From positions 39,812 to 103,811 of the forward strand of contig JASLYX010000003.1 in the NCBI GenBank assembly GCA_030739585.1: DNA of 64,000 nucleotides, given 5' to 3'. The stretch comes from Candidatus Bathyarchaeota archaeon (GTDB lineage Archaea > Thermoproteota > Bathyarchaeia > TCS64). The notes under the pieces were generated by a model. It saw only the letters and a list, made by a program, of their open reading frames with translations. It made no database searches and was not told the DNA's origin. Below are positions 1 to 64,000 of the stretch, in pieces (within the stretch, counting starts at the first letter, position 1; every line of letters starts with the position of its first letter). Position numbers and translations under genes: made by a program.

Positions 1-813
1 CTCCGAGGCCTCAACGTAGGTGAGGTAGGGCACCACCTTCGGCTCCGGGAGATTCTCAAGCGCCCCGTTAAACTGGGGCATTTGCTTTACCTCATCAAGG
101 AACTGGGGGTCAATGGTCATAATACCCTTCTGATCCACGTACTTGATTACCTGGTTGGCCCCAAGACAGAAGGCGACACAAACTGCAGTGTCGTCTGTAC
201 CCCCCCTCCCGAGGATGGAAACCCTGCCGGACTCGCTCCTACCTGAAAAACCTGCTATTAAAGGAACCATTGGAACCCTGAGACAGCCTTCTAGCTCTTG
301 GAGAATCTTCTTTCTGGTTTTGTCTAGGTCTACTAGAGCATCCCGATAGTTCTCGTCGGTGACTAGGATATCTTCTCCAGCGAAGCACTCGTGCTTCACC
401 TCCCTCGCAAAGAGATGCTCGGATAAGATAAAGCTAGAGAACCTCTCCCCTCGTGATATAGTAAAGGCAAAGGTAGAGTCATTTAGCTCCCCCGAGGTCT
501 CAACGTATCCCAAGACGTGCTCAAGGTTCTCGAACTCCTCCATGAGAGCGGGCGGCAGGTTGTCAGGGTCTGGCAAGAGGTCGATGTGCTCCTTGACCAT
601 GTTTTTAATTAAGAGCCCATAGTCTATCTCACAGCCGTCCTTAACTCCTTCCACAATCTCAACAATACGGTCGGTGACACCCTTTACGGCGGAGACCACT
701 GGGATGGGGAGGTTCCCCTTAGCCAACTCTCCAGCCACGATGTCCGCTACCCGCTCAAAGTCTTGAGCGTCCTTGAGGATTGACCCCCCAAATTTAAATA
801 CCCTATAATCCAT
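1..813 (-). CDS. lysC: aspartate kinase (3' end runs off the window)
   Basis: Own translation from ATG at 813: MDYRVFKFGGSILKD... and SILGRGGTDDTAVCVA, the amino-acid-kinase KFGG and LGRGG(S/T)D motifs; directly downstream of thrC. Not in the ORF track. Confidence 0.9.
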   Translation of the reverse strand, partial: MDYRVFKFGGSILKDAQDFERVADIVAGELAKGNLPIPVVSAVKGVTDRIVEIVEGVKDGCEIDYGLLIKNMVKEHIDLLPDPDNLPPALMEEFENLEHVLGYVETSGELNDSTFAFTISRGERFSSFILSEHLFAREVKHECFAGEDILVTDENYRDALVDLDKTRKKILQELEGCLRVPMVPLIAGFSGRSESGRVSILGRGGTDDTAVCVAFCLGANQVIKYVDQKGIMTIDPQFLDEVKQMPQFNGALENLPEPKVVPYLTYVEASE

Positions 814-820
814 CGCAGCT

Positions 821-2110
821 TCACTCATTCCTTGAACCTATAAGAGCTCGGTTATTCAGAACCGCTTCAACGCTCGCGAGATCAGCGTTCACAACCATGG
901 CGGTATTGGCAAACCTGGGTCTGACCCCATCAATAACTCCGGTGTGGTAGTTGACTGTAGCCCCAGGATCCTTGAGTAGATTTCCCGTAAGGACGCAGAC
1001 CACGTCATCCTCGGGATTGATGATTCCAACGTCCACCAGCTTCCTCGCCCCCGCGACTGAGGCGGCTGAGGCTGGCTCACACCCAACGCCGCATCGTCCC
1101 ACTACCGCCTTGGCGTCCATTATTTCCTGATCTGAAACCTGCTCCACAACCCCGTTAGTCTCCTCAATAACCCTGATGGCCTTCTTCCAGCTCACAGGGT
1201 TCCCGATCTTAATGGCGGAAGCCACGGTGTGAGGCTCTATGGGGATCAGAGACTCCTCTCTTTCCGCCCAGAGACTATAGAATGGGTTGGCCCCCTCAGC
1301 TTGGATCGAGGCGAGGCGGGGCATCGCGTCAATGAGCCCTTGAGACTTTAGTTCCCTAAGGGCCTTGCCAAAGGCCGACGTATTCCCTAGGTTCCCAGCA
1401 GGAAGTACGATCCAATCAGGGGACTCCCACCCCCTCTGCTGGATAAGCTCGAATATTATGGATTTCTGCCCTTCGATCCTCCAAGGGTTTACAGAGTTGA
1501 GGAGATAGAGCCCTAGTTCCGCAGAGGCTTCTTGGACGAGCCACATCGCGGCATCAAAGTCCCCCCGAACTTGAAGCACAGTTGCCCCGTAGCTTAGGGC
1601 CTGGGCTAGCTTGCCGTAGGCGATCATCCCTTCGGGGATAAAAACGATGCAGTTCATCCCGTTGGTAGCCGCAAAGGAAGCGAGGGAAGCCGAGGTGTTC
1701 CCCGTAGAGGCACATGCTACGGAGGAGACCCCAAGGCGCGCAGCCTCGGAGATCCCCACAGTCATCCCCCGGTCCTTAAATGAGCCGCTTGGGTTCTCCC
1801 CCTCATGCTTGACAGTGATCTTCCTTATCCCTGTGTATTCCTTGAGACGTTGATGTGCGTAGATGTTGGTGTTGCCCTCTTGCCTAGAGACAATCCAACT
1901 CATATCTAGCCCTGAATAGACAAGCTCCTTGAACCGCCACACTCCACTCCTGTACGGGCCGCTACGTTGCGAGAGCCTCTTGTCGAAGATAGCTCTATCC
2001 ATCCAGGGGAATTCGTGCACCACCTCCAGGAGACCCCTGCACTTGCATCTCAGCCGCAGTCCCAGCTCAAAGTTTCGGCCGCAGTCCACGCACATGAATC
2101 TTGAGACCAT
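821..2110 (-). CDS. thrC: threonine synthase
   Basis: N-terminal Zn ribbon, PLP lysine motif NPSGSFKDRG, ASTGNTSAS, PAGNLGN, CEPASA. Confidence 0.95.
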   Translation of the reverse strand: MVSRFMCVDCGRNFELGLRLRCKCRGLLEVVHEFPWMDRAIFDKRLSQRSGPYRSGVWRFKELVYSGLDMSWIVSRQEGNTNIYAHQRLKEYTGIRKITVKHEGENPSGSFKDRGMTVGISEAARLGVSSVACASTGNTSASLASFAATNGMNCIVFIPEGMIAYGKLAQALSYGATVLQVRGDFDAAMWLVQEASAELGLYLLNSVNPWRIEGQKSIIFELIQQRGWESPDWIVLPAGNLGNTSAFGKALRELKSQGLIDAMPRLASIQAEGANPFYSLWAEREESLIPIEPHTVASAIKIGNPVSWKKAIRVIEETNGVVEQVSDQEIMDAKAVVGRCGVGCEPASAASVAGARKLVDVGIINPEDDVVCVLTGNLLKDPGATVNYHTGVIDGVRPRFANTAMVVNADLASVEAVLNNRALIGSRNE

Positions 2111-3031
2111 CTAGATCACCCTTGCACCCTGCCTACTTGGCCGGGTTAGATAGATTTCGCTTGCGACCCCCGCCCCCTCAAAGGCCTCGGCCATCGCCAT
2201 TCCTACCTGGGCGGCATCCCCCCCAACGGCGAAAAGGGAGGGGCCTCCTCCAGAGATGGAGCAGCCGTGGGCGCCTGAGTCTAGGGCGGCCTGCTTAACC
2301 TTCCAGAAGTCTGGTATCATCTCAGCCCGCCTCGGCTCCACCAAGTTGTCGCTGATACTATTCCCGAAAAGCTCGATGTCACCTATAGCAATAGCAGCCG
2401 CCATCCTAGAGGCGTTGCCCACATTATGGACCGCGTTCTTAAGCAGGACCTTCTTGGGGAGGAGGGACCTTGCGAGCCTTGTCTTGTTCTCGTAGTGGAC
2501 GTCAGGAACCACCACCACGATATCGAACATAGGGGGTTCCAGGCGTACCACATCATACTCTGCGCCCACCATCACGAATCCCCCTAGTAAGGAGGCTGAG
2601 ACATTGTCCGCGTGGGGGCTACCTGCTACGGCTGCCTCTCCTTGAGCGGCGAGCCTCACTGCCTCGCTGGCTGAGAGCTCTAGCTCTAGTAGCTGGATTG
2701 AGGCATATGCTGCTCCAGCTGCGGAAGCGCCTGAAGAGCCCATCCCTTTTCCAGGGGGTACTCCCTTCTCTATTTTGACAACGAACCCATCGCTTGAATC
2801 ATAAGTGTCTAGCACGTGTTGAAGGACGGCTCCAGCGCTGTTCTTGTCGGGGTCTGCGGGGATCAAAGTCGCCATTTCATCTCCCATGATGACTTTGACT
2901 CCGGGATCAGGGACTAGTTCCACCGTCAGGGTGTCCCCTATTCCGTCGAGGGCGATTCCGAAAACGTCGAAGCCCGGGCCGAGGTTTGCAATGGAAGCGG
3001 GAGAAAACACCCTAATCTGTTTGGTACTCAC
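2111..3031 (-). CDS. thrB: homoserine kinase
   Basis: PASIANLGPGFD, GHMP motif PPGKGMGSSGASAA, HADNV, ISGGGPS. Confidence 0.95.
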   Translation of the reverse strand: MSTKQIRVFSPASIANLGPGFDVFGIALDGIGDTLTVELVPDPGVKVIMGDEMATLIPADPDKNSAGAVLQHVLDTYDSSDGFVVKIEKGVPPGKGMGSSGASAAGAAYASIQLLELELSASEAVRLAAQGEAAVAGSPHADNVSASLLGGFVMVGAEYDVVRLEPPMFDIVVVVPDVHYENKTRLARSLLPKKVLLKNAVHNVGNASRMAAAIAIGDIELFGNSISDNLVEPRRAEMIPDFWKVKQAALDSGAHGCSISGGGPSLFAVGGDAAQVGMAMAEAFEGAGVASEIYLTRPSRQGARVI

Positions 3032-3204
3032 CTGGCAACTCCAGCACCTAACACCGTTAGATCCATTCGCTTCAAGTATAAATCTTGTGGGTTTAGTTGG
3101 CTGGAATGAGAGAGTTTAGTTAAAGAGAAACCAACACTCGGGAAGATTTGGGAATGTCTATAAGGAAACGTCAAGATGATAACATTGACTCTAGGGGATT
3201 TTTC

Positions 3205-4350
3205 TTGAGATATCGCAAATTTGGGAAACTTGACTGGAAGGTCTCTGCCTTGGGATTTGGGGCCATGAGACTCCCCGTGCTTGACAGGGACAGCTCTAAG
3301 ATTGATGAGCCCGAGGCCATCAAGATGATACGCCACGCCATCGACTGTGGTCTCAACTACGTGGACACCGCCTATCCCTACCATGGTGGCAACAGCGAGA
3401 GGCTCGTAGCAAAAGCTCTCAAAGACGGCTACAGGCAGAAGGTGGCTCTCGCCACTAAGATGCCTCTCCGACACGTTGAGACTCACGAGGACTTTGATCG
3501 ACTTTTGAACGAGCAATTAGACAAACTCGAAACGGATCGTATCGATTTTTATCTTCTTCATGCACTCAGACGGATGAGTTGGCCTAAAGTTCGGGACCTT
3601 GGGATAATCGCATGGGCCGAGGAGAAGATTTCTGAGGGTAAGATCGGACATTTCGGCTTCAGTTTCCATGATACATTCGAGATGTTCAAGGAGATCGTTG
3701 ACGCCTATGACGGATGGACTTTCTGCCAGATCCAGTACAACTATATGGATACCGAGTCTAGCAGCAAGGCCCCAGGGATCAAAGGGCTCAAGTACGCCGC
3801 CTCTAAGGGGCTCGCGGTCATCGTCATGGAGCCAATCCAAGGAGGGCGCTTAGCAATGGCCCCTCCTGTAGAGATCCAGAGGATCTGGAATGAGGCCGAG
3901 ACAAGGAGGACTGGGGCAGAGTGGGCGCTCCAGTGGGTCTGGAACCAGCCTGAGGTTGCTGTAGTCCTCAGCGGCATGAGTATTATGCGCCATGTCGAGG
4001 AAAACCTGGTGAGCGCGGGGCGTTCCGGTCCGAAGACCCTTACGGAGAAGGAGCTAGTCCTCGTGAAGAGAGTTAAGGGAAAGTACAACGAACTCGGATA
4101 CATTGGCTGTACCAAATGCAACTATTGCCAGCCATGTCCCGAGGGAGTCCTCATCCCCGATATAATCGAGGTCCTTAACCAGAACTACACCAGCATGATG
4201 GAGGAGACGAGATCAGCCTACCATATTGCGATCCCCGTGGAGGGAAGGGCTAGCCTCTGTGTGGCGTGTGGAGAGTGCGAGGAGCAGTGCCCCCAAACCC
4301 TCCCCATCACAAGCCTCATGCAGGGGACCGCAAGGTCTCACGATAAATAA
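3205..4350 (+). CDS. aldo/keto reductase with C-terminal 4Fe-4S dicluster
   Basis: RYRKFGKLDWKVSALGFGAMRLP, DTAYPYHGG, DFYLLH; C-terminal CTKCNYCQPCP and CVACGECEEQCP. Likely TTG start at 3205 (track starts at 3148). Confidence 0.9.
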   Translation: MRYRKFGKLDWKVSALGFGAMRLPVLDRDSSKIDEPEAIKMIRHAIDCGLNYVDTAYPYHGGNSERLVAKALKDGYRQKVALATKMPLRHVETHEDFDRLLNEQLDKLETDRIDFYLLHALRRMSWPKVRDLGIIAWAEEKISEGKIGHFGFSFHDTFEMFKEIVDAYDGWTFCQIQYNYMDTESSSKAPGIKGLKYAASKGLAVIVMEPIQGGRLAMAPPVEIQRIWNEAETRRTGAEWALQWVWNQPEVAVVLSGMSIMRHVEENLVSAGRSGPKTLTEKELVLVKRVKGKYNELGYIGCTKCNYCQPCPEGVLIPDIIEVLNQNYTSMMEETRSAYHIAIPVEGRASLCVACGECEEQCPQTLPITSLMQGTARSHDK

Positions 4351-4424
4351 GCCCGGAGATCGGATTCATTGCCGAGATAGGGTACAGCCCCTCAAAATAT
4401 GGAATAGAGGTATTGATCCAGTGC

Positions 4425-4831
4425 ATGGTCCTTTAACTTCATCGTCATAATATTGCCGTCAATACCCTGGGGGTCAGTGCGCCACCAGGCTTGAGGTTGA
4501 AACCCGGCGAGATGACTCTCGAGGAATCCCAGCATATGCCTGAAAAAGTAAGGAGACTATATGCTGACGACGACTCCATGGCTGAGGCATTCTCTAAAGC
4601 GTGGTCATTCATCGCTCTACTGGATGAGCGGAGTGTTACGGGTCAACGGTTCAGCACAAAGTTTCTAGCAGATTATCTGGGGAAGAACGGGTGGGAGGCA
4701 GCTCTCGCGAATTGGACCCGCAAACCCACAAGGCGGTATACGTATCCTATGACTTCCCGGAGAGTGTGGAATACCAGACACGGGATGGAAAATACGCGGA
4801 GAGAAGATTCTCGTTTCAAAGGGATCAATGA
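4425..4831 (+). pseudogene. C-terminal remnant of a short-chain dehydrogenase/reductase
   Basis: L*LHRHNIAVNTLG and SVTGQRF resemble the SDR motifs ELxxHNIxVN and ITGQ; in-frame TAA at 4434-4436; frameshift near 4715 into DPQTHKAVYVSYDFPESVEYQTRDGK; no N-terminal Rossmann motif. Confidence 0.5.
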
Positions 4832-4842
4832 AACCAGCTACA

Positions 4843-5877
4843 TCATCGCTGATAGCCGAGCTCTTCTCTCACCTGGGAGACAACGTCTCCGAAGAGGATA
4901 TCTTCCTCTAGATTGGAGCTCAGCAGCTCGATGTCCTCGATGCTGGAGCTTCCTAGACCCCTATCCTCTCCTAGGGTGAAAGAAGTGTGCTCCCTGACTG
5001 GGGTATCTTCCATTCTGTGCGAGTTATGCTGCTTCATGATACATACCGCGACGGCATCGGCGGCCACCCTGTTGTTCCCGACTATGGTTAACCCGGGTTC
5101 AGCTATAACGTTGTGGACGGGTCCTTTGTCTGTGAAAAACTTTTGGGCGTCGGTCACCACAAGATCCGTGGAGAACGCGAGGTTGATGTCAATCATCCTG
5201 TTCATCAAGTCCTGATTCTTGTTCCAGTGGAGCCACTCCCTCCCCACGGAGTCTATGAGCCCGACACAGAGTTTGAGGGCAATAGTGAATATTGGGCTAC
5301 GGTGAGGCCTCATCACGGGGGTGAGAATGACTCGCCCCGCCTCGTGAATCCTCCGGGGGATCTTTATCCCGTCAGGCCAGGATATAGATCCCGGGGGCTT
5401 CACGGTGACCCATTCTTCCTCCTCGAAGTAGCCTACCTGGATGCCGAGGTCATCAGCAACCGCTTTGATGCCCATCTCCTCAATGGTGTTACGGGTGGGC
5501 AGCCCCCGATATCTCCCAGACATGTCACCCACGCAGATCTTATCCGCCGGAAACCCGGTCTCGATCAATTCTTCGGCGATAACCCGGACCGTCTCGTGAT
5601 GAGAGTTTCGGGGAAAGGCGTCGTCGGTATTACAGTTGGGCTTAATTATAATCTCGCCTTTAACTCCATCAGTCATCTTTCCCAGTCCACCCATCAGACG
5701 ATAGGCTTCTCGTATGCCATCCCTGCGATCGTCTGACCTAACGATGGCAACGGTATGCTTCCCGTTTATTGAATACACTTCGCTTCGTAACGGTTTGAAT
5801 GGGACGAGGGGTCCTGGAATCGGATCCTGTATCAGGCGATGGTACTCAGCATCAGATTCTTCGTGGGTGTTCTTCAT
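4843..5877 (-). CDS. DUF362 domain protein
   Basis: IIIKPNCNT, HHETVRVIAEEL, ALKLCVG and NRVAADAVA are typical of DUF362. Confidence 0.8.
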   Translation of the reverse strand: MKNTHEESDAEYHRLIQDPIPGPLVPFKPLRSEVYSINGKHTVAIVRSDDRRDGIREAYRLMGGLGKMTDGVKGEIIIKPNCNTDDAFPRNSHHETVRVIAEELIETGFPADKICVGDMSGRYRGLPTRNTIEEMGIKAVADDLGIQVGYFEEEEWVTVKPPGSISWPDGIKIPRRIHEAGRVILTPVMRPHRSPIFTIALKLCVGLIDSVGREWLHWNKNQDLMNRMIDINLAFSTDLVVTDAQKFFTDKGPVHNVIAEPGLTIVGNNRVAADAVAVCIMKQHNSHRMEDTPVREHTSFTLGEDRGLGSSSIEDIELLSSNLEEDILFGDVVSQVREELGYQR

Positions 5878-5939
5878 GTAATCACTTCCCCTGAAATACT
5901 TGTCAGAAGTTCAACCATAGATTAATAATGTTATTATCA

Positions 5940-7387
5940 AACACGCGCGCGCCGGTGATTACCGTTGTCCACTAAAGGTTCTCTGGAAATGCTGTCACGA
6001 TATTCTGAATGAGGGAAGTCCTGAATATTTGTCTCTCGTCAATTGTGCCGTTATTGTTACCTTGTCGGACGACGACCAGGTCTAGGCTCGGGACAACGAA
6101 GCAGTCATTCATGTTGTTTCCGCGGGTCCCGAATGCATCGTTTGGCACACCCTCTACTTCATCCAGGATCCAGAAAGTATAGCCGTAGTCGCTCGGAGTT
6201 TCACCGTCATCTCGAACGTATCTGCTGGTCGCCAGTTTTATCCAATCTTCTGGAACCAGCTGCTGGTCCTTCCATCGCCCTTTCCTCAGCCAAAGGTAGC
6301 CCAATCTTGCGTAGTCACGTGAGGTACAGGGGAAAGTGCTGGAGACTATTGTGTTGTATCCGTATTGGCTGTGGCTTCTGTCCGCACCATATGCGTTACA
6401 TCCTTCACTCCCGCCTGCTCCCCACCCAGGTTCATAGGAGAAGTTCAATTTTCTATCAGACCTGTAGGTTACCTCTCTGAACTGGTTGTCCCTGATACCG
6501 GGGGGCATCCCAATCTGCTTCAGAAACCTCTCGTAAGCCCAAGGCCCCACCATCTCGCCGGTGATGTTCCGCATGGCGAGGGCGAATTGCTCCAATCCGA
6601 AGCTGCTATAGTTGAACTCTTGCCCCGGATTGAACAGCAATGTATGATGGGAGGGTATCCCCTCGTAATGCCACCAGCCAAAACAGTACTCGTACATCTG
6701 GTGTGAGCCCGTGTACCCGGGATAGTGGTGTCTGGGGTTCGGTGCCAGCCAGGGCTCTGGGCCCTCATGCCCCGAAGTCATGGAGAGGACATGCTTGACC
6801 TTGATCTCCTTCTTCCTCTCGTCAGTAAGGGGCTGATCCCATATCTGAGGGATCAAAGAGTCTTCCCGGCTCTTCCCCACGAGATCGGTGTCAAGAGTTA
6901 CCAGGTTCTTGTATTCATCGAGGAAGACCCCAACCGCGGTGCCGAAGACAGATTTGGCGGAAGACTTCATATCGTTGCACATAGAAGGAGTCCAGGGCCT
7001 AGGCCCTCCCTCGGTTCCTCTCACATAGCTTTCGCTGATGAGGTGTCCCTTGTAGATTATTACGAGGGCTCCACCGTGTGTCTGAGTGAATTTTGCGTTA
7101 TTATGGAAGGTGACAGCGACTTTGAGCTTCTCAACGTCTACTCCCAAGGCTTCCGGGTCTCCGACTCGCCATCCCCCTTCCGTTTGGGGGGGTGGGTAAT
7201 AGTTTTCATCAAACATTTCTGCACACCATTAGTCGCGTATCCATTATCATTCTCAGAACCCCGTTTTTGGATTCGAGATCCGTGTAGAAGCAGACCACAA
7301 TTTCGGACCTCTTTCAAATCAACCTTTGGTAATTTATATGGTTCGGATCATAATTTGGTTTTGAGCCAGAAAGTTCGAACACGCGCG
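5940..7387. repeat. 10-bp direct repeat AACACGCGCG (5940-5949 and 7378-7387) flanking the serine hydrolase gene
   Basis: Identical decamer read on both sides of CDS 5972..7216. Confidence 0.7.
5972..7216 (-). CDS. serine hydrolase, beta-lactamase class C / 6-aminohexanoate-dimer hydrolase family
   Basis: SxxK (SSAKS), HVLSMTSG, FNYSS, LGYLWLRKGRW, VVPSLDLVVVR. Confidence 0.85.
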   Translation of the reverse strand: MFDENYYPPPQTEGGWRVGDPEALGVDVEKLKVAVTFHNNAKFTQTHGGALVIIYKGHLISESYVRGTEGGPRPWTPSMCNDMKSSAKSVFGTAVGVFLDEYKNLVTLDTDLVGKSREDSLIPQIWDQPLTDERKKEIKVKHVLSMTSGHEGPEPWLAPNPRHHYPGYTGSHQMYEYCFGWWHYEGIPSHHTLLFNPGQEFNYSSFGLEQFALAMRNITGEMVGPWAYERFLKQIGMPPGIRDNQFREVTYRSDRKLNFSYEPGWGAGGSEGCNAYGADRSHSQYGYNTIVSSTFPCTSRDYARLGYLWLRKGRWKDQQLVPEDWIKLATSRYVRDDGETPSDYGYTFWILDEVEGVPNDAFGTRGNNMNDCFVVPSLDLVVVRQGNNNGTIDERQIFRTSLIQNIVTAFPENL

Positions 7388-7712
7388 TTATATATTCATT
7401 TTTGATGTTATTCGGTGTTATTCTCGTTTCCTATGATATTATCTTATCTTTGTTTTCATTATCGATCGCGATTTTTTAGGAGTGTAGTTAGAAATAGGAA
7501 TTTTATGAATTCTGTAGGAAAATAACATTTTTTTCAAATGTTAGATCCGCATTTTCTAGAAGGGATAAAATTGTCAAGTGGGAGATGGCCCTGTTGATCC
7601 ATTCTTGGCTCATTCTAAGACATGAATTCACTCAACGAGTTAATAGCATCGCGAAACATAGGCACAACTCTAAAGTTAAGGATGCATCCATGATGGTTGA
7701 GGTGCTAGTCTG

Positions 7713-8057
7713 TTGACCGTTGACATAAAGGGTATGGCCAACCTCCTCCGTGACGGTGTCACTATGCTGAGCAGGAGCTGCCCCGAGTGCGGAACCCCCC
7801 TGTTCCGGCTGAAATCTAAAGAAATTGTTTGTAAGAACTGTAAGAGGCGGGTTGTCATAGTCCCTGAGGGGGAGGAGGCAACCGCTGAAGCCGAGATGCG
7901 TCTCAATTCATTAGAGAAGGCCATAGTCGAGAAGCTGGTCACTCTGGGCCAGTCCATGTCATATGAGAGCGACTTTAAGGCCCTAAGATCCCTCTCGGAA
8001 CTCATGGATTCCCTTCTAGGGAACCTAGAGAAGATCAGGGCTAGCCGTAAAGCCTAG
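7713..8057 (+). CDS. UPF0148 / Sjogren syndrome-scleroderma autoantigen 1 family Zn-ribbon protein
   Basis: MANLLRDGVTMLSRSCPECGTPLF...CKNC followed by a coiled-coil tail. Confidence 0.8.
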   Translation: MTVDIKGMANLLRDGVTMLSRSCPECGTPLFRLKSKEIVCKNCKRRVVIVPEGEEATAEAEMRLNSLEKAIVEKLVTLGQSMSYESDFKALRSLSELMDSLLGNLEKIRASRKA

Positions 8058-8920
8058 AATAGGGTTATAACTATCGCCCCCGCAACGATAGAGAGGCTGC
8101 CGGCAACTATCCTGGCATTGAGCTCGTCCGAGCCCTTGAGCAGCATCACGCTGAGGATGACCGAGAAGAGGGGAGTGGTGCCCCCGAGAGCGGAGACCAC
8201 AGAAACCTTCCCTAGTATGAGCGCTGTAAACATGCTGAGCCACGCCAATGTTACTACCACCCCATTGACCACCCAAAACCCGCCGCCCCTACAGTTGACC
8301 CTCAGCTCGTAGGTCCTCCGGCTCACGAGGAGGTAGACCGAGAAGACGGTGAAACTCGCCAAGGCTCCCACCAAGGCCCCAAAGACGGACTCGGGAAGGA
8401 GATTAAGGGCCGCCTTTCGGGTCACTGATGAGGCTCCGTAGAACACCGCAGAGGCGATGGGGAGCATGAGAGCTCTGTTCTGAAGGTTTTTCACGGTCTG
8501 CCCCCCGCTTCTTGTCAAAGCGATCCCAGCGACGATGAGCACAGTACCTATCAGGGTAGCCGCGTCTATCTGCTCTCCCAAGAATACCGCCGCAAGGAAG
8601 GTGGAGAATAGAGGGCTGGAGCCTATGATGGAAGCGCTAAGAGCAACTCCGAGTCTCTTAAGGGACACAAAGTTGAACATCCTCCCCAAGGTGGACGCTA
8701 GGACTCCCGATGCAACGAAAAGTCCGACGGCAGTCCAGTTGAAGGAATCCGGAGGGTTGGCAATCACCAGCGCGCCCAGGAGGATTACCTGAACGAAAGA
8801 CCCAACGACGGCCCCGGTTAGGGGGTTTGAGTCCTTTATCCCCTTCCGGGCCAGGATGCTACTGGTACCATAGCAAAGGGCCGTGAAGAGGCTTAGAAGT
8901 TCCACGATCAATGAGTGCAC
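8054..8920 (-). CDS. EamA/DMT family transporter
   Basis: About 10 hydrophobic segments in two repeats; SSPLFSTFLAAVFLGE. Confidence 0.9.
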   Translation of the reverse strand: MHSLIVELLSLFTALCYGTSSILARKGIKDSNPLTGAVVGSFVQVILLGALVIANPPDSFNWTAVGLFVASGVLASTLGRMFNFVSLKRLGVALSASIIGSSPLFSTFLAAVFLGEQIDAATLIGTVLIVAGIALTRSGGQTVKNLQNRALMLPIASAVFYGASSVTRKAALNLLPESVFGALVGALASFTVFSVYLLVSRRTYELRVNCRGGGFWVVNGVVVTLAWLSMFTALILGKVSVVSALGGTTPLFSVILSVMLLKGSDELNARIVAGSLSIVAGAIVITLF

Positions 8921-9095
8921 CTAGAAATATTCCTGATGCTTATCATCAAGATTATATAATGCGTGGTCCGGGTCAGACTCTTCTAGTCTCTTTTTTATGC
9001 ACGCGATAATAAGTATGAGAAAAGGAAAAGATTCTCGGACGATATTTCCTTTTCCTTAATTATATAAATCCTGTTGCATTTGGAAGGTATTTGAC

Positions 9096-9860
9096 TCAAT
9101 TTGTTCTCCTTTTGTTTCCGGATATTTCAGATTCCTTAGAAACAGAAAAGAACTCATTGAGATTTCCGTTGTTTCTACTAATATCGTTTTTCCGCTCTAT
9201 GGTTTTCTTCTTGAGAAGCATTGAGACGCGTTTCCCAATGAGTTTTTTAATTTGTTTAACAGGTAGTTTGCCATCGATCCGCATAATTTTCATGTTTTGT
9301 GCTTCAGGTTCTACTCGATGAAAATTGAAAATATCGTAATAGGCGTCTCTGATGTTTGTCTGAACTTCTAAGTTCTCAAAGAAACTAAGGTCTTGAACCC
9401 TTTTTTGGCCATTTTGAAGTCTTGACATTGCATCTTCTGGGGGTACATCCAGAAAAATAACCAAATCTGGTTCAATTGCAGCTTGATTAAGTACTCGGAT
9501 CCAATTTATATCAAGTCTTTTTTTCATTCCTCTGCTCTGATACGCTAAAGAACTATAGACATATCGATCAGAGATCACGATCGATCCTTCTTCTAAACCT
9601 GGAATTATGGTATTGATGGTATGGTGTGCCCTATCAGCTGCAAATAAAAGGGCTAAAACTTCATCAGGGACGGACTCATTATTATATAATATTCGTTTCA
9701 GTAAACTACTAATGACACTTTTATTTGTTGGTTCTTGAGTGGTTATAACTTCATATTTCTTCTTTTGAAGTTTTGAACCCAAGTCTCTAACTTGGGTACT
9801 CTTACCGGAGCCATCTAGGCCTTCAAAAACAATGAAGCATCCCTTCCTATGAATACTCAT
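9096..9860 (-). CDS. tmk: thymidylate (dTMP) kinase with C-terminal extension
   Basis: FIVFEGLDGSGKST, TQEPT, LLFAADR, ISDRYVYSSLAYQ, PDLVIFLDV. Confidence 0.95.
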   Translation of the reverse strand: MSIHRKGCFIVFEGLDGSGKSTQVRDLGSKLQKKKYEVITTQEPTNKSVISSLLKRILYNNESVPDEVLALLFAADRAHHTINTIIPGLEEGSIVISDRYVYSSLAYQSRGMKKRLDINWIRVLNQAAIEPDLVIFLDVPPEDAMSRLQNGQKRVQDLSFFENLEVQTNIRDAYYDIFNFHRVEPEAQNMKIMRIDGKLPVKQIKKLIGKRVSMLLKKKTIERKNDISRNNGNLNEFFSVSKESEISGNKRRTN

Positions 9861-9941
9861 GTAGTTGATGCTCCAACGGTGAAAAGTAAATCAAAGCACA
9901 TATATAACTTAGGAGTAGAAACTCTTTTTTCCAGAAAAAAA

Positions 9942-11090
9942 TTAAAGCTGGAACTGCTCCCGGTCATAGTTAGTGAGGAACTCGGCCCGGTTCTTGTGGA
10001 TAAGGACCATGTCTTCGACTCTGAGGTAGTATTCCCCTGCCTTCCAGAGCTTAGGCTCCAGGCACATCACCATCCCCTCCTGAAGCTCCTGCATATTATC
10101 GGGCTTGAGCCAAGGGTTCTCATGGACCTCGACCCCGATCTGGTGGCCCACCGTACCATCGGAAAGCCTCGCTCTCAGATGGTCCCCGTAACCATCCTTA
10201 TCTAAGAAGCCCTCTATGATGGGGAAAACGTCGCAAACCCTCATACTCCCCTCGTACATCTTGTCTACTGTCTTCACCACTGCACTCTGAAGAGCCACGT
10301 AGCCCTTCCTTATATCCTCCCCCACGGGGCCCCAATAGAGGCTTCTCCCCCAATCACTGCAATAGCCGTCCAAAACGAATCCCACATCCAAGGCGATGCT
10401 GGTCCCGGCCACCAAACCCTCATCCCTTGGGTAGCTGTTAGGCTCCGGCGTGGGCTCTGAGCCATTCTTGATGAAGAGACCGGTGGGTGGAAAGGATACA
10501 TCCGTTACTCCAGCCTTCCGCCCTAGCATATCGATGAATATACTTAACTCGTTCTGGGTGATTCCAGACTCAATTTCTGGGATGACGTCCCCCATGACAT
10601 TCTCAGTCAACCGGGCCACCCTCCTGAGGGCCTCGATCTCCCCGGGATCCTTGATCATCCGGAGATCATCCATCAGCGATGAGGCCCCTCGGAACCTAGC
10701 CCCAGGGAAGGATCTTGCCACCTCAATCCATGTGGAGCCGAAGACGTGTTCCCCGACCCCGATCCTCCCCGCCCTCCAGTCCAAGTCACTAGCCACCTTC
10801 TTCACTAGGTCAGTATAACTCTCCTCCTTTTCAAGGACCCGTGTGTCTCCTATCCACGAGGCCTTGCCGTGCCTCCCAGATCTCTGGGATAATGTGAGAA
10901 CTGGCGCCCCCTCTTGGGGGACAAAGACATTATCATCGGAATGCATCAGATCGACTCCCCCCCTCCACTTAATGGGAAGCCCCGTTATGTACTGGAAATT
11001 CTGGCACGAACCGTAGACAACAAGGTCAATGCCCTCCGCCAACATCCTCTCCTGGAGGCCCGCCAGTCTCCGGCTGAAATTCATCACCAA
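9942..11090 (-). CDS. M24 family Xaa-Pro peptidase
   Basis: LRMIKDPGEI, LDVG...GYCSD, GHQIGVEVHE, CLEP, RVED metal ligands. Confidence 0.9.
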   Translation of the reverse strand: MVMNFSRRLAGLQERMLAEGIDLVVYGSCQNFQYITGLPIKWRGGVDLMHSDDNVFVPQEGAPVLTLSQRSGRHGKASWIGDTRVLEKEESYTDLVKKVASDLDWRAGRIGVGEHVFGSTWIEVARSFPGARFRGASSLMDDLRMIKDPGEIEALRRVARLTENVMGDVIPEIESGITQNELSIFIDMLGRKAGVTDVSFPPTGLFIKNGSEPTPEPNSYPRDEGLVAGTSIALDVGFVLDGYCSDWGRSLYWGPVGEDIRKGYVALQSAVVKTVDKMYEGSMRVCDVFPIIEGFLDKDGYGDHLRARLSDGTVGHQIGVEVHENPWLKPDNMQELQEGMVMCLEPKLWKAGEYYLRVEDMVLIHKNRAEFLTNYDREQFQL

Positions 11091-11156
11091 TGCCTAGAAA
11101 CTCCTAGAATTAGCAGGGACTAGGCTGATAAATCACTTTGCTTGGACGGGGGAGGC

Positions 11157-11567
11157 TCAACTCGGGCCCGCGACAATCTCTATGATCCCTGCTTCGGCGT
11201 CCACCCTCAGAGTCATTCCGGACTCCAGCCCCATGAAGGCCTCCTTCCCTATCCTGTCCACCAGGGGGATGTCGGAGATGACGCATCCAGTTGCCAGGAT
11301 CGCCTCCGTCTCCAGATTAATAATAGCCGCAGGCGCAGTGCCCAGCTTTGCCATCCTGTAGATCACATAGCTCCCCACAGTGCTCCCTTTACCAGTGGGA
11401 AACACGAATACTTTCCCGATGACAGACTCCCCCTCCACTGCGTGCCCAGGCTCTGTAACAACACCTGCGACCGGGTCTATTCCACCGTAGAAGCTCACTG
11501 GATCCCTGCTCACCAAGGCAAAACCCTCAACTCTGCCCCCGACGATCTTCCGGCCCTGTATTATCAT
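11157..11567 (-). CDS. aconitase X swivel subunit (DUF126); phosphomevalonate dehydratase small subunit
   Basis: PVSFYGGIDP, GKGSTVGSY; 4-bp overlap with the AcnX gene. Confidence 0.9.
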   Translation of the reverse strand: MIIQGRKIVGGRVEGFALVSRDPVSFYGGIDPVAGVVTEPGHAVEGESVIGKVFVFPTGKGSTVGSYVIYRMAKLGTAPAAIINLETEAILATGCVISDIPLVDRIGKEAFMGLESGMTLRVDAEAGIIEIVAGPS

Positions 11568-12763
11568 GGGTTTCCCCCCAAGAGTTCCCTGATGGGCCCT
11601 ATCCGGGTTTTCATCCCCATGCCCGCCATATAGTGGCCCGCCTTGAAGCTATTAGTGGCCACCTCAGTCCAGCCCATCTCCACCAGAGGAGCCACCACCA
11701 TACAGGTGTCTCTAAAGACTCGCCCCCCCGCCGCCATAATGGCCCCGACATGCCCTGCTTCCTCTGCCAAGGAGTAGACGCCCCGACTTGTGAAAACCCA
11801 GAGCTGATCCTTGAAATCTTTCCCTGCCACAAGGCCTGCGATCTCCCCCAGCTCCTCTAGGCTGGAATGAGGGCACCCCAGAGCGATAACGGGGTCACAT
11901 AGAGGACTCGTCAGGTGGGCAACGGCCTCTTTGATATCTCCCGCAGTAACAGAGATCCTCTCAAGACCTGTTAAGTGGGCCTTCATGCATTCCGCCTCGG
12001 GAGTCACCCCCTCTCCGTGCCAGAGGGCAATACCACCACTTGTTGCACATGCAGCTCCCAACGCCTTCTTCGACTCGAGGCTTGGGCTTTCTAAGCCCTT
12101 GAAATATGGGACCGTAGTCCCCAAACTCTTCCCGGTGATATAACCTAAGGCGCTATAATCCATGATTGAGGCCAGTTCTGTCTCGATCTCCACGACAGTT
12201 CCGGGCCTCCTGTTATCGTTGAGGCGGTAGCCGTATAGAGCAGCAAGCCCCGTCACAGCGCTCGCGATAGTTGTGGGTCCAGACTCCCTATTGGTTTTAG
12301 CCCCCAACACAGAGTTGGAAAAGCAGACTGCAGAGGACTCAGCCCACGCGATCTGGCTCCCGAATCCGGGGACGTGTCCCACAAGGTAGGGAGTACATGT
12401 GCAGGTTGCCTCGAACTTCATCCTCTCAAAAGCCACAAGGACCCGCCGCTGTCCCTCGGCGAACTCCTCTGGGACGCCCATCTCCCTCCAGAGCTCCATG
12501 TCCATCCCAGCGGGATTAAGGGTCGCCTTTATTCGGGACCTCGCGCCGAGATCGGCCTGCTCCTCGAGCCAGCCTAGGCCCGCCTCCCCTAGGTTCTTGT
12601 AGGAAACCCCAGAGATGTGGGCGCTTTCCACCGGGATAAGCCTCTCTGCCCCGAAGACCTCCCCTAGGGCCACGAGGAGCTCTAAGAACTTCGCAGCCCC
12701 CGGGCCCTCGTTGCCCCCGAGAATCGCCTCCTCTTTTTTCGTCAAATGCATGCTGTTATCCAC
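11564..12763 (-). CDS. aconitase X catalytic subunit (DUF521); phosphomevalonate dehydratase large subunit
   Basis: HISGVSY, CTCTPY, WAESSAV, NRES, GCPH, DTCMVV. Confidence 0.9.
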   Translation of the reverse strand: MDNSMHLTKKEEAILGGNEGPGAAKFLELLVALGEVFGAERLIPVESAHISGVSYKNLGEAGLGWLEEQADLGARSRIKATLNPAGMDMELWREMGVPEEFAEGQRRVLVAFERMKFEATCTCTPYLVGHVPGFGSQIAWAESSAVCFSNSVLGAKTNRESGPTTIASAVTGLAALYGYRLNDNRRPGTVVEIETELASIMDYSALGYITGKSLGTTVPYFKGLESPSLESKKALGAACATSGGIALWHGEGVTPEAECMKAHLTGLERISVTAGDIKEAVAHLTSPLCDPVIALGCPHSSLEELGEIAGLVAGKDFKDQLWVFTSRGVYSLAEEAGHVGAIMAAGGRVFRDTCMVVAPLVEMGWTEVATNSFKAGHYMAGMGMKTRIGPIRELLGGNP

Positions 12764-12805
12764 CTGAGTCTGAACTCAAATCCCGATCCGGGGTAAAAAA
12801 CCTAA

Positions 12806-14155
12806 CTAGGGGTTAGAGTACTTGTCCAAGAGCCTCTTGACCTCATCCGAGACAGGGATACCCGGCCTTTTGAAGCCCTCCCCAGTCATAGGCTTGGTGG
12901 CATCGAACCCTACCTTGCACCCCAGCTCATTCTCCTGGTCAGAAGTGGGATCAAGGCTTGAAACCCTCACCTTGGGGATCACGAGGAGATCCTCATCCCC
13001 CCGGAACCTAGTAGCTAGGGCCCACTCCACCTGATCCATATCGTAAGGGTCAATGTCTGAATCCACAACCCAGGCATGTTTGAGACTCGGGTGGGCGGCG
13101 AATATAGCCATTAGCACGTTCTTGGGATCCCCTTCACGGAACTTTTCAAAGCTCACTACGCAATGAAGCCAGCCCATTCCACCTAGGGTCATGTTCACGC
13201 CACGCACCGTAGGGACCACGTTCCTCACATATTCCCAGATCCGCACCTCCCGGCCCAACCCCATCAAAAGCCTGTGCTCGGCACCTGCAGGCAGCAAACC
13301 CTCGTAGATATAATCCTCCCTGTGCAATGCCCCTACTAGCTCAATCACAGGCTGTTCCCTTTCCACATCCGCAGTCCCTGAGAGATCCACGAATGGTCCC
13401 TCCGGTGCCGTTTTGTTCAAGTGTAGCTTTCCCTCAAAAACCAGTTCAGCATCCGCAGGGGCGAGCGCGTCGACATGAGGACACTCAGTCAGCATCAATC
13501 CTCCATCTAGCAGTGTGTTCGCCATCTCGAACTCGCTAGTCCCAAAGGGTGCAGGATATGCGGCGGCGATGTAGATCGCAGGGTGAACCCCAATGGAGAT
13601 GCTCAGGTCGAGGTAATCGTTTCCAGCCTCTCGGGCCATCTGATTGAGCCTATAAAGGTGCCGGGGGACCACTCTGATCCCCATCCTACCGTCGTCCCTC
13701 ACAAGGAGTCTGTGAAAGGAGACATTTTCTACCGAGCCATCGGGGCTCCTCGCGTTGATGATGCCAGCCGTGATGTAGGGCCCGGCATCTGTCTCAAAGT
13801 GGGTGAGTATTGGGAACTCGGAGAGACTAGGTTTGTCATGGATCACCTCCGTGACGGGACCGTCACCTATTTTGCATGGCGTAGGATTCCTTACTGCCTC
13901 TAGGAGATGACTGTATAGTTCACTCGACTTCACCCCAAGGGCCTCCAGTATCCTGGAGCGGGTCCCACAGACCCCTCCCACGATGGGTCCTTCATGCTCC
14001 TTGGCCCTCTCAAAGAGAACGATCTTGCCTCCGTCGAACCTTCTCAGCGCCTCTGGAATCTCATGCCTCATCGAGAGAGGCTCCTTGATACGAATGAGTT
14101 CTCCCCTTCCCTCGAACTTTTTCAGAAACTCTCTCAGATCAACCATCTTCCTCAC
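12806..14155 (-). CDS. UbiD family decarboxylase, probable anhydromevalonate phosphate decarboxylase
   Basis: DAGPYIT, EGPFVDLSG, WVVDSDID, WALATRF; adjacent to the AcnX genes as in the archaeal modified mevalonate pathway. Confidence 0.9.
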   Translation of the reverse strand: MRKMVDLREFLKKFEGRGELIRIKEPLSMRHEIPEALRRFDGGKIVLFERAKEHEGPIVGGVCGTRSRILEALGVKSSELYSHLLEAVRNPTPCKIGDGPVTEVIHDKPSLSEFPILTHFETDAGPYITAGIINARSPDGSVENVSFHRLLVRDDGRMGIRVVPRHLYRLNQMAREAGNDYLDLSISIGVHPAIYIAAAYPAPFGTSEFEMANTLLDGGLMLTECPHVDALAPADAELVFEGKLHLNKTAPEGPFVDLSGTADVEREQPVIELVGALHREDYIYEGLLPAGAEHRLLMGLGREVRIWEYVRNVVPTVRGVNMTLGGMGWLHCVVSFEKFREGDPKNVLMAIFAAHPSLKHAWVVDSDIDPYDMDQVEWALATRFRGDEDLLVIPKVRVSSLDPTSDQENELGCKVGFDATKPMTGEGFKRPGIPVSDEVKRLLDKYSNP

Positions 14156-14480
14156 CTTCTCCTCCGATAAGCCCGCGGGCTAGATCTAGCAGGGCCCTTC
14201 CGGCATTGTTGCCGAGCCCTATTGGCAGGTTCACGCTCACTAGGGCCATTTTCCCTGTTAACGCTGAGAGATGGGATCCCAAAATCAGCCCAAGCTGCCT
14301 GTCCCTTTCTCCCAGCAGAGATGACGAGTTCCTGTCCGGTAAAGTCACTGTCAGCGTCCCCATACGGGGCACATTCCCCTCCCAAAAGAATGCTACTACA
14401 GCGTTTTCCAGAACGGCCACCTCCCCGTGGAGCCTTCTCTTGTCGTACTCAGCCTCGCCTGTCATAAACCCAAGGCTCAT
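14139..14480 (-). CDS. small hypothetical protein resembling the proteasome assembly chaperone 4-like family
   Basis: 113 aa; RMGTLTV...SSSLLG...LGSHLSALTGKMALVSVNL pattern; 17-bp overlap with the UbiD gene start. Confidence 0.5.
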   Translation of the reverse strand: MSLGFMTGEAEYDKRRLHGEVAVLENAVVAFFWEGNVPRMGTLTVTLPDRNSSSLLGERDRQLGLILGSHLSALTGKMALVSVNLPIGLGNNAGRALLDLARGLIGGEGEEDG

Positions 14481-14675
14481 CGATATCGGTTCTCAAGACA
14501 CCTCTAGGCCAGTTAAGGATTCCCTTCTCTGTTACGACTGCTAAATAGGGCCAAGGAACAGGGGGGTCCGTGGACCCTGTGAGGTTCCTCATCATCTTCG
14601 GATCCACAAAACAACGCTATTTATTATGGCTAGTCCTGAACTTTGCAGTCCTCCTGCGCGCGGAAATACCGTGGG

Positions 14676-15038
14676 CTACGACCCCATCACAATGAGTGTG
14701 TCGACGCCCTCCAGGACAAAGGCTTCAGATGCATTTTTGCGAACTATGGTCACCAAGTCATCGTTGGAGAACCGCCTCTCATGTGAGCGTTTCCTGAAAT
14801 ATCCACTTCTAGCCCCTAGGCCACATCTATAAACCATATGCCCTTGAGCCGGTGACTCTCTGATCCTTAACCCTGGCTCTATAGGGTAGACTAGAAATAG
14901 ATCCATTACACGCCAGAGCATATAGGATGCGAAGACTGGAATTACAATGTTTCTTAGGGGTAAAGCGTGAGTTAGACAACTAGTTGAATATTCCGTGGTT
15001 CTGTAAATGGCGCGCTCATAGGAATTTAAATAAAGCAT
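14676..15038 (-). pseudogene. possible decayed class I SAM-dependent methyltransferase
   Basis: IEPGLRIRESPAQG resembles a degraded motif I; FSNDDLVTIVRKNASEAFV resembles the post-motif-II helix; ends at TAG. Confidence 0.3.
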
Positions 15039-15129
15039 TCCACCTCACATATTGGAAGCGGGGAAAAATGAGAAAAACTACCGACCGTGGCAAATTCGGT
15101 TTACTGACCGGGATAATGGGGTCTCTCTG

Positions 15130-17076
15130 ATGCCCCGGATCACACGGAAAACCGCAATAGAGCTGGCCGTCCTTGGTCTGGTCGTCGTCATCGCCATTTT
15201 ATTCAGGGTTATACGCGTTCAATGGGGCGCTTATATGGACGCCTTTGATCCCCTCTTCCAGCTCAGGGTCACGGAATACATAGTGGAGAACGGCTATGCT
15301 TCATGGTTTTCGTGGCATGATACCATGAGCTGGTACCCTTGGGGGAGGAATATCGCAAGATCCTCTTATCCCGGCGTACCATTCACTGGTGCCTTCGTCT
15401 ACTTCGTCGCCCGAGCCATGAGTCTCGACCTCACGGTCTATCAGGTCTCCCTCTATTTCCCGGTGCTCATGGGGTCTATCACATGTATTTTCGCCTATTT
15501 TATAGGAAGAGACTTTGGTAATAGCTCCACTGGGCTTATGGCCGCGTTCTTTATGGCCATCAGTGAGGCGTTCGTCGGGCGCACCTTCCTTGGATTCTAC
15601 GACACCGAGAATATAGGCATTTTCGGGATGGTCGCCATTACGTTGTTTTATCTCCGGTCCCTAGACTCAGAGCGTTCGTTCAATGAGAGGCTCATATACG
15701 GGATAGTAGCGGGAATTACCCTAGGATACACCTTCGCCTCGTGGGGTGCCACGAGGTATATTGTGGGTCTACTGATCTTATTCAGCCTTGCAGTTCTAAT
15801 AACAGGAAGATTCGAGAAAAAACATATCATCTCTTATGCCCTAACTCTGGGAATCGGGTTAACTATCACACTTTTCATACCACGACTGGGAGTAAAATAT
15901 ATCCAGAGCACCGAGAATGTTGCAGCCATCCTACTGGGCGTTCTGATCATAATATACGAGTATACTCGCCAAAGACTGGAAGAACGGCAGACCATGCGGT
16001 TGATCAGCGGTCTGGTGATAGCTCTGATCCTGGGCGTTTTCATGCTTGAGGCACTGGGGGTAGCTAACCCTATAACGGGTAAATTCTGGAGAGTCATTAA
16101 CCCCATGCAATCTGCCGGAAATCCTCTGTCTCAGTCAGTAGCGGAGCACAAAAGATCTGTGTGGTCCAGCTTCTTCGGGACCTTCGGGATCGCCTTTCCC
16201 CTGGCTATCTTAGGGACATATTTCTCTATAAATGAACTTGATGATAGACGCCTATTCGGCTCGATATTTTTCATCACAGCCGCCTATTTCGCGGGTTCTA
16301 TGATCCGGCTCTCTCTTCTCCTATCCATCCCAGTGGGCCTGATGGCCGCGTTCGGACTCACGGAGCTCCTTAAGCCCTTCGTGGCCCTTTCTAAGAGGAA
16401 AGCGGTTAAGGGGAGACGGCGGAGAAAGGTTATATGGAAGGGGCTTAACAGGGAACTCTCCATCATCTTTGCTCTATTTATGCTCCTTGCAATCATGCCG
16501 ACCATCTGGGGCACATCTGAAATCTCTATAAGACCTACCTCCATGGCGTCCTCTAGCGTGCCCGCCCTCTTTGGTGATAGGTACCCTCAGGACTGGCTTC
16601 AGACCCTCAACTGGATGAGGGACAACCTAGAGGACAACGCTGTCGTGGTCTCTTGGTGGGACTACGGGTACTGGATCGAGGCTATCGGCAAGCAGACGAC
16701 CCTCGCCGACGGCGCCACAACCAATCGTTCCCAGATTGGATACATCGGCAGAATAATGATGCTCAATCAGACGGAGTCTCTTCCCATGCTCGAGGCCTAC
16801 GACGCCACCCATATCGTGGTATTCAACACATTCAACCCCAACAACCCGGGGAACCAGTGGCCCTTTGGGGACAACGCCAAGTGGTCTTGGATGGTCCGAA
16901 TAGGGGAACTGAACATCCTCGATTATGTCAATATAACAAACGGTGAGACCACGGCAAAGTATGATGAGTCGACCCTTAATAGGCTAATGAACATGTTACC
17001 AGATCCCGGTTACAAGCTGGTCTTTGCCTCTGAATTCAGATACGTTTTAGTCTATGAGTTAAACTATGACGCTTAG
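15130..17076 (+). CDS. aglB: oligosaccharyltransferase STT3/AglB
   Basis: FDPLFQ, WYPWGR, DTE, SVAEH, many TM helices, catalytic WWDYG. Likely ATG at 15130. Confidence 0.95.
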   Translation: MPRITRKTAIELAVLGLVVVIAILFRVIRVQWGAYMDAFDPLFQLRVTEYIVENGYASWFSWHDTMSWYPWGRNIARSSYPGVPFTGAFVYFVARAMSLDLTVYQVSLYFPVLMGSITCIFAYFIGRDFGNSSTGLMAAFFMAISEAFVGRTFLGFYDTENIGIFGMVAITLFYLRSLDSERSFNERLIYGIVAGITLGYTFASWGATRYIVGLLILFSLAVLITGRFEKKHIISYALTLGIGLTITLFIPRLGVKYIQSTENVAAILLGVLIIIYEYTRQRLEERQTMRLISGLVIALILGVFMLEALGVANPITGKFWRVINPMQSAGNPLSQSVAEHKRSVWSSFFGTFGIAFPLAILGTYFSINELDDRRLFGSIFFITAAYFAGSMIRLSLLLSIPVGLMAAFGLTELLKPFVALSKRKAVKGRRRRKVIWKGLNRELSIIFALFMLLAIMPTIWGTSEISIRPTSMASSSVPALFGDRYPQDWLQTLNWMRDNLEDNAVVVSWWDYGYWIEAIGKQTTLADGATTNRSQIGYIGRIMMLNQTESLPMLEAYDATHIVVFNTFNPNNPGNQWPFGDNAKWSWMVRIGELNILDYVNITNGETTAKYDESTLNRLMNMLPDPGYKLVFASEFRYVLVYELNYDA

Positions 17077-17540
17077 ACGTAGAAGGGCAGAGGTCTTTAT
17101 TCGTGTTTTAGGCGGCCGAGCACATTTTGGATGCCCCCTAGAAACTCGGTCTCAGGAAGGCTAGAGACCTTGACGGTCTTGTTAAAGGCTGCTATGAGAT
17201 ACTCGTATTCGAGTAAGTTGAACGTGTTCATAACCTCAATTATCACCTTTTTGTTGAAGTCAGCTTAGGGAGCTATGGTTTAATATGGAAGGGCGTTTGC
17301 GTTAACCTTACCGTCTTTCTTTTACCAGTACCAAGTCCGGTCTCGACTCTGATAGACGTTCATATTAAGTTTAGTGTCGATAGGCTATTGGGAGTAGAGA
17401 CACCGGGTTTCCTCCTATGATCGTAATTTATGTCTGGAAAACCAATGTGGCCGGACGTTTTAAGGTCCTCCTCAGATTAAGGTATATTGTATAGGGGTCT
17501 ACTGAAGGGAAGTACTAGGGATTCATGGACTAGGGGCAAT

Positions 17541-17980
17541 TTGGATAACTAAGATGTGAGTATCTTGCGGGTTCTTGAGAATGATACTCCTAATAGTTTT
17601 GGGGATATCGCGAGGGCCCTCAGGGTTTCCCCTGATACAATGATCAGGAGGTTCCGGAGGATAAAAAGATAAGGAATGATCCAGAACTCCACAACTGTAT
17701 CCATTCCCACCAAGCTAGAATACTAGAGAGTGGAGGCTTTTAACATTGATATAGATCCTTACTATCCTAACGGGGATGGGAAGTCCCGGAGGGTGCTAGG
17801 GACGTTGATCAAGATCCCGAACATCATAGTGGAGATGAGGACCTTGACGGATTACGACCTGTTGGCTCTTGAAGTTATCTTTGGGGGATAGCATCGCGTG
17901 GAACTCTGAGGAGATCGGGAAAATCCCTGAGGTGAAGGAGTTCCGAGTCTCCATCTGGGAAGCAGATCTCCCACGAATTC
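17541..17980 (+). pseudogene. Lrp/AsnC family regulator pseudogene
   Basis: LDN*DVSILRVLEND...DIARALRVSPDTMIRRFRRIKR*GMI (HTH) ... TLTDYDLLA; four in-frame stops, then a frameshift into EEIGKIPEVKEFRVSI. End coordinate approximate. Confidence 0.75.
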
Positions 17981-18036
17981 TTCAGCCTTTGAGGCTGGTC
18001 TCAATCCTTATCAGTGGGGAGATAATACCGAACACC

Positions 18037-18312
18037 ATGGCATTGAAGATCAAGGCGTCCCATATTCTGGTGGAGAAGCAGTCCCAGGCACTCAAGATCT
18101 TGGAGGAGCTTGGCGCAGGCAAAGAGTTCAAGGGACTCGCAAGAGAACACTCTACCTGTCCTTCGGGAAAACGAGGTGGAGACCTAGGGAAGTTTGGTAG
18201 AGGTCAGATGGTAAGGGAGTTTGAGAAGACGGCCTTTGCTCTCAACGTAGGGGAGATCTCAGCAGCCGTGAAAACCCAGTTTGGCTACCACATCATCAAA
18301 AGGACAGGTTAG
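18037..18312 (+). CDS. ppiC: parvulin-type peptidyl-prolyl isomerase
   Basis: IKASHILV, HSTCPSGKRGGDLGKF, GQMVREFE, VKTQFGYHII. True start is ATG 18037; the track's upstream 56 aa belong to the Lrp remnant and spacer. Confidence 0.95.
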   Translation: MALKIKASHILVEKQSQALKILEELGAGKEFKGLAREHSTCPSGKRGGDLGKFGRGQMVREFEKTAFALNVGEISAAVKTQFGYHIIKRTG

Positions 18313-18562
18313 TCGGCTCCCTGAGTGATGGGCGCGTGGGTCATATCTCCCCTACGTATAGGCTGACTGTTTGCCAGATTCCGCAGGTTGTGCATCTGCT
18401 GTTTCACCGAATGTAAGGATGAAATTGGAGATAGACAAGGGGCGGTAGGGCTTAATAACCGAGGGTATATTTCAATTTTGTTTAAACTATATTTTTTGAG
18501 TGGGCGTAACCTTTATAGCAATTCGCCCGGAAGTAGCTTCAAAAATCCAGAGGTCATGTGTC

Positions 18563-18961
18563 GTGTCATATAAGATCGCAAAAGTCGGAGACCTCAAAGT
18601 AGGCTCCTACGCTATAGTAGACGGTGAGCCAAGCCGGATCATGTCAATTCAGAAGAGCAAGTCAGGAAAACACGGAAGTGCAAAGTACAGATGCTCCGCT
18701 GTGAGCCTCTTCGATGGTAGCAAAAGGAGCTTTGTAAACCCTGTCGACACAAGCATCAATATCCCCATCGTCGAAAAGAATGCTGCCCAAATTGTCTCAA
18801 TGACTCCCGACGGCCTCCAGCTCATGGACTTAGAGACATATGAGGTCTTCGAGGTAGCCACACCCAAAGATGAGGAGATCGTGAATAAGCTCGCGGCAGG
18901 AAAGGAAGTCGAGTACTGGAAGATTATGGGCCGGTACAAGGTCCAGCGGGTTAAGGGTTAG
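18563..18961 (+). CDS. eif5a: translation factor aIF5A
   Basis: SKSGKHGSAK hypusination motif, GSYAIVDGEP, QLMDLETYEVFE; GTG start at 18563. Confidence 0.95.
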   Translation: MSYKIAKVGDLKVGSYAIVDGEPSRIMSIQKSKSGKHGSAKYRCSAVSLFDGSKRSFVNPVDTSINIPIVEKNAAQIVSMTPDGLQLMDLETYEVFEVATPKDEEIVNKLAAGKEVEYWKIMGRYKVQRVKG

Positions 18962-18976
18962 TAAAGGGTTTTTTAA

Positions 18977-19903
18977 ATGAAGCGCATCGAGCAGATGCGT
19001 CTAAAATCCGGGATGACCGTCGGCGAGCTAGCTGAGGAAATGCGCCGGGCCGGGGTTATTGGCGCAGGTAGAGTCGGCAGGGCAGTCGAAATTGTCGCGG
19101 AGATGTTCTCTGATCCGGATTATTTGACGTTTATTACCCTCTCGGGGCCGTTGGTACCAAGCGGGATGCGCCTCATATTCAGGGACCTCATCATGGAGGG
19201 CTATGTAGACGCCGTGGTCTCCAATGGGGCTAACCTAGTTCACGATATTGTAGAGGCAATAGGACGGAGACACCTAGTGGGTGAGTTAAACGTCGACGAC
19301 CAAGTACTCCTAGAAAAGGGAATCAACAGGGCCTATGATATTTTCATCAAGAGCGATACCTGGGCCGCCCTAGAGGAGTATATCGGCGGAGTCCTCGACA
19401 ATATCCCAGAGGAGGGGAGGGTCGGGATACCTATCCACGGGCTGATAAGGGAGATTGGGCTCAGTATCGAGGATGATGGCTCAATTCTCAGGGCGGCGAC
19501 CCGGAAGGGAGTGCCCATCTTCAGCCCTGGATTTTTGGACTCAATGATCGGGATCCCCCTCTGGATGTACTCCAAAAGAAAAAAGCTAGTTATCAACCCC
19601 ATCAAGGACTTTGATCTCCTTGGGGAGATGGTCTACGACGCTAGAAAGTCGGGGGCCATCATCCTAGGCGGTGGGACCCCGAAGCACCATACGCAATATA
19701 TGAATACCCTAAGGGAAGGGCTAGACGCTGCAGTGCAGATAAGCTCGGCTCGGGTTGAAGATGGGAGCCTAAGCGGAGCGCCCTTGAAGGAGGCGATAAG
19801 CTGGGGAAAGCTCAAGGAAGGGAAGACCTCCACTATATTCGGGGACGTTACAATCGTCTTCCCATTAATAGTTGCGGCTGCCCTCGAAAAGATAAACGGT
19901 TAG
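18977..19903 (+). CDS. dys: deoxyhypusine synthase
   Basis: ITLSGPLVPSG, GGGTPKHH, GSLSGAPLKEAISWGK with the catalytic Lys; follows eif5a. Confidence 0.95.
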   Translation: MKRIEQMRLKSGMTVGELAEEMRRAGVIGAGRVGRAVEIVAEMFSDPDYLTFITLSGPLVPSGMRLIFRDLIMEGYVDAVVSNGANLVHDIVEAIGRRHLVGELNVDDQVLLEKGINRAYDIFIKSDTWAALEEYIGGVLDNIPEEGRVGIPIHGLIREIGLSIEDDGSILRAATRKGVPIFSPGFLDSMIGIPLWMYSKRKKLVINPIKDFDLLGEMVYDARKSGAIILGGGTPKHHTQYMNTLREGLDAAVQISSARVEDGSLSGAPLKEAISWGKLKEGKTSTIFGDVTIVFPLIVAAALEKING

Positions 19904-19987
19904 ACCTTGCTCTTAAATGATTTCTCGACCCCCACGTTCAGATCTTTTTTCGAGAAACTAAAATAATGAAAAGTGACTATATGAACC

Positions 19988-20998
19988 ATGGGCGATGCAT
20001 TCCCAGTAGTGAAAGCAGCCGTAGTACAGGCCTCCCCCATCCTCTTTGATCGTGAGGCAACGAGTGAAAAGGCCCTCCATTTGATCTCTGAAGCCGCGCT
20101 AAACGGATCCAAACTAATCCTCTTTCCTGAGGCATTCATTCCGGCATATCCTAGAGGATTAAGCTTCGGCACTGTTGTGGGCGGCCGGAAACCTGAGGGA
20201 CGTCTGACCTGGGAGAGATACTGGACAAACTCGGTGGACGTGCCTGGACCCACCACCGATATATTGGGGGAGGCGGCGAGGAAAGCCGGTGCCTACCTAG
20301 CTATTGGGGTAATTGAGCGGGACAGTCAGTACAGTCGCGGCACTCTTTACTGCACGCTTCTCTACTTCGGGCCTGATGGCCGGCTGTTGGGCAAGCATCG
20401 GAAAATCATGCCCACAGCCGCAGAGCGGCTGATCTGGGGAGTCGGAGATGGCAGCACATTAACCACGATAGATACGGAGATCGGGACCCTTGGAGGATTG
20501 ATCTGCTGGGAGAACTATATGCCCCTGGCCAGGACCTTCATGTACAGCAAGGGCGTGGAGATCTATCTTGCCCCTACAGCCGACGCCCGGGAACGGTGGA
20601 ACAGCACCCTCCGACATATCGCCTTGGAGGGGCGTTGCTTTGTCCTAGGTTGCAACCAGTATGTAACCAAGAGCATGTACCCCGAGGACCTAGAGGGGAT
20701 TCAGGACCTCAAGGAGTACCCTGAGACGGTATGCCGGGGAGGAAGTGTCATCATCTCCCCTTTGGGTGACGTGTTAGAGGGTCCCCTCTACGATCGGGAG
20801 GGCATTCTATACGCCGACCTGGATCTTGCTCAAGTGGTACGGGGTCGTTTCGATTTCGATGCTGTTGGTCATTATTCTCGACCCGATATCTTTCAGCTGC
20901 AGGTAGACGAGCGCTCAAAGCCAACAGTTCTCTCAACCGGCGTCCCATTTAAATCGCTCAAGAGATCCAATGAAACTGTAACAAATAAAAACACCTGA
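19988..20998 (+). CDS. nitrilase / carbon-nitrogen hydrolase
   Basis: E-K-C triad: FPEAF, HRKIMPT, ICWEN; DAVGHYSRPD. Confidence 0.95.
   Translation: MGDAFPVVKAAVVQASPILFDREATSEKALHLISEAALNGSKLILFPEAFIPAYPRGLSFGTVVGGRKPEGRLTWERYWTNSVDVPGPTTDILGEAARKAGAYLAIGVIERDSQYSRGTLYCTLLYFGPDGRLLGKHRKIMPTAAERLIWGVGDGSTLTTIDTEIGTLGGLICWENYMPLARTFMYSKGVEIYLAPTADARERWNSTLRHIALEGRCFVLGCNQYVTKSMYPEDLEGIQDLKEYPETVCRGGSVIISPLGDVLEGPLYDREGILYADLDLAQVVRGRFDFDAVGHYSRPDIFQLQVDERSKPTVLSTGVPFKSLKRSNETVTNKNT
20672..20755 (+). repeat. 84-bp perfect direct repeat, copy 1 (inside the nitrilase gene)
   Basis: AGCATGTACC...GTCATCATC is identical to 23016-23099; the flanks differ on both sides. Confidence 0.95.
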
Positions 20999-21361
20999 CG
21001 GGAAAACCGTTTCTAGTGGTGCGCGAGGGTGCAGACCCACCGTGGTACGCCCTTGAGCACTTGTCTAAGGTCAAAATAATCTCCATGACAACCTTTTCTC
21101 TTTGATACTGCATGGGATCCAGGAGGAGCTCTCTCTTGCCATCATCCACTAAACTCAACTTAGAGGAGATGTTATCTATCTACTTTTCTTAGCTCCCGCT
21201 TTCTCCATGGCAATCAGGGTCTCCTTGGAGGCCCCCCGTAAGGACTTGGGTTGTCCTTCTTACTATAGGCCCTGAAACACAGGGTCGTCGTCAGGGTTTG
21301 AGCGGTCTCGGGTTGGCTTGTCTCCCGCTTTTTAGCGTCGGATTTTCATAAAAAGTAAAAT

Positions 21362-22744
21362 ATGGTAAAGTCAAACTCTGAAAGGATCCCGTTGACTTGG
21401 ACGCCGGTACCCTTGGGCAGATGGCTGAAGATGTTCCTTGGAATGGGCTTGTTGTTGAGCTGTTTGTTCCTAGCTGGCAGATCGGTTTTACGCCAATCCT
21501 CAAGCCTAGATATAGATGAATCTTTACAACCTAAACCAACCCCTTCATCCTCACCTTCACCAAGTCCAAGTCCAAGTCCAAGTCCAAGTCCAAGTCCAAG
21601 TCCAAGTCCAAGTCCAAGTCCAAGTCCAAGTCCAAGTCCAACCCCTGACCCTAAACCTGACCTCTTCACCGGGGGGCATTACACGATTTATCAGGGCGGC
21701 GGGGGATACGGGTTTTATCAGGGCGAGCTTCGTCGGGAGGGGGAGACCTCCCCGGATGCGAGTTATATCATCCAGAGGGTGTTTGAGTTGGCGAGGGGGG
21801 GTGGGAAGATCGTTCTCCGGAAGGGGGTCTACCGTCTATCGAGGGGGCTGGTGATCCGGGAGGGGTGGCATTTCTACCTGGAGGGGGACGACGAGTACTC
21901 CACCATCCTACTGTACTCGGGGGAGCCTGCCCTGTATATTCTGCAGCTTCAGGGGAACAACCAGGGGACCAGGCTGAGTGGTTTCACTCTCTCGGGTTCC
22001 GAGGCTCGGGTGGCGCTCATCGTCAACACGACGTCCTATCAGAGTCTTGTGGAGCTCGACCATCTCCAGATAGGCTGGAATTATCGCTACGATGAGTGGG
22101 GCGGCGAGTACGAAAGGACGGACTTTGGCCTCTTCGTTTACATGAGCGATGTGTTGAGGGTCTCCGATTCGGATATTTACGGGAACGACGTCGCGGTGAG
22201 GATCGGCTCCGGGACGGATATGTTCTTCACGGATACGGATTTCGCGGTGCTGCCCATCGGGGGGGAGAAGTACAGGATAGGTTTCTGGGCCAACACGGTG
22301 GCCAACGATGGGTGGGGGATGAGAGTCTTCGAGGGCACGGTCTACATCTCCCGGTGCACCAACAACGCTCCCCTCTCCACGGGGTACCTGCTGAGGAGTT
22401 TCGCGCATCTGAGCGACAGCTACATGGAGAACGGGCGGAATCCGTTGGTGTGTGAGAACGCGGTGTTCAACGTCGAGAACAGCAACTTCATGAGTGAACC
22501 CGGCACTGTCGCGGTCATCAACGCCATGGGGAGCACGGGGTTCTTCGAGAACAATTTCGTCACGATCCATCCCGAGAACACGGAGATAATGTACCTCCTC
22601 GCCCACAGCTTCGACACCCCCACCGGGATGATCCATTTCAAGGACATCCGGGTTTTCGACTATGCCGGGAATCTGCCTGCGGAGTATTTTCTTGGGAACC
22701 CTGAGCACAGGGTCACGTCGGATATAATAATCGATGTTCCCTGA
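21362..22744 (+). CDS. membrane-anchored protein with Pro/Ser stalk and right-handed beta-helix (pectin-lyase-like) domain
   Basis: Hydrophobic N-terminal segment, (PS)n linker, DASYIIQRVFELARGGGKIVLRKGVY beta-helix cap motif, repeated short beta strands. Confidence 0.75.
   Translation: MVKSNSERIPLTWTPVPLGRWLKMFLGMGLLLSCLFLAGRSVLRQSSSLDIDESLQPKPTPSSSPSPSPSPSPSPSPSPSPSPSPSPSPSPSPTPDPKPDLFTGGHYTIYQGGGGYGFYQGELRREGETSPDASYIIQRVFELARGGGKIVLRKGVYRLSRGLVIREGWHFYLEGDDEYSTILLYSGEPALYILQLQGNNQGTRLSGFTLSGSEARVALIVNTTSYQSLVELDHLQIGWNYRYDEWGGEYERTDFGLFVYMSDVLRVSDSDIYGNDVAVRIGSGTDMFFTDTDFAVLPIGGEKYRIGFWANTVANDGWGMRVFEGTVYISRCTNNAPLSTGYLLRSFAHLSDSYMENGRNPLVCENAVFNVENSNFMSEPGTVAVINAMGSTGFFENNFVTIHPENTEIMYLLAHSFDTPTGMIHFKDIRVFDYAGNLPAEYFLGNPEHRVTSDIIIDVP
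21560..21640 (+). repeat. (CCAAGT)13 hexanucleotide microsatellite encoding Pro-Ser
   Basis: 13 perfect units at 21560-21637 plus CCA, counted directly. Confidence 0.97.
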
Positions 22745-23015
22745 ATGGGATCGGTGACCTAGCTCCGGCCAAGGGGAGATGCGCCGCGTGCGGGGACTTT
22801 TACTTCGACGGGGACGCCTCAAGGCTCCTGGACTTCAGGCTAAGAGTTGGGTAGTCTGGCGTGGGTCGCCATGGCTCGTTGGGCTGTTGGCCTAGAAGAT
22901 GCCGAAGAAAAGCCTCAGGAATCAGATGAAGATCCTGAGGGGTAGCAGGGCTAGGTTCACTATGAGGCCGACGAAGATCCCGATGCTCATGACGGAGAGG
23001 GATACGAGCCCCAGC

Positions 23016-23330
23016 AGCATGTACCCCGAGGACCTAGAGGGGATTCAGGACCTCAAGGAGTACCCTGAGACGGTATGCCGGGGAGGAAGTGTCATCATCG
23101 CTCCTCTTGGCGAGGAGCTGGCGGGGCCCCTTTACGACAGTGAGGGCATCCTGTATGCCGATCTGGATCTGGCCCAGGTGGTACGTAGCCGCTTCGACTT
23201 CGATGTTGTTGGCCACTATTCTCGCCCAGACATCTTTCAGCTGCTGGTCGACGAACGCTCCAAGCCATCCGTCCTTTCAAGGGTAGGAGGTCCGGCTGAG
23301 TCGCGCACGGAAATCGATGAAACGGAATAA
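23016..23330 (+). pseudogene. orphan 3' fragment of a nitrilase, starting at 84-bp repeat copy 2 (23016-23099)
   Basis: SMYPEDLEG...DVVGHYSRPD...DETE*; lacks the whole catalytic triad; upstream sequence is unrelated. Confidence 0.9.
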
Positions 23331-23370
23331 TCGTAGAGGCCGTTAGACCGGCTGTCTACGCGCGGGTTAA

Positions 23371-23535
23371 TCACGCGAGGAACTTGAGGGCGTTTTCCCC
23401 GAGTACGAGGGATTTCTGCTCGTCGGTGAGGAGCGGGAGCTCGCTGATCCTCTCTGCTTTTGCGTCTGAACACCCTGCCGCCTTGAATGACGCCAAGGAG
23501 ATCCGACTCAACCTTTCCGCTGATATCGTGACCAT
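23371..23535 (-). pseudogene. 54-aa chimeric deletion scar: Ldh_2-like N-terminus fused to an amidohydrolase-like C-terminus
   Basis: MVTISAERLSRISLASFKAAGCSDAKAERI joined to SELPLLTDEQKSLVLGENALKFLA*. Confidence 0.55.
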
Positions 23536-23681
23536 GTTATTACAACCTTAACGAGAAGTTTGTCGTCAAATCGTATAAGGTATCTCATAGGTGGAGCGTC
23601 GGGTCATTCGCGTCTAAGGGGGCAGCGCGCGCGGCCCATATTCTTTTCTTGACTTTCGGCAATGTACATTGTGAAGTTTCT

Positions 23682-24227
23682 TTGGTTAATTACGTCTATA
23701 TTGCTGCAAGTCTGGATGGTTTCATCGCCACAAAAGACGGGGGTCTCGACTGGCTTAATGAGATTCCTAATCCAGATCAAACCGATTACAGGTACGCTGA
23801 GTTCAATAGTGGTATCGATGCTATCGTGATGGGAAGAAATACATTTGAAAAAGTCTTGACCTTTGGTTTCTGGCCATATGATAAGCCTGTATTTGTTCTT
23901 AGTCATACTCTTGAAAGTGTACCCGATGACATTGTTGGTAAAGCTGAAATCGTTAAGGGTGATTTGAGGAATCTTCTTGACAAGCTGAAGAAACGAGGGC
24001 TTCAGAATCTCTACATTGATGGAGGGCGCGTTATTCAGAGCTTTCTCGAAGAGGACCTTATAGACGAAATGATCATTACGAGGGTTCCGATTCTGCTTGG
24101 GGAGGGCATTCCGTTATTCGGTAAAATTGAGAACAGTTTGAAGTTTAGCCTTAAGAAGACTGAGGGCTTCAATGAAACACTCGTTAAAAATCATTACATC
24201 CGCGTACGTGAGAAGAACCAGAGTTGA
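23682..24227 (+). CDS. dihydrofolate reductase family (RibD C-terminal-like) protein
   Basis: YIAASLDGFIA, IVMGRNTFE, LYIDGG, LIDEMIITRVPILLGEG; likely TTG start at 23682. Confidence 0.9.
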   Translation: MVNYVYIAASLDGFIATKDGGLDWLNEIPNPDQTDYRYAEFNSGIDAIVMGRNTFEKVLTFGFWPYDKPVFVLSHTLESVPDDIVGKAEIVKGDLRNLLDKLKKRGLQNLYIDGGRVIQSFLEEDLIDEMIITRVPILLGEGIPLFGKIENSLKFSLKKTEGFNETLVKNHYIRVREKNQS

Positions 24228-24256
24228 CAAAGAACCCTGATGTGCGCGCAACGGGG

Positions 24257-24381
24257 AAGAACATTCTCCGGTGTGAGGACCCGTATTCATATTCTCAGTA
24301 AAAGTCTTTCAATGCTTCTCGCGTCTCTGTGGGGAAGTCTCTCAGGGGTGAAATCGTGGTCATAGAATCACGTATTATTCT
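24257..24381 (-). pseudogene. possible Orc1/Cdc6 N-terminal remnant
   Basis: RIIRD / DHDFTPERLPHRD ... PENVL with a frameshift and a stop; resembles the Cdc6 pattern PxxLPHRE...PxN; no Walker A. Confidence 0.35.
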
Positions 24382-24462
24382 TTGTTTTATGGAGATAAAA
24401 AAGTTAGCGGCCCTGCGTTCATGTTAAAAACACGGTCGATGAGAACTAGGGATGGTGTTTGA

Positions 24463-25227
24463 ATGGTTCAGCTTGCCGAGAAGTCGTGGCCCGAGGCGGG
24501 AAAGATCTTCGAGGAGAACGATGTTGCGATCCTCCCGGTGGGGAGCACGGAGCAGCACGGCCCCCACAACCCCCTGGGGACAGACCACCTCATAGCTTCG
24601 AGGATGTCCTTAGAGGTGGGGGAGAGGACCGGAGTCCCCGTGCTCCCTTTGATCCCGGTGGGGGTCTCCGTCCACCACAGGCAGTTCCCGGGGTCCCTCT
24701 GGGTGCCTCCCGCTGTCTTTAGGGACTACATAAGGGCAATCGCCCTGTCCGTTGCAAGCCACGGTATCAGGAAGCTTTTGGTGATCAACGGTCACGGGGG
24801 GAACACTCCGAGCCTTATGGAGGTCGCCGGGGAGCTCCGGAGGGAGCACGGGGTTTTCGCGGCTGTCGCCTCCGCCTTTCCGCCGATGGATGGCCATGCG
24901 GGGGAGGGGGAGACCAGCGCCAACCTCTACTTCCACGGCCACCTCGTGGATATGTCCAAGGCAGTGGACACGAAGCAGAACGAGGAGCTGGGAGGCCTCA
25001 AGGTCGAGGGATTCAACTTCATCTACCCGGGGAGATTCGCATGGGACACCCCTGATCTGAGCCCCACCGGGGTGATAGGGAACGCCGGGGTCACCATCAG
25101 AGCCACCACCGCTTCCGAGGAGAAGGGCCGGGAGGCCATGGAGCTCCACATCGACGACCTATGTGCCCTGGTGGAGGAGCTGAAGAAGGCGGAGATTAAA
25201 GGGCTCCTTCCAAAGCCACATAAATGA
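24463..25227 (+). CDS. creatininase / creatinine amidohydrolase family protein
   Basis: PVGSTEQHGPHNPLGTD, NGHGGN, HAGEGETS. Confidence 0.9.
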   Translation: MVQLAEKSWPEAGKIFEENDVAILPVGSTEQHGPHNPLGTDHLIASRMSLEVGERTGVPVLPLIPVGVSVHHRQFPGSLWVPPAVFRDYIRAIALSVASHGIRKLLVINGHGGNTPSLMEVAGELRREHGVFAAVASAFPPMDGHAGEGETSANLYFHGHLVDMSKAVDTKQNEELGGLKVEGFNFIYPGRFAWDTPDLSPTGVIGNAGVTIRATTASEEKGREAMELHIDDLCALVEELKKAEIKGLLPKPHK

Positions 25228-25470
25228 CTCAAGCCTGAGAGAGAGAAGTTCCCCCTAGAGAATGGGGTCCCTAGCCATGGCTGCTCAGAACCCTAACTAG
25301 GTGGGTATGATCCACCAACGCGCGCGGCTATTTACCTCTGGAATGACACACTCAATAAGGATCTTTATGAATTTGAAGCACTCAGCTTAATCTTCCCCAA
25401 GCTTACTCAGGGTGATACCGTGCACGAAAAAACCTATAAATTGTTTACGCGCTTGAACGGGAGCAGTATA

Positions 25471-25815
25471 CTAAATTTGGATGGTCTGAGGGCCGTCCCA
25501 GTAAAATAGGAGGATAGTCTCTTTTGAACAGTTCGAGGCTCCATGTTTTTCCCCCTTAAGGGTGTATGTAGATACCCCGTCCATGGTAGTTTTGACCCCT
25601 TGAGGTGACTTAACCTCCCCCTTGATGCAGTAGAAGAGTTGGTTGGCATCGGGATGGCTGTGAATCCTGTCTGCCACTCCCATTGGGAACTTTAGCAGTG
25701 CCATCATGGCCCCTGTCTCATTGTCTCTCCAGATCACCTTCTACTTCACGTCGGTGAGGTAGTAGCCCCTAGGCGGGTCCTCCCACTCAATCCCTTTAGT
25801 GTCCACCGTTATCAT
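25471..25815 (-). pseudogene. cupin-domain gene with one in-frame TAG (25741-25743)
   Basis: MITVDTKGIEWEDPPRGYYLTDVK*KVIWRDNETG...HSHPDANQ...GEKH; SD-like GAGGA upstream of ATG 25815. Confidence 0.7.
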
Positions 25816-25991
25816 TTTCATTCCTCGTAGAGGTTATTTTGAAAGTTAGGGAAAAATCGTGGAAAAAGGTTTGTATTCCAACCGATTGTATTTCTGCATC
25901 TAATGGGAGTATTGGTTTTGGGAGAATAAAGGGCACCAACGAAGGGTTAAATGTGTTGAATGTGAAATGTCCGCCTGTGGTCTCCAAACTC

Positions 25992-26654
25992 GTGGAGAAC
26001 TGGCTGAAGTTCCTGGGGAGAATGCCCTCCCTCCTCCTAGGTCAGTTCCTCTTCTCCTTAGGGGTAGTGGCCAATCTAAACGCGGGGCTTGGGGTGAGAC
26101 CGTGGGACGTCCTCTGTGTAGGCGTGATGGGTTATACGCCGTTCACCTTAGGGCGGGTGGCCCAAGTTCTAAGTCTAGTTGTCCTGGTATTTGGGTGGAT
26201 GTTGGGGTATCCCCCTGGATTCAGCACCGTCACCAACACATACTTTATCGGAGTCTTCATCGACCTCATTATTGTGTGGGACGTGGTCCCATTACCAACC
26301 AAAGCGTTTTTGAAACTGGAGCTTCTGATCCTTGCGATAGGACTCTTCGCCGCTGGGTCCCTCTTCTATCTTCGGGTGGGGCTCGGCGCAGGCCCCCGGG
26401 ATGGCTTAATGATGGGTCTCACAGAAAAGCTAGGCTGCTCTATATCAAGAATCCGTGGGATGATGGAGCTAACGCTGGTCACGCTAGGCTTCTTGCTGAA
26501 AGGTCCTGTGGGCTTGGGGACTATAATTATAGCGCTGAGTCTCGGTCCCGCAATCCAGCTCGCGTTCAGAGTGGGGAGATTAGACTCTGAGAACACGGAA
26601 CAACTGAGCTTTCCCCGGCTCGTAAGCGTTCTCAGAGGTCGCGGGGAGTTCTAG
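25992..26654 (+). CDS. YczE/YitT-like membrane protein
   Basis: GLGVRPWDVL, GAGPRDGLM, GPVGLGTI; likely start at 25992 or later. Confidence 0.85.
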   Translation: MENWLKFLGRMPSLLLGQFLFSLGVVANLNAGLGVRPWDVLCVGVMGYTPFTLGRVAQVLSLVVLVFGWMLGYPPGFSTVTNTYFIGVFIDLIIVWDVVPLPTKAFLKLELLILAIGLFAAGSLFYLRVGLGAGPRDGLMMGLTEKLGCSISRIRGMMELTLVTLGFLLKGPVGLGTIIIALSLGPAIQLAFRVGRLDSENTEQLSFPRLVSVLRGRGEF

Positions 26655-26735
26655 TGTCTCTCCTAGACTGGAGAGACCATCAAAAATCGGTCTGAAAAAG
26701 GCACACTGATTCGTGGTGGGATATAGGGTCTGTTT

Positions 26736-27506
26736 TCAGAGGGTCTTTATTTCCTCTCCTTCCATCAGAGCGACAACGTTAAGATACTGAGAGATGCCAG
26801 ATGTCCGTATCTTACGACCTAGTACCTCCTCTATCTGGAAGACCCCCGACGGGTTTTTCATGTGTACTAGAATGTGGACGGGCTCCGGATCCCCAGACTC
26901 GATCTCGACGCTCTTTATTGATAGCGCGGAAAGCGAGTGAATATCTACCTTTCCAGCGTTGTATGGCACCCGTGCCCTTCCCTCTGCCATGTCAGTTCCA
27001 TCCCCAACGGTGATAGCGCCAGCCTCCAAACTTAAGCACTGGACCTCGGTGTGGTGGGCGAAAATGGAGTGGAGAGCCTCGTGCCTTATTCTGAGGGCGA
27101 GCTCCCCGTCGTCTGGGACCACTTTAGTAAGGAGCCTGTCCAGGATGGGGCGGGCGATATTACACCCGTGTATATGGTGATCAGCTCTGTGGATTGAGTT
27201 CCCGATATCATGGAGGTAAGCCCCACAAAGAACAATGAGACGCGCGTCTTCCTTGGAGATTCCGTTCTGCTCCGTGTTGCGCTCCATTTTCTTGTCTAAG
27301 AGATCGAAGATCTCCAGTGAACTGCCAGCAGTTATCCTTGAGTGAACGGCTCCATGGTCGTTATATCTCAGGCGGTTGACAGTCATCATGTTGGACATTT
27401 GGAGGCAGCCCTGGACCTCAGAGTCAGTCTCTAGGAGATCAAACATCTGTTTAACGCGGGGTTCTCCTAGATGGGAATAAACGAGTTCAGTGGTAACTTC
27501 TATCAT
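26736..27506 (-). CDS. HD-domain phosphohydrolase
   Basis: YNDHGAVHSRI, YLHDIGN, VGDGTDMAEGR. Confidence 0.9.
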   Translation of the reverse strand: MIEVTTELVYSHLGEPRVKQMFDLLETDSEVQGCLQMSNMMTVNRLRYNDHGAVHSRITAGSSLEIFDLLDKKMERNTEQNGISKEDARLIVLCGAYLHDIGNSIHRADHHIHGCNIARPILDRLLTKVVPDDGELALRIRHEALHSIFAHHTEVQCLSLEAGAITVGDGTDMAEGRARVPYNAGKVDIHSLSALSIKSVEIESGDPEPVHILVHMKNPSGVFQIEEVLGRKIRTSGISQYLNVVALMEGEEIKTL

Positions 27507-27622
27507 ATATATTCCTCCCTAATACTCAGACTCAGTGCAATAGACATAAAATACGCGTTGGGAGTTAGGGTTATGTTTTTCCCTTTGCTGGCATGCTGAT
27601 AATAATGCGAGAGATTCAACCG

Positions 27623-27708
27623 TGGTGCGGGAGGTGGGACTCGAACCCACGGAGGACTAGTCCATCAGGACCTGAACCTGACCCCTTTGGCCACTCGGGA
27701 ACCCCCGC
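27623..27708 (-). tRNA. tRNA-Leu(CAG), intron-less, encoded CCA
   Basis: Acceptor stem GCGGGGG/CTCCCGC, anticodon arm TCAGG-TTCAGGT-CCTGA, long variable arm GGAC-TA-GTCC, T arm GTGGG-TTCGAGT-CCCAC, ACCA end. Confidence 0.97.
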
Positions 27709-27716
27709 AAGAAAGC

Positions 27717-28124
27717 CTAATGGGAAGACTCAGCCACGTGCCTAATGTACGAAGTGGAGTCCATGAGGTGGACCTTGTCTCCCTCCCAATCCGAGGGCTT
27801 TAGCTTCGCGATCCACCCCTCCCCATAAGGAGACTCGTTGATCAGCTCAGGGCTGTCTAGGAGCTCATCATTCACCTCGATGATGGTGCCCCCCACGGGA
27901 TTGTTCAGATCAGAGACGGCCTTTACTGATTCAAGCGCGCCAATGACTTCCATCAACTCTGCGTCTCCCCCCGCTTCAGGAAGTTCCACGTAAACGATCT
28001 CATGAAGCTGCTTCGAGGCATAATCTGTGACTCCTATGACCACGGTGTCGTCGGCCTCTAGTCTAGCCCACTCATGTTCCTCCGTATATAGGAGGTTCTC
28101 AGGTATATCAAACTCCTCGCTCAT
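27717..28124 (-). CDS. gcvH: glycine cleavage system H protein
   Basis: YTEEHEW, IGVTDYA, lipoyl-lysine motif ESVKAV, INESPYGEGW. Confidence 0.95.
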   Translation of the reverse strand: MSEEFDIPENLLYTEEHEWARLEADDTVVIGVTDYASKQLHEIVYVELPEAGGDAELMEVIGALESVKAVSDLNNPVGGTIIEVNDELLDSPELINESPYGEGWIAKLKPSDWEGDKVHLMDSTSYIRHVAESSH

Positions 28125-29245
28125 TGTTTATCCCTTTTCCATCCATATATAGAATCATCATAAAAAGGGTGAGACTTAACAATCTTTCCCTCCACAAGCT
28201 TCTTCCGGACACGGATCATCACAGGAGTCCCCACTTTACGATATTCGACGGGCACATACCCGATGGCTATACCATAACCTAGAGTAGGGGCAAAACCCCC
28301 ACTCGTCACCTCCCCGATCACCCTCTCACCGTCACTTTCGAGGATATCATAGTGCTGCCGGGGCAACCCCCTGCCCACCATCTGGATTCCCACTTGGATC
28401 CGTTTGATGCCATCCGCTCGGGCTGCCTGGAGAGCCTCGATACCGATGAAACCCCCCTTCTTTTTAAACTTCACCGCCCACCTGAGCCGAGCCTCCAACG
28501 GGTTCGTGGTCTCCCCGATATCGCTCCCATATAGGTTGAGCCCGGCCTCCATCCTGAGACTGTCCCGGGCCCCAAGACCACATGGAACTGCACCAGCCTC
28601 CACGAGATCGTTCCATACCTTCAACGCTTTATCAGGCGAGCTCACCGGGCAGTCAAGAATAAAAATCTCGAATCCGTCCTCCCCCGTATAGCCCGTTCGA
28701 GCCGCCATACACTCCAGTCCAGAGATAGTAAGTTTCGCGATACTAAATCGAGCCACTTGAGAGACGTCCTCCTCTGTGACCTTCTGAAGAGTCTCCACCG
28801 CTTTTGGCCCCTGGAGGGCAATCATAGCAATCTCGTCAGAGACATCTGTAAGCTTAACATCTAACTCCGAAGTGTTCTGCTTGAGCCAGTTAAAGTCCTT
28901 CTCTCGGTTCGCTGCGTTATAGACAATGAAGAAAGCGTTGCCCTCCCTTTTATAGGTGATAAGGTCGTCTACGATCCCAGCATTGGGCCTTAGCATCAAG
29001 GCATATAGGCCCTGGGAGGGCTTTAGCTTGGATACGTCATTGGTCACGACCCGGTTTACGAACCTCTCCACATCTGGCCCTCTAGCCATCGACCTCCCCA
29101 TGTGACTGGTGTCAAACATGCCAACGCTGTTGCGTACAGCGTTATGCTCCGCGATGATCCCCTTGTACCAGACGGGCATAGCCCATCCCCCAAAGTCCAC
29201 GATGTTACCGTGCATCTCGTGATAGGCGTAGATATGGGTCTTCAT
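28121..29245 (-). CDS. gcvT: glycine cleavage system T protein (aminomethyltransferase)
   Basis: DFGGWAMPV, FDTSHMG, RTGYTGEDGFE, GLGARDSLRMEAG; ATG at 29245. Confidence 0.95.
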   Translation of the reverse strand: MKTHIYAYHEMHGNIVDFGGWAMPVWYKGIIAEHNAVRNSVGMFDTSHMGRSMARGPDVERFVNRVVTNDVSKLKPSQGLYALMLRPNAGIVDDLITYKREGNAFFIVYNAANREKDFNWLKQNTSELDVKLTDVSDEIAMIALQGPKAVETLQKVTEEDVSQVARFSIAKLTISGLECMAARTGYTGEDGFEIFILDCPVSSPDKALKVWNDLVEAGAVPCGLGARDSLRMEAGLNLYGSDIGETTNPLEARLRWAVKFKKKGGFIGIEALQAARADGIKRIQVGIQMVGRGLPRQHYDILESDGERVIGEVTSGGFAPTLGYGIAIGYVPVEYRKVGTPVMIRVRKKLVEGKIVKSHPFYDDSIYGWKRDKQ

Positions 29246-29325
29246 GAGCTCCAAAAGTAAATCCTCGCTACCCAATATGCACCGCACGGTTAAATCTGTT
29301 GTCTGAGAGCCGCTAATCCTCCATT

Positions 29326-30157
29326 TCAGGGGCCCGAGGATTTCCGGTACCCATTCTCCCGGTGCCCCTCCATGAGCTTCAAAAGGATCTCCTCGGGCCT
29401 GTTCTCAATCATCCTCCGGATCATAAAGCTGGTGGCGTTGTCCACCTGATAACGGGTGATGCTCCTATAGGTGGCCTTCCTCACGACCCTGAGTCCCTTC
29501 AACCCCAAGGATCTCTCCTCCTGTAGCTCCGCTGAAAACTTATACCTATTGTACTCAATAAGCCCCACCCCCGGAGGGAGGTTCCCAGGGCTGACGAGGC
29601 GCATTGGGGTGAGGAGATAGTTGTAGTTGCACCCCGTACAAAAGAACCCGTTCCTGAAGTCCCCTCGAGAGACCTTCACCTCGATCCCCCGTAATACGTT
29701 CTGTCTGACCTCTAGGCGCCGGGGGTCCACCCCCTCATCTGGGATGCCTTGGGGCCTTACGAATCGTTCCCCGACACCGCAGACATCGATGATATGGTGC
29801 TTGTCTAACTCGTGGATACGGCTTTGCCCGAACCTGCTGAGGGGAACCTCAGTGTCCACGAGGAAGCAATCCTGGTTGAGGAGGAAGGCTAGCCCAACCT
29901 TTTTGAGGAACGCGTGGAGGTCTGACTCACCCAGTCCCAGGCCCCCCTTCCTGCCCGGGTATCCACTCGATCAACTTTCTGCTTTGGAGGCCTCCTCCTC
30001 CCCAGAATACGAGACCCTCAAAGGACATGAGACCACCCTGCCCTGTCGCCCTCACAAGATCCACGTATTTCTCCAGATCCACCAAGCCCCTGTATCCCAC
30101 TGACCTCACTATTCTAAAGGAATTTCCGTGATCAGCGTCCACATACACATAATCCAA
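29326..30157 (-). pseudogene. PD-(D/E)XK nuclease-like (MmcB-type motif) gene split by a frameshift in a G6 tract
   Basis: Track ORFs 29927..30157 and 29326..29859 join if one G is removed from the run at 29942-29947; ESDLHAFLK, IDVCGV, GIEVKVSRGDF. Confidence 0.65.
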
Positions 30158-30402
30158 AGTTTCCCGCCGCCATATTTTTCCCCACTATCGCGCACGCAAT
30201 TCTGTAACCAGTCTTGGAAGGATCATAAGGGGGATCTCAAAGTTACTCGAGCATGCGAGTCTAGAGGAAGAGAGGTTCTCGCCTCATTGAAAAAGATAAT
30301 ATAAGAAAGGTCTGAAAAAATTGGCTCGACTTTATTCCCTTTTGGAGTTCATTTTGAGAAAACAGATAAGCATGGCAGGACTAAGGTCCTTCGATATAGT
30401 CT

Positions 30403-31038
30403 ATGATGTTGAAGTGGCTGGGCCATGCAAGCTGGAAGATAAATACGGGTGATAAGACGATCTATATAGATCCCTACCAGGGGAAATACGAAGAGGAAGC
30501 CGATCTGATCCTCGCGACCCACTCTCATATAGACCACTGTGAGCCCTCTAAGGTCAACATGGTGAAGGGTAAGGAAACAGTAGTGGTGGCCCCCTCGGAC
30601 TGCGCTGAGAAGATCGGGAGCTCCGTGAAGAGCCTGAAGCCCAGGGAGAAGGTCATCTATTGTGACGTGGAGATCAAGGCCGTTCATGCGTACAACGTTA
30701 AACGATTCCGATCTCCGGGGATACCTTTCCACCCCAAGGGACTTGGCGTGGGCTATATAATTAGGGCTAACGGGAAGACCGTTTACCATGTGGGGGACTC
30801 GGACTTCATACCAGAGATGAGGGGTTTCGAGGAGATCGATCTACTGCTCATCCCCAGCGGGGGGACCTATACCATGGACAACAAAGATGCTGCTGAGGCT
30901 GCCGTCGCCATCCGCCCTAAGAAGGTGATTCCTATGCACATCTGGGACACTGATCCCAAGAAATTCAAAAAGCACGTTCAGAAGGCCTCAGACGTCCAGG
31001 TCGTAATCCTGAGTCCTGGCGACACCTACGAACTTTAA
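30403..31038 (+). CDS. MBL-fold metallo-hydrolase
   Basis: WLGHAS, IYIDP, THSHIDH, YHVGDS, IPMH. Confidence 0.9.
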   Translation: MMLKWLGHASWKINTGDKTIYIDPYQGKYEEEADLILATHSHIDHCEPSKVNMVKGKETVVVAPSDCAEKIGSSVKSLKPREKVIYCDVEIKAVHAYNVKRFRSPGIPFHPKGLGVGYIIRANGKTVYHVGDSDFIPEMRGFEEIDLLLIPSGGTYTMDNKDAAEAAVAIRPKKVIPMHIWDTDPKKFKKHVQKASDVQVVILSPGDTYEL

Positions 31039-31083
31039 TCCCCTTTTTCCCTTATTCAGGGAACTCAAGATCCCAAACTCGCG

Positions 31084-32508
31084 TCAGATCCACTGATCCA
31101 AGGGAGGCTTGGCATTCGGAGGCAGGGGTGACGTATATTTTCTCCCCGCGAGCCTCTCCTTCAACTCATCTTGTGCCTTCTTCAAGAGGTCCCTGTCGGT
31201 CATTAGTTCCAGAGCCGCTCCCGCCATAGTCTTTGCTGCGAAGAGTAGACTCTTATGTCCTATACTCATCCCGGAGGTGGCGACAGTTGTCCACGAGTGG
31301 CCCGGGGTGCCGAGAACGACCGTTGTGGTACTGAACTCCATGGTGGGGGTGTTCCATGATACATCGGCGACGTCTGTACTACCTGCTGAAACATTCCCCT
31401 CGTTCCAAGGGTTGAGGATGTCTGTTACAAGATTCACGTCTACATACCTCTTCCATTCAGGGATCTTCCTCTTCCTGAGGCTGTCCATCTTCGCCTGCAT
31501 GGGAACCACTTCCGCTATCTTAGCTGCAAAAGCAAGTTCTTCATCACTGTATGTAGGGGCCCCAATCTCACGCATGTTAGCAATCACAAGCTTGCTCAGG
31601 GTTTTGTTGGGCATCTTGTTGTAAATGGCCTTTTTGAATTCCACCTTATGGGTGGTTCCAGTCATGAGGGCAGCTCCCTCGGCTATTCTAAGAACCCAAT
31701 TATATATGTGGTCCACCTGGTCCCTCTCTGGGGCCCTGATCAGATACCAGACCCTGGCGTAGTCTGGGACCACGTTGGGCTGATATCCGCCCTCCTCGAT
31801 GATATAGTGGAGACGGGCCTTCTCAATAACGTGCTCCCTCATATAGTTCACCCCGATGTTCATCAATTCTACTGCATCTAAGGCACTGCGTCCCTGCTCA
31901 GGACTCCCCGCTGCGTGGGCTGTCTTCCCGTAAAAATGGAACTTTACCGAGTTATTCGCGTTGCTGCTCTGAAGGCTGGCGGTGTTCAAACTATTAGGAT
32001 GGTGGCTAAGGCAGGCATCGACCCCGTTGAAAACGCCGTCCCTCACCATCCAAACCTTGCCGCTGAGCATCTCCTCAGCGGGACAGCCGAAAAACTTGAT
32101 TGTCCCGGGGACCTTCACCTTATCCATTGCTACCTTGACCGCAAGAGCCCCTCCGAGCCCAGAGACCCCGTGGATGTTGTGACTACAGCCGTGGCCCGGT
32201 CCACCTTCAATGAGAGGGTCCTTAACCGGGACGGCCTTATTGGAAACACCGGGGATGGAGTCATACTCCCCCATGATTCCTATAACCGGCCTCCCGCTGC
32301 CCCAAGTCGCCACAAAAGCAGTGGGTATCCCGGCCACCTCCATCGCCACCTTGAAACCTTGGCGCTCTAACTCGTCGACGAGGAGCTTTGCAGACTTTAC
32401 CTCTACGAATCCTAGCTCGGCGTACTCCCAGATCTCGTCGCTGACCTCGATAAGCCTCTCCCGGTTCTGATCGATCCAGTCCCAGGCTGCTTGCTTCAAA
32501 CCCGACAT
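31084..32508 (-). CDS. M20 amidohydrolase, AbgB-like
   Basis: PELG-like AELGFVE, GEYDSIPG, GHGCSHN, CPAEE, GSTDVADVSW. Confidence 0.9.
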   Translation of the reverse strand: MSGLKQAAWDWIDQNRERLIEVSDEIWEYAELGFVEVKSAKLLVDELERQGFKVAMEVAGIPTAFVATWGSGRPVIGIMGEYDSIPGVSNKAVPVKDPLIEGGPGHGCSHNIHGVSGLGGALAVKVAMDKVKVPGTIKFFGCPAEEMLSGKVWMVRDGVFNGVDACLSHHPNSLNTASLQSSNANNSVKFHFYGKTAHAAGSPEQGRSALDAVELMNIGVNYMREHVIEKARLHYIIEEGGYQPNVVPDYARVWYLIRAPERDQVDHIYNWVLRIAEGAALMTGTTHKVEFKKAIYNKMPNKTLSKLVIANMREIGAPTYSDEELAFAAKIAEVVPMQAKMDSLRKRKIPEWKRYVDVNLVTDILNPWNEGNVSAGSTDVADVSWNTPTMEFSTTTVVLGTPGHSWTTVATSGMSIGHKSLLFAAKTMAGAALELMTDRDLLKKAQDELKERLAGRKYTSPLPPNAKPPLDQWI

Positions 32509-32799
32509 TGACGAATCTTCCAGAGTATGTTCAATGTACTATTTATTGACTGGTTAATCTCATTTACCAGATTTGCAGGGATCCATTTGGGGTAAGTATT
32601 CCTGAAATTTGGGAATCCTTTCAAGTGCCTCCGTCTTTGCAATTCTGAACGCGGGGTAATAAATAGTCCTTGAGGGTTCAGAGTGTTACGGAGATGTGAA
32701 ACTTCATTATAATGTTCCCTATCAATCATGTCGAGCTCCGCGGACGCGGCCTTTGGGGGAGCAGTGTAGCAGACTAAAGGAAAAAAAAGCGGTCCTCTG

Positions 32800-32815
32800 A
32801 AAAGCGATTATAAAC
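32800..32815 (+). promoter_or_regulatory. BRE/TATA box of the HAD gene (probably leaderless)
   Basis: AAAAGCGA-TTATAAA with TATA at 32808-32814, about 25 nt before ATG 32837. Confidence 0.5.
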
Positions 32816-32836
32816 AACAGAGTTGTATCTCTTATA

Positions 32837-33520
32837 ATGGGTCAATACAAGGCCGTGATTTTTGACCTTGACGGCACCCTCCAGGACTCCAAGATAGATT
32901 ATCAGAAGATGATTGAGTGCGTGCGGGTGATCCTGATAAGAGAGGGCATAAATCAGAGCGCCATTTGCGACAAAGGTGGAGTCTATCGTATCATCCGCGG
33001 CGGTAGAGCCTCACTATTTGAACTCGGCGTGAGAGACAAGCGGGTCCAAACAGTCCTCGACCTGATGACCGAGGCCATGAATGCGACCGAGCTGGAAGCT
33101 GTGGATCGTGTAGAGCCAAAGCCCAATGCTCTCCAAACCCTCAAAATTCTCCGTCAAAACGGTATCCTAATGGGAATAGCAACCAGGAGCCATCGGGTAT
33201 ACGCCGAGAGATGTCTCGCCAAGATGGGGATGCGCAAATATCTGCAGGGGATTCTGGCCAGAGACGACGTGTCCTATCCAAAACCCGACCCTCGCCATCT
33301 GTTTGAAACCATATCCCTCCTTAACGTTAACCCTAAGAATGTGCTCTTTGTAGGAGATACAACCACCGACTTTGAGACAGCCCGAGCTGCCGAGGTGGAT
33401 TTTATAGGCTACAGAAGGGATGATGAGTGGGGGCAGCGTCTCCTGGACGCTGGATGCACGGTAATGGCTGAAGACCTCCTCGAGGTTGCTGAGATGGCTC
33501 TGAAGTCAAGAAAAGGATAA
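32837..33520 (+). CDS. HAD-superfamily hydrolase (phosphoglycolate phosphatase-like)
   Basis: FDLDGTL, IATRS, KPDP, VGDTTTD. Confidence 0.9.
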   Translation: MGQYKAVIFDLDGTLQDSKIDYQKMIECVRVILIREGINQSAICDKGGVYRIIRGGRASLFELGVRDKRVQTVLDLMTEAMNATELEAVDRVEPKPNALQTLKILRQNGILMGIATRSHRVYAERCLAKMGMRKYLQGILARDDVSYPKPDPRHLFETISLLNVNPKNVLFVGDTTTDFETARAAEVDFIGYRRDDEWGQRLLDAGCTVMAEDLLEVAEMALKSRKG

Positions 33521-33527
33521 AAAAAAA
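33519..33527 (-). terminator. T9 tract, candidate intrinsic terminator of the M28 gene
   Basis: A9 on the + strand, 9 nt downstream of the minus-strand stop, between convergent genes. Confidence 0.5.
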
Positions 33528-33535
33528 GTTGGGTG

Positions 33536-34966
33536 CTACCAGTCAGATTTCCTGTTGAGCCAAGCCTGGGTCTCAGGGAGAATCTCTTTCCAGGTTTTAA
33601 TGTATTTCTTGGTCTTCTCCGCGAGCGTTACGGTCTTGTCGAAGCCTTGTTTCTTTATAAACTCCTGGATCTCCTCAGGATTCTTCCTCCTCGCTGGCCA
33701 CTCTTGGACATTAGCAATCCTGAAAACGAACCGTGAATAGTTCGCAGCTGCGAGCCGGAGAAATTGCTGGTCTACTTTGTCGACGGTGTCATATTTCGTG
33801 TGGCCATAGCCCCTCCCTGTTCGGGTCCTCCTAGCCTCAGGGTCTCCCCCACTCCCGCAAGGTACGCTACTTAGGAAGAACGGCCAGTGGTCGCTGTAGG
33901 GGCTTATTTTCTGATCCGTGGGCATCTCAACGTTCATCTCGGCGGCCCATTGCCTGAGGAGGGTTTCGAGCTCGGGGAAGTTGTGGAATATCACCCCTTT
34001 CTTCCCGGGGCTCCCCCCTGAGTCGAGGTTGAGCATGAATCGAGCTTTGTCCATCTCGTTTCTGTGCCTTGCAACGTAGTTATAGGAGCCGTACAGACCG
34101 ATCTCCTCAGCACCGAAGCAGATACACCGGACACGACGATTCAGATTTTTCTTGACTTTATTTAGGACCCTAGCGATCTCCATCACGGTGACGGTCCCTG
34201 AGGCAGGATCCATGGCGCCTTGGCTGATATCGTGGCCATCGTAGTGGCTCCCAACCACAACGTACTCGTCATCCACCGGGTCTTTTGGCTCCACGTCGCA
34301 GATCACGTTAAAGGTATCAACATCATAATTTGTGTCCGTGGTCCGGAGTTTCACGATGACCTCATCACTTCTCTCGGTGAGCCTCACGAGATAACTACCG
34401 TCCTCATAGCTGATCCCAACCGCAGGGATGACGGGACTAACTCCCCCCGTAGGGGGCCCGTAGGCTTGGTAGTGGTTCATAAAGATCCAGCCCTTGGCCC
34501 CCGCAAGGACGCTCCTCATATACTTTTCAGACCTGTGGAGGAATCGTTGTATCCCCATGGGGTTCCTACTTGTCACCAGCACAATGTTCCCGTCGATCTC
34601 ATCCTTCCTGCTTTCGTAATCAGCTATGGCCCCGTCCCCGAGGTAGACTAGCTTCCCCTCGATCTCTCCTCCGAGGCTGTGGGGGAGGCTGATGACCTCG
34701 AACCTCTTCTTGATAGGACCTGTTACCCGGAGCTGGGCGGGTCCCCTCTTCCACCCTGGGATTGTGTAGGTCTCATAGTGGGCGTTCTTGAGACCATTTC
34801 TCTTTAGTTTCTTGACCATCCACTTGACCGAACCGAAATCCCCCTTAGTACCTGGGAAGCGGCTATCGTAGACATCACAAAGAACCTTGAGGTTGTCCAT
34901 GGGCTCCGAGGAAGTATAGACCTCAGAGACAATCTTCTTGTCCACCTTGAGGTATGGGTTTTCCAC
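33536..34966 (-). CDS. M28 family peptidase with PA domain
   Basis: VGSHYDG, GAMDPASG, FGAEEIGLYGS, NLDS, SDHWPF, HTKYDT. Confidence 0.9.
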   Translation of the reverse strand: MENPYLKVDKKIVSEVYTSSEPMDNLKVLCDVYDSRFPGTKGDFGSVKWMVKKLKRNGLKNAHYETYTIPGWKRGPAQLRVTGPIKKRFEVISLPHSLGGEIEGKLVYLGDGAIADYESRKDEIDGNIVLVTSRNPMGIQRFLHRSEKYMRSVLAGAKGWIFMNHYQAYGPPTGGVSPVIPAVGISYEDGSYLVRLTERSDEVIVKLRTTDTNYDVDTFNVICDVEPKDPVDDEYVVVGSHYDGHDISQGAMDPASGTVTVMEIARVLNKVKKNLNRRVRCICFGAEEIGLYGSYNYVARHRNEMDKARFMLNLDSGGSPGKKGVIFHNFPELETLLRQWAAEMNVEMPTDQKISPYSDHWPFFLSSVPCGSGGDPEARRTRTGRGYGHTKYDTVDKVDQQFLRLAAANYSRFVFRIANVQEWPARRKNPEEIQEFIKKQGFDKTVTLAEKTKKYIKTWKEILPETQAWLNRKSDW

Positions 34967-35187
34967 TAGAATTACACCGGAACATAATCGCCCATATATG
35001 TTATAAAAACATCTGAACAGGACGTAAAAGAGGTGAAAAGGGAGTTAAATATGAAGGGCCTCCCGGTCTGGTTTACCCCCTCTTTTTAGTTTACGGATTA
35101 CGAGTTGAAAATGTCTCCCCCGCGTGCGATGGTCCTTCTAGGAGCTAATTCTTTAAGGCAAGGAACGGAGTCTGGCTGGGAAACCTC

Positions 35188-36060
35188 TTGGAAATAATAA
35201 TCTTCACCGACAACCCAATGGTTACGGAGACCCAACTGGTCATTGAGGAGCTTAAAAGTAGAAACATCCGGCACCGATTCTTAGCGCCTTGGGACATTGC
35301 CCTGCCGGAGCTCCAAAAACTTGATGCGGATATGGTCTATGTTCCCAGCAACATGTTCAATCGGGGCTCCACCTTCGAGCTCATCCACCGGCTACTAATC
35401 CTTCGGGAGTTTGAGAGTCAGGTAGGCAATATCGTGAACCCCGTGGATAGCATGCTCATCTACTCCAAGGGGCACTTCACCCTCCAGTTAAGCGACCTTG
35501 GTCTCCCCCATCCCCCGACCATTGTGACTGAGAACATAGGTAATGCCCAAGAATTCGCGTCAGGACTCCTCGACGCGGGTAAATCTGTTGTCCTTAAACC
35601 CATCTGTCGGGGCCGGGGAATTGGGGTGGTCAGGCTCGATAGGATCCGGAGTCGTAGCGATCTCCTTCAGTACCTCATGTGGTACAACAGATCTTTTGGT
35701 CAGGGCGTCTTCTATCTCCAGGAGTTCATTCCGAATCTGGGCTACGATGTGCGGTGCATGGTGGTGAACGACGAGGTTGTGGGTCGAGAGAAGCGGTCGA
35801 ATCCCCAGGACTTTAGATACAATGTGAGCACAGGGGGTTTGGCTGAGGCCTTTGATGATCCCACCTATGATGAGATCTCAATAAATATCGCAGAGGCTGT
35901 GGACCTCAGGATCACAGGCATCGACATCCTTCCCACAGAAACTGGCCCATACCTTTTGGAGGCGAACTGCTTCCCAGGATATACCGCCCTTATCGATGCC
36001 ACCGGTATCCCTGTCCACGCTAGAATAGTGGATTATTTCCAGAGCCTCATGACTAGGTGA
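35188..36060 (+). CDS. RimK/LysX-family ATP-grasp ligase
   Basis: VVLKP..GRGIG, YLQEFIP, DVRCMVV, RYNVSTGG, GIDIL, LEAN. Confidence 0.85.
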   Translation: MEIIIFTDNPMVTETQLVIEELKSRNIRHRFLAPWDIALPELQKLDADMVYVPSNMFNRGSTFELIHRLLILREFESQVGNIVNPVDSMLIYSKGHFTLQLSDLGLPHPPTIVTENIGNAQEFASGLLDAGKSVVLKPICRGRGIGVVRLDRIRSRSDLLQYLMWYNRSFGQGVFYLQEFIPNLGYDVRCMVVNDEVVGREKRSNPQDFRYNVSTGGLAEAFDDPTYDEISINIAEAVDLRITGIDILPTETGPYLLEANCFPGYTALIDATGIPVHARIVDYFQSLMTR

Positions 36061-36221
36061 CCGGTGTCCAAGCCGTTTGTCCCACCATCAAGATTAAGTA
36101 GTTTTCTGATCCATTCAAGGGAGGGGACTAGTTTGGCCCCGCGTTCCGTCCACGGCTAGTGCACAGAGTCACAAAAGAGGAAGGTAGAAGGACACAGCAT
36201 ATGATGGAGATAGGGAAAAAA

Positions 36222-36701
36222 ATGGATAATGGAACCCAGTCTGGGCAGAATGGCGAACGGGAATTTGTTATGGTGAAGCCTGACGGCGTCCATAGAGCGC
36301 ACGTTGGGGATATCATTACCAGGATAGAGAGGGTCGGACTCAAAATTGTCGCCATAAAGATCCTTCAGGTGACCAAGGACCAGGCTGAGAAACACTACGC
36401 AATCCATAAAGACAAACCTTTCTACAAAGGGCTCATAAAATACATCACAAGCGGCCCCTCTGTTGCGATGGTAGTGGAGGGTCGGAATGCAGTGAGTCAT
36501 ACCCGGAGGCTTGTCGGAGCCACTGATCCCCACAACGCCAATCCTGGATCTATCCGTGGGGATTATGGTCTAGACATCGGGAGAAACATAGTTCACGCGG
36601 CGGACTCGGTGAATAATGCCAAGATTGAGTACTCGATCTACTTTGACGAGGAGGAATTGATCGCTTACACCCGGATTGACGAGTCCCAGCTCTATAGCTG
36701 A
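36222..36701 (+). CDS. ndk: nucleoside diphosphate kinase
   Basis: MVKPDGV, ITSGP, PGSIRGDY, NIVHAADS; start uncertain (track 36159). Confidence 0.95.
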   Translation: MDNGTQSGQNGEREFVMVKPDGVHRAHVGDIITRIERVGLKIVAIKILQVTKDQAEKHYAIHKDKPFYKGLIKYITSGPSVAMVVEGRNAVSHTRRLVGATDPHNANPGSIRGDYGLDIGRNIVHAADSVNNAKIEYSIYFDEEELIAYTRIDESQLYS

Positions 36702-36871
36702 GACGCGAAATTAAGCGTCGGAAAAGGGGTACTTTCTTTCCAGCGCCTCAACTTAGATGACGACGACAACGTTCGTCATCGCGATGCCGTGGATGAAAAG
36801 GCAAGGATACGCCCTTGAACGCTAAATATTTCTGAGCGTTTTTCCGGTGATAAAAGTTATATAATCTCCCA

Positions 36872-37063
36872 GTGAGTTTGTATCAGGTAACAGTATTGAA
36901 TTGTCCAGTATGTAGTGGAGTTGCTCAAGCGACTGGTAAAGAATTTAAATTCGGGGTTTTCGATGGGAAGCAGCATAAGTGTCCAATTTGCGGTAAAATT
37001 TTTAATGCCTTTTACAGGGATGGCAAATTCACTCACACGGTGCCCAAGTCTAAGAAAGACTAG
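36872..37063 (+). CDS. small Zn-ribbon protein (two CPxC motifs)
   Basis: 63 aa; CPVC...CPICG; TATA-like TTATATAA just upstream. Confidence 0.65.
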   Translation: MSLYQVTVLNCPVCSGVAQATGKEFKFGVFDGKQHKCPICGKIFNAFYRDGKFTHTVPKSKKD

Positions 37064-37570
37064 GGACCTTTACCTCTTTGTTTACGCGTTTGATTAAAAA
37101 GGAGTTTACAAAACCAAGTATTCAATTTGGTTAAGAAGGGTAACAGGGGGCATCTACAGATTATAAGTGTGAAGCTGGAATTTGTGCGATTAGAGGGAGC
37201 TCAAATCATGCAAACGAAGTCTATTGTTCTACATCTGAGTCAGAGTAGTAAAATATCCTTTCATGCTCAGATTTGTCTCTATTTATAAGGAAAGACCTAG
37301 ACAATTCGCCCTGTTTCCGGGACTCATGTTCTCTGTGCATGTGTTGGATATTAGAATTTGGTTGATTTGGGGTTATTTAGTTCCGATTTGATTATGGAGG
37401 TATTGTTCTTTTATATATGCGCGTGTTTTTGTGTTATTGTGTTTTTAGAGAGAAAGTAAGAAAGAGGGGGAAGGTGTGTGGGTGAATAAGCTGTTTCCCC
37501 GCCCCTAAAGATATAAAAGCGAGGATAAATGTCCAATTACGAACTTAGATAGATTCGAGGAGGCGAGACA

Positions 37571-38428
37571 TTGAAAAAAAAAGCTCGACTTAACCTAGTA
37601 AAGATTAGGGACTTCCTGATGGAGGATATTGGGCATGGAGACATAACCTCATCCTCCCTCATCGGAGCGGATCAGATGGCCAAGGCACGGCTATTTATCA
37701 GGGAGGCTGGTATTGCTGCAGGACTCGAGGAGGCGGCAATGATTTTCGAGCTCCTCGGATGCGACGTCATTACACACGCCTATGATGGAGAGAGCGTTAA
37801 CCCGGAGAAAATCCTTTTGGAGGTAGAGGGTTCGGCTAGAGCTATATTGTCGGGGGAGAGAACCGCCCTCAACATCATGGGTCGAATGGCTGGGATAGCG
37901 ACCGCAGTAGCGGAGGCCCAGAAAATCGCAAATGAGGTGAACCCCTCGGTAAGGGTTGCTGCCACGCGGAAAACCCTTCCAGGGCTGAGGGAACTCGACA
38001 AAAAAGCCGTTTTACTAGGGGGAGGAGATACCCATCGGTTGCGACTCGATGACTGTGTTCTCATCAAAGATAACCACTTGAAGTTAGTCCCTTCTATCAC
38101 TGATGCCGTTAGGAGAGCCAGGAAGGGGGTGAGCTTTACAAAGAAGATCGAGGTAGAGGTAAGAAGCCCCGGTGAAGCTGAGGAAGCGGCAGAAGCGGGG
38201 GCCGACATAGTCATGTTCGACAACATGAGCCCGAGGGAAATCCGTATATGCTTCGGTGTACTGAAGAAGAAGGGACTTCACAAAGGTAGGCTGTTCGAGG
38301 CGTCCGGAGAGATCACCCGCGAGAGCTTAGCCAACTACGCCGGCTCAGGAGTGGATATCATCTCAATGGGAAGTCTCACCCACTCCGTGAGGAGCCTAAA
38401 CGTCAAATTAGAGATAGAGATGGTTTAG
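37571..38428 (+). CDS. nadC: nicotinate-nucleotide pyrophosphorylase (carboxylating)
   Basis: EDIGHGDIT, ERTALN, TRKTLPG, HRLRLDD, KDNH, EVEV, MFDNM. Confidence 0.95.
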   Translation: MKKKARLNLVKIRDFLMEDIGHGDITSSSLIGADQMAKARLFIREAGIAAGLEEAAMIFELLGCDVITHAYDGESVNPEKILLEVEGSARAILSGERTALNIMGRMAGIATAVAEAQKIANEVNPSVRVAATRKTLPGLRELDKKAVLLGGGDTHRLRLDDCVLIKDNHLKLVPSITDAVRRARKGVSFTKKIEVEVRSPGEAEEAAEAGADIVMFDNMSPREIRICFGVLKKKGLHKGRLFEASGEITRESLANYAGSGVDIISMGSLTHSVRSLNVKLEIEMV

Positions 38429-38429
38429 A

Positions 38430-39356
38430 ATGGAACTCAACACGATCCAGAGCAAAATAGTGGCGCTAAAAGAGGAGAAAAACGCACTCCTCCTCGCCCA
38501 CAACTATCAGACAATCGAAATACAGGAGGTTGCCGATTTCGTGGGGGACAGCCTAGAGCTCTGCCGGAAGGCCCAGGGCGTAAAAGACCGGGACCTCATC
38601 GTCTTCGCCGGTGTAGACTTTATGGCAGAGACTGCATCAATCCTCAACCCGCAGAAGAAGGTCGTGATCCCTAGCACCAAGGCGATTTGTCCTATGGCCG
38701 CAATGCTCCCACTTAAAATCCTTAAAAATATGAAGAAAAAATACCCAGGGGCACCCGTGGTGCTCTATGTGAATACCCTTGCTGAGGCGAAGGCCGAGGC
38801 CGACGTCACATGCACATCAGCAAACGCCTCTGAGATCGTGGCCCAATTAGAAGGGGATACCGTCCTTTTCGGGCCAGACGTAAATCTGGCCTGGTACGTC
38901 TCCCAGAAAGTTCCAGGAAAGACGCTTATCCCTGTACCGGATTACGGGCATTGCCGCGTCCACCGCTTCCTGGGAGATGGCTCCGAGGCCATGGAGCTTA
39001 AGAAGAAATATCCCGACGCCGAGCTTTTGGCTCACCCAGAGTGCGAGCCGGAGTTCCAAAAGAAGGCTGATTTCGTCCTGTCCACAGGGGGAATTTATCG
39101 GCGCTGCCAAAAGTCCTCGGCCAAGATATTTATAATCGGTACAGAGGTCGGGATGGTAGATCGCCTTACGAGGGAGATCCCAGGTAAAACCTTTCTCCCT
39201 GCAAAGAAATATTCTGAGTGCGCCTCCATGAAGAGGATCACCCTAGAGAACATATTCTCCTCTATGTTGAACGAGGCCCCTGTCATCCACGTTCCCGAGG
39301 AGATCGCAGATAAAGCCCGAATACCAATCCAACGAATGCTCGAGATGAGCCGCTAG
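38430..39356 (+). CDS. nadA: quinolinate synthase
   Basis: AHNYQ, GDSLEL, FMAE, CPMA, YVNT, HPEC, three conserved Cys. Confidence 0.95.
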   Translation: MELNTIQSKIVALKEEKNALLLAHNYQTIEIQEVADFVGDSLELCRKAQGVKDRDLIVFAGVDFMAETASILNPQKKVVIPSTKAICPMAAMLPLKILKNMKKKYPGAPVVLYVNTLAEAKAEADVTCTSANASEIVAQLEGDTVLFGPDVNLAWYVSQKVPGKTLIPVPDYGHCRVHRFLGDGSEAMELKKKYPDAELLAHPECEPEFQKKADFVLSTGGIYRRCQKSSAKIFIIGTEVGMVDRLTREIPGKTFLPAKKYSECASMKRITLENIFSSMLNEAPVIHVPEEIADKARIPIQRMLEMSR

Positions 39357-39705
39357 CTTAGTAAACATTTTTCGAGGTATTCAAATCTTTTATCCGGGTT
39401 ATCAGAGATGTTGATTTTTGTTTAGGGGGTAAGAAACCAAGGAACCATCCTTCTGTCTTCTTGACCCTTGGATCCCTCGTCATCGGGAAGGTCATCTTTG
39501 AAGAGGGAAACGGGATCAGGAACTGCGCGCTGAGATGAGCCAGTCATGTCTATCGGAACACCCATCCCCTGAACACTCTAGCTCAAGAGATACCCGTTAA
39601 TCCAGTGCGTGAGAAAGGGGGCTATAATGCGAGACAGATGACCATATAGAAAGTACGGCCTGTTTCAAAGACCGAGGAGAACAAGAGATTATACTCAAAG
39701 GGACA

Positions 39706-40356
39706 CTATTCCACGGTGTTATGGCGGAAGGTGAATGCCGAAGGGCAAAGTTCACAGAGGATGCATGTTGCGCAATCTGGCTTCTTGGCATTGCAGACCC
39801 TTCTGCCGTGCTCAATTAGCAGGTAATTCACTGCGAGCCATTTCTCCCGGTCGAAGACCTCCATAAGATCCTTCTCGATCTTGTTTCGGTTCTTCTTGTC
39901 GCTGAGCCTGAGCCTATGGCTGAGGCGCCAGACATGGGTGTCTACTGCAATTCCCTCTATGATGCCGAATGCGCTCCCTAGTACGATGTTCGCAGTTTTC
40001 CTTGCCGCGCCTTTCAGATTCGTGAGCTCATCCATTGTTGATGGAACCTCACCTCCATGCTCCTCTATAATGACTCTACAGGATTCCTGTATGGCGTCTG
40101 CTTTCCTCCTGAAGAATCCGGATGACCTGATATCGTTCTCGAGTTGCTCTCGGGGCGCGTAAGCGTAGTCAGCTGCGGTCCTATACTTCTCGAAGAGGGA
40201 GACGGTAATCTTGTTGATCTGCTTGTCAGTGCTCTGGGCGGAGAGGATGGTTGCCACGAGGAGGTCGAGAGGTGTCTGCCAGTTGAGGGTTGTCCCTGAA
40301 GTTTCAGGATATACTTCCTCCAATAGGGCAATGATGTTCCTCCCCTTTTCCTTCAT
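39706..40356 (-). CDS. nth: endonuclease III
   Basis: LVATILSAQSTD, HhH with RKTAN, AVDTH, CX6CX2CX5C cluster. Confidence 0.95.
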   Translation of the reverse strand: MKEKGRNIIALLEEVYPETSGTTLNWQTPLDLLVATILSAQSTDKQINKITVSLFEKYRTAADYAYAPREQLENDIRSSGFFRRKADAIQESCRVIIEEHGGEVPSTMDELTNLKGAARKTANIVLGSAFGIIEGIAVDTHVWRLSHRLRLSDKKNRNKIEKDLMEVFDREKWLAVNYLLIEHGRRVCNAKKPDCATCILCELCPSAFTFRHNTVE

Positions 40357-40730
40357 GCTAGTGGTCCAAAAAGCATAGGACTAGTGGGGTTAAAAGCTTC
40401 TTTTCGCTGACTAGGATTTGTTCCTAACAATAGCCAATAAAAGGAGAAATAAAATCAAGCTACCGGAAAATTTTCAAAACTTCCAGATTGAAGAAAAACC
40501 AATATTGATGCGCAAACGTATTTCATCATCCAGGAGCCTTATGTGTCAGAAAGAAAGATCTAGTGCCCTCTGAAAAAAATAGAAAGGGGGCTTGAGAAGA
40601 TCATAACTGAATAGATAATTCAGAATTTGTTGAAGATGACCCTACGTTTTTCCCCCAATGTTAGTAAAAATGCAAGCTTCGCGCATGCATTGTTAAATTG
40701 TCTTAAGGGGAATTTCATATTGGCGGTTAG

Positions 40731-42506
40731 ATGACTGAACTCGATGTTCTAATCAAAAACGCAAATATAGTGGATGGAATGGGCAATAAGGCCTACAAAG
40801 GAGCCATCGGAGTCCAAGGGGACAAGGTGGTCGCCTTGGGTAAAGTAGAGGACAACGCAAAAAGGACATTAAATGCAAAAGGTCTCACCGCGACGCCTGG
40901 CTTCATCGATTCTCATAGCCATGGTGACTGGACCCTGCTCTGGTTCCCTAAGGCTGAAAGTTACGTTATGCAGGGGGTTACAACCTTCGTTGGTGGCCAG
41001 TGTGGAGGGTCACCCGCACCCATCGGGGAGCACATCAGGTTGCCCCGGGGGCTTCTGGATCATCTCCCCGACCTAGACCCATATAAGTTCTATCCGAGGC
41101 AGCCTTTCTTCCCGCTGGAGAAGGCCAACGAGTGGATGAAGAAAATCTACGGCTGGACCCTTGATTGGGAGGATATGGCGGGTTACTTCAGGAAAGTTGA
41201 AGAGGTTGGTGTCTCAATGAACTACGCACCCCTTGTGGGCCACGGCACCATTAGAACTAAGGTAATGGGTCTGGACTACAAGCGCCACAGCACGGAGGAG
41301 GAAAAAACTAAGATGAGGGGGCTCATCCACGAGGCGATGAAGCAGGGATGTCTGGGTATGAGCACTGGTCTCGATTACGATCCCGACGTCTTCGCATCTC
41401 ATAAAGAGATCATCGATGGGGTCACTGTGCTCAAGGAGTACGGTGGAGTCTACTGTCCTCACTGGAGGCGAACGGGCCGGAGGAGGGGCATCTCAGCTGG
41501 GCATATCCCCAACGAGAAGATCACCGCTCTTATGGAGTGCGTTGACGTCTACAAGAAGACTGGGGTTCGTCTTCACTACGCTCACATTTCAACTGGATGG
41601 CAGATCTATCCCCCACCACCTGACGAACTCGAGAAGGCAAACGTGAAGACCACCCTTGACATGATCACTGCCGACTCAAAGGATGAACTTGATATCACAT
41701 GGGACGCGATTCCCCAGTTGACGAGGAGCGGATTCGCTACGATGCCCTACCTCGCCTCCCTTTACGCTCCCTGGCTCAGGGAACTCGGTGGTCTCGAAGG
41801 GTTCGGGAAATGGCTCAAGGTGAAGGATTTCCGGGAGGAGGTAAAGGACGCAATCCGTTCCGGGAAGTGGTTCATCAGGGTCGCCTATAACCCAAACACC
41901 GCCCCCAGATGGGCAGAGAACATCATAGTCCTAAAAAGCAAGGTGCCTGGTATTAACGGAAAAACAGTAGCAGAGATCGCGGAGGAGCGGAACACTGAGC
42001 CCTGGGACACCTATTTTGACATCATCGCCGAGGACCCTTTCACTCGGGGAGCCACGGACTCGATGAGTCCTGGAGCCCCCTACCTCCACTACTGGACGCA
42101 CCCCAAGGGCATGGTGGGTCTAGACACGAGCGTCTTTAATGCCGAGTGGCAGTCTAAGAATCCACCTTATAGCATCCCGGGCATCAACACCTTCAGCGCC
42201 TATCCGATGTTCTATATCAAATACGTTAGGGATGGTAGCATCTTTAGCCTAGAGGAAGCCGTTCAGAAGACCTCGACGCTACCTGCGAAGGTCCATAACA
42301 TCGAGGGCCGAGGGATCCTCAAGGAGGGCGGATACGCAGACATAGTTTTAATGGATCTCTCAAAACTAAAGGTCCGTAGCAACGAAGTCGAGACCAGAAG
42401 ATATCCCGAGGGCATCGACCATGTATTCGTGAACGGCAAGCAAGTCGTTGAAAAAGGTAAGCATACAGGAGCAACTCCGGGGCGGGTCCTCAAAAGGACC
42501 ATGTAA
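40731..42506 (+). CDS. N-acyl-D-amino-acid deacylase (D-aminoacylase) family amidohydrolase
   Basis: PGFIDSHSHGD, GVTT.VGGQCG, VGHGTIR, GLDY, EEAVQKTSTLPA, GYADIV. Confidence 0.9.
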   Translation: MTELDVLIKNANIVDGMGNKAYKGAIGVQGDKVVALGKVEDNAKRTLNAKGLTATPGFIDSHSHGDWTLLWFPKAESYVMQGVTTFVGGQCGGSPAPIGEHIRLPRGLLDHLPDLDPYKFYPRQPFFPLEKANEWMKKIYGWTLDWEDMAGYFRKVEEVGVSMNYAPLVGHGTIRTKVMGLDYKRHSTEEEKTKMRGLIHEAMKQGCLGMSTGLDYDPDVFASHKEIIDGVTVLKEYGGVYCPHWRRTGRRRGISAGHIPNEKITALMECVDVYKKTGVRLHYAHISTGWQIYPPPPDELEKANVKTTLDMITADSKDELDITWDAIPQLTRSGFATMPYLASLYAPWLRELGGLEGFGKWLKVKDFREEVKDAIRSGKWFIRVAYNPNTAPRWAENIIVLKSKVPGINGKTVAEIAEERNTEPWDTYFDIIAEDPFTRGATDSMSPGAPYLHYWTHPKGMVGLDTSVFNAEWQSKNPPYSIPGINTFSAYPMFYIKYVRDGSIFSLEEAVQKTSTLPAKVHNIEGRGILKEGGYADIVLMDLSKLKVRSNEVETRRYPEGIDHVFVNGKQVVEKGKHTGATPGRVLKRTM

Positions 42507-42664
42507 CTCCTCTCGAGCTCGCTTATCCAATATATTCATCAACGTGAAAATCTCAGTTTATTCAAGTCTAACAGGATTGCTAATTGAGAAAGTATTGATT
42601 AAAGTGAAAAAAGCATCTAGTGTTGAAACCCGTTCACATGTGAAGAGATAAACGGAGGAAGAAA

Positions 42665-43268
42665 ATGAAGAAACTCGTCAATGAGCTAATTAACCCAACC
42701 AATATATTTTCGCAAGTTCAAGCGCTCCAAAGAGAATGCCCTATTCCACGATCTCCGGGGGTGTACGCATGGGTCTTCAAGGAAATTCCGCCAAACATCC
42801 ACTTGATAAATGTATAAAACGTGACGATCTTCATCTATTGTATGTGGGGATTTCTCCCAACAAACCTCAGAGAATTGGAAACCCCAGTAAACAAAACCTC
42901 CGATTGAAAATTAAAGATCATTGCCAAGGTAATGCAGAAAGCTCTACTCTAAAGCTCACACTAGGGTGTCTATTATCAAATAAGTTAGGGATTGAACTTC
43001 GCAGGGTGGGAAAAGGAAGACGGATGACGTTCCATGATGGGGAGGATATACTATCCCAGCGGTGAGTGAGAACGCGTTTGTCGCATGGATTGTTCACGAG
43101 GAACCATGGCGAGTTGAGGATCAAGCGATAGGGCAATTGTCCTTGCCTCTAAATCTGCGAGACAACGAGAGCCACCCATTTTATCGACGACTCACCTCTA
43201 TCAGAAAAGATAGTAAAAAGAAAGCGAGAGCAAAATCGAGTATTCCTCGCGTACGAGGGATACTTTAG
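42665..43268 (+). pseudogene. GIY-YIG nuclease family gene with two single-base frameshifts
   Basis: MKKLVNEL...PRSPGVYAWVFKEIPPN / PLDKC...LLYVGISP...GNAESSTLKLTLGCLL / SENAFVAW...LPLNL; 604 nt = 202 codons minus 2 nt. Confidence 0.8.
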
Positions 43269-43366
43269 AGGATTGGTAAAACAACAACTATCGAGCTATA
43301 CCTAACAGTAGATATCCTTCATAACAAGGGACTAACAGAATTTCCATGTAGGAGTAGGTTCTCTTT

Positions 43367-44308
43367 CTAGAGCGTGACAGGCTTCCCGATCCGTGAAGAC
43401 TCAAGGGCTGCCTCGCAGATCCTGAGGGCCATGAGACCATCCTCCCCTGTGACCGCCGGCGGCTTGTCCTCGAGGATCGCTTCCACAAAGTTCTCCAGTT
43501 CCAGAGTAAGTGGCTCTTGAGGCTTCAAGAAGGGCTGGTAACGCCCCTCGTCGTCCTCCACGGTAACCTCCTGAGTGATGAACTCAACGGTGATGAGACC
43601 TTCGGATCCTGTGAGGATAAGACGACGGATCTTGTGGGGAGTAAGCCAGTTGGTCTCGATAAAAGCGCTCCTGTTACCAGAGAATCTCAACACGATGTTC
43701 GCATAGTCCTCAAACATGTGCACGAGGTTGCCGGCGGTGGCATAGACAATCTCGGGGTCCTCTCCGAAAAGCTGCCTTACTAGATCAGCGTCGTGGATGG
43801 CCAGATCTTTCACGACCCCCACGTCGCTGATCCTTAGAGGGTATCTGCTCACCCTGTGCGCTCGGGCCAGGATAACGTCCCCAATCTTTCCTTCTCTGAC
43901 CAGTTTGAGGGCCTCAATCACCCCCGGGTTGAAGCGCTCCACGAACCCCACGGTGAGCTTCACTTTCGCCTTCTCAGAGGCAGCAATCAAACCCTCCGCC
44001 TCGGCCACAGTGCTGGTCATGGGCTTCTCCACCAAGACGTGCTTCCCCGCCTCTATCGCTGCCAATGCAATGTTCGCGTGGGTTACCGTCGGGGTGCAGA
44101 TGGAAATCATGTCAACATCACGTCTTCTAAGGAGCGCTCCAACGTTCGAGTAATGGTCGGCCCCGTATCTCTCCCCGAGACTGCACGCCGCATCCTCATT
44201 AAGATCCGAAACTGCAACAAGCTCAGCAGTCTCGAGATCATTGTAGACTCGGGCGTGGTTCCTCCCCCAGAACCCGCAGCCGATAACGGCGACGTTTAGT
44301 TTATCCAA
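43367..44308 (-). CDS. Gfo/Idh/MocA oxidoreductase, UDP-GlcNAc(A) 3-dehydrogenase-like
   Basis: IGCGFWGRNH, LVEKP, GFVERFNP, DVGVVKDLAIHD; lies in the glycan cluster. Confidence 0.85.
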   Translation of the reverse strand: MDKLNVAVIGCGFWGRNHARVYNDLETAELVAVSDLNEDAACSLGERYGADHYSNVGALLRRRDVDMISICTPTVTHANIALAAIEAGKHVLVEKPMTSTVAEAEGLIAASEKAKVKLTVGFVERFNPGVIEALKLVREGKIGDVILARAHRVSRYPLRISDVGVVKDLAIHDADLVRQLFGEDPEIVYATAGNLVHMFEDYANIVLRFSGNRSAFIETNWLTPHKIRRLILTGSEGLITVEFITQEVTVEDDEGRYQPFLKPQEPLTLELENFVEAILEDKPPAVTGEDGLMALRICEAALESSRIGKPVTL

Positions 44309-44413
44309 AGCACATTGACCTGACCTGAGATGTTAACCAACCTAGATTCAAGGCGTGCCCTTAAAATCGTATTCATAGTTTGTAGAACGAGTGATAAACC
44401 CTATTGAGCGGAT

Positions 44414-45232
44414 CTAGACCGGATTCCCGTTAAAAATACCCAGCAATCCCTCCCCCGTTTTCACAGTTACGTCATCGGTCGAGGCGAGATATTCGACGAC
44501 TTTAGGATATTTCCTCCCGAACCTCATCTTGAGGGAGCAGTTGTGCCAAAGAATGGTGAGAACCCTCCCTCTGGGCAGACCTTTGCAGAGATCGACCACT
44601 TGTTGAAGTCTTCTCAGGACGTCCCCTTCATCCACCAGGTCCGTGAAGATGAGGGCATCCATTATAGTTATAGGGAAAACTCTTAAACCATCTATCCCGA
44701 AGCTCATACAGTCCCTCTCGGTCACTTGATCCCTGCAGTACTTAATCGAGGAATCATATTTGATCCCTGCACGTCTCAGATTACTAAACAGGGAGTCGTG
44801 GCGTTCTACACCGACCGTATAGTGGGTCCTGTTTCCTAGTATTGTCGTCCCTGAGATGTCTTCGAGGAGATTCTTCTCATCCGTGAGGCTCTGGGATTGC
44901 TGGATAGAGAGGTGATCCGAGTGGAGCCCCACCTCCCAGCCTCCCGACACCATGGACCTGATCTCTGCGCGATACTCTTGGAGATCATATGAGGGAGGAG
45001 GATGCTGCGTATCCATTCTGGTCCTAAAAAAGAAGGTGGACCGGAGTCCATGTTTTTCCTCAATCTCCATGATCTCCCGAATATTCTGATAAGGATTCTT
45101 TTCGTCTAGTTTATCCATAACAGCTTCATTAAAACGACTCCGCCTCGCGATGACATGCTGTCTGGGGGCGCCGGCCTTCCCCCAGTCGACGTCATGACTC
45201 AGAAATACCGGGATGGGTTCCTCAAGGGTCAC
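44414..45232 (-). CDS. polysaccharide deacetylase family protein
   Basis: SHDVD, STFFF, EVGLH, GNRTHY, YDSS, ILWHN. Confidence 0.85.
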   Translation of the reverse strand: MTLEEPIPVFLSHDVDWGKAGAPRQHVIARRSRFNEAVMDKLDEKNPYQNIREIMEIEEKHGLRSTFFFRTRMDTQHPPPSYDLQEYRAEIRSMVSGGWEVGLHSDHLSIQQSQSLTDEKNLLEDISGTTILGNRTHYTVGVERHDSLFSNLRRAGIKYDSSIKYCRDQVTERDCMSFGIDGLRVFPITIMDALIFTDLVDEGDVLRRLQQVVDLCKGLPRGRVLTILWHNCSLKMRFGRKYPKVVEYLASTDDVTVKTGEGLLGIFNGNPV

Positions 45233-45298
45233 ACTACACGCTCAGTCACCTGGCGATAAAAAGGTGACTTGATAATAAAAGGCCAAATGAGCACGACC

Positions 45299-46480
45299 TC
45301 AGCGAGAGAGTGGATGCTCTAGCATCTTTTTGTACCTCGTCAGCCTACCGATGCACTCCATGAACTGCAATAAGTGGGGTTTCACATCGTCAAGGTGGAG
45401 ATCCGTCAATCTCCGCTTATTGGAATCTCTAAGAGCCGCCGCGATCTTCCCTCTTTCTCTGATGAATGCGAAAAGCAGCTGGGGAAAGTGCGCAGATGTC
45501 CACCACATCTGGAGACCCTTCTTGTAACGAAAACACGACTCCACGTCGCCGTGCTCAGCGATCTCGTAAAGAAGGCGCGGGAAATCGACCCCGGACGCAA
45601 TGGAAAGCTCCAGGGTCCCCCAGAACTTGGAGTTGACTTCCATAAGGCGTGGGATGCCCTCATAATCCACCTTGAACTCCACCTGGGCCACCCCGTGCCA
45701 CCTTATCTCCTCAAGAAGGCACAGGGCATTTTCTATGAGCTCTGGATCACAGATGGTCTCGTTAACAATCCCTACTCCCCCCCCTGGAGGGAAGGTGACG
45801 ATCCTCCGTTGAGCCATCGCCGCTCTCGGCTCTCCCCGGTTGAACAGGACACAGACATCCCTGATCTCACCTGGGATATACTCCTGAATCATTGGCGACT
45901 TGAAGTCTAGGATTACATTTGAGATCTTATCCTGAAACTCTAGGAGAGCCTGTCTAAGCTCCCCCCTGCTCGTAGCGTAACGGGTCCCTGTACCGGCGGC
46001 CCCCCTCCTTGCCTTCACCACAACGGGGAAGGGTCCAGAGTAATCTATGCCGCCATTGTCCGAGGTCACCGTCTCCGGAACGGGTACACCGATCCTTCTA
46101 GCGATCTCGAGGGACTTCAGCTTGTCGTGAGCCATCTCCAGCACCGCGTAGTCTGGAACAGGTATATGGACGTAGTCCGCAAGGGCGTCTTTATAGAAGG
46201 AGAGAGAGACCGTTGTGTCAACACCTATTGGCATGACGATGTCGATCTTCTCATCGACGGCGATCCTCTTGATATTTTTAATGAACCTCTCGATGGAAAC
46301 GCTGGGGGGGATGTAGGTTTTCCATGCAGAGCAGTATTTAGAGACCGCAGCTACCCTTCTCCTTGGATCCCTGCCCCCTGCGACGACGTTGACTCCTGCC
46401 CGACCTAGGGATCTTACTGCTGCGAGAGCGTTCTTGTAGCTAAAGTTGGTAATAAGGACGCTGGAAGGCAAATCAATCAT
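45299..46480 (-). CDS. ATP-grasp (carboxylate-amine ligase) protein
   Basis: ALAAVRSLGR, FPVVVK, IQEYIPG, GVAQVEFK, LMEVN. Confidence 0.85.
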   Translation of the reverse strand: MIDLPSSVLITNFSYKNALAAVRSLGRAGVNVVAGGRDPRRRVAAVSKYCSAWKTYIPPSVSIERFIKNIKRIAVDEKIDIVMPIGVDTTVSLSFYKDALADYVHIPVPDYAVLEMAHDKLKSLEIARRIGVPVPETVTSDNGGIDYSGPFPVVVKARRGAAGTGTRYATSRGELRQALLEFQDKISNVILDFKSPMIQEYIPGEIRDVCVLFNRGEPRAAMAQRRIVTFPPGGGVGIVNETICDPELIENALCLLEEIRWHGVAQVEFKVDYEGIPRLMEVNSKFWGTLELSIASGVDFPRLLYEIAEHGDVESCFRYKKGLQMWWTSAHFPQLLFAFIRERGKIAAALRDSNKRRLTDLHLDDVKPHLLQFMECIGRLTRYKKMLEHPLSR

Positions 46481-46587
46481 GTATGGTTCAAGAACTCCAT
46501 ATTTATTTCTTTGATACTAGTTGCTCCGATGATCCACTTCCTCATAAAGACCTAGAGGGAGAGATCTTTTGTCCAATTTTTTACGGA

Positions 46588-47679
46588 TTAATTGGCGATT
46601 ATCTTGCCCAATCTCTCGATCTCATCAGAAATGCCCTTCACAGGGTCCTCAAAGTCTTTGATAAGAAACCTTGCCCTCTCTTTTTGAGCCTCCCTCTGGG
46701 ACTTTCGATCCACCAAAAGCTCGGAAGCCCTCTCAATGAGGGATTCGATGTTTGTCTCCCTCTCGTTAAGGCCATGCTTTATGAGAAAGAGTTCCACGAG
46801 GGTGGGATTCCCAGGATAGCAAGAAATTGTAGGGACACCGAGAATCGCCGCCTCGGCGCTCATGGTCCCCCCTGCTCCGATGAAGAGGTCGGAGAAATAA
46901 AGTAGGCTCGGGCCATCAACAGCCTTATCCGGAACTATGACCTCTCCCCCATAAAATCCCCTAAGGGCTGAGACCTGCTCTAAGTATCGGGGGATTACCA
47001 CAATCTGGACTTCCTGGTCCAGTTCAACTAACCCGTGAATCAGGTTCTTGATCGCCGACTCCTCTCTGTTGGTTTTCAAAAGATACGCTGCGAAGATCTC
47101 AGCCGACCTGATTGTGATCACAGGTTTCTCCGGGTTGATACCTAGTTCGTCTAGGATCCCTAGGTCTGGCTTGAAGTCCTTCAGCCAAGCCCACGGGTCG
47201 AGGGCGTTGTAGCGTACAATGAATTCCGGCGAGATGCCGTAGCCTGCCCATGCTTCCTCGGGGATCATCCACGGGGTCATCAAGGTATCCGAGAGGGGGA
47301 TCGTGAGCTTCATAACTGCCTCGGCGTGGGGAGAGTCGCTGATGCATAGATGCGGAATCCCAAGTCCGAACGAGACCCTCGCAGCTTCAGGGGATGAGAA
47401 GGACACGACTATGTCCGGGTTAAACTCCTCGTAAATCGAGATAAGACCCGTAATCCTGTTTACGCTCTCGAGGAGTTTGCTTCTCAAGTTCTTCCCACCG
47501 TGCCTCCCGACAGCGATCGCCTCGATCCCTCGCCTCGTGATGATCTCGTCGACTTCTCTATAACTCCTCGTGGTCATGAGGACCTGGTGTCCCCTCTCCA
47601 GAAGCTCGGTGTGAAGCACCTGGAACATCATACACTGTTTTGGCGTGAGTATATCGATGATGATTTTCAACTTGACCAC
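46588..47679 (-). CDS. DUF354 family protein (GT-B-like)
   Basis: IDILTPKQ, GRHGG, SFSSPEA, DSPHA, GAGGTMSAEAAILG. Confidence 0.85.
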   Translation of the reverse strand: MVKLKIIIDILTPKQCMMFQVLHTELLERGHQVLMTTRSYREVDEIITRRGIEAIAVGRHGGKNLRSKLLESVNRITGLISIYEEFNPDIVVSFSSPEAARVSFGLGIPHLCISDSPHAEAVMKLTIPLSDTLMTPWMIPEEAWAGYGISPEFIVRYNALDPWAWLKDFKPDLGILDELGINPEKPVITIRSAEIFAAYLLKTNREESAIKNLIHGLVELDQEVQIVVIPRYLEQVSALRGFYGGEVIVPDKAVDGPSLLYFSDLFIGAGGTMSAEAAILGVPTISCYPGNPTLVELFLIKHGLNERETNIESLIERASELLVDRKSQREAQKERARFLIKDFEDPVKGISDEIERLGKIIAN

Positions 47680-47735
47680 TTCAGTCCCTGAATCGCCAGG
47701 AGCTCCCCGTTTCTTGTCTCATTCGTTGTGCCCAT

Positions 47736-47984
47736 TTAGTCTATAAGTCTACGGTCTCCAATAGCACGCCAGAACATCCATGTGGCAAGCCTCTTCCAGA
47801 GGAGCAACCATGATAGTACGAGCACTGTGCTGATCACCACCTGCACAATGTTGATGATATGAGCCTCCTCTACGCCCGGGATCTTTAATGGAATGATCCA
47901 GTTGTTGATGACCCAGAGACCCCCAATCATACAGAACCACACGAAGAGGAGTAATATAACAAAGTCAAGAACTCTGCGACTCAT
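47736..47984 (-). CDS. small two-TM membrane protein
   Basis: ATGA overlap with the upstream stop at 47981-47984; two hydrophobic helices. Confidence 0.7.
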   Translation of the reverse strand: MSRRVLDFVILLLFVWFCMIGGLWVINNWIIPLKIPGVEEAHIINIVQVVISTVLVLSWLLLWKRLATWMFWRAIGDRRLID

Positions 47985-48982
47985 GTGGACACCAACATTA
48001 GGGAGGCCGTTATCAGGGCGAGACATCCCGCTATGATCGAGAGGACCATGAAAACGAGGGACGCCTGGTTCTCCCTCAATGGTCCACGCGCCAAGATGAA
48101 TCGGGCTAGTGTAATGGGCGCCCCCGAGTCAGTCCGGGCCATCATCCGTCCATCCTCCATAAGTCTCGTCGGCCTAGCCACCTCCCTCCTTTCGTACAGG
48201 TGGCCGATGCTAGATAACCCGTAGAAGGCGTTCATGATCTGGGGCATAAAGGCCACCATGGCCACCACCTCGAGGTGCCCAAGGACTGCGATAGCCCCAA
48301 TTGCCGTACCTACGCCAAGACTCCCCACGTCCCCGGAGAACACTTTAGAGGGATACTTATTGTAATAATAGAAGGCTAAGAGGACCCCCAATAGCGCCAT
48401 ACTGAGGATCACGCCATCAGTCTTCCCCAAAATAAGCGCTGAGAGCAGTAGCGTCAGGGTGATTATTGAGGTTGAACCTCCCATCACCCCGTTGAAAGGG
48501 TCCATCATATTCACTGCGTTAGATGTAACTGCCATGACGATGGGGAGGAGTAGTGGATAGACCATAGTGAGTCGGGTCGCCCCAATGAATGGAAAGACGA
48601 TACTTGGTGTATATGTGCCCATAAGGAGGATCGGGAATCCGGCAAAGGCTGTTAGTATGGGTTTCACCTTTGCATTAAGAGGTTTCAGATCGTCATACGC
48701 ACCGATCAACCCAGCTATCAGCACCGTGGACAGAAAGCTCAGGACTAGGGATAGTTTTTCAGGGAAAAGAATCGATACAAGTATTGAACTCACGACGAGA
48801 CCAACGAGGATCGCAATGCCGCCCATCTCAGGAATAATAGGATGATCAGTCTTATGGGCATCACGTCCAACAATGTTCAGCTCTCTCATCTTTGTTATCA
48901 CGATAGGAAGAGATAGAAAGGTAACCCCAAATCCGGTGGTCAAAATTAATACAGTTTCATATAGAGGAAAGGCATTACCCAT
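47981..48982 (-). CDS. UDP-GlcNAc:dolichyl-phosphate GlcNAc-1-P transferase (MraY/GT4 family, AglH-like)
   Basis: PEMGG, YDD, NAVNMMDPFNG, VFSGDVG; multiple TM helices. Confidence 0.9.
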   Translation of the reverse strand: MGNAFPLYETVLILTTGFGVTFLSLPIVITKMRELNIVGRDAHKTDHPIIPEMGGIAILVGLVVSSILVSILFPEKLSLVLSFLSTVLIAGLIGAYDDLKPLNAKVKPILTAFAGFPILLMGTYTPSIVFPFIGATRLTMVYPLLLPIVMAVTSNAVNMMDPFNGVMGGSTSIITLTLLLSALILGKTDGVILSMALLGVLLAFYYYNKYPSKVFSGDVGSLGVGTAIGAIAVLGHLEVVAMVAFMPQIMNAFYGLSSIGHLYERREVARPTRLMEDGRMMARTDSGAPITLARFILARGPLRENQASLVFMVLSIIAGCLALITASLMLVST

Positions 48983-49463
48983 TGGAATCAGTCCTTATTT
49001 AGTTTAGATATTTATTCTTATATCTTGCTTGATAAAAGGGCGTCAACTATAAGGATTTCACGTGGACAATAGTGGATTTGCGTGATTCTCTATCCATGGT
49101 TAGACATAATGGAAAGTATATGTTTTCTGAAAAAAGAAAACAAGGCACCTTATGTTTGAAAACAATCGATGTCTCAATTAGCCTTAGGTAGCTGCGAACA
49201 GTTTTTTCTCCTGAAAGAAGGTATCTATCCTGGGCTAATCTTTCTGATAGATGTGATTTGACAGGCGGTCTTAATCGGTTCTTCTTAACCCCAATATTAC
49301 TCGGAATTATGGTTCATCTATTGTTTATTTATTTTCCATGGTTTTATTCTTGTGCGCGTCAGGTATATCAAGAGTGATGTCAAGGTCCCATAGTTGATTC
49401 TTTCTTCTTTGAAAGGACAAATAGTAACGGAGGTTCCGTATCTGTTATAGATGAGACACCAAC

Positions 49464-50276
49464 ATGTTGATGGGGAGAATAGTTGGCGTGAAAGACAAGG
49501 TACAACTGGTGGATGTTGAGGTTAGTGACGCTGAGGTCCTTGCGGAAATATCGAAGAGGGCATTCGATACCGATATCAACATAGGGTCCCCTAGCAAAGG
49601 AGGGCCTCTAGGATACGACGACCCTGAGTATCAGGTTAAGGTCATGGAATACTTCGACTGCTACAGGATAATTCTCAACGACAAAACTGTAGGAGGGATA
49701 TATGTGGCTTCCAAGAACCCGGGACACAAGATGCTTGAGAATATCTTCGTGGACCCTAACCATCACCGGCAGGGCATAGGCACTCGAGCCATGGAGCTCG
49801 CGGCAGAGAGGTACCCGCAGGCACGGCTCTGGACCCTAGGGACCCCCGAGTGGAACATCAGGACCACCTCCTTCTACGAGAAGCTTGGATTCTCCCAGGT
49901 GGGCTGGGATCAAGGTGAACCAGAGTCCCCGAGACGATGGTATGAGAAAACGGTAGACCCTTCGCAACCCTACGAGATGACTCCGACAGGGGAGCTCAAG
50001 GATGGAATGAAAGATGTTGACGTGGAGGGGGAGATCCTAGAGAAAGGGGTGGCCCGAGAGGTGAGATCGAAGCGTAGGCGGTGGCAGACACTGTCGGTGG
50101 CTAATGCAGGGTTTGGGGACAACTTTGGAAGGATCGTGTTGGTGCTCTGGAACAAGCAGATCAAGCAGGTGAAGGTGGGAGATAGAATGCGGGTCGAGAA
50201 CGGCTACGTCACCTCCTATCGGGGCATAAAGCAGCTAAATGTGGGCAGGGCAGGAAGGCTAATTCACTTACTCTGA
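49464..50276 (+). CDS. GNAT N-acetyltransferase fused to a C-terminal SSB/RPA-type OB fold
   Basis: GNAT: IFVDPNHHRQGIG, FYEKLGF. OB fold: ELKDGMKDVDVEGEILEKG...GDNFGRIVLVLW...VKVGDRMRVENGYVTSYRGIKQLNVG. Confidence 0.85.
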   Translation: MLMGRIVGVKDKVQLVDVEVSDAEVLAEISKRAFDTDINIGSPSKGGPLGYDDPEYQVKVMEYFDCYRIILNDKTVGGIYVASKNPGHKMLENIFVDPNHHRQGIGTRAMELAAERYPQARLWTLGTPEWNIRTTSFYEKLGFSQVGWDQGEPESPRRWYEKTVDPSQPYEMTPTGELKDGMKDVDVEGEILEKGVAREVRSKRRRWQTLSVANAGFGDNFGRIVLVLWNKQIKQVKVGDRMRVENGYVTSYRGIKQLNVGRAGRLIHLL

Positions 50277-50871
50277 GTTTAAGGATCAAATAGTCTCCTC
50301 GGGTTGACCTAGCCCACGGGGCCCGGAGGGTCTTAATGCCAAGAATCATGCAACATGTTTCGGCAGGGGGTTAAGGGGGAATCTTTGCTCTATCTGATTC
50401 TATGGAAAGAGGATCAATTGTAGGCGGAGAGTTTCCCCTTCTCTCAATATTGCTCGAAGAGGTCTCGATACCACCTTAGGGCGTACTCATCCATCTAGTT
50501 GTAGTCGTAAAAGTTGAGGCGCGCGCTATGCACTAGTCAGAACCCGTGGGCCGTCCTAATGATGATTTTCCCCTAGTAGATACTGAGGAGACGCGCTCTG
50601 CATAGGTCACCATAAATAATTCTGAAGAGCCTGCCAAGGACTTAGGTCAAAGTGAGTGTGGTGAGGTTCCCCCCCATGAAGTCAAAAATAGGGAGTGTGA
50701 TCCCCCGGAAGGTCACTGATGCAACTAGCTATCTGTCTTCGCGTTGTCTAGTAAATTAAGGGGGAAAGGGTTTAGTTGTTACGGGGAGCCCGCAACCGGT
50801 TCGAGTTGGGGAGACTCGCTGCTTTAAATCTCTTGAATGGGGATTCAATATATCTAAGGCTGATCGAATTG

Positions 50872-51807
50872 GTGAGACTATCAGAAGCAGTTTCATGGGA
50901 ACATTATCCCATATCAGTAGGGGCTGCAGGTGGGCAGTTCAATTTGGCAGTTGGAAAAGTTGGCAAGGGCTCCCCCGAGGTCCTAGTCACAGCGGGCATA
51001 CATGGTGATGAAGGGCCCTGGGGTGTTTGGGCGATCCACAAGATGCTGGGGGGCGTCATCCTGGATGAGTTGAAGGGGACCCTCCGGATTGTGCCAGTAG
51101 CGAATCCCCTTGCTATGGAGGTCGATGCTAGATGCTCTCCTGTGGATGGGCTTGATCTTAACAGAACGTTCCCTGGGCGTCCCCGTGGATCCCACACTGA
51201 GAGGCTTGCTGATGCAATAACGAGGCATGCCCTAGGGGATGCAGATTCAGTCATCGATCTCCATGGAGGGGGGAGCTGGTGCGTCAACTCCTTCGCGTTT
51301 CAGTTCCCCGGCGGCGAGGATCTGGCTCAGGCGTTCCAGCCCCCTATCATTGTCGACGGAGCCCTGAGAGATTCGACCCTTACAGGTGTGGCTCGCTCCC
51401 AAGGCGCCAAAGTTACAGCCATAGAGATGGGGGGCAGGTGCGGGAACGAGGAGAAGTGGGCGGCCAGGGTCGCAAGGGGGTTGAGAAGGGCCTTAGGGGT
51501 AACGGGGGTTATGACCTCTATGCCGAAAGAGCCGGGGCTCCCTAATCCCGTTAAAGTGGGCCCATCCCGGGTTCTTAGGCCTTCCCGGGGAGGCGTCCTC
51601 TTCCCTGTAATCGGTGCTAGAACTATCGGAACCATAGTTGAAGGGGGAACAGTTTTGGGGAAGCTACTGGACCCTATTACTATGGAGACATTAGAGGTTT
51701 TCGAGGCTCCGTTCTCTGAAACGGCGGTTCTGCTCCTTAGGCCGAGGCTCGCCGTGATAGAAGAGGGAGCGATGACATATGTTGTGGCGTCACCTGAGGA
51801 GGCTTGA
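50872..51807 (+). CDS. succinylglutamate desuccinylase/aspartoacylase (M14) family protein
   Basis: AGIHGDE, DLNRTFPG, IDLHGG, IEMGG; likely GTG start at 50872. Confidence 0.85.
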   Translation: MRLSEAVSWEHYPISVGAAGGQFNLAVGKVGKGSPEVLVTAGIHGDEGPWGVWAIHKMLGGVILDELKGTLRIVPVANPLAMEVDARCSPVDGLDLNRTFPGRPRGSHTERLADAITRHALGDADSVIDLHGGGSWCVNSFAFQFPGGEDLAQAFQPPIIVDGALRDSTLTGVARSQGAKVTAIEMGGRCGNEEKWAARVARGLRRALGVTGVMTSMPKEPGLPNPVKVGPSRVLRPSRGGVLFPVIGARTIGTIVEGGTVLGKLLDPITMETLEVFEAPFSETAVLLLRPRLAVIEEGAMTYVVASPEEA

Positions 51808-52946
51808 GATTGGCGGATAAGTTGAAAGTGGGGGTCATTGGGGCTGGACGCTGGGCCAACAGAGCACACCTGCCCGGATTCACCCGGTCCCCCCTAAGTG
51901 AGGTGGTGGCCATCTGTGACATGAACCGCGGGCTGGCTGAGCAGCGGGCGAAGGAGTATGAGATACCAGATGTCTACACAGACGCCCGAGAGATGATTGG
52001 GAGAAACGACATAGACGTCATAGACGTCTGTACCCGGGGCGGTCCCGACGACCCGGACAACCACGAGAAGCTTGTTTTCACGGCTCTGGAGGCTGATAAG
52101 CATGTACTGTGTGAGAAGCCAGTGGCCCACGATTATAGAAACACCTGGAAGGCTCATAGACTGGCGGAATCAAAGGATCTGAAGACGAAAGTGGGATTCA
52201 CATTTAGGTACGCGCCTGCGATGATGTATATGATGGAGCTCATCGAGGGGGGCTTTATAGGGGAACCCTACATCTTCAACGGATTCGAGCAGAACTCCCA
52301 GTTCCTCAGCCCAGAGGAGCCCGTGACCAAGAGGGACCTCATTCCCCCCACGAAGAAGTCGGATATCAAGGTCTCGTCCCTTGAAGGCTACGGGGCCCCC
52401 ATCATCGACCTGAGCCTCTGGTTCATGGGGAGCCATCTCACCAGCGTGGTGGGGCTGCTCAAGAACTTCGTCCCCTTCCGCACAGACTACGATGGGAGCA
52501 GGGTGAGGACCAATATCGATGACGGGGACATCTACATCGGCGAGTACGAAAACGGGGCCATGTGCTCTATCCAATCAAGCTATGTTACCGTGGGGAATTA
52601 CCCGGGACTAGAGGCGCGGGCCTATGGCTCCCAGGGAGCCTTGATCTGCCGCCTGGTAGATGAGTTTGGTGTCCGCCAGACACTGCACAAGGCCACCCCG
52701 GACGCTGTGGAGTTCATCCCTGTAGAGATACCCGGCCGGCTCTTTCCCCCGGGGCACACCCCCGATGAGCCCTGGCCCTCATTGTTCTACTGCAACCTTG
52801 TCCACAATTTCAACCAGGAGATCACCTCCTGCGGCGAGGAGAATCAGGGCAACTTTGCACAGAGCGCTATGGTCCAGGAGATCATAAACGCGGTGGAAAA
52901 ATCCCACCGGGAAAGACGCTGGGTAGATCTGCCCCTCGACAGGTGA
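51804..52946 (+). CDS. Gfo/Idh/MocA oxidoreductase
   Basis: VGVIGAG, HVLCEKP, FTFRY; 4-bp overlap with the upstream gene. Confidence 0.85.
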   Translation: MRLADKLKVGVIGAGRWANRAHLPGFTRSPLSEVVAICDMNRGLAEQRAKEYEIPDVYTDAREMIGRNDIDVIDVCTRGGPDDPDNHEKLVFTALEADKHVLCEKPVAHDYRNTWKAHRLAESKDLKTKVGFTFRYAPAMMYMMELIEGGFIGEPYIFNGFEQNSQFLSPEEPVTKRDLIPPTKKSDIKVSSLEGYGAPIIDLSLWFMGSHLTSVVGLLKNFVPFRTDYDGSRVRTNIDDGDIYIGEYENGAMCSIQSSYVTVGNYPGLEARAYGSQGALICRLVDEFGVRQTLHKATPDAVEFIPVEIPGRLFPPGHTPDEPWPSLFYCNLVHNFNQEITSCGEENQGNFAQSAMVQEIINAVEKSHRERRWVDLPLDR

Positions 52947-52951
52947 CTCTT

Positions 52952-54190
52952 CTAGAACTCGACAATGCCGCCTTGCATCACCATCAGCGGGGATCTGATC
53001 CGGGTGATGTCCGCTGAGGGGTCCTCCTGAACCGCGATGATATCGGCCTCGAGGCCCACTCGGATAGTACCGAAAAGGTGATCCATCTTCATGGCTTTCG
53101 CCCCGTTTCCCGTTGCAGAGGCTATCGCCTGGATCGGAGTCAGCCCCGCATCAACCATAAGTTCCATGGTCCTTATAACCTGCGCAGAGTTCCCGAGGCC
53201 AATCCCATCTGAGCCCGCCACTACCTGCACGCCTAAACCTACCATTCGCATGAGGTTCTCAGATTTTCTCTTTATTTTATACTCGAGGCCCTCTAATATG
53301 CGCTCCTCATCTTTCGTGATTTTTTCTCCCCGATTCATCTTCCCCTGTAAGGCGTCCCTGCGTTGGGAGCCTGTCTGGAGCGTGGGATTGTAATAAAGCC
53401 CCCTCTCCGCCATGAGATTGGCGGCATCGTCGTCGAATCCTCGGGAGCCATCGGGTAGGATGAACCCGCAATGCTCGAGCACATCAACCCCTGCCCTAGC
53501 AGCGTTACCAATGGAGTCATAGGCCTCACAGTGAGCCATGGTGGTCTTCCCGAGACGATGGGACTCTTCTACGGCGACGCGCAGTTCGCCCTCGGTGAAG
53601 GACGCCTCGCTGTTGTTCGTCCCAACAGTGCCTCCGCCAGAGGCCATGATCTTGATGATGTCCACCTCCTCCTCCACGAACTGTCTCACTCTGCCCCTCA
53701 CCTCGTTGAGTCCCCGGGCCTGGTTGTCGTTGCAAAAGTGGAAGTGTCCACCCGGGACGGTGAGGGGACGCCCAGAGATAAGGAGCCTCGGGGCCTTAAT
53801 GAGCCCGCTCCTCCACGCTTCCCTCAGGTCCTTGGCTACATTGTCCCGGGCCCCGGCCTCCTTTATGGTGGTGACTCCTGCGGCGAGGGCTTTCTCGGCG
53901 TTAACGACCCCCGTTATGAGGTGGATGCCGTTACTTTCCTCCATCATAGCCATATAGCCGCCTCGGGTTCCCAAGGCGATGTGAAGATGGGAGTCGATAA
54001 GTCCTGGAAGGATGGTCCCATCCATGAAGCTCAACTCCTCAACGGTGTTTCCGCGAGGAAGCTTTACGGCGCTCTCCTCTCCCAGATCTAGGATACGTCC
54101 GTTCTTAACCACAACGACCGGGTAATCGAGGGGCTCCCCGCCGGTTCCGTCGATGAGCCTCCTTGCCCTCAGTATCTTGATGGAGTCCAT
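52952..54190 (-). CDS. amidohydrolase family protein (prolidase-like metal-dependent hydrolase)
   Basis: PGLIDSHLH, GVTT, IKIMASGG, MAHC, EHC, GSD, ADII. Confidence 0.9.
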   Translation of the reverse strand: MDSIKILRARRLIDGTGGEPLDYPVVVVKNGRILDLGEESAVKLPRGNTVEELSFMDGTILPGLIDSHLHIALGTRGGYMAMMEESNGIHLITGVVNAEKALAAGVTTIKEAGARDNVAKDLREAWRSGLIKAPRLLISGRPLTVPGGHFHFCNDNQARGLNEVRGRVRQFVEEEVDIIKIMASGGGTVGTNNSEASFTEGELRVAVEESHRLGKTTMAHCEAYDSIGNAARAGVDVLEHCGFILPDGSRGFDDDAANLMAERGLYYNPTLQTGSQRRDALQGKMNRGEKITKDEERILEGLEYKIKRKSENLMRMVGLGVQVVAGSDGIGLGNSAQVIRTMELMVDAGLTPIQAIASATGNGAKAMKMDHLFGTIRVGLEADIIAVQEDPSADITRIRSPLMVMQGGIVEF

Positions 54191-54281
54191 AGTATTCAGA
54201 ACTACGAGGTGTGTCCCACAAACTTAGCTTTTAGCATAGAGGCGCCGGCGGAGTAAAATAGATAAAGGGCATATCGGCCAA

Positions 54282-55118
54282 TTGGGTCTGGAAGGTATTA
54301 TAGTGAAATTCAGATTAGGGGATATGTCATGGATGGAGGCAGAGGATGCCTTCAAAAGAAGTGATACAGCAATCGTCCCCGTGGGCACGTTCCACGGCCA
54401 TGGCCCCACGCCAATAAGCATTGACTCCAGATCTGTGGCCTGGCTCGCGGAAAAGGTTGGGGAGAAGACCGGCCTCATCACACTGCCGTTGAGTCCCTTT
54501 GGGGAGAACGATAAACAAAAGTTCTACCCAGGTTCTATCACAATTGCCCCGAAAACATTGGAGTGTTATTACACTGACATCTTCAGGAGCCTCAAAAGGA
54601 ATGGGATCAATAGGATCATAGTCCTCAACGGCCACGGGGGGAATAGGGAGACAATCATTAGGGCCGGGAGGGCAGCTAGGGACTTCGGCATCGTGGTGGC
54701 TATCCCCGAGTGGTGGAGTATCGCAAAGGATGTGCTCCCAGAGCTCCATCCCGAGAAAGGTTCATATATGCAGGAGCTCGCCGTCTCTCTTTTCCTCAGC
54801 GGAAAGGATATAGCCGATTTCCAGAGCGCTGGGTACAAGGGGGAGTGGGGAGATAAGTACACGATGAGAGACGTCTTCGGGGAGGGGATTACCCCCGTCA
54901 CATTCAATACGTTCAAGTTCAAGGGAGGGATCATCACAGTCCCCATCCAAGCTTGGGACCTCGATGAGGAGGGCCCCCCGGAGTTGGGACCGGAAGTGGT
55001 GGATGGTCTCTACGAGAGGGGGAAGAAGATTATGGAAGGGATGGTAGATTACCTCGCCGAGTTCTCCGAGGCGTTCCAGAAAGCGGATCTCTCCAAAGCC
55101 CTGGAGTCAAGAGACTGA
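54282..55118 (+). CDS. divergent creatininase-family protein
   Basis: MSWMEAE, IVPVGTFHGHG...ID, NGHGGN; lacks the HAGxxETS motif. Confidence 0.8.
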   Translation: MGLEGIIVKFRLGDMSWMEAEDAFKRSDTAIVPVGTFHGHGPTPISIDSRSVAWLAEKVGEKTGLITLPLSPFGENDKQKFYPGSITIAPKTLECYYTDIFRSLKRNGINRIIVLNGHGGNRETIIRAGRAARDFGIVVAIPEWWSIAKDVLPELHPEKGSYMQELAVSLFLSGKDIADFQSAGYKGEWGDKYTMRDVFGEGITPVTFNTFKFKGGIITVPIQAWDLDEEGPPELGPEVVDGLYERGKKIMEGMVDYLAEFSEAFQKADLSKALESRD

Positions 55119-55643
55119 TATCCCTATTATCATAAAATTTCTCTGTCTCCACAATGGACTGGGATTTAAAAATTATCTATAAGGGATTGGTCCTTTTGCG
55201 CGCGCAACAGTTCCGCTGACCCCTCGTTAAGCCCTGAGCATCGAGGTGGCTGTCCCCATAAAGCTTGAAATCAAGAGGGGGTAGATCCACGAATCCGATG
55301 ATGATTTTCCGGGAACCCCCGGAGAACGTGAGTTCCTCAAGGACTGGTATCAGAACCATGACTTTCAGACTCCTCAAGAAGTAGGACCCAAGCCCTATTG
55401 TAATAAGAGGGGAGCTCCCTTTAGGGTGGTCCTAAGCTCCTCCACCAGGTTGCCATTTGAGATGCAACTCATAGCTAAAGCGTACGCGCCGAGCGGAGAG
55501 GGCTTTAGGAGATAGGTCTAAAGTTCGTGTAATGGACCATCAAATCGGATAAGAGAGAAAATATGCCCCTTTCCCGCTGATTTCGAGAAGTTTGTTGTAC
55601 AAGAGTTATTAAATAACGCACCAAAAAATGAAGGTGAACGTAT

Positions 55644-57248
55644 TTGTCGAATGCTAAGGTGATAAGGTGCGGGAATCTTATAGACGGCACGGGAGCGCCG
55701 GCTCTGGAGGATGCTGTCATCGTCATTGAGGGGTCCACTATCAAGACAGTTGGCATTGGATCAGACGTGAGCATACCTGAGGGCGCCCAAGTTATAGATG
55801 CCTCGGGCAAGACTGTGGTTCCCGGCTTCATTGACTCCCACGTCCACTTCTTAGGGATAGGATATAAGATTGGCCACCTCCAGCTCAGCGAAGCTGAGTC
55901 GGTAGAAGAGATAGTCGCAAACCTGGAAAAGTACATCGAATCCCGCGGTCTTCCTGAGGACAAGTGGATCCAAGGTAGAGGGTGGGATGACCAGAACCTC
56001 AATGAGAGAAGATATCCCAATAGGTACGATCTTGACGCCGTCTCACCAGACAACCCAGTAGCCCTGACTCGGGTCTGCGGACACATGATTGTCCTCAACT
56101 CTCGGGGCCTTGAGGCCTGTGGGATCAGCAAGAACACCTCTAACCCGGAGGGCGGGGTCATCGACAAAGATGACCAAGGAGAGCCTACAGGGGTCCTCAG
56201 GGATGCTCGCAGACTAGTCACCCAAGTAATACCACTCCCCTCCTATGACGAGTTGAGACAAGGGCTCAGAGACGCCTCCATGCTCGCTCACAGCCTCGGC
56301 ATTACCACGGTCCACGATGCAAGTCGCCCAGATGAGTCGGGATCCCACATGTCTACGGCACCCTATGTAGATGCAAGGGAGGAAGACGACCTCAGGATAA
56401 GAGCTCACGTGATGACAGGATATCCTCAGGAAGTGAGCGGAGACCAGTGGCTCAGCTTCGGCACGCTGAAGATAGGGATCGATGGCTCCATGGGAGCCCA
56501 GACGGCCCTTCTCTATGAGCCCTATGAGAACGACCCCTCTACCACCGGGGTCTATGTGGGAGACAAAGAGAGAAATAGAAAACTAGTAGCGGAGGCCCAT
56601 AAAAAGAAAGGGTTCATTGCTATCCACGCCATCGGGGACAGGGCCATCACCGAGGCCCTAAACCGGATCGAGGAGGTCCTCACCGCTGAGACAAGGAAAG
56701 ACCACAGATACCGGATCGAGCACTACGAGTACCCCATCAACGATGACATCAGACGGACTGTGGAGATGGGGGTGGTGGCCTCGATGCAACCTAACTTCGT
56801 GGGAGAGTGGGGCTGGCCCAATGGTATGTACGAGACCCGCCTCGGCAAGGAACGGAACCAGAGAACCAACCCCTACAACCGCCTCATGAACCTGGGCGTC
56901 CACGTATCCTTTGGCTCTGACGGCATGCCATTCCACGCCCTTTACGGCGTCTGGTCTGCGGTCAACCACCCGATAGCAAGGAATAAGATCACAGTCGAGG
57001 AGGCCATCCAGTGCTACACCCTTGAGGGAGCCTATGCGACCCGGGAGGAGCGTATCAAGGGCTCCATCGAACCTGGAAAGGTGGCGGACATCGCTATACT
57101 TGCATCGGACATAACCGGCCCGGATTTCATATTGAGTACAACAGAACCAGAGGTGATTGAGCGGGCGAAGAAGGAACAGAAGGAGACCAAAGCCTACATG
57201 ACCATCCTCAATGGTGAGATCGTCTACCGCGCGCAAAAGTATCGATAA
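55644..57248 (+). CDS. amidohydrolase 3 (YtcJ-like)
   Basis: PGFIDSHVH, GRGWD, RVCGH, KIGIDGSMG, HAIGD, RIEH, SMQP, GSD. Confidence 0.9.
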   Translation: MSNAKVIRCGNLIDGTGAPALEDAVIVIEGSTIKTVGIGSDVSIPEGAQVIDASGKTVVPGFIDSHVHFLGIGYKIGHLQLSEAESVEEIVANLEKYIESRGLPEDKWIQGRGWDDQNLNERRYPNRYDLDAVSPDNPVALTRVCGHMIVLNSRGLEACGISKNTSNPEGGVIDKDDQGEPTGVLRDARRLVTQVIPLPSYDELRQGLRDASMLAHSLGITTVHDASRPDESGSHMSTAPYVDAREEDDLRIRAHVMTGYPQEVSGDQWLSFGTLKIGIDGSMGAQTALLYEPYENDPSTTGVYVGDKERNRKLVAEAHKKKGFIAIHAIGDRAITEALNRIEEVLTAETRKDHRYRIEHYEYPINDDIRRTVEMGVVASMQPNFVGEWGWPNGMYETRLGKERNQRTNPYNRLMNLGVHVSFGSDGMPFHALYGVWSAVNHPIARNKITVEEAIQCYTLEGAYATREERIKGSIEPGKVADIAILASDITGPDFILSTTEPEVIERAKKEQKETKAYMTILNGEIVYRAQKYR

Positions 57249-57430
57249 ATAACGCAAGGAAAGAAAATAGAAACGCGCGCGTCTCTAAGGACTTTGAGGG
57301 GTAAGAAGGAGACACATGGAACTAGAAGCCTGTAAAGATAGCTCTAGAGCATTTACTGGACGTAGGGCTCGCGCAGGTTAATCTCTCCAATCAATAATAA
57401 GCACCATCACCAATGGATCAGCGTTAAACT

Positions 57431-58921
57431 ATGAAGATTATGGTTGAAAAGGCTGAATTGACTGAGTTCAAGGTCCCCCTGATCCTCCTCGGCGTGTCCA
57501 AAGAGGCGAGAGAGGACTCTTTGATAGGGGGCATCCAAGGGCCCTTAGGAAAAATGATTAAGAATGTGATCTCCCTCGGTGACTTTACGGGAAAGAAGGG
57601 AGAGACATCCCTCATCTATACCCAGGGTGCCATCCCCGCTGATAGGGTGCTCCTAGTCGGGCTAGGGGAGGGGGAAAGGATCACAATAGAGGGCATGAGA
57701 AAAACTATAGGCAGTGTCTCTAGGAGAGTGAGAGATATGGGGGTCGAAAAGCTTGGAGTGAGCCTGCCTCATATTTCCCGAGGAGTCCTAGATAAATACG
57801 AGGTTGCCGAGACCATCACGGAGGCCTTTGTCATGGGAAGCTACCAGAACATCCACTACCAGACCAAAGACTTGGACAAGTTTAAGGAGATCGAGGCACT
57901 CACGATATTCAGCCCTGATGCTGATCCCAGGGAGATTGATAAGAAGGCATCAAGTGGCAGTATAATCGGGGAGGCCGTGAACCTGTGCAGGACCCTCGCT
58001 TGGAGACCTGGGAACTATATAACCCCTACAAGGCTCGCTGAGGAAGCGGGGCGTCTAGAGGGCCTAGGAGTGAAGGTCACAGTCTTCAACAGGGCGGAGG
58101 CAGAAAAAATCGGCCTCGGCAGCTTTCTGGCGGTTGCCCAAGGCACAGAGGAGCCCCCAAAATTTATCATCATGGAGTATGGGGCCGAAAAGAAGGGCGA
58201 CACTGTGGTCCTTATCGGGAAGGGGATTACATTTGACTCAGGGGGCATCAGCCTCAAACCGGGGAGAGGGATGGAGGCGATGAAAGGGGATATGACCGGG
58301 GGCGCCGTGGTCATCGCAGCAATGGAAGCCATCGCGAGGCTCGGAATTAACCTCCATGTGGTAGGCATTGTCCCCGCCACTGATAATATGCCCAGCGGCA
58401 AGGCGCTCCATCCCGGAGACGTCGTCACCACCTATAGCGGTCAAACCTTCGAGGTTATCAGCACCGACGCCGAGGGCAGGATGATCCTCAATGATGCTCT
58501 CACCTACGCTGCTAAAAACTACGAGCCGGCAGCGATGTTCGATTTTGCCACGTTGACTGGATCAATTTCTATCGCCCTTGGAGAGCATGCCATAGGATAC
58601 TTTGCCAACGATGATACCGTGGCTGAGAGGATAGAGGAGGCTTCTAAAACCAGTGGGGAGAGGGTGTGGAGAATGCCACTATGGGAGGTTTACGACAAGC
58701 AACTTAAGAGCACTGTTGCCGACTTTAAGAATACAGGGGGCAGGCCTGGGGGAGCCATCACCGCCGCCCGGTTCCTGAATAAGTTCGTGATGGACGTTCC
58801 GTGGGTGCACATGGACATCGCCGGTGTCGACGGCCAGAAATCAAACGAAGGATATAATCCGAAGGGAAGTAAGGGCCCTGCCGTGAGGCTCATCTTGGAC
58901 GTGATCAGGAATTGGGGCTGA
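57431..58921 (+). CDS. pepA: leucyl aminopeptidase (M17)
   Basis: GKGITFDSGG, MKGDM, TDAEGR, ATLTG, HMDIAG. Confidence 0.95.
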   Translation: MKIMVEKAELTEFKVPLILLGVSKEAREDSLIGGIQGPLGKMIKNVISLGDFTGKKGETSLIYTQGAIPADRVLLVGLGEGERITIEGMRKTIGSVSRRVRDMGVEKLGVSLPHISRGVLDKYEVAETITEAFVMGSYQNIHYQTKDLDKFKEIEALTIFSPDADPREIDKKASSGSIIGEAVNLCRTLAWRPGNYITPTRLAEEAGRLEGLGVKVTVFNRAEAEKIGLGSFLAVAQGTEEPPKFIIMEYGAEKKGDTVVLIGKGITFDSGGISLKPGRGMEAMKGDMTGGAVVIAAMEAIARLGINLHVVGIVPATDNMPSGKALHPGDVVTTYSGQTFEVISTDAEGRMILNDALTYAAKNYEPAAMFDFATLTGSISIALGEHAIGYFANDDTVAERIEEASKTSGERVWRMPLWEVYDKQLKSTVADFKNTGGRPGGAITAARFLNKFVMDVPWVHMDIAGVDGQKSNEGYNPKGSKGPAVRLILDVIRNWG

Positions 58922-58957
58922 AAAACCCCGTTTTATTTAGGCTAAGACAGACTTGGC

Positions 58958-59731
58958 TTATTTCTCAGCGGCTCTATGCTCCTCTGCATTGTCCCGGGGC
59001 CGGTATCCTATAACATCCTTGCACCGGTCGATTCCCCAGAATCTCCACTTGTTGTCGGAGACCCCATAAAAGACCCCGAAGCCGATGTCCCGCTCAAGGC
59101 TCTTCCTAACCTGCTGGGCGAGATCCCTGTGGCTCTGCCAAGTGGCGTAGAACCTAACTGCTCCGAAAGGGTTGTCAATGGGACGAAGACTGCCAATCCT
59201 GAGGCAGGAAACAGATAGCCCGTGCTCCTCGCTATGAAACCTGCCTAGGGCCTCTCCGTACGCCTTGCTAACCCCATAGTGGCTGTCAGGCCTGATAAGA
59301 GACTCGTGGGTGATCAGTGGGATTGCCTCGGCGTCCACTTTGTCGTACTCCCCTTTCACGATGTGACTGTACGGGGGGTCATTCTCGTAGAGACCCGTGA
59401 CGTGGTTGGAGCTCGCGAAGACGACCCTCCTAACGCCGCTGTCGACACAGGCTTGATATACGTTACGAGTACCCATGATGTTGTTTTTGAGAGCGGACTC
59501 CCAAGGGGTAGCGACGGAGCCGTTGGCGGCTAAATGGACCACGGCATCCTGCCCCTCGAACGCTGGGAGTATAGCTTCATAGTCATAGATATCCGCTTGG
59601 AAGTGGCGGACCCCATCCATATGCCTCCTAGCGATGCCCGTCACCTCGTGGTCTCGCCTAAGGTCCGCTAGGATGATCCCGCCGATGAGGCCTGTAATCC
59701 CTGTTATGAGGACCCTTTTCACGCCTGCCAA
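58958..59731 (-). CDS. NAD-dependent epimerase/dehydratase, uronate-dehydrogenase-like
   Basis: TGITGLIG, HLAA, FASSNH, YGVSK, LRIG. Confidence 0.85.
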   Translation of the reverse strand: MAGVKRVLITGITGLIGGIILADLRRDHEVTGIARRHMDGVRHFQADIYDYEAILPAFEGQDAVVHLAANGSVATPWESALKNNIMGTRNVYQACVDSGVRRVVFASSNHVTGLYENDPPYSHIVKGEYDKVDAEAIPLITHESLIRPDSHYGVSKAYGEALGRFHSEEHGLSVSCLRIGSLRPIDNPFGAVRFYATWQSHRDLAQQVRKSLERDIGFGVFYGVSDNKWRFWGIDRCKDVIGYRPRDNAEEHRAAEK

Positions 59732-60603
59732 TGGGTTCGACCTCCCATCATCTCCTGCATGACATCTCCCTCGGCCTCGAGGGATTCAAGAATACACCCA
59801 ATCGTAAAAGGATGGGACACCCCCACGGTTTCGTGAAGCTCCCTGATGCTCATGAGATCGTTGGATTCTCTTAAGGCATTTAAAACCGCGGTCCTCAGAT
59901 CCTTAACGGCTTTGATGCTCTCCTCAACTTGACGTCTCGTATCTTCCCCCCTGAGCACCTCTTTTCTGGAGGGGGGAAATGGATGACCATTCACGATGGT
60001 CTTGATGGGTTCTCCAAGGAGTCGTTTCATCGAGGCGATGTATGCTCTTGTGTCATGGAAGATCAGGGGGCGCCTCTCTCCCCTCCCCTGAATACTGTCC
60101 CCTGCAATGTACAGACCGAGTCCAGGTTCGACGATACAGCACGAGCCCGCGGAATGACCTGGTGTATGGACGACCTCCAGAACCCTCCCGTCGAGGGATA
60201 TCCTAGATCCATCCGTGAATACGATCTCAGGTTCAACGGCGTCGAGGCCTGCCATGTTTCCCGAGGGTATTCCGGGAAATCTAGTTGTGAGGTCCTGGGT
60301 CACCTTCTCCGGGTCAGTCAGGTAGGCCTCCCCATTGACGTGTACAGCTACTTTGCAACTCGTCTCTTTCTTAATCTGGGCAGCCCCGGCGCAATGGTCC
60401 CAGTGCGTATGGGTGAGGATAAGAAGGGAAATCTCCTGAGGGTCCCTCCCTAGGGTCCTTATGGCGGGGTATATTGATGCCTCTGGGGACTCCACCCTAC
60501 CTGCATCCACTAGGGTCAGACTCTCACCTACGATGAGGACCGAGCTCACGAAATAGGTGCTATGAGGATTCTTGATTAGGTGTATCCCGTCTTCTATCTC
60601 CAA
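59719..60603 (-). CDS. MBL-fold metallo-hydrolase with a probable C-terminal winged helix
   Basis: LVDAG, THTHWDH, TPGHS, AGD, NGH. Confidence 0.85.
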   Translation of the reverse strand: MEIEDGIHLIKNPHSTYFVSSVLIVGESLTLVDAGRVESPEASIYPAIRTLGRDPQEISLLILTHTHWDHCAGAAQIKKETSCKVAVHVNGEAYLTDPEKVTQDLTTRFPGIPSGNMAGLDAVEPEIVFTDGSRISLDGRVLEVVHTPGHSAGSCCIVEPGLGLYIAGDSIQGRGERRPLIFHDTRAYIASMKRLLGEPIKTIVNGHPFPPSRKEVLRGEDTRRQVEESIKAVKDLRTAVLNALRESNDLMSIRELHETVGVSHPFTIGCILESLEAEGDVMQEMMGGRTHWQA

Positions 60604-61013
60604 GGGTCATCGCCGTTGCAAGCAGTTCTATACATAGCTGGACAGAGGGGTCAATTTAAGGATGAGACTCACCCGGAGATTACTGGTTGATGAATGCCCG
60701 TCGTCGCGCCCGTAACGGATAAACTGCAACGTATAAACAAGACTTTGTGGAATAGACACAGCGAGACTCAAAGCATCAAGATCAGCTTCTTGTTTATCTA
60801 TTGCACCATCTCATCGAAGGACTTTGTCTTTATAAGGAAATGATCTAATTGATCAATCTTGATGAAATGGGTCTTTATGTACATAGGTATGTAAATATAA
60901 CATCGGATTAATTCAGGATTTAACAAAAACAGTTGAGGTGGATCCGTTGAATTGCAGAAAATTTTTCTAAGAACATGTTTTATCAGACCAACGTCCTCTG
61001 GCAAAGGATCTAG

Positions 61014-62138
61014 TTGACGGTTATAGATATCGCGAAATCTCTCATCTCGTTTGATACTTCGGGGCCACCGGCAAAGGAAATGCCTCTAGCCAAGTGGATA
61101 AGGGACTTCCTCATGGACCTCAGTGTGGATGTTGAGCTCCAGGAAGTCGAGAAGGACAGGGCCAACGTCATAGCAAAAATCGGGGAGGGGGCAGGACCAG
61201 GCCTGATCCTGTCAGGGCACATAGATACTGTGCTTGCTGGGGATCCAGCACTATGGAGCGTTTCAGGGCCATTCGAGCCCGTTGTAAGGGATGGTAGGGT
61301 CTACGGCCGGGGGGCTAGTGATATGAAGGGGCCTTGTGCGTCCATGATCCAAGCTGCAAAGGAGATCAGGAAGGAGGGCCTCAAAAGGCAACTCACCCTA
61401 GTCTTCACGGCGGGGGAGGACACCGGGGGTTGGTTCGTAGACCGAGTACTGAAAGAGGGAAAAGTGACTAAGGAGGAGGCCCGCTTCGGTGTAGTGGGGG
61501 AGCCCACTATGCTGAAAGTGGGCCGCACCCATAAAGGGTATGCCTACGCCTCGTTGGTGGTGAACGGCAAGGCGGCTCACAGCAGCAGACCTGAAACGGG
61601 GATCAATGCGATCACAAGGGGAGCGGAGGTCCTCCGAGGCATCTCAGAGCTCCAAGACGAGCTCAACGGGAGCCCTCATCCCCTCATGGGTCCATCCACC
61701 ATTAAGCCCACACTCATTAAGGGAGGCATCAAATCAAACATCATCCCAAACCGCTGCGAGATCACATTGAATGCTCGACTCATACCTGCCCATGCAGATG
61801 TGCATACTATCAAAGGCTGGTTGAGGAGGCTAATTGGGGGGAGTGATAAAGGTTACGAGGGCTCGGTGGAGGTAACCGTACCTAAGGTCAGGAATCCCCT
61901 GGATATTCCTGGGAACAGCGAGATCGTAAAGCTTCTTACAAGAGTCCTGGGATCCGAGCCCGTCGGGGTGTCATATTTTTCCGAGGCAGGAGACTATACC
62001 GAGGCGGGGATACCGACAGTGTTATGTGGCCCAGGCAGCATTGATCAGGGCCACACCGCTAACGAGTTCATAGCGATAGACCAGCTAAAGAAGGGCGTGA
62101 AGGTGTATAAGAGGATAATTGAGGAGATCTGCCTATAA
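61014..62138 (+). CDS. M20 ArgE/DapE-like deacylase
   Basis: LSGHIDTV, YGRGASDMKG, AGED, VGEPT, GKAAHSS, GPG...GH. Confidence 0.9.
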   Translation: MTVIDIAKSLISFDTSGPPAKEMPLAKWIRDFLMDLSVDVELQEVEKDRANVIAKIGEGAGPGLILSGHIDTVLAGDPALWSVSGPFEPVVRDGRVYGRGASDMKGPCASMIQAAKEIRKEGLKRQLTLVFTAGEDTGGWFVDRVLKEGKVTKEEARFGVVGEPTMLKVGRTHKGYAYASLVVNGKAAHSSRPETGINAITRGAEVLRGISELQDELNGSPHPLMGPSTIKPTLIKGGIKSNIIPNRCEITLNARLIPAHADVHTIKGWLRRLIGGSDKGYEGSVEVTVPKVRNPLDIPGNSEIVKLLTRVLGSEPVGVSYFSEAGDYTEAGIPTVLCGPGSIDQGHTANEFIAIDQLKKGVKVYKRIIEEICL

Positions 62139-62400
62139 ACTGTAGAACATGAGGCCAAAAAAAATCTATTTCCTAGTTTGACATAAAATAAGTTCTTCAT
62201 ATCGTTTTACTGGCTATAATATATGGCGCGCGCTCTTTAGTTTCCTCGTAGCAGGTGTCACCATCTCTAAGGGACGTAGGCAAGGGATACTAGAAACATG
62301 TATCACTTCAAGCGGAATCGGGTTTAAAAATTGGTAAATAATGAGACGCAAAGAGGTCATAAGTTAGCTCTGCATACCTGAGGCCATCATCAAGAACCAG

Positions 62401-62736
62401 CTATCTCGCAGTGACTTTCTTGTGGAAGCAGCTTCTTTCTCTGAGGTGGCACGCAGGCCCCTTTTGATCCACGAGGTAGATGACGGCGTCGTTATCGCAG
62501 TCCGTCAAAATTTCAGTTATCCTTTGCACGTTACCGCTCGTCTCCCCCTTTTTCATAACCCTGCTGTGGCTCCTTCGATAGTAGTGGGCCCAGCCCGTCT
62601 CCTGGCTCATCTTCAGGGCCTTTTGGTCAATATATGCCAGGGTGAGGACTTCGAGAGTGCCTGCGTCCTGGGCGATTACCGGGATCAACCCCCCCATCTT
62701 TTCCCAGTTAAGGTCTCCGATGTTCACGTCCTTCAT
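62401..62736 (-). CDS. hisI: phosphoribosyl-AMP cyclohydrolase
   Basis: [29 protein letters not shown]. Confidence 0.95.
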
Positions 62737-63533
62737 TTCCTGATCTCCACGCCCTCTGTCCGGAGATACTCCTTAACGACGGGAACGGGGTAGTTCCCAT
62801 AGTGGAACACAGATGCGGCGAGAGCTGCGTCTGCTTTTCCCTCGATGAATGCCTTTAGGAAGTGTCTCGGATCCCCTGCTCCGCCGCTGGCCACAATAGG
62901 AACCCCAACGGTACAAGACAGCTCATTATAGAGGATGTTATCAAAGCCAGTCTTGGTGCCATCTCTGTCCATGCTTGTAACTAGGAGCTCCCCAGCACCT
63001 AGGTCCTCGGCCCTGACGGCCCATCTCAGGGCGTCCATTCCCGTCGCCTTCCTTCCTCCGTAGGTATATACCTCAAACCAGCAGGGGCCCTCTGGGGTCT
63101 GAACCATAGTCTGGTCCCCCCTTTCCTCATATCTCCTCCTGACGTCAATGGCAACCACTGTGCACTGGGAACCAAAGAGCTCAGATATCTCGGTGATCTG
63201 TTCTGGGTGCTCCACTGCAGCGGTGTTCAGGCTGGTCTTGTCGGCCCCGTTCCTCAAGATATCCCGGACGTCCTCCTTAGTCCTAATTCCGCCCCCCACG
63301 GTGAAGGGGATATCAAGCTCCGTAGCGACAGACCTGACGAGCCTGCTTAGGGTGCCTCTCCCCTCTATGGAGGCGGCGATGTCCAAGAACACTAGCTCAT
63401 CAGCGCCGTCTCTGTTGTAGAGTTTGGCTAACTCCACTGGGTCCCCGGCGTCTTTCAGATCTATGAAATGGGTCCCTTTGACGACCCTTCCCTCCTTTAC
63501 ATCGAGGCAGGGGATGATGCGCTTAGCTAACAT
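62733..63533 (-). CDS. hisF: imidazole glycerol phosphate synthase cyclase subunit
   Basis: [44 protein letters not shown]. Confidence 0.97.
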
Positions 63534-63536
63534 CCT

Positions 63537-64000
63537 TTAGGCCTCCACGCAGCGGATAGCCTCCGGCAGGGTGAAGACCACCTCGTAGAGGGCCTTTCCC
63601 ACCACTATGGCCTTCACACCGGTTCCTAGTAGCGTGCCTATATCTCCAAGGGATCCTACACCCCCTGAGGCGATAATGGACGCGTGTCTGGATACTTTGG
63701 AATAAGTCTCTGTGTCAGGGCCCTCTAAGGTCCCGTCCCGACTGGTGTCAGTTATCAGGAACCATCTTAATCCGAGGCTGATAAAATCCCTAAGGGCATC
63801 ACAGAGGGGCTTACCGGTGGACTCCTTCCACCCTTTGTCAAGGACTATGCCTTGCTTGTGGTCAAGGGCGATCACGATCCTGTCCTTCCCATTTTCCTCA
63901 CAGAGACCAGATACAAGTTCGGGGGACTTAATGGCCAAGGAGCCAAGGATTATCCTGTCCACGCCCTTTCCCAATAGGGTTTGCGCAGATTCTAGACTTC
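63537..64000 (-). CDS. hisA: ProFAR isomerase (5' part outside the window)
   Basis: Open to the window edge; GVDRIILGS, TDTSRDGTLEG, IASGGV, VVGKALY. Confidence 0.9.
   Translation of the reverse strand, partial: SLESAQTLLGKGVDRIILGSLAIKSPELVSGLCEENGKDRIVIALDHKQGIVLDKGWKESTGKPLCDALRDFISLGLRWFLITDTSRDGTLEGPDTETYSKVSRHASIIASGGVGSLGDIGTLLGTGVKAIVVGKALYEVVFTLPEAIRCVEA

Follow-up and report, generated by a model that had tools for sequence, protein, structure and literature searches.

Alternating CG runs are concentrated in the non-coding DNA of a Bathyarchaeota archaeon: possible mark of a DNA process that is independent of genes

All maximal stretches of alternating C and G of at least 6 nt were located in the 64,000-nt stretch of Bathyarchaeota DNA analysed here (hereafter, the window), which gave 18 runs, exactly at the positions listed in a preliminary description. 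Placed by gene calls transferred from public same-species contigs, 13 of the 18 are non-coding and 5 genic. Non-coding DNA makes up 11,748 nt (18.4% of the window) and has a lower GC content than the genes (44.3% vs 53.7%; 52% for the window). The species is a marine archaeon that has not been cultured; a public draft genome exists for it, and it is abundant in Tara Oceans data. The runs and the gene remnants around them are as follows.

5944–5952: CGCGCGCGC, 9 nt, in a tandem spacer (35% GC), 19 nt after the stop of a beta-lactamase-fold gene and 66 nt ahead of the DUF362 start
7382–7387: CGCGCG, 6 nt, in a divergent spacer, with TTATATATTC directly after it
14481–15129 (+ strand): decayed Metallophos (phosphoesterase) pseudogene between a 113-aa gene and STT3, holding the next two runs
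14656–14662: GCGCGCG, 7 nt, within the Metallophos remnant
15010–15015: GCGCGC, 6 nt, with the conserved STT3 TATA box (TTTAAATA) 9 nt downstream
23359–23364: CGCGCG, 6 nt, 28 nt beyond the stop of a partial CN_hydrolase duplicate
23625–23633: GCGCGCGCG, 9 nt, 48 nt ahead of the start of a low-GC RibD_C gene, with TATA-like CCCATATTCTTTT directly after it
24244–24249: GCGCGC, 6 nt, 16 nt beyond the RibD_C stop
25319–25326: CGCGCGCG, 8 nt, in the convergent creatininase/cupin spacer
39525–39530: GCGCGC, 6 nt, in the convergent NadA/endonuclease III spacer
50519–50526: GCGCGCGC, 8 nt, in a tandem spacer that also holds an MFS transporter remnant (50621–50686)
55198–55205: GCGCGCGC (TTGCGCGCGCAA), 8 nt, within a DUF2807 gene remnant (about 55155–55423)
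57228–57234 (+ strand): CGCGCGC, 7 nt, at the end of the Amidohydro_3 gene, the sole genic run of at least 7 nt
57274–57281: CGCGCGCG (ACGCGCGCGT), 8 nt, 25 nt beyond the Amidohydro_3 stop
62226–62233: GCGCGCGC, 8 nt, in the convergent M20 peptidase/hisI spacer (262 nt, 38% GC)
Starts 1736, 8770, 27241 and 27935: the remaining runs within genes

The preliminary description had put every run of at least 8 nt outside genes, and all seven are non-coding under the transferred calls. The same holds for the shorter runs that it had assigned to intergenic or decayed DNA (7382, 14656, 15010, 23359, 24244 and 39525), with five runs genic, and its two palindromes, TTGCGCGCGCAA (55196) and ACGCGCGCGT (57273), were both recovered. 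Runs of (CG)4 length do not occur in the 52 kb of coding DNA. A 120-aa ORF antisense to the Metallophos pseudogene (14676–15038, − strand) is probably spurious; some pipelines call a 60–66-aa ORF over the run at 55198.

The frequency of the runs in non-coding DNA far exceeded that of every null used. In whole-window dinucleotide shuffles, CGCGCGCG occurred 0.16 times on average (4 observed) and GCGCGCGC 0.17 times (5 observed), and the observed counts were reached in none of 100 shuffles. When each non-coding segment was shuffled separately (1000 dinucleotide-preserving shuffles), 0.031 runs of at least 8 nt were expected against 7 observed, i.e., a ~200-fold enrichment, and 0.98 runs of at least 6 nt against 12. 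The most enriched non-coding 7- and 8-mers were CGCGCGC, GCGCGCGC and CGCGCGCG, and the two phases gave 9 word matches against ~0.04 expected under a first-order Markov model, a count that samples only 7–8 sites. The comparison with a Markov null suggested in the preliminary description, made in the window by shuffles and the first-order model, thus upholds the intergenic excess. The excess predicted for new sequence held in 19.5 kb of same-species flanks (2.2 kb non-coding), where one 10-nt and one 7-nt run were found, both non-coding. In 32 control loci of 45–58% GC, mostly bacterial, runs of at least 8 nt were distributed the other way (27 coding, 1 non-coding). Runs of at least 8 nt of the other dinucleotides, (AT), (AC), (AG), (CT) and (GT), number only 0–2 each in the window, and alternating purine-pyrimidine runs of at least 10 nt in non-coding DNA are near random expectation (16 vs ~11). 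The distribution departs from chance, is peculiar to CG alternation and is the reverse of that in the control genomes. The preliminary description had called the distribution the opposite of expectation, and the non-coding excess is indeed unusual, whereas the scarcity of runs in genes is ordinary because CGC is a rare Arg codon here (5.1 per 1000 codons; 60% of Arg codons are AGR).

By rising length, the run counts are 518, 103, 33, 12, 4 and 1, then 5 and 2; they drop geometrically up to 7 nt and rise at 8–9 nt, which sets apart a class of 8–10 nt. The longest run in 83.5 kb is 10 nt. Both phases, GCGCGCGC and CGCGCGCG, are present. Mismatch variants are also in excess in non-coding DNA, with 9 loci carrying one mismatch and 35 carrying two, against 7 perfect runs, and of the five one-mismatch variants altered internally, three carry C>T or G>A. 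The flanks share no common motif and no larger repeat surrounds the runs; a repeat search of the whole window returned no family that contains them, and Rfam covariance models matched only a tRNA-Leu, at the gathering threshold and at E ≤ 5. REP/BIME and MITE-type repeats and yeast mitochondrial GC clusters are, like the runs, G+C-rich palindromic islands in AT-richer intergenic DNA, but they span 20–150 bp with conserved flanks, whereas the runs have only CG in common and originated in place, with no insertion.

With respect to genes, 7 of the 13 non-coding runs lie 16–91 nt past a stop codon, in line with the 15–100 nt given in the preliminary description, and random positions in these spacers would give the same anyway. 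Tandem, divergent and convergent spacers all contain runs, as had been described, but none of at least 8 nt lies in a divergent one: counting window and flanks, all eight long runs are downstream of a gene end and none is in divergent spacers, which make up 32% of the spacer DNA. Tandem and convergent spacers have comparable run densities, and spacers with and without runs have equal GC and CpG content. An archaeal BRE/TATA element would recur at a fixed position upstream of the TATA box in many genes; among 53 listed upstream regions, 9 of them in-gene stretches, only 2 have a run that adjoins a TATA box. The positional check proposed beforehand thus yielded no rule for placement with respect to gene starts, TATA boxes, stop codons or type of spacer.

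Each of the 18 runs is constant in length across the contigs that cover it (24 same-species contigs, 98.3–100% identity), and none of the 16 small indels that separate strains in non-coding DNA falls in a CG run; they lie in A/T, (GA) and (TG) tracts. Even in the strain of 98.3% identity, whose spacers differ by ~4%, the runs are unchanged, with the exception of the genic run at 57228 (CGTGCGC there). In relatives of ~80% identity the runs are absent from the matching positions, where partial seeds such as GCGCC are found instead, so the conservation in orthologous spacers that the preliminary description had proposed to look for does not extend to them. These relatives are mostly 7–10% non-coding (15% in L088 and L187) with 59–62% GC (39% in L194), and have one run of at least 8 nt in 11.4 kb of non-coding DNA, against seven in 11.7 kb in the window.

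All five runs with alignable flanks differ in relatives, often with a partial seed there. The run at 14656 adjoins a 13–15-nt deletion, and TGCGCCGG of the relatives (encoding an ICAGD motif) corresponds to TGCGCGCGG in the window. At 15010 relatives have CACCAC, GGCTGC or GCCCAC, the first two aligning with GGCGCGC here. The site of run 57274 reads ACGAAGCGCC or ACGAAAGTC in relatives, the former matching ACGCGCGCG in the window; run 55198 aligns with ATGCGTCCA, and its surroundings change from ATGCGTCC to TGCGCGCGC; and CGCGCG at 23359 faces unrelated sequence. Turnover also goes in reverse: ahead of the creatininase TATA box relatives carry GCGCGC, and the window has CCTGCG there. Judged by these alignments, the runs are recent, arose in place and are confined to this lineage.

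Non-coding DNA here consists mostly of the remains of genes that are intact in relatives, and several runs border such scars, as had been noted from the outset: 14656 and 15010 in Metallophos (whole in relatives L184, L187 and L192), 55198 in DUF2807, and 57274 at the loss of two genes, a 346-aa gene, in whose former promoter the run sits, and an AlkZ-like gene. The M20 peptidase/hisI spacer measures 27 nt in relative L171, against 262 nt here, and the 15-nt segment GATGGGCGCGTGGGT sits at the junction of a ~970-nt deletion. The idea that runs mark large deletion junctions was abandoned when protein-guided realignment shifted the Metallophos deletion away from run 15010.

Given that the runs show neither conservation nor a positional rule, a regulatory signal tied to genes is unlikely. 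The preliminary description had proposed a dispersed cis-signal, to be given up if the intergenic frequency matched a dinucleotide-preserving null, or if the motifs were neither conserved nor positionally biased. The runs are neither conserved nor positioned, but their frequency exceeds the null; what stands of the proposal is that they are non-random, CG-specific and not products of ordinary slippage, and what falls is conservation and a gene-linked rule. Of its more specific candidates, a methylation target, a protein-binding site or a recombination hotspot may still apply. Their recent origin, the lack of a link to gene starts or ends and their absence from relatives together favour the trace of a DNA process over a gene switch.

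The best reading, to which we assign a probability of about 0.38, is a lineage-specific process that acts on CG cores independently of genes and whose products are tolerated only outside them. The runs formed in place, by few substitutions or 1–2-nt indels on CG-rich sequence, and the proposed cause is a gene-independent DNA transaction that would act on CGCG/GCGC cores and extend them to about four repeats. It might be mismatch repair with a methylation-linked bias, nicking or cutting at particular sequences or structures with subsequent fill-in, or recombination or uptake with a bias. Its products would persist outside genes only, since a genic insertion of 2 or 4 nt would break the frame and an in-frame (CG)4 would require rare CGC codons beside GCG. 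This reading takes in the observed enrichment, CG specificity, 8–10-nt class, absence of a gene rule and stability among strains, and names as their cause a process rather than per-site selection, which, like the identity of the enzyme, we infer. We know of no documented mutational mechanism that is specific to CG in this way, and for that reason the central step, too, is one that we infer.

The excess of mismatch variants, together with the C>T and G>A changes among them, fits the birth and subsequent decay of runs under such a process. Several observations count against it. The rise at 8–9 nt above the geometric fall would require a jump in length; 4-nt tandem duplications in non-coding DNA show no general excess (51 observed vs 47.5 expected); and the near-cognates CACG and GCAC are not depleted, contrary to a repair-bias model, in what is a low-power test. 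Unconverted CA and TG steps directly adjoin several runs, the current strain differences among the 24 contigs include no change at CG runs, and the drift of the lineage to A+T should wear such runs down. The sharp minimum of 8 bp regardless of phase is also expected of a selected, structure-recognised site.

Such a site is the main rival, somewhat less probable in our estimate than the best reading. Alternating CG of at least 8 bp, in any phase, would be a selected cis-element bound by a lineage-specific protein, which might recognise a particular structure or prefer the Z form, organise chromatin or the nucleoid, or be a methyltransferase, and sites would arise from near-matches wherever non-coding DNA permits. 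The distinct length class points this way, its 8-, 9- and 10-nt counts (5, 2 and 1) matching an 8-mer core with random flanks, as do the ~200-fold enrichment, the runs that form islands amid AT-rich spacers of 35–38% GC, and the partial seeds apparently perfected into runs. The gene for an orphan N6/N4 DNA methyltransferase is found just past the right end of the window. The persistence of runs in the 98.3% strain (57228 excepted) agrees with selection but has no power, as 32 nt at 4% divergence would remain unchanged with p ~0.27. Gene-relative positions are irregular, several runs lie inside dead genes, the matching spacers of relatives lack them, one-mismatch variants are about as frequent as perfect runs, and no candidate binding protein was identified. 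With about the same probability as this rival, the runs may be a genuine dispersed element, recognised by shape rather than phase by a new factor and held in non-coding DNA by selection or molecular drive; if true, it would be an archaeal counterpart of HIP1 or uptake words, built on the most Z-prone sequence.

HIP1 (GCGATCGC) of cyanobacteria resembles the runs as a short G+C-rich 8-bp palindrome that is over-represented, lineage-specific and without a role at individual genes, and Elhai in 2015 reportedly ascribed its excess to a methyltransferase or to repair bias. However, HIP1 is a single fixed word, present about once per kb genome-wide and frequent in genes, whereas the runs come in two phases, about once per 8–9 kb, with none in the 52 kb of coding sequence. 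DNA uptake sequences (Neisseria DUS, Haemophilus USS) are likewise short lineage-specific words with many one-mismatch copies, which accumulate by drive without local function and evolve in place from near-matches. Unlike the runs, they are non-palindromic words of 9–12 nt found about once per kb, in genes too, against about one run per 9 kb in non-coding DNA only; to our knowledge, neither an uptake system nor natural competence has been described in this organism.

The preliminary description had also suggested a Z-DNA supercoiling sensor, in which negative supercoiling would flip runs to the left-handed form and thereby tune nearby promoters. We consider this very unlikely. (CG)n is the sequence most apt to form Z-DNA, and indifference to phase and a length threshold would suit a structural role. 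Yet 8 bp is marginal: by the energetics of Peck and Wang, (CG)n reportedly does not flip by supercoiling alone until it reaches or exceeds about this length, the two B-Z junctions are said to cost ~10 kcal/mol, and (CG)4 is said to flip only at superhelical densities beyond about −0.06 to −0.1. Negative supercoils collect in divergent spacers, while transcription generates positive ones downstream of genes, and it is past gene ends that all eight long runs lie. Distances to TATA boxes are inconsistent, and alternating purine-pyrimidine runs in general are near chance. Z-DNA (CG)n tracts of plasmid models and eukaryotic promoters belong to the same sequence class as the runs, but working, supercoiling-responsive tracts usually measure about 12 bp or more and sit upstream of promoters or in divergent spacers, while the runs measure 8–10 bp. 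Alternating CG tracts are described as deletion and recombination hot spots in the discussion of one report (PMC13174585). Like such tracts, the runs sit in rearrangement-scarred DNA.

It is similarly improbable that the runs are promoter (BRE-like) or terminator elements of archaeal transcription units. Four runs in the window (5944 on the reverse strand, 7382, 15010 and 23625) are 0–10 nt upstream of a TATA-like box, and the GCGCGC ahead of the creatininase TATA box in relative L184 is a fifth case. In the great majority of the 53 listed upstream regions (9 of them in-gene stretches), however, a TATA box is evident and CG runs are absent, and three of the TATA-adjacent runs face antisense into the 3′ end of a gene. 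The runs 16–91 nt beyond stops would suit terminators, as would a 10-nt run in L090, 9 nt beyond the stop codon of M17, and a 6-nt run after hisI in L089, but no T-tract or hairpin rule follows the stops and such distances are expected by chance in these spacers.

Replication slippage that yields a common dinucleotide microsatellite, or chance alone, is largely refuted and hardly credible: the runs are unconserved and without positional bias, which the preliminary description took as the mark of slippage, but none of the 18 is length-polymorphic over 24 contigs although strain indels occur in other simple tracts, (AT), (AC) and (AG) runs of like size are missing, counts peak at 8–9 nt instead of tailing off, and the shuffles rule out chance (0 of 100; 0.031 vs 7). 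Bacterial phase-variable contingency loci are also short tandem repeats of one to few bases near genes, but they vary in length between strains and sit in the promoters, 5′ ends or frames of specific genes, whereas the runs keep a constant repeat number in the 24 contigs and are linked to no specific gene.

In a survey of prokaryote genomes, GC6 and GC8 patterns were generally suppressed (PMC4060949), which makes the intergenic excess seen here unusual, and archaea have the fewest short tandem repeats among the domains (PMC12699852). As the top over-represented non-coding word that is absent from genes, (CG)4 thus runs against the prokaryote and archaeal trend (PMC4060949, PMC12699852). If the runs are selected or driven sites, they would imply a novel protein able to recognise alternating CG; if they come from a mutational or repair process, they would record in legible form a novel type of DNA transaction in an archaeon that is shedding genes and G+C.

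A scan for maximal runs of alternating C and G found 18 of at least 6 nt in the 64-kb window, 7 of them of at least 8 nt (hereafter, long runs), and reproduced exactly the runs and coordinates of the preliminary description. The window is 52% G+C and has one tRNA, with no match to any other Rfam family. Based on gene calls transferred from public same-species contigs, non-coding DNA comprises 11,748 nt (18.4% of the window; 44% GC versus 54% in genes). It holds 6 of the 11 shorter runs and all seven long ones, as had been claimed for the latter.

Long runs, all non-coding
5944-5952, 9 nt
23625-23633, 9 nt
25319-25326, 8 nt
50519-50526, 8 nt
55198-55205, 8 nt
57274-57281, 8 nt
62226-62233, 8 nt

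The two 8-mers were found 4 and 5 times, against 0.16 and 0.17 expected from whole-window dinucleotide shuffles. When each non-coding segment was shuffled separately (1000 times), 0.031 runs of at least 8 nt were expected and 7 found. The excess over non-coding shuffles rose with length, i.e., 1.5-fold at 4 nt, 3-fold at 5, 5-fold at 6 and ~170-fold at 8. Alternating words predominate among the all-G/C 8-mers of non-coding DNA and make up 0 of 266 in genes, and other dinucleotide repeats reach 8 nt at most once or twice each in the window. The same-species flanks (19.5 kb, 11% non-coding), kept out of hypothesis forming, contained only two runs of at least 7 nt (10 nt and 7 nt), both non-coding. 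Compositional controls were mostly bacterial aminopeptidase-homologue loci from a reference-genome scan (32 loci, 572 kb, 45–58% GC; those above ~58% GC, where the simple gene caller fails, were left out). They had 1 non-coding versus 27 coding runs of at least 8 nt, and the earlier wording "opposite of expectation" was therefore fair. Such alternating words are generally suppressed in prokaryotes (PMC4060949; see also PMC12699852). No comparable pattern in archaea was described in the literature that could be searched. The non-coding (CG)n excess is a solid and unusual observation. The scarcity of runs in genes is ordinary, because in-frame (CG)n requires CGC beside GCG codons and CGC is rare here (5.1 per 1000 codons; 60% of arginine codons are AGA/AGG).

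Counts of non-coding runs of 2–9 nt in the window (518, 103, 33, 12, 4, 1, 5 and 2) fall geometrically and then form a separate class at 8–9 nt, and one 10-mer occurs in the flanks; the counts at 8, 9 and 10 nt agree with an 8-bp core plus random flanking bases. Both phases are present (GCGCGCGC and CGCGCGCG), no flanking sequence is common to the runs, and some are isolated islands in spacers of 35–38% GC. A larger repeat or MITE enclosing the runs was rejected by a repeat search of the window, as were a known RNA family (no such Rfam match) and an E. coli or enterobacterial origin (no match). Runs did not prefer GC-richer spacers (GC 0.444 versus 0.435, 38 CpG per kb in both classes), nor rearranged ones, for which a tally over spacers gave equal density because they form most of the non-coding DNA. 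Separately, a C box-like 13-mer (ATGATGATTTTCC) lies downstream of a long run in each of two spacers (50559-50571 and 55298-55310, the latter within a DUF2807 remnant); chance alone would give roughly one exact 13-mer repeat in 11.7 kb. Two creatininase-family paralogues (24463-25227 and 54333-55118) both adjoin CG runs and have a 48-nt stretch in common at 71% identity.

There is little support for a gene-tied regulatory signal, for simple slippage or for chance. Among 53 listed upstream regions, 9 of them in-gene stretches that entered through a slip in computing gaps, just 2 have a run beside the TATA box; the others have ordinary AT-rich boxes, and a general promoter element was rejected. 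All spacers were read for a terminator rule in the form of T-tracts or hairpins following stop codons, and none was seen. Runs do lie past stop codons, as noted, but the distances (16–294 nt) are no more than random spacer positions give. Occurrence in tandem, convergent and divergent spacers likewise holds for the non-coding runs as a whole (7, 3 and 3, over 5.6, 2.4 and 3.7 kb), but the long runs are absent from divergent spacers (0 of 7, or 0 of 8 counting the flank; p ~0.05). This absence, together with a length of only 8 bp, argues against the proposed Z-DNA sensor driven by negative supercoiling, which is unlikely.

The source of the window is an uncultured marine archaeon. Contigs of its species that recur in assemblies from Tara Oceans, JGI and NCBI (among them MAG GCA_002726865.1) are 99.4–100% identical to the window, and a second strain is 98.3% identical. 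Run length was constant in every covering contig (24 same-species contigs), the sole change in any run being a synonymous C-to-T in the in-gene run 57228, and slippage polymorphism was rejected. All 16 small non-coding indels between strains fell in homopolymers or (GA), (TG) and (AT) tracts, none in CG runs, which means that the runs are not hypervariable microsatellites. With only four runs (32 nt) in spacers differing by ~4%, divergence is insufficient to reveal constraint.

Contigs of relatives keep the gene order at ~72–81% nucleotide identity; they are mostly 59–62% GC (one at 39%) and mostly 7–10% non-coding (15% in L088 and L187). The window's lineage, at 52% GC and 18% non-coding (versus ~60% and mostly 7–10% in L171, L089, L184, L187 and L192), has lost at least a dozen of their genes. 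These include a phosphoribosyltransferase, a Metallophos phosphoesterase, two AsnC regulators, a radical-SAM protein, Amidohydro_2, ATC_hydrolase, peptidase S9, a methyltransferase, DUF2807, a 346-aa gene, an AlkZ-like gene and a 3-hydroxyacyl-CoA dehydrogenase. Remnants of several remain recognisable and form much of the non-coding DNA in the window's lineage, which has recently gone through a wave of gene loss, accompanied by A+T drift. The relatives, too, show a ~ninefold non-coding bias of runs of at least 6 nt, but their 11.4 kb of non-coding sequence contains only one run of at least 8 nt, a 10-mer in L090 that lies 9 nt past the M17 stop.

Runs in the window and the aligned sequence in relatives
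14656, TGCGCCGG in relatives, TGCGCGCGG in the window; adjoins a 13–15-nt deletion
15010, GGCTGC, CACCAC or GCCCAC in relatives, GGCGCGC in the window
23359, unrelated sequence in relatives
55198, ATGCGTCCA in relatives, TGCGCGCGCA in the window
57274, ACGAAGCGCC or ACGAAAGTC in relatives, ACGCGCGCG in the window

At every run with alignable flanks the relatives differ from the window, and the suggested check of conservation in orthologous spacers thus found the runs not kept. The reverse also occurs, with GCGCGC before the creatininase TATA box in relatives versus CCTGCG in the window. The runs therefore formed in place from partial seeds and turn over, and they are neither units inserted whole nor relics of ancestral genes. 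The suspected link to pseudogenes was borne out, in that runs arose inside dead genes (e.g., 55198 in the DUF2807 remnant region). A DNA alignment suggested for run 15010 that runs mark large deletion junctions, and realignment weakened this: protein-guided and gap-tolerant realignments put the main Metallophos deletion at about 14800, leaving only run 14656 and a 5-nt GCGCG at 18332 tied to a junction. The link persists for run 14656 and for the radical-SAM deletion junction, which reads GATGGGCGCGTGGGT. One mismatch separates a 16-mer around run 25319 from a stretch of hisC in relative L171; hisC in the window itself lacks this sequence, and the similarity was therefore taken as coincidence and not as a templated origin of the junction sequence.

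Other features of the window
14676-15038 (-), mechanical ORF of 120 aa, antisense to the Metallophos pseudogene
15130-17076, STT3 glycosyltransferase
20667-20936 and 23011-23280, direct repeat of 270 nt at 84% identity, a duplication of the CN_hydrolase 3' end
21362-22744, gene of 460 aa, no known family
21536-21659, perfect hexanucleotide array (CCAAGT)n within that gene
22899-23330, ORF containing the duplicated CN_hydrolase 3' end
23455-24336, stretch with a RibD_C gene
23682-24227, that RibD_C/dihydrofolate-reductase-like gene
55177-55377 (-), ORF of 60–66 aa called by some pipelines, overlapping the DUF2807 remnant
57431-58921, M17 aminopeptidase

The two minus-strand ORFs, both over dead-gene remnants, are probably not genes. 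The RibD_C stretch, flanked by runs 23625 and 24244, replaces ~2.3 kb (three genes) in L184, and its gene has low GC (0.51/0.31/0.43 by codon position); it looks like a foreign insertion. In L172, RibD_C directly adjoins CN_hydrolase, so the ~2.3 kb separating the two copies of the repeat seems to be missing there, and L173–L175 align here in two pieces, probably a structural difference between strains via recombination between the copies. The (CCAAGT)n array has 24 additional bases in one strain and a 321-aa version of the gene occurs in another contig; repeat length therefore varies between strains. The nearest named relatives of the M17 aminopeptidase (63–65%) are in MAGs labelled Heimdallarchaeota or Asgard, and those of STT3 (at most 80%) in MAGs with a Bathyarchaeota label. 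The taxonomic label is uncertain, and the disagreement suggests either mislabelled MAGs or a transferred peptidase gene.

Copies of (CG)4 carrying one or two mismatches likewise exceed expectation (9 and 35 non-coding loci), approximately as many as birth plus neutral decay predicts, and C>T or G>A changes account for 3 of 5 internal variants with one mismatch. Staggered breaks filled in anywhere should give a general excess of 4-nt tandem duplications; none was found overall in non-coding DNA (51 versus 47.5 expected), and this signature was rejected, whereas CG-based duplicates stand out (9 versus 0.08 expected). A low-power test saw no depletion of the near-cognate words CACG and GCAC (a VSP-type repair signature). 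Repeat-making reverse transcriptases (DRT3) were rejected, as their products are (TG)/(CA), not (CG). An orphan N6/N4-type DNA methyltransferase is encoded beside hisG on L191, a contig extending past the right end of the window (2075-3082 (-), ~7 kb past that end). Among solved structures it is closest to Thermus TTHA0409 (2zie, E 6e-36), with N4-cytosine methyltransferases next; it has no adjoining restriction gene, and a 7-nt CG run lies 139 nt upstream.

Two readings fit the 84 kb of sequence analysed. One is a site under selection or drive that would be recognised through its structure, in line with the sharp 8-bp minimum and the sheer size of the excess; it ranks second, as somewhat the less probable of the two. 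We tentatively prefer, at a probability of roughly 0.4, a gene-independent process on CG cores, because of the in-place origin inside dead genes, the lack of a positional rule, the decayed copies and the debris-rich lineage. Such a process would act on CG cores regardless of genes; adding 2 or 4 nt out of frame would break a gene, and the products would persist solely outside genes.

Follow-up and report, generated by a model that had tools for sequence, protein, structure and literature searches.

A nitrilase gene with a displaced second 3' end: an apparent recombination scar in a variable genome patch of an uncultured marine archaeon

How does an intact gene come to be followed by a second copy of its own 3' end, with the same sequence at both edges of the DNA between them? 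The question is raised by a nitrilase locus in a 64,000-nucleotide stretch of archaeal DNA (the window). A preliminary description had raised the possibility that the DNA between the two copies is an excisable foreign cassette that toggles both a surface protein and the enzyme C-terminus. Comparison of the sequences points instead to a locus that is neither a mobile element nor a switch, and that appears to be a scar left by recombination in a variable stretch of the genome. The organism, uncultured and marine, carries the NCBI label Candidatus Bathyarchaeota.

The repeat, the insert and their flanks

The layout of intact gene, insert and displaced 3' fragment, already drawn in the preliminary description, is supported. 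The region contains the following features.

18977-19903, plus: deoxyhypusine synthase (DHS), conserved left flank (PF01916, E 1.4e-91)
19988-20998, plus: nitrilase, intact, 336 aa, A C-terminus (CN_hydrolase PF00795, E 6.7e-54)
20672-20755, plus: left copy of the repeat R, codons 229-256 of the nitrilase, apparently backbone-type and not B-lineage
20756-20998, plus: A tail, apparently the backbone's own nitrilase 3' end, nearest L178
20999-21361, no strand: spacer, no assignable gene (no Pfam or NCBIfam match)
21362-22744, plus: putative surface protein, 460 aa (N-terminal hydrophobic anchor, (SP)n linker, all-beta C-terminal domain)
21536-21659, plus: (CCAAGT)n tract coding for the SP linker (13 units in the window, 17 in L001)
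22798-22854, plus: 3' remnant (FYFDGDASRLLDFRLRVG*) of a NUDIX hydrolase gene (homology to the L095 and L189 NUDIX genes)
22922-23021, minus: 5'-truncated remnant of a membrane-protein gene, codons 23-64 of 64 (complete gene in L189)
23016-23021, plus: AGCATG microhomology, common to the membrane-protein gene and the nitrilase (junction sequences compared)
23016-23099, plus: right copy of R (84-bp perfect repeat)
23100-23330, plus: B tail, displaced nitrilase 3' fragment lacking catalytic residues, left end of the putatively imported block
23371-23457, minus: Amidohydro_2 remnant, last 28 codons (gene complete elsewhere)
23649-24227, plus: RibD_C-family reductase (PF01872) in a low-GC patch (GC 40-44%)
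24463-25227, plus: creatininase, right end of the putatively imported block (89.0% to L176)

R is a perfect direct repeat (20672-20755 = 23016-23099) of 84 bp at a spacing of 2344 bp; about 5e-42 perfect repeats of this kind are expected by chance in 64 kb. It lies in frame, and homology of the two copies extends past it to about 20936 and 23280 (84% over 265-270 nt). In the 56 codons beyond R 48 residues are identical, 24 of them by way of synonymous codons, and 8 differ; these 168 nt hold 37 differences, 28 of which fall at third positions. The terminal 20-24 residues are unrelated. Every number that had been given for the repeat (84 bp, 2344 bp, 28 codons, 48 of 56 residues, 24 synonymous codons) is correct. 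No inverted repeats bracketing the region were found.

The upstream nitrilase appears intact and the downstream fragment, a second, dead copy of the last 105 codons, a relic. The exact 336-aa protein is present on 15 contigs. Its closest solved relative is plant NIT4 (PDB 6i00, E 6.6e-105 over residues 2-314), and this match together with PF00795 would place it in branch 1 (NIT4-like) of the nitrilase superfamily. Its score against TIGR04048 (NCBIfam) is under the cutoff, so that it is not an equivalog. FPE, HRK and CWEN in residues 1-228 are what we take to be the nitrilase motifs, with a putative Glu-Lys-Cys triad.

The insert itself is a patchwork. The spacer, identical across all insert-bearing contigs, holds a possible decayed Amidohydro_2 remnant (21063-21203, minus; 38% identity, two in-frame stops, E 0.1 in tblastn). 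The C-terminal domain of the putative surface protein is assigned through its distant relatives, which match the pectate-lyase-like family PF12708 (Pfam), and not through a match of its own; a single-sequence AF2 model of the domain gave no usable fold (pLDDT 38). Length variation of the (CCAAGT)n tract stays in frame. The surface-protein gene itself seems to be a replaceable cassette, since L006 and L095 differ there. The membrane-protein remnant shares 82% amino acid identity with the complete L189 gene and has a premature stop at 22922-24 in the window strain, a stop absent in L095 and L194. To the right, the low-GC patch (boundaries at about 23455 and 24337) replaced most of the amidohydrolase gene and a 130-aa ORF; the amidohydrolase is full length (312 aa) in L181, L182, L185 and the outgroups. 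As had been claimed, integrases are absent: neither the insert ORFs (Pfam, NCBIfam) nor the called genes within about 10 kb either side matched an integrase or transposase family. The sole tRNA in the window lies at 27623-27708.

The microhomology join and the block boundary

In L189 a NUDIX gene (plus) is followed by a complete 64-aa ORF (minus). The window ORF corresponds to codons 23-64 of the latter and is cut at AGCATG, which bears out the earlier claim of a truncated minus-strand membrane ORF; the whole NUDIX/membrane-gene segment also has its nearest relative in L189 (83% identity). AGCATG sits within an imperfect 11/13 match, CCA[GC/AG]AGCATG, and the sister population has the variant CCAAGAGCATG at this site. 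The microhomology proposed for the join stands; it had been written as AGCATGTA. The membrane remnant, lying downstream, is joined to nitrilase codon 229, upstream, in the same orientation and by a single head-to-tail junction. The comparison argues strongly that the left edge of the fragment is a recombinase-independent join at this 6-bp microhomology. The presumed parent order (A-tail nitrilase, spacer, NUDIX, full membrane gene, and no downstream fragment) was found on no contig.

Which of the two tails is native? The preliminary description had implied that the A tail and the insert are foreign, and here the polarity is reversed. At the DHS gene the window is 99.1% identical to L190 of the sister population and 80.3% to L176 (about 80% to the L176/L178 lineages). 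Protein-level comparison assigned the nitrilase 5' part to neither the A nor the B lineage, and its assignment required codon-level DNA comparison and the flanking genes; by these, the 5' part and the A tail are both nearest to L178, the A tail with 80.6% identity versus 72-75% to L176/L177. In L190 the A tail carries 2/74 nt mismatches versus 12/684 in the nitrilase 5' part, in line with the backbone, which argues that the A tail co-diverged with it. The left copy of R is 79.8% identical to each of L176, L177 and L178, and the repeat is probably backbone-type and not B-lineage (17/84 mismatches, P about 0.017).

The DNA right of R behaves differently. The B tail is 88.3% identical to L177 versus 77.8% to L178, the amidohydrolase of L181 is 89.0% identical to that of L177, and the creatininase of the window is 89.0% identical to that of L176 versus 77.5% to L190 (L190 versus L176, 76.7%). 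Identity to the source-like lineage is therefore 88-89% in this block versus about 80% for the backbone. Compared with the sister population, divergence sets in at 23100 and extends to about 25270, and identity is back to 95-99% from about 25273. These values strongly support the view that the block from nitrilase codon 257 via the amidohydrolase to the end of the creatininase was imported from an L176/L177-like lineage, with its left crossover placed exactly at 20755/20756, equivalent to 23099/23100.

The sharp drop from 100% to 78% identity at the right edge of R would then reflect this old crossover. Given that the boundary between R and the tail is also present in insert-free alleles, it was not produced by the insertion; the right edge of R appears to be an older block boundary, an event separate from the microhomology join, and the claim that one event made both ends of the 84 bp does not hold. 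In the outgroups L176-L178 the nitrilase is directly followed by the amidohydrolase, which suggests that the backbone's own downstream region was rearranged earlier, the E 0.1 remnant in the spacer being its sole trace.

Alleles in two populations

Contigs sharing the nitrilase locus were found by exact-protein look-ups; in a homology scan of genome and metagenome contigs with the nitrilase, relatives among the matches listed had at most 77% identity and no close synteny. Six alleles were recovered from public metagenomes, and at least six appear to segregate at the locus, with at least seven breakpoints within about 4 kb.

T1 (window, L001): insert-bearing, A tail plus B fragment
T2 (L179, L183, L184): insert-free, 332-aa nitrilase
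T3 (L181, L182): insert-free, full amidohydrolase, outgroup-like synteny
T4 (L185): clean A-to-B switch between 20911 and 20917
X (L190-L192): sister population, insert-free
Y (L193-L196): sister population, insert-bearing

L180 also has the 332-aa gene, but the contig runs out 8 nt after the stop codon, so that it is either T2 or T3. The flanks are 98-99.9% conserved among conspecific strains, while the interior differs among these alleles. In the insert-free alleles the B tail is the working nitrilase 3' end: the 332-aa nitrilases with the other C-terminus (P0123, P0124, P0128) are encoded on L179-L184, and these contigs differ from the window excised in silico by 1-6 of 1369 bases, just as had been foreseen for recombination between the repeats. 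The B fragment of the window differs from L179/L180 at one site.

In the sister population the four Y contigs have the same surface-protein/NUDIX-remnant/membrane-remnant/R junction, followed by an A-type fragment. Their surface-protein gene is 98% identical to that of the window, the same as the backbone divergence. The insert is probably old, because this population, about 2% diverged, also has it. Its direct repeats measure 158 bp. The second copy is collinear with the first over 265 nt in the window (84%) and over 158 nt in the sister population, where it has 5 mismatches to the window's left copy and a deletion lies at 20829; past these lengths the second copy has been replaced or lost. 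From R onward X and Y match over 3730 nt, position 9 of R being the one exception, and the insert-free state in the sister population leaves a truncated 317-aa nitrilase.

A question remains, is the arrangement real? An assembly chimera, in which the 84-bp repeat or the (CCAAGT)n tract led to the collapse or false joining of two strains or paralogues, would find some comfort in the nine of ten contigs with the exact nitrilase that stop 300-650 bp past it, and in the several haplotypes that coexist in the same samples. The tract is indeed the weak link, as most contigs break there and only the window and L001 bridge it. Yet the A-tail nitrilase with its downstream DNA is found on ten contigs and the membrane-ORF/repeat/B-tail junction on five, and both repeat-flanking junctions recur in independent assemblies of different projects, several made with k = 119-127, which exceeds 84 bp. 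L001, an independent 136-kb contig, spans the whole region in the same order with a different (CCAAGT)n count, the left and right flanks adjoin in every other allele and in outgroup L176, and the sister population has the same architecture. We consider a chimera exceedingly improbable. Because a metagenome contig is the consensus of a population, its linkage over kilobases is uncertain.

A proposed three-event history and its rivals

We read the locus as a flexible islet between the nitrilase and creatininase genes, formed by illegitimate and homologous recombination in three separable events, and give this reading a probability of roughly 0.7. The AGCATG join linked the membrane-protein gene body, downstream of NUDIX, to nitrilase codon 229 and so put a second, promoter-less nitrilase 3' end some 2 kb beyond the intact gene. 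A within-species event, either head-to-tail duplication or templated copying, would be the simplest route, and foreign capture would not be needed. In a separate event homologous replacement brought in the block from nitrilase codon 257 to the end of the creatininase from the other lineage, so that R would be the backbone sequence left between the illegitimate join and the older crossover. Later, a surface-protein cassette replaced most of the NUDIX gene and the low-GC RibD_C patch most of the amidohydrolase. With direct repeats of 84 bp, or 158 bp in the sister population, the 2.3 kb could drop out by ordinary homologous recombination, and the same flanks would let it be regained from other strains, presumably with no dedicated enzyme or regulation. 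Such passive loss and regain would account for the coexistence of alleles with and without the insert in both populations. Recombination between the repeats is a plausible way to lose the insert and agrees with alleles X and Y, although its direction is not provable. Neither T at 23100 (L179) nor C at position 9 of R (X) is diagnostic, since both are the ancestral base, and the flanking-SNP haplotypes, being reticulate, do not inform on whether insert-free alleles are ancestral or excision products.

In E. coli K-12 the icd / e14 / icdC region has an intact gene, an insert and a displaced 3' pseudogene; both states are natural, and loss of e14 yields a chimeric but intact icd gene (PMC13626634). 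The likeness is real: an intact 3' end lies at the insert's left edge and a displaced homologous 3' pseudogene at its right edge, direct repeats bracket the insert, the target gene (336-aa nitrilase) is intact, and insert-free alleles with a chimeric gene exist. The locus could then be a decayed element of this type, inserted site-specifically in the nitrilase 3' end with a replacement 3' end, its integrase since lost, and the 84 bp would be attL/attR. The icd / e14 / icdC layout was reportedly described by Hill et al. (1989). However, e14, a prophage of 15 kb, encodes its own integrase, is excised site-specifically on SOS induction and supplies a foreign 3' end, whereas the 2.3 kb here consist of cellular gene remnants (NUDIX, membrane gene, possibly amidohydrolase) and one cargo gene. 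Neither an integrase beside an att site nor ends of element sequence are seen, and in all six alleles and both populations the 2.3 kb and its surroundings out to about 10 kb contain no integrase, excisionase or other element gene. On the right the junction is a 6-bp microhomology within a cellular gene that can still be recognised, not an element end, and the supposed replacement 3' end is the backbone's own, the displaced fragment belonging to the imported block. A decayed element is hardly credible.

Foreign capture deserves more weight and is still unlikely. On the first proposal, foreign DNA carrying the A tail and cargo would have entered an insert-free genome (5' part, R, B tail), anchored by nitrilase homology and joined at its far end by microhomology, with 84 bp duplicated in one step. 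Insert-free B-tail alleles do exist, and the synteny of L181 and L182 among them is outgroup-like; the truncation of the membrane ORF and its microhomology join have both been borne out; and the near identity of the window's B fragment to L179/L180 suggests that the present form of the allele is recent. Homology-facilitated illegitimate recombination (HFIR) in transformable bacteria (Acinetobacter, S. pneumoniae, P. stutzeri) makes a 3-10 bp microhomology joint beside homology (PMC6382021). The locus resembles it in one novel microhomology joint, AGCATG being in both parents, and in needing no mobile-element functions. Joins of 3-10 bp in HFIR were reportedly described by de Vries and Wackernagel in 2002. 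But HFIR is an experimentally defined, RecA-dependent uptake of foreign single strands, and its normal outcome is replacement of recipient DNA, not duplication of the anchor; here the host is an uncultured archaeon, both joined partners look conspecific and the outcome is a duplication. Furthermore, the A tail is backbone-type and the foreign affinity lies in the B block, the junction with an A-type fragment in the sister population suggests that the join predates the A/B pairing, and the R/tail boundary exists in insert-free alleles. A homology anchor with an 84-bp duplication is not needed: within-species tandem duplication or templated copying fits the join as well as a donor/recipient event does.

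A selected, reversible population-level switch, in which frequent adaptive repeat recombination makes surface-protein presence co-vary with the nitrilase C-terminus, is very unlikely. It could draw on the coexistence of both states in two populations, sometimes within one study's samples, on X being Y minus the insert except for one base, on the variable linker length, and on nitrilase residues 257 onward falling in the part aligned to the helical-filament NIT4 (6i00). We are equally doubtful of a recombinase-free toggle, in which the 2.3 kb would repeatedly be lost intrachromosomally and recovered from neighbouring cells, perhaps when a 2344-bp circle re-enters through one crossover within the 84 bp; if it were true, selection would keep both states because they pair the surface protein with a different filament-forming nitrilase C-terminus. 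No machinery stands behind the toggling once proposed, neither a recombinase nor inverted or specific sites; programmed phase or antigenic switches control expression through a dedicated site-specific recombinase or through reversible inversion or slippage, and here only the (CCAAGT)n length varies, in frame. Excision is irreversible within a lineage unless DNA comes from another cell, and the 317-aa sister nitrilase is not a designed alternative. L009 has two SNPs in its left copy of R, and the right copy in L092, a contig of the same sample, is free of them; the two copies thus do not seem to be kept identical. A protein of the circle-type junction (membrane remnant, R, full A tail) was sought and not found, allele Y of the sister population coming up in its place.

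Against these readings, the flexible islet recalls two general processes. Microhomology-mediated tandem duplication or templated insertion, with later partial loss of the second copy, leaves a single head-to-tail junction at a short microhomology, and its direct repeats are prone to collapse through homologous recombination; likewise, a downstream gene body is here joined to the interior of an upstream gene. In contrast to a simple tandem duplication, the second copy diverges beyond the nitrilase tail, and the block import (window) or the deletion at 20829 (sister population) is also needed. The event is of a well-documented but ordinary kind, with no new mechanism, and the case answers no long-standing question. 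It is an unusually well-resolved natural case of illegitimate and homologous recombination remodelling the edge of a flexible patch in uncultured marine archaea, and a practical warning that no mobile element is needed to produce a perfect repeat in an e14-like layout.

Flexible (replacement) genomic islands of marine prokaryotes have their crossovers in conserved flanking genes. In accordance, flanks of 98-99% identity here enclose non-homologous or highly diverged content in many alleles per population, the cargo includes a surface-protein gene, and the region is one where metagenome contigs break. The islet differs in being very small (0.3-4.5 kb) and in having one boundary within an enzyme gene. 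Consequently the alleles encode different C-termini of the same enzyme, probably as a by-product of patch remodelling.

The 84-bp repeat and the DNA between its copies

The 84-bp perfect direct repeat (R; 20672-20755 = 23016-23099, spacing 2344 bp) is as the preliminary description gave it, and the number of such repeats expected by chance in 64 kb is ~5e-42. We find that the left copy lies in frame within an intact 336-aa CN_hydrolase (19988-20998; PF00795, E 6.7e-54), and that the right copy belongs to a second nitrilase copy, which starts abruptly at 23016 and is embedded in a spurious 143-aa ORF (22899-23330) whose first 38 codons are antisense to a minus-strand ORF. Over the 56 codons past R the copies share 48 residues, 24 of these 48 codons being synonymously different, the same figures as reported before; 8/56 residues and 37/168 nt differ, 28 of the 37 at third positions. 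The final 20-24 residues are unrelated. We refer to the 3' end of the intact gene as the A tail and to that of the displaced fragment (23100-23330) as the B tail. The best solved relative of the nitrilase is plant NIT4 (PDB 6i00, E 6.6e-105 over residues 2-314), and nitrilases from bacteria, Chloroflexota and Desulfobacterales among them, match the archaeal protein at 70-78% identity, which suggests inter-domain transfer of the family.

The flanking genes are archaeal: STT3/AglB, aIF5A and deoxyhypusine synthase (DHS) upstream; creatininase, cupin, DUF6198, HD and the glycine-cleavage H and T proteins downstream. One member protein is listed at NCBI under Candidatus Bathyarchaeota archaeon. 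Family searches detected no integrase or transposase families in the insert or within ~10 kb; the single tRNA in the window lies at 27623-27708.

Features of the insert
20999-21361: spacer without assignable gene; nothing beyond a faint Amidohydro_2-like stretch interrupted by stops (E 0.1)
21362-22744: 460-aa putative surface protein with N-terminal hydrophobic segment, (SP)n linker and all-beta domain
21536-21659: (CCAAGT)n tract, coding for the (SP)n linker in the 460-aa protein
22798-22854: NUDIX gene remnant, last 18 codons
22922-23021, minus strand: truncated small membrane ORF

The Amidohydro_2-like stretch (21063-21203, minus strand; 38% identity to residues 54-100, two in-frame stops) may be a decayed remnant of the amidohydrolase that once lay downstream of the nitrilase in the backbone, that is, in this population's own genome. 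Among ten distant relatives of the all-beta domain, six match PF12708 (pectate-lyase-like), three of them above the curated cutoff. Contig L006 departs from the window exactly at the surface-protein start codon (L006 end; window 21360-21362), and L095 1-286 (left of window 22883) carries an intact NUDIX C-terminus replacing the 3' part of the surface-protein gene; the latter is therefore itself a swappable cassette within the insert. The membrane ORF contains a premature TGA in the window (22922-22924, minus strand), a codon that reads TGG in L095 and TTG in L194, which fits a decaying remnant.

Might the arrangement be an assembly chimera? The exact nitrilase is present on 15 public contigs, and all ten of those retrieved carry the A tail with its downstream DNA; nine of the ten stop at 21296-21641, at or just short of the (CCAAGT)n tract. 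The junction-spanning 143-aa ORF occurs on five contigs from four other samples, several of the junction contigs having been assembled with k = 119-127, longer than the repeat, and contig L001 (JGI 3300035202, 136 kb) covers the whole region in unchanged order, differing from the window by 17 bases. A chimera is therefore unlikely, the sole weak link in the assembly being the (CCAAGT)n tract, bridged by two assemblies only. This tract has 13 units in the window, 17 in L001 and far fewer in L004, and is the breakpoint of most metagenome contigs.

The right end of the insert had been proposed to join, via microhomology, a truncated minus-strand membrane ORF. The truncation is confirmed by another genome, L189, in which the layout is intact, with the NUDIX gene followed tail to tail by a complete 64-aa membrane-protein gene; the window retains codons 23-64 of the 64 (82% aa identity to L189), cut exactly at the point where the nitrilase fragment takes over. 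At the join the membrane-gene parent reads ...CCCAG[C/T]AGCATG before the breakpoint and AAGG after it, the nitrilase parent reads ...ACCAAGAGCATG followed by TACC, and the window reads ...CCCAGCAGCATGTACC. The join thus falls in AGCATG, within an 11/13 imperfect match: a microhomology join is present, and the sequence first put forward for it was only nearly right.

Alleles of the islet and the native tail

An intact nitrilase with the other C-terminus, anticipated from recombination between the repeats, is found in nature. Three 332-aa proteins in the nitrilase's 90%-identity cluster (P0123, P0124 and P0128) share with it the 5' part and the 28 R-encoded residues and carry the B tail. A further member, P0126, is a 337-aa B-tail variant with its last ~20 residues frameshifted, which is either one more C-terminal variant occurring naturally or the result of a sequencing error.

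Alleles of the nitrilase-creatininase islet
T1 (window, L001): intact A-tail nitrilase, then insert, then B fragment
T2 (L179, L183, L184): B-tail nitrilase, directly followed by amidohydrolase remnant, RibD_C, creatininase
T3 (L181, L182): 332-aa gene, full-length Amidohydro_2 (312 aa, minus strand), 130-aa ORF, creatininase
T4 (L185): A-type at 38/38 informative sites as far as 20911 and B-type beginning at 20917, then full amidohydrolase

Contig L180 has the same 332-aa gene, ends 8 nt past its stop and is T2 or T3; it and the T2 contigs show 1-6 mismatches to the in-silico excised window sequence over up to 1369 bases. The synteny of T3 agrees with other lineages, the order in outgroup L176 being nitrilase, amidohydrolase, peptidase S9, creatininase, and the shorter outgroup contigs L177 and L178 likewise having an amidohydrolase after the nitrilase. 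A low-GC patch (40-44%) at 23455-24336 carries a RibD_C-family reductase gene (23649-24227). It displaces most of Amidohydro_2 and the 130-aa ORF, both intact in L181, L182 and L185, and represents the islet's second, independent replacement.

The preliminary description regarded the A tail and the insert as foreign; comparison at the DNA level indicates the opposite.

Identity of islet segments to the outgroup lineages
DHS, window: 80.3% to L176, 81.0% to L178
Nitrilase 5' part, window: 82.3% to L176, 81.5% to L177, 85.2% to L178
A tail, window: 72.2% to L176, 75.0% to L177, 80.6% to L178
B tail, window: 88.3% to L177, 77.8% to L178
Amidohydrolase, L181: 89.0% to L177
Creatininase, window: 89.0% to L176

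These identities make the nitrilase 5' part and the A tail one coherent, distant lineage. Judged by sequence identity, the block made up of B tail, amidohydrolase and creatininase is far closer to L176/L177. A sister population (allele X, L190-L192; allele Y, L193-L196) settles the matter. Its identity to the window is 99.1% over DHS and 98.2% over the nitrilase 5' part, and it has an A-type tail (2 mismatches/74 nt), yet in creatininase it reaches only 77.5% identity with the window and 76.7% with L176; between window and sister, identity stays at 72-82% through creatininase and is back at 95-99% from ~25273. The stretch from 23100 to ~25270, which as seen in T3 comprises the B tail, amidohydrolase, 130-aa ORF and creatininase, was therefore imported from an L176/L177-like lineage. 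Its left crossover is the boundary between R and the tail, so that the abrupt drop from 100% to 78% identity is an older recombination boundary, present in the insert-free alleles too. R itself is 79.8% identical to each of the three outgroups and, on this comparison, fits the backbone and not the import (P ~0.017 if B-lineage).

Allele Y came to light through a query made of the hypothetical circle junction (membrane remnant, R, A tail). No such protein with a full A tail was found by this query; it returned P0155, on four contigs (L193-L196; TARA, JGI and two ENA assemblies). Y shares with the window the surface-protein gene (98.0% identity across 858 nt), the NUDIX remnant and the membrane remnant, the last of these lacking the window's premature stop. 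Its junction, GAACCCCAAGAGCATGTATCC, is nearly the same. R and an A-type tail follow as far as the equivalent of 20829, and beyond it lie a deletion junction, a peptidase S9 remnant matching at 59% identity with E 9e-28, and a backbone-type creatininase. Since the insert has diverged about as much as the backbone, it is older than the separation of the two populations. Allele X consists of DHS, a 317-aa nitrilase cut short at Y's 20829 junction, and creatininase; it is identical to Y over 3730 nt from R onward, save R position 9, and is the expected product of recombination between Y's repeats. We lean towards Y having given rise to X, because the 20829 deletion would be harmless in Y's redundant fragment but truncates X's only nitrilase. 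The opposite route is possible, with homologous recombination bringing the insert, and with it an intact gene, into X from another strain; each of the two candidate markers of direction, 23100 in L179/L180 and R position 9 in X, carries the ancestral state. In L190, the 341 nt separating the truncated nitrilase from creatininase include what is left of a peptidase S9 N-terminus, interrupted by an in-frame stop (4604-4831, minus strand; 59% identity to L176, E 9e-28).

Joining, shuffling and known systems

A recombinase-independent microhomology join put a second nitrilase 3' end downstream of the intact gene, the B block was imported by homologous replacement, and further patches were added, namely the surface-protein cassette evident from L006 and L095 and the low-GC RibD_C patch, which replaced most of the amidohydrolase (boundaries ~23455 and ~24337). 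As both join partners look conspecific, the simplest route to the second copy would be a head-to-tail duplication or a templated copy; a donor/recipient event between conspecific strains would yield an identical product. Ordinary homologous recombination may later have shuffled the parts into T1-T4, X and Y, with loss when it acted between the repeats, and gain or swap when it acted between strains, the 5' part and R serving as flanks.

The layout mirrors icd/e14/icdC, in which excision yields a chimeric icd (PMC13626634). Unlike that system, the locus is without e14's defining integrase, it ends on the right in a cellular gene that has been interrupted, and native and foreign ends have changed places. 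In its microhomology the join resembles the joints of homology-facilitated illegitimate recombination (HFIR), which form at 3-10 bp of microhomology (PMC6382021), but the outcome here is duplication, not replacement.

Thus the original observation holds, as do the join, the truncated ORF and the other C-terminus among its interpretations, whereas the foreign A tail and insert do not. Nor do we regard the locus as the excisable cassette or toggle once envisaged: it is neither mobile nor programmed. In L009 the left repeat copy has two C>T SNPs, at 10732 and 10762 (window 20719 and 20749), absent from the right-copy contig L092 of the same sample, so either the repeat is imperfect in some strains or the contigs come from different strains; the flanking SNPs are moreover reticulate, and together these point to repeat identity not being maintained. 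A recombinase-free toggle maintained by selection is very improbable. The locus corresponds best to a small flexible (replacement) islet with its left boundary inside an enzyme gene, a well-documented example of an already known kind of event. The two SNP bases of L009 are those of the sister population.
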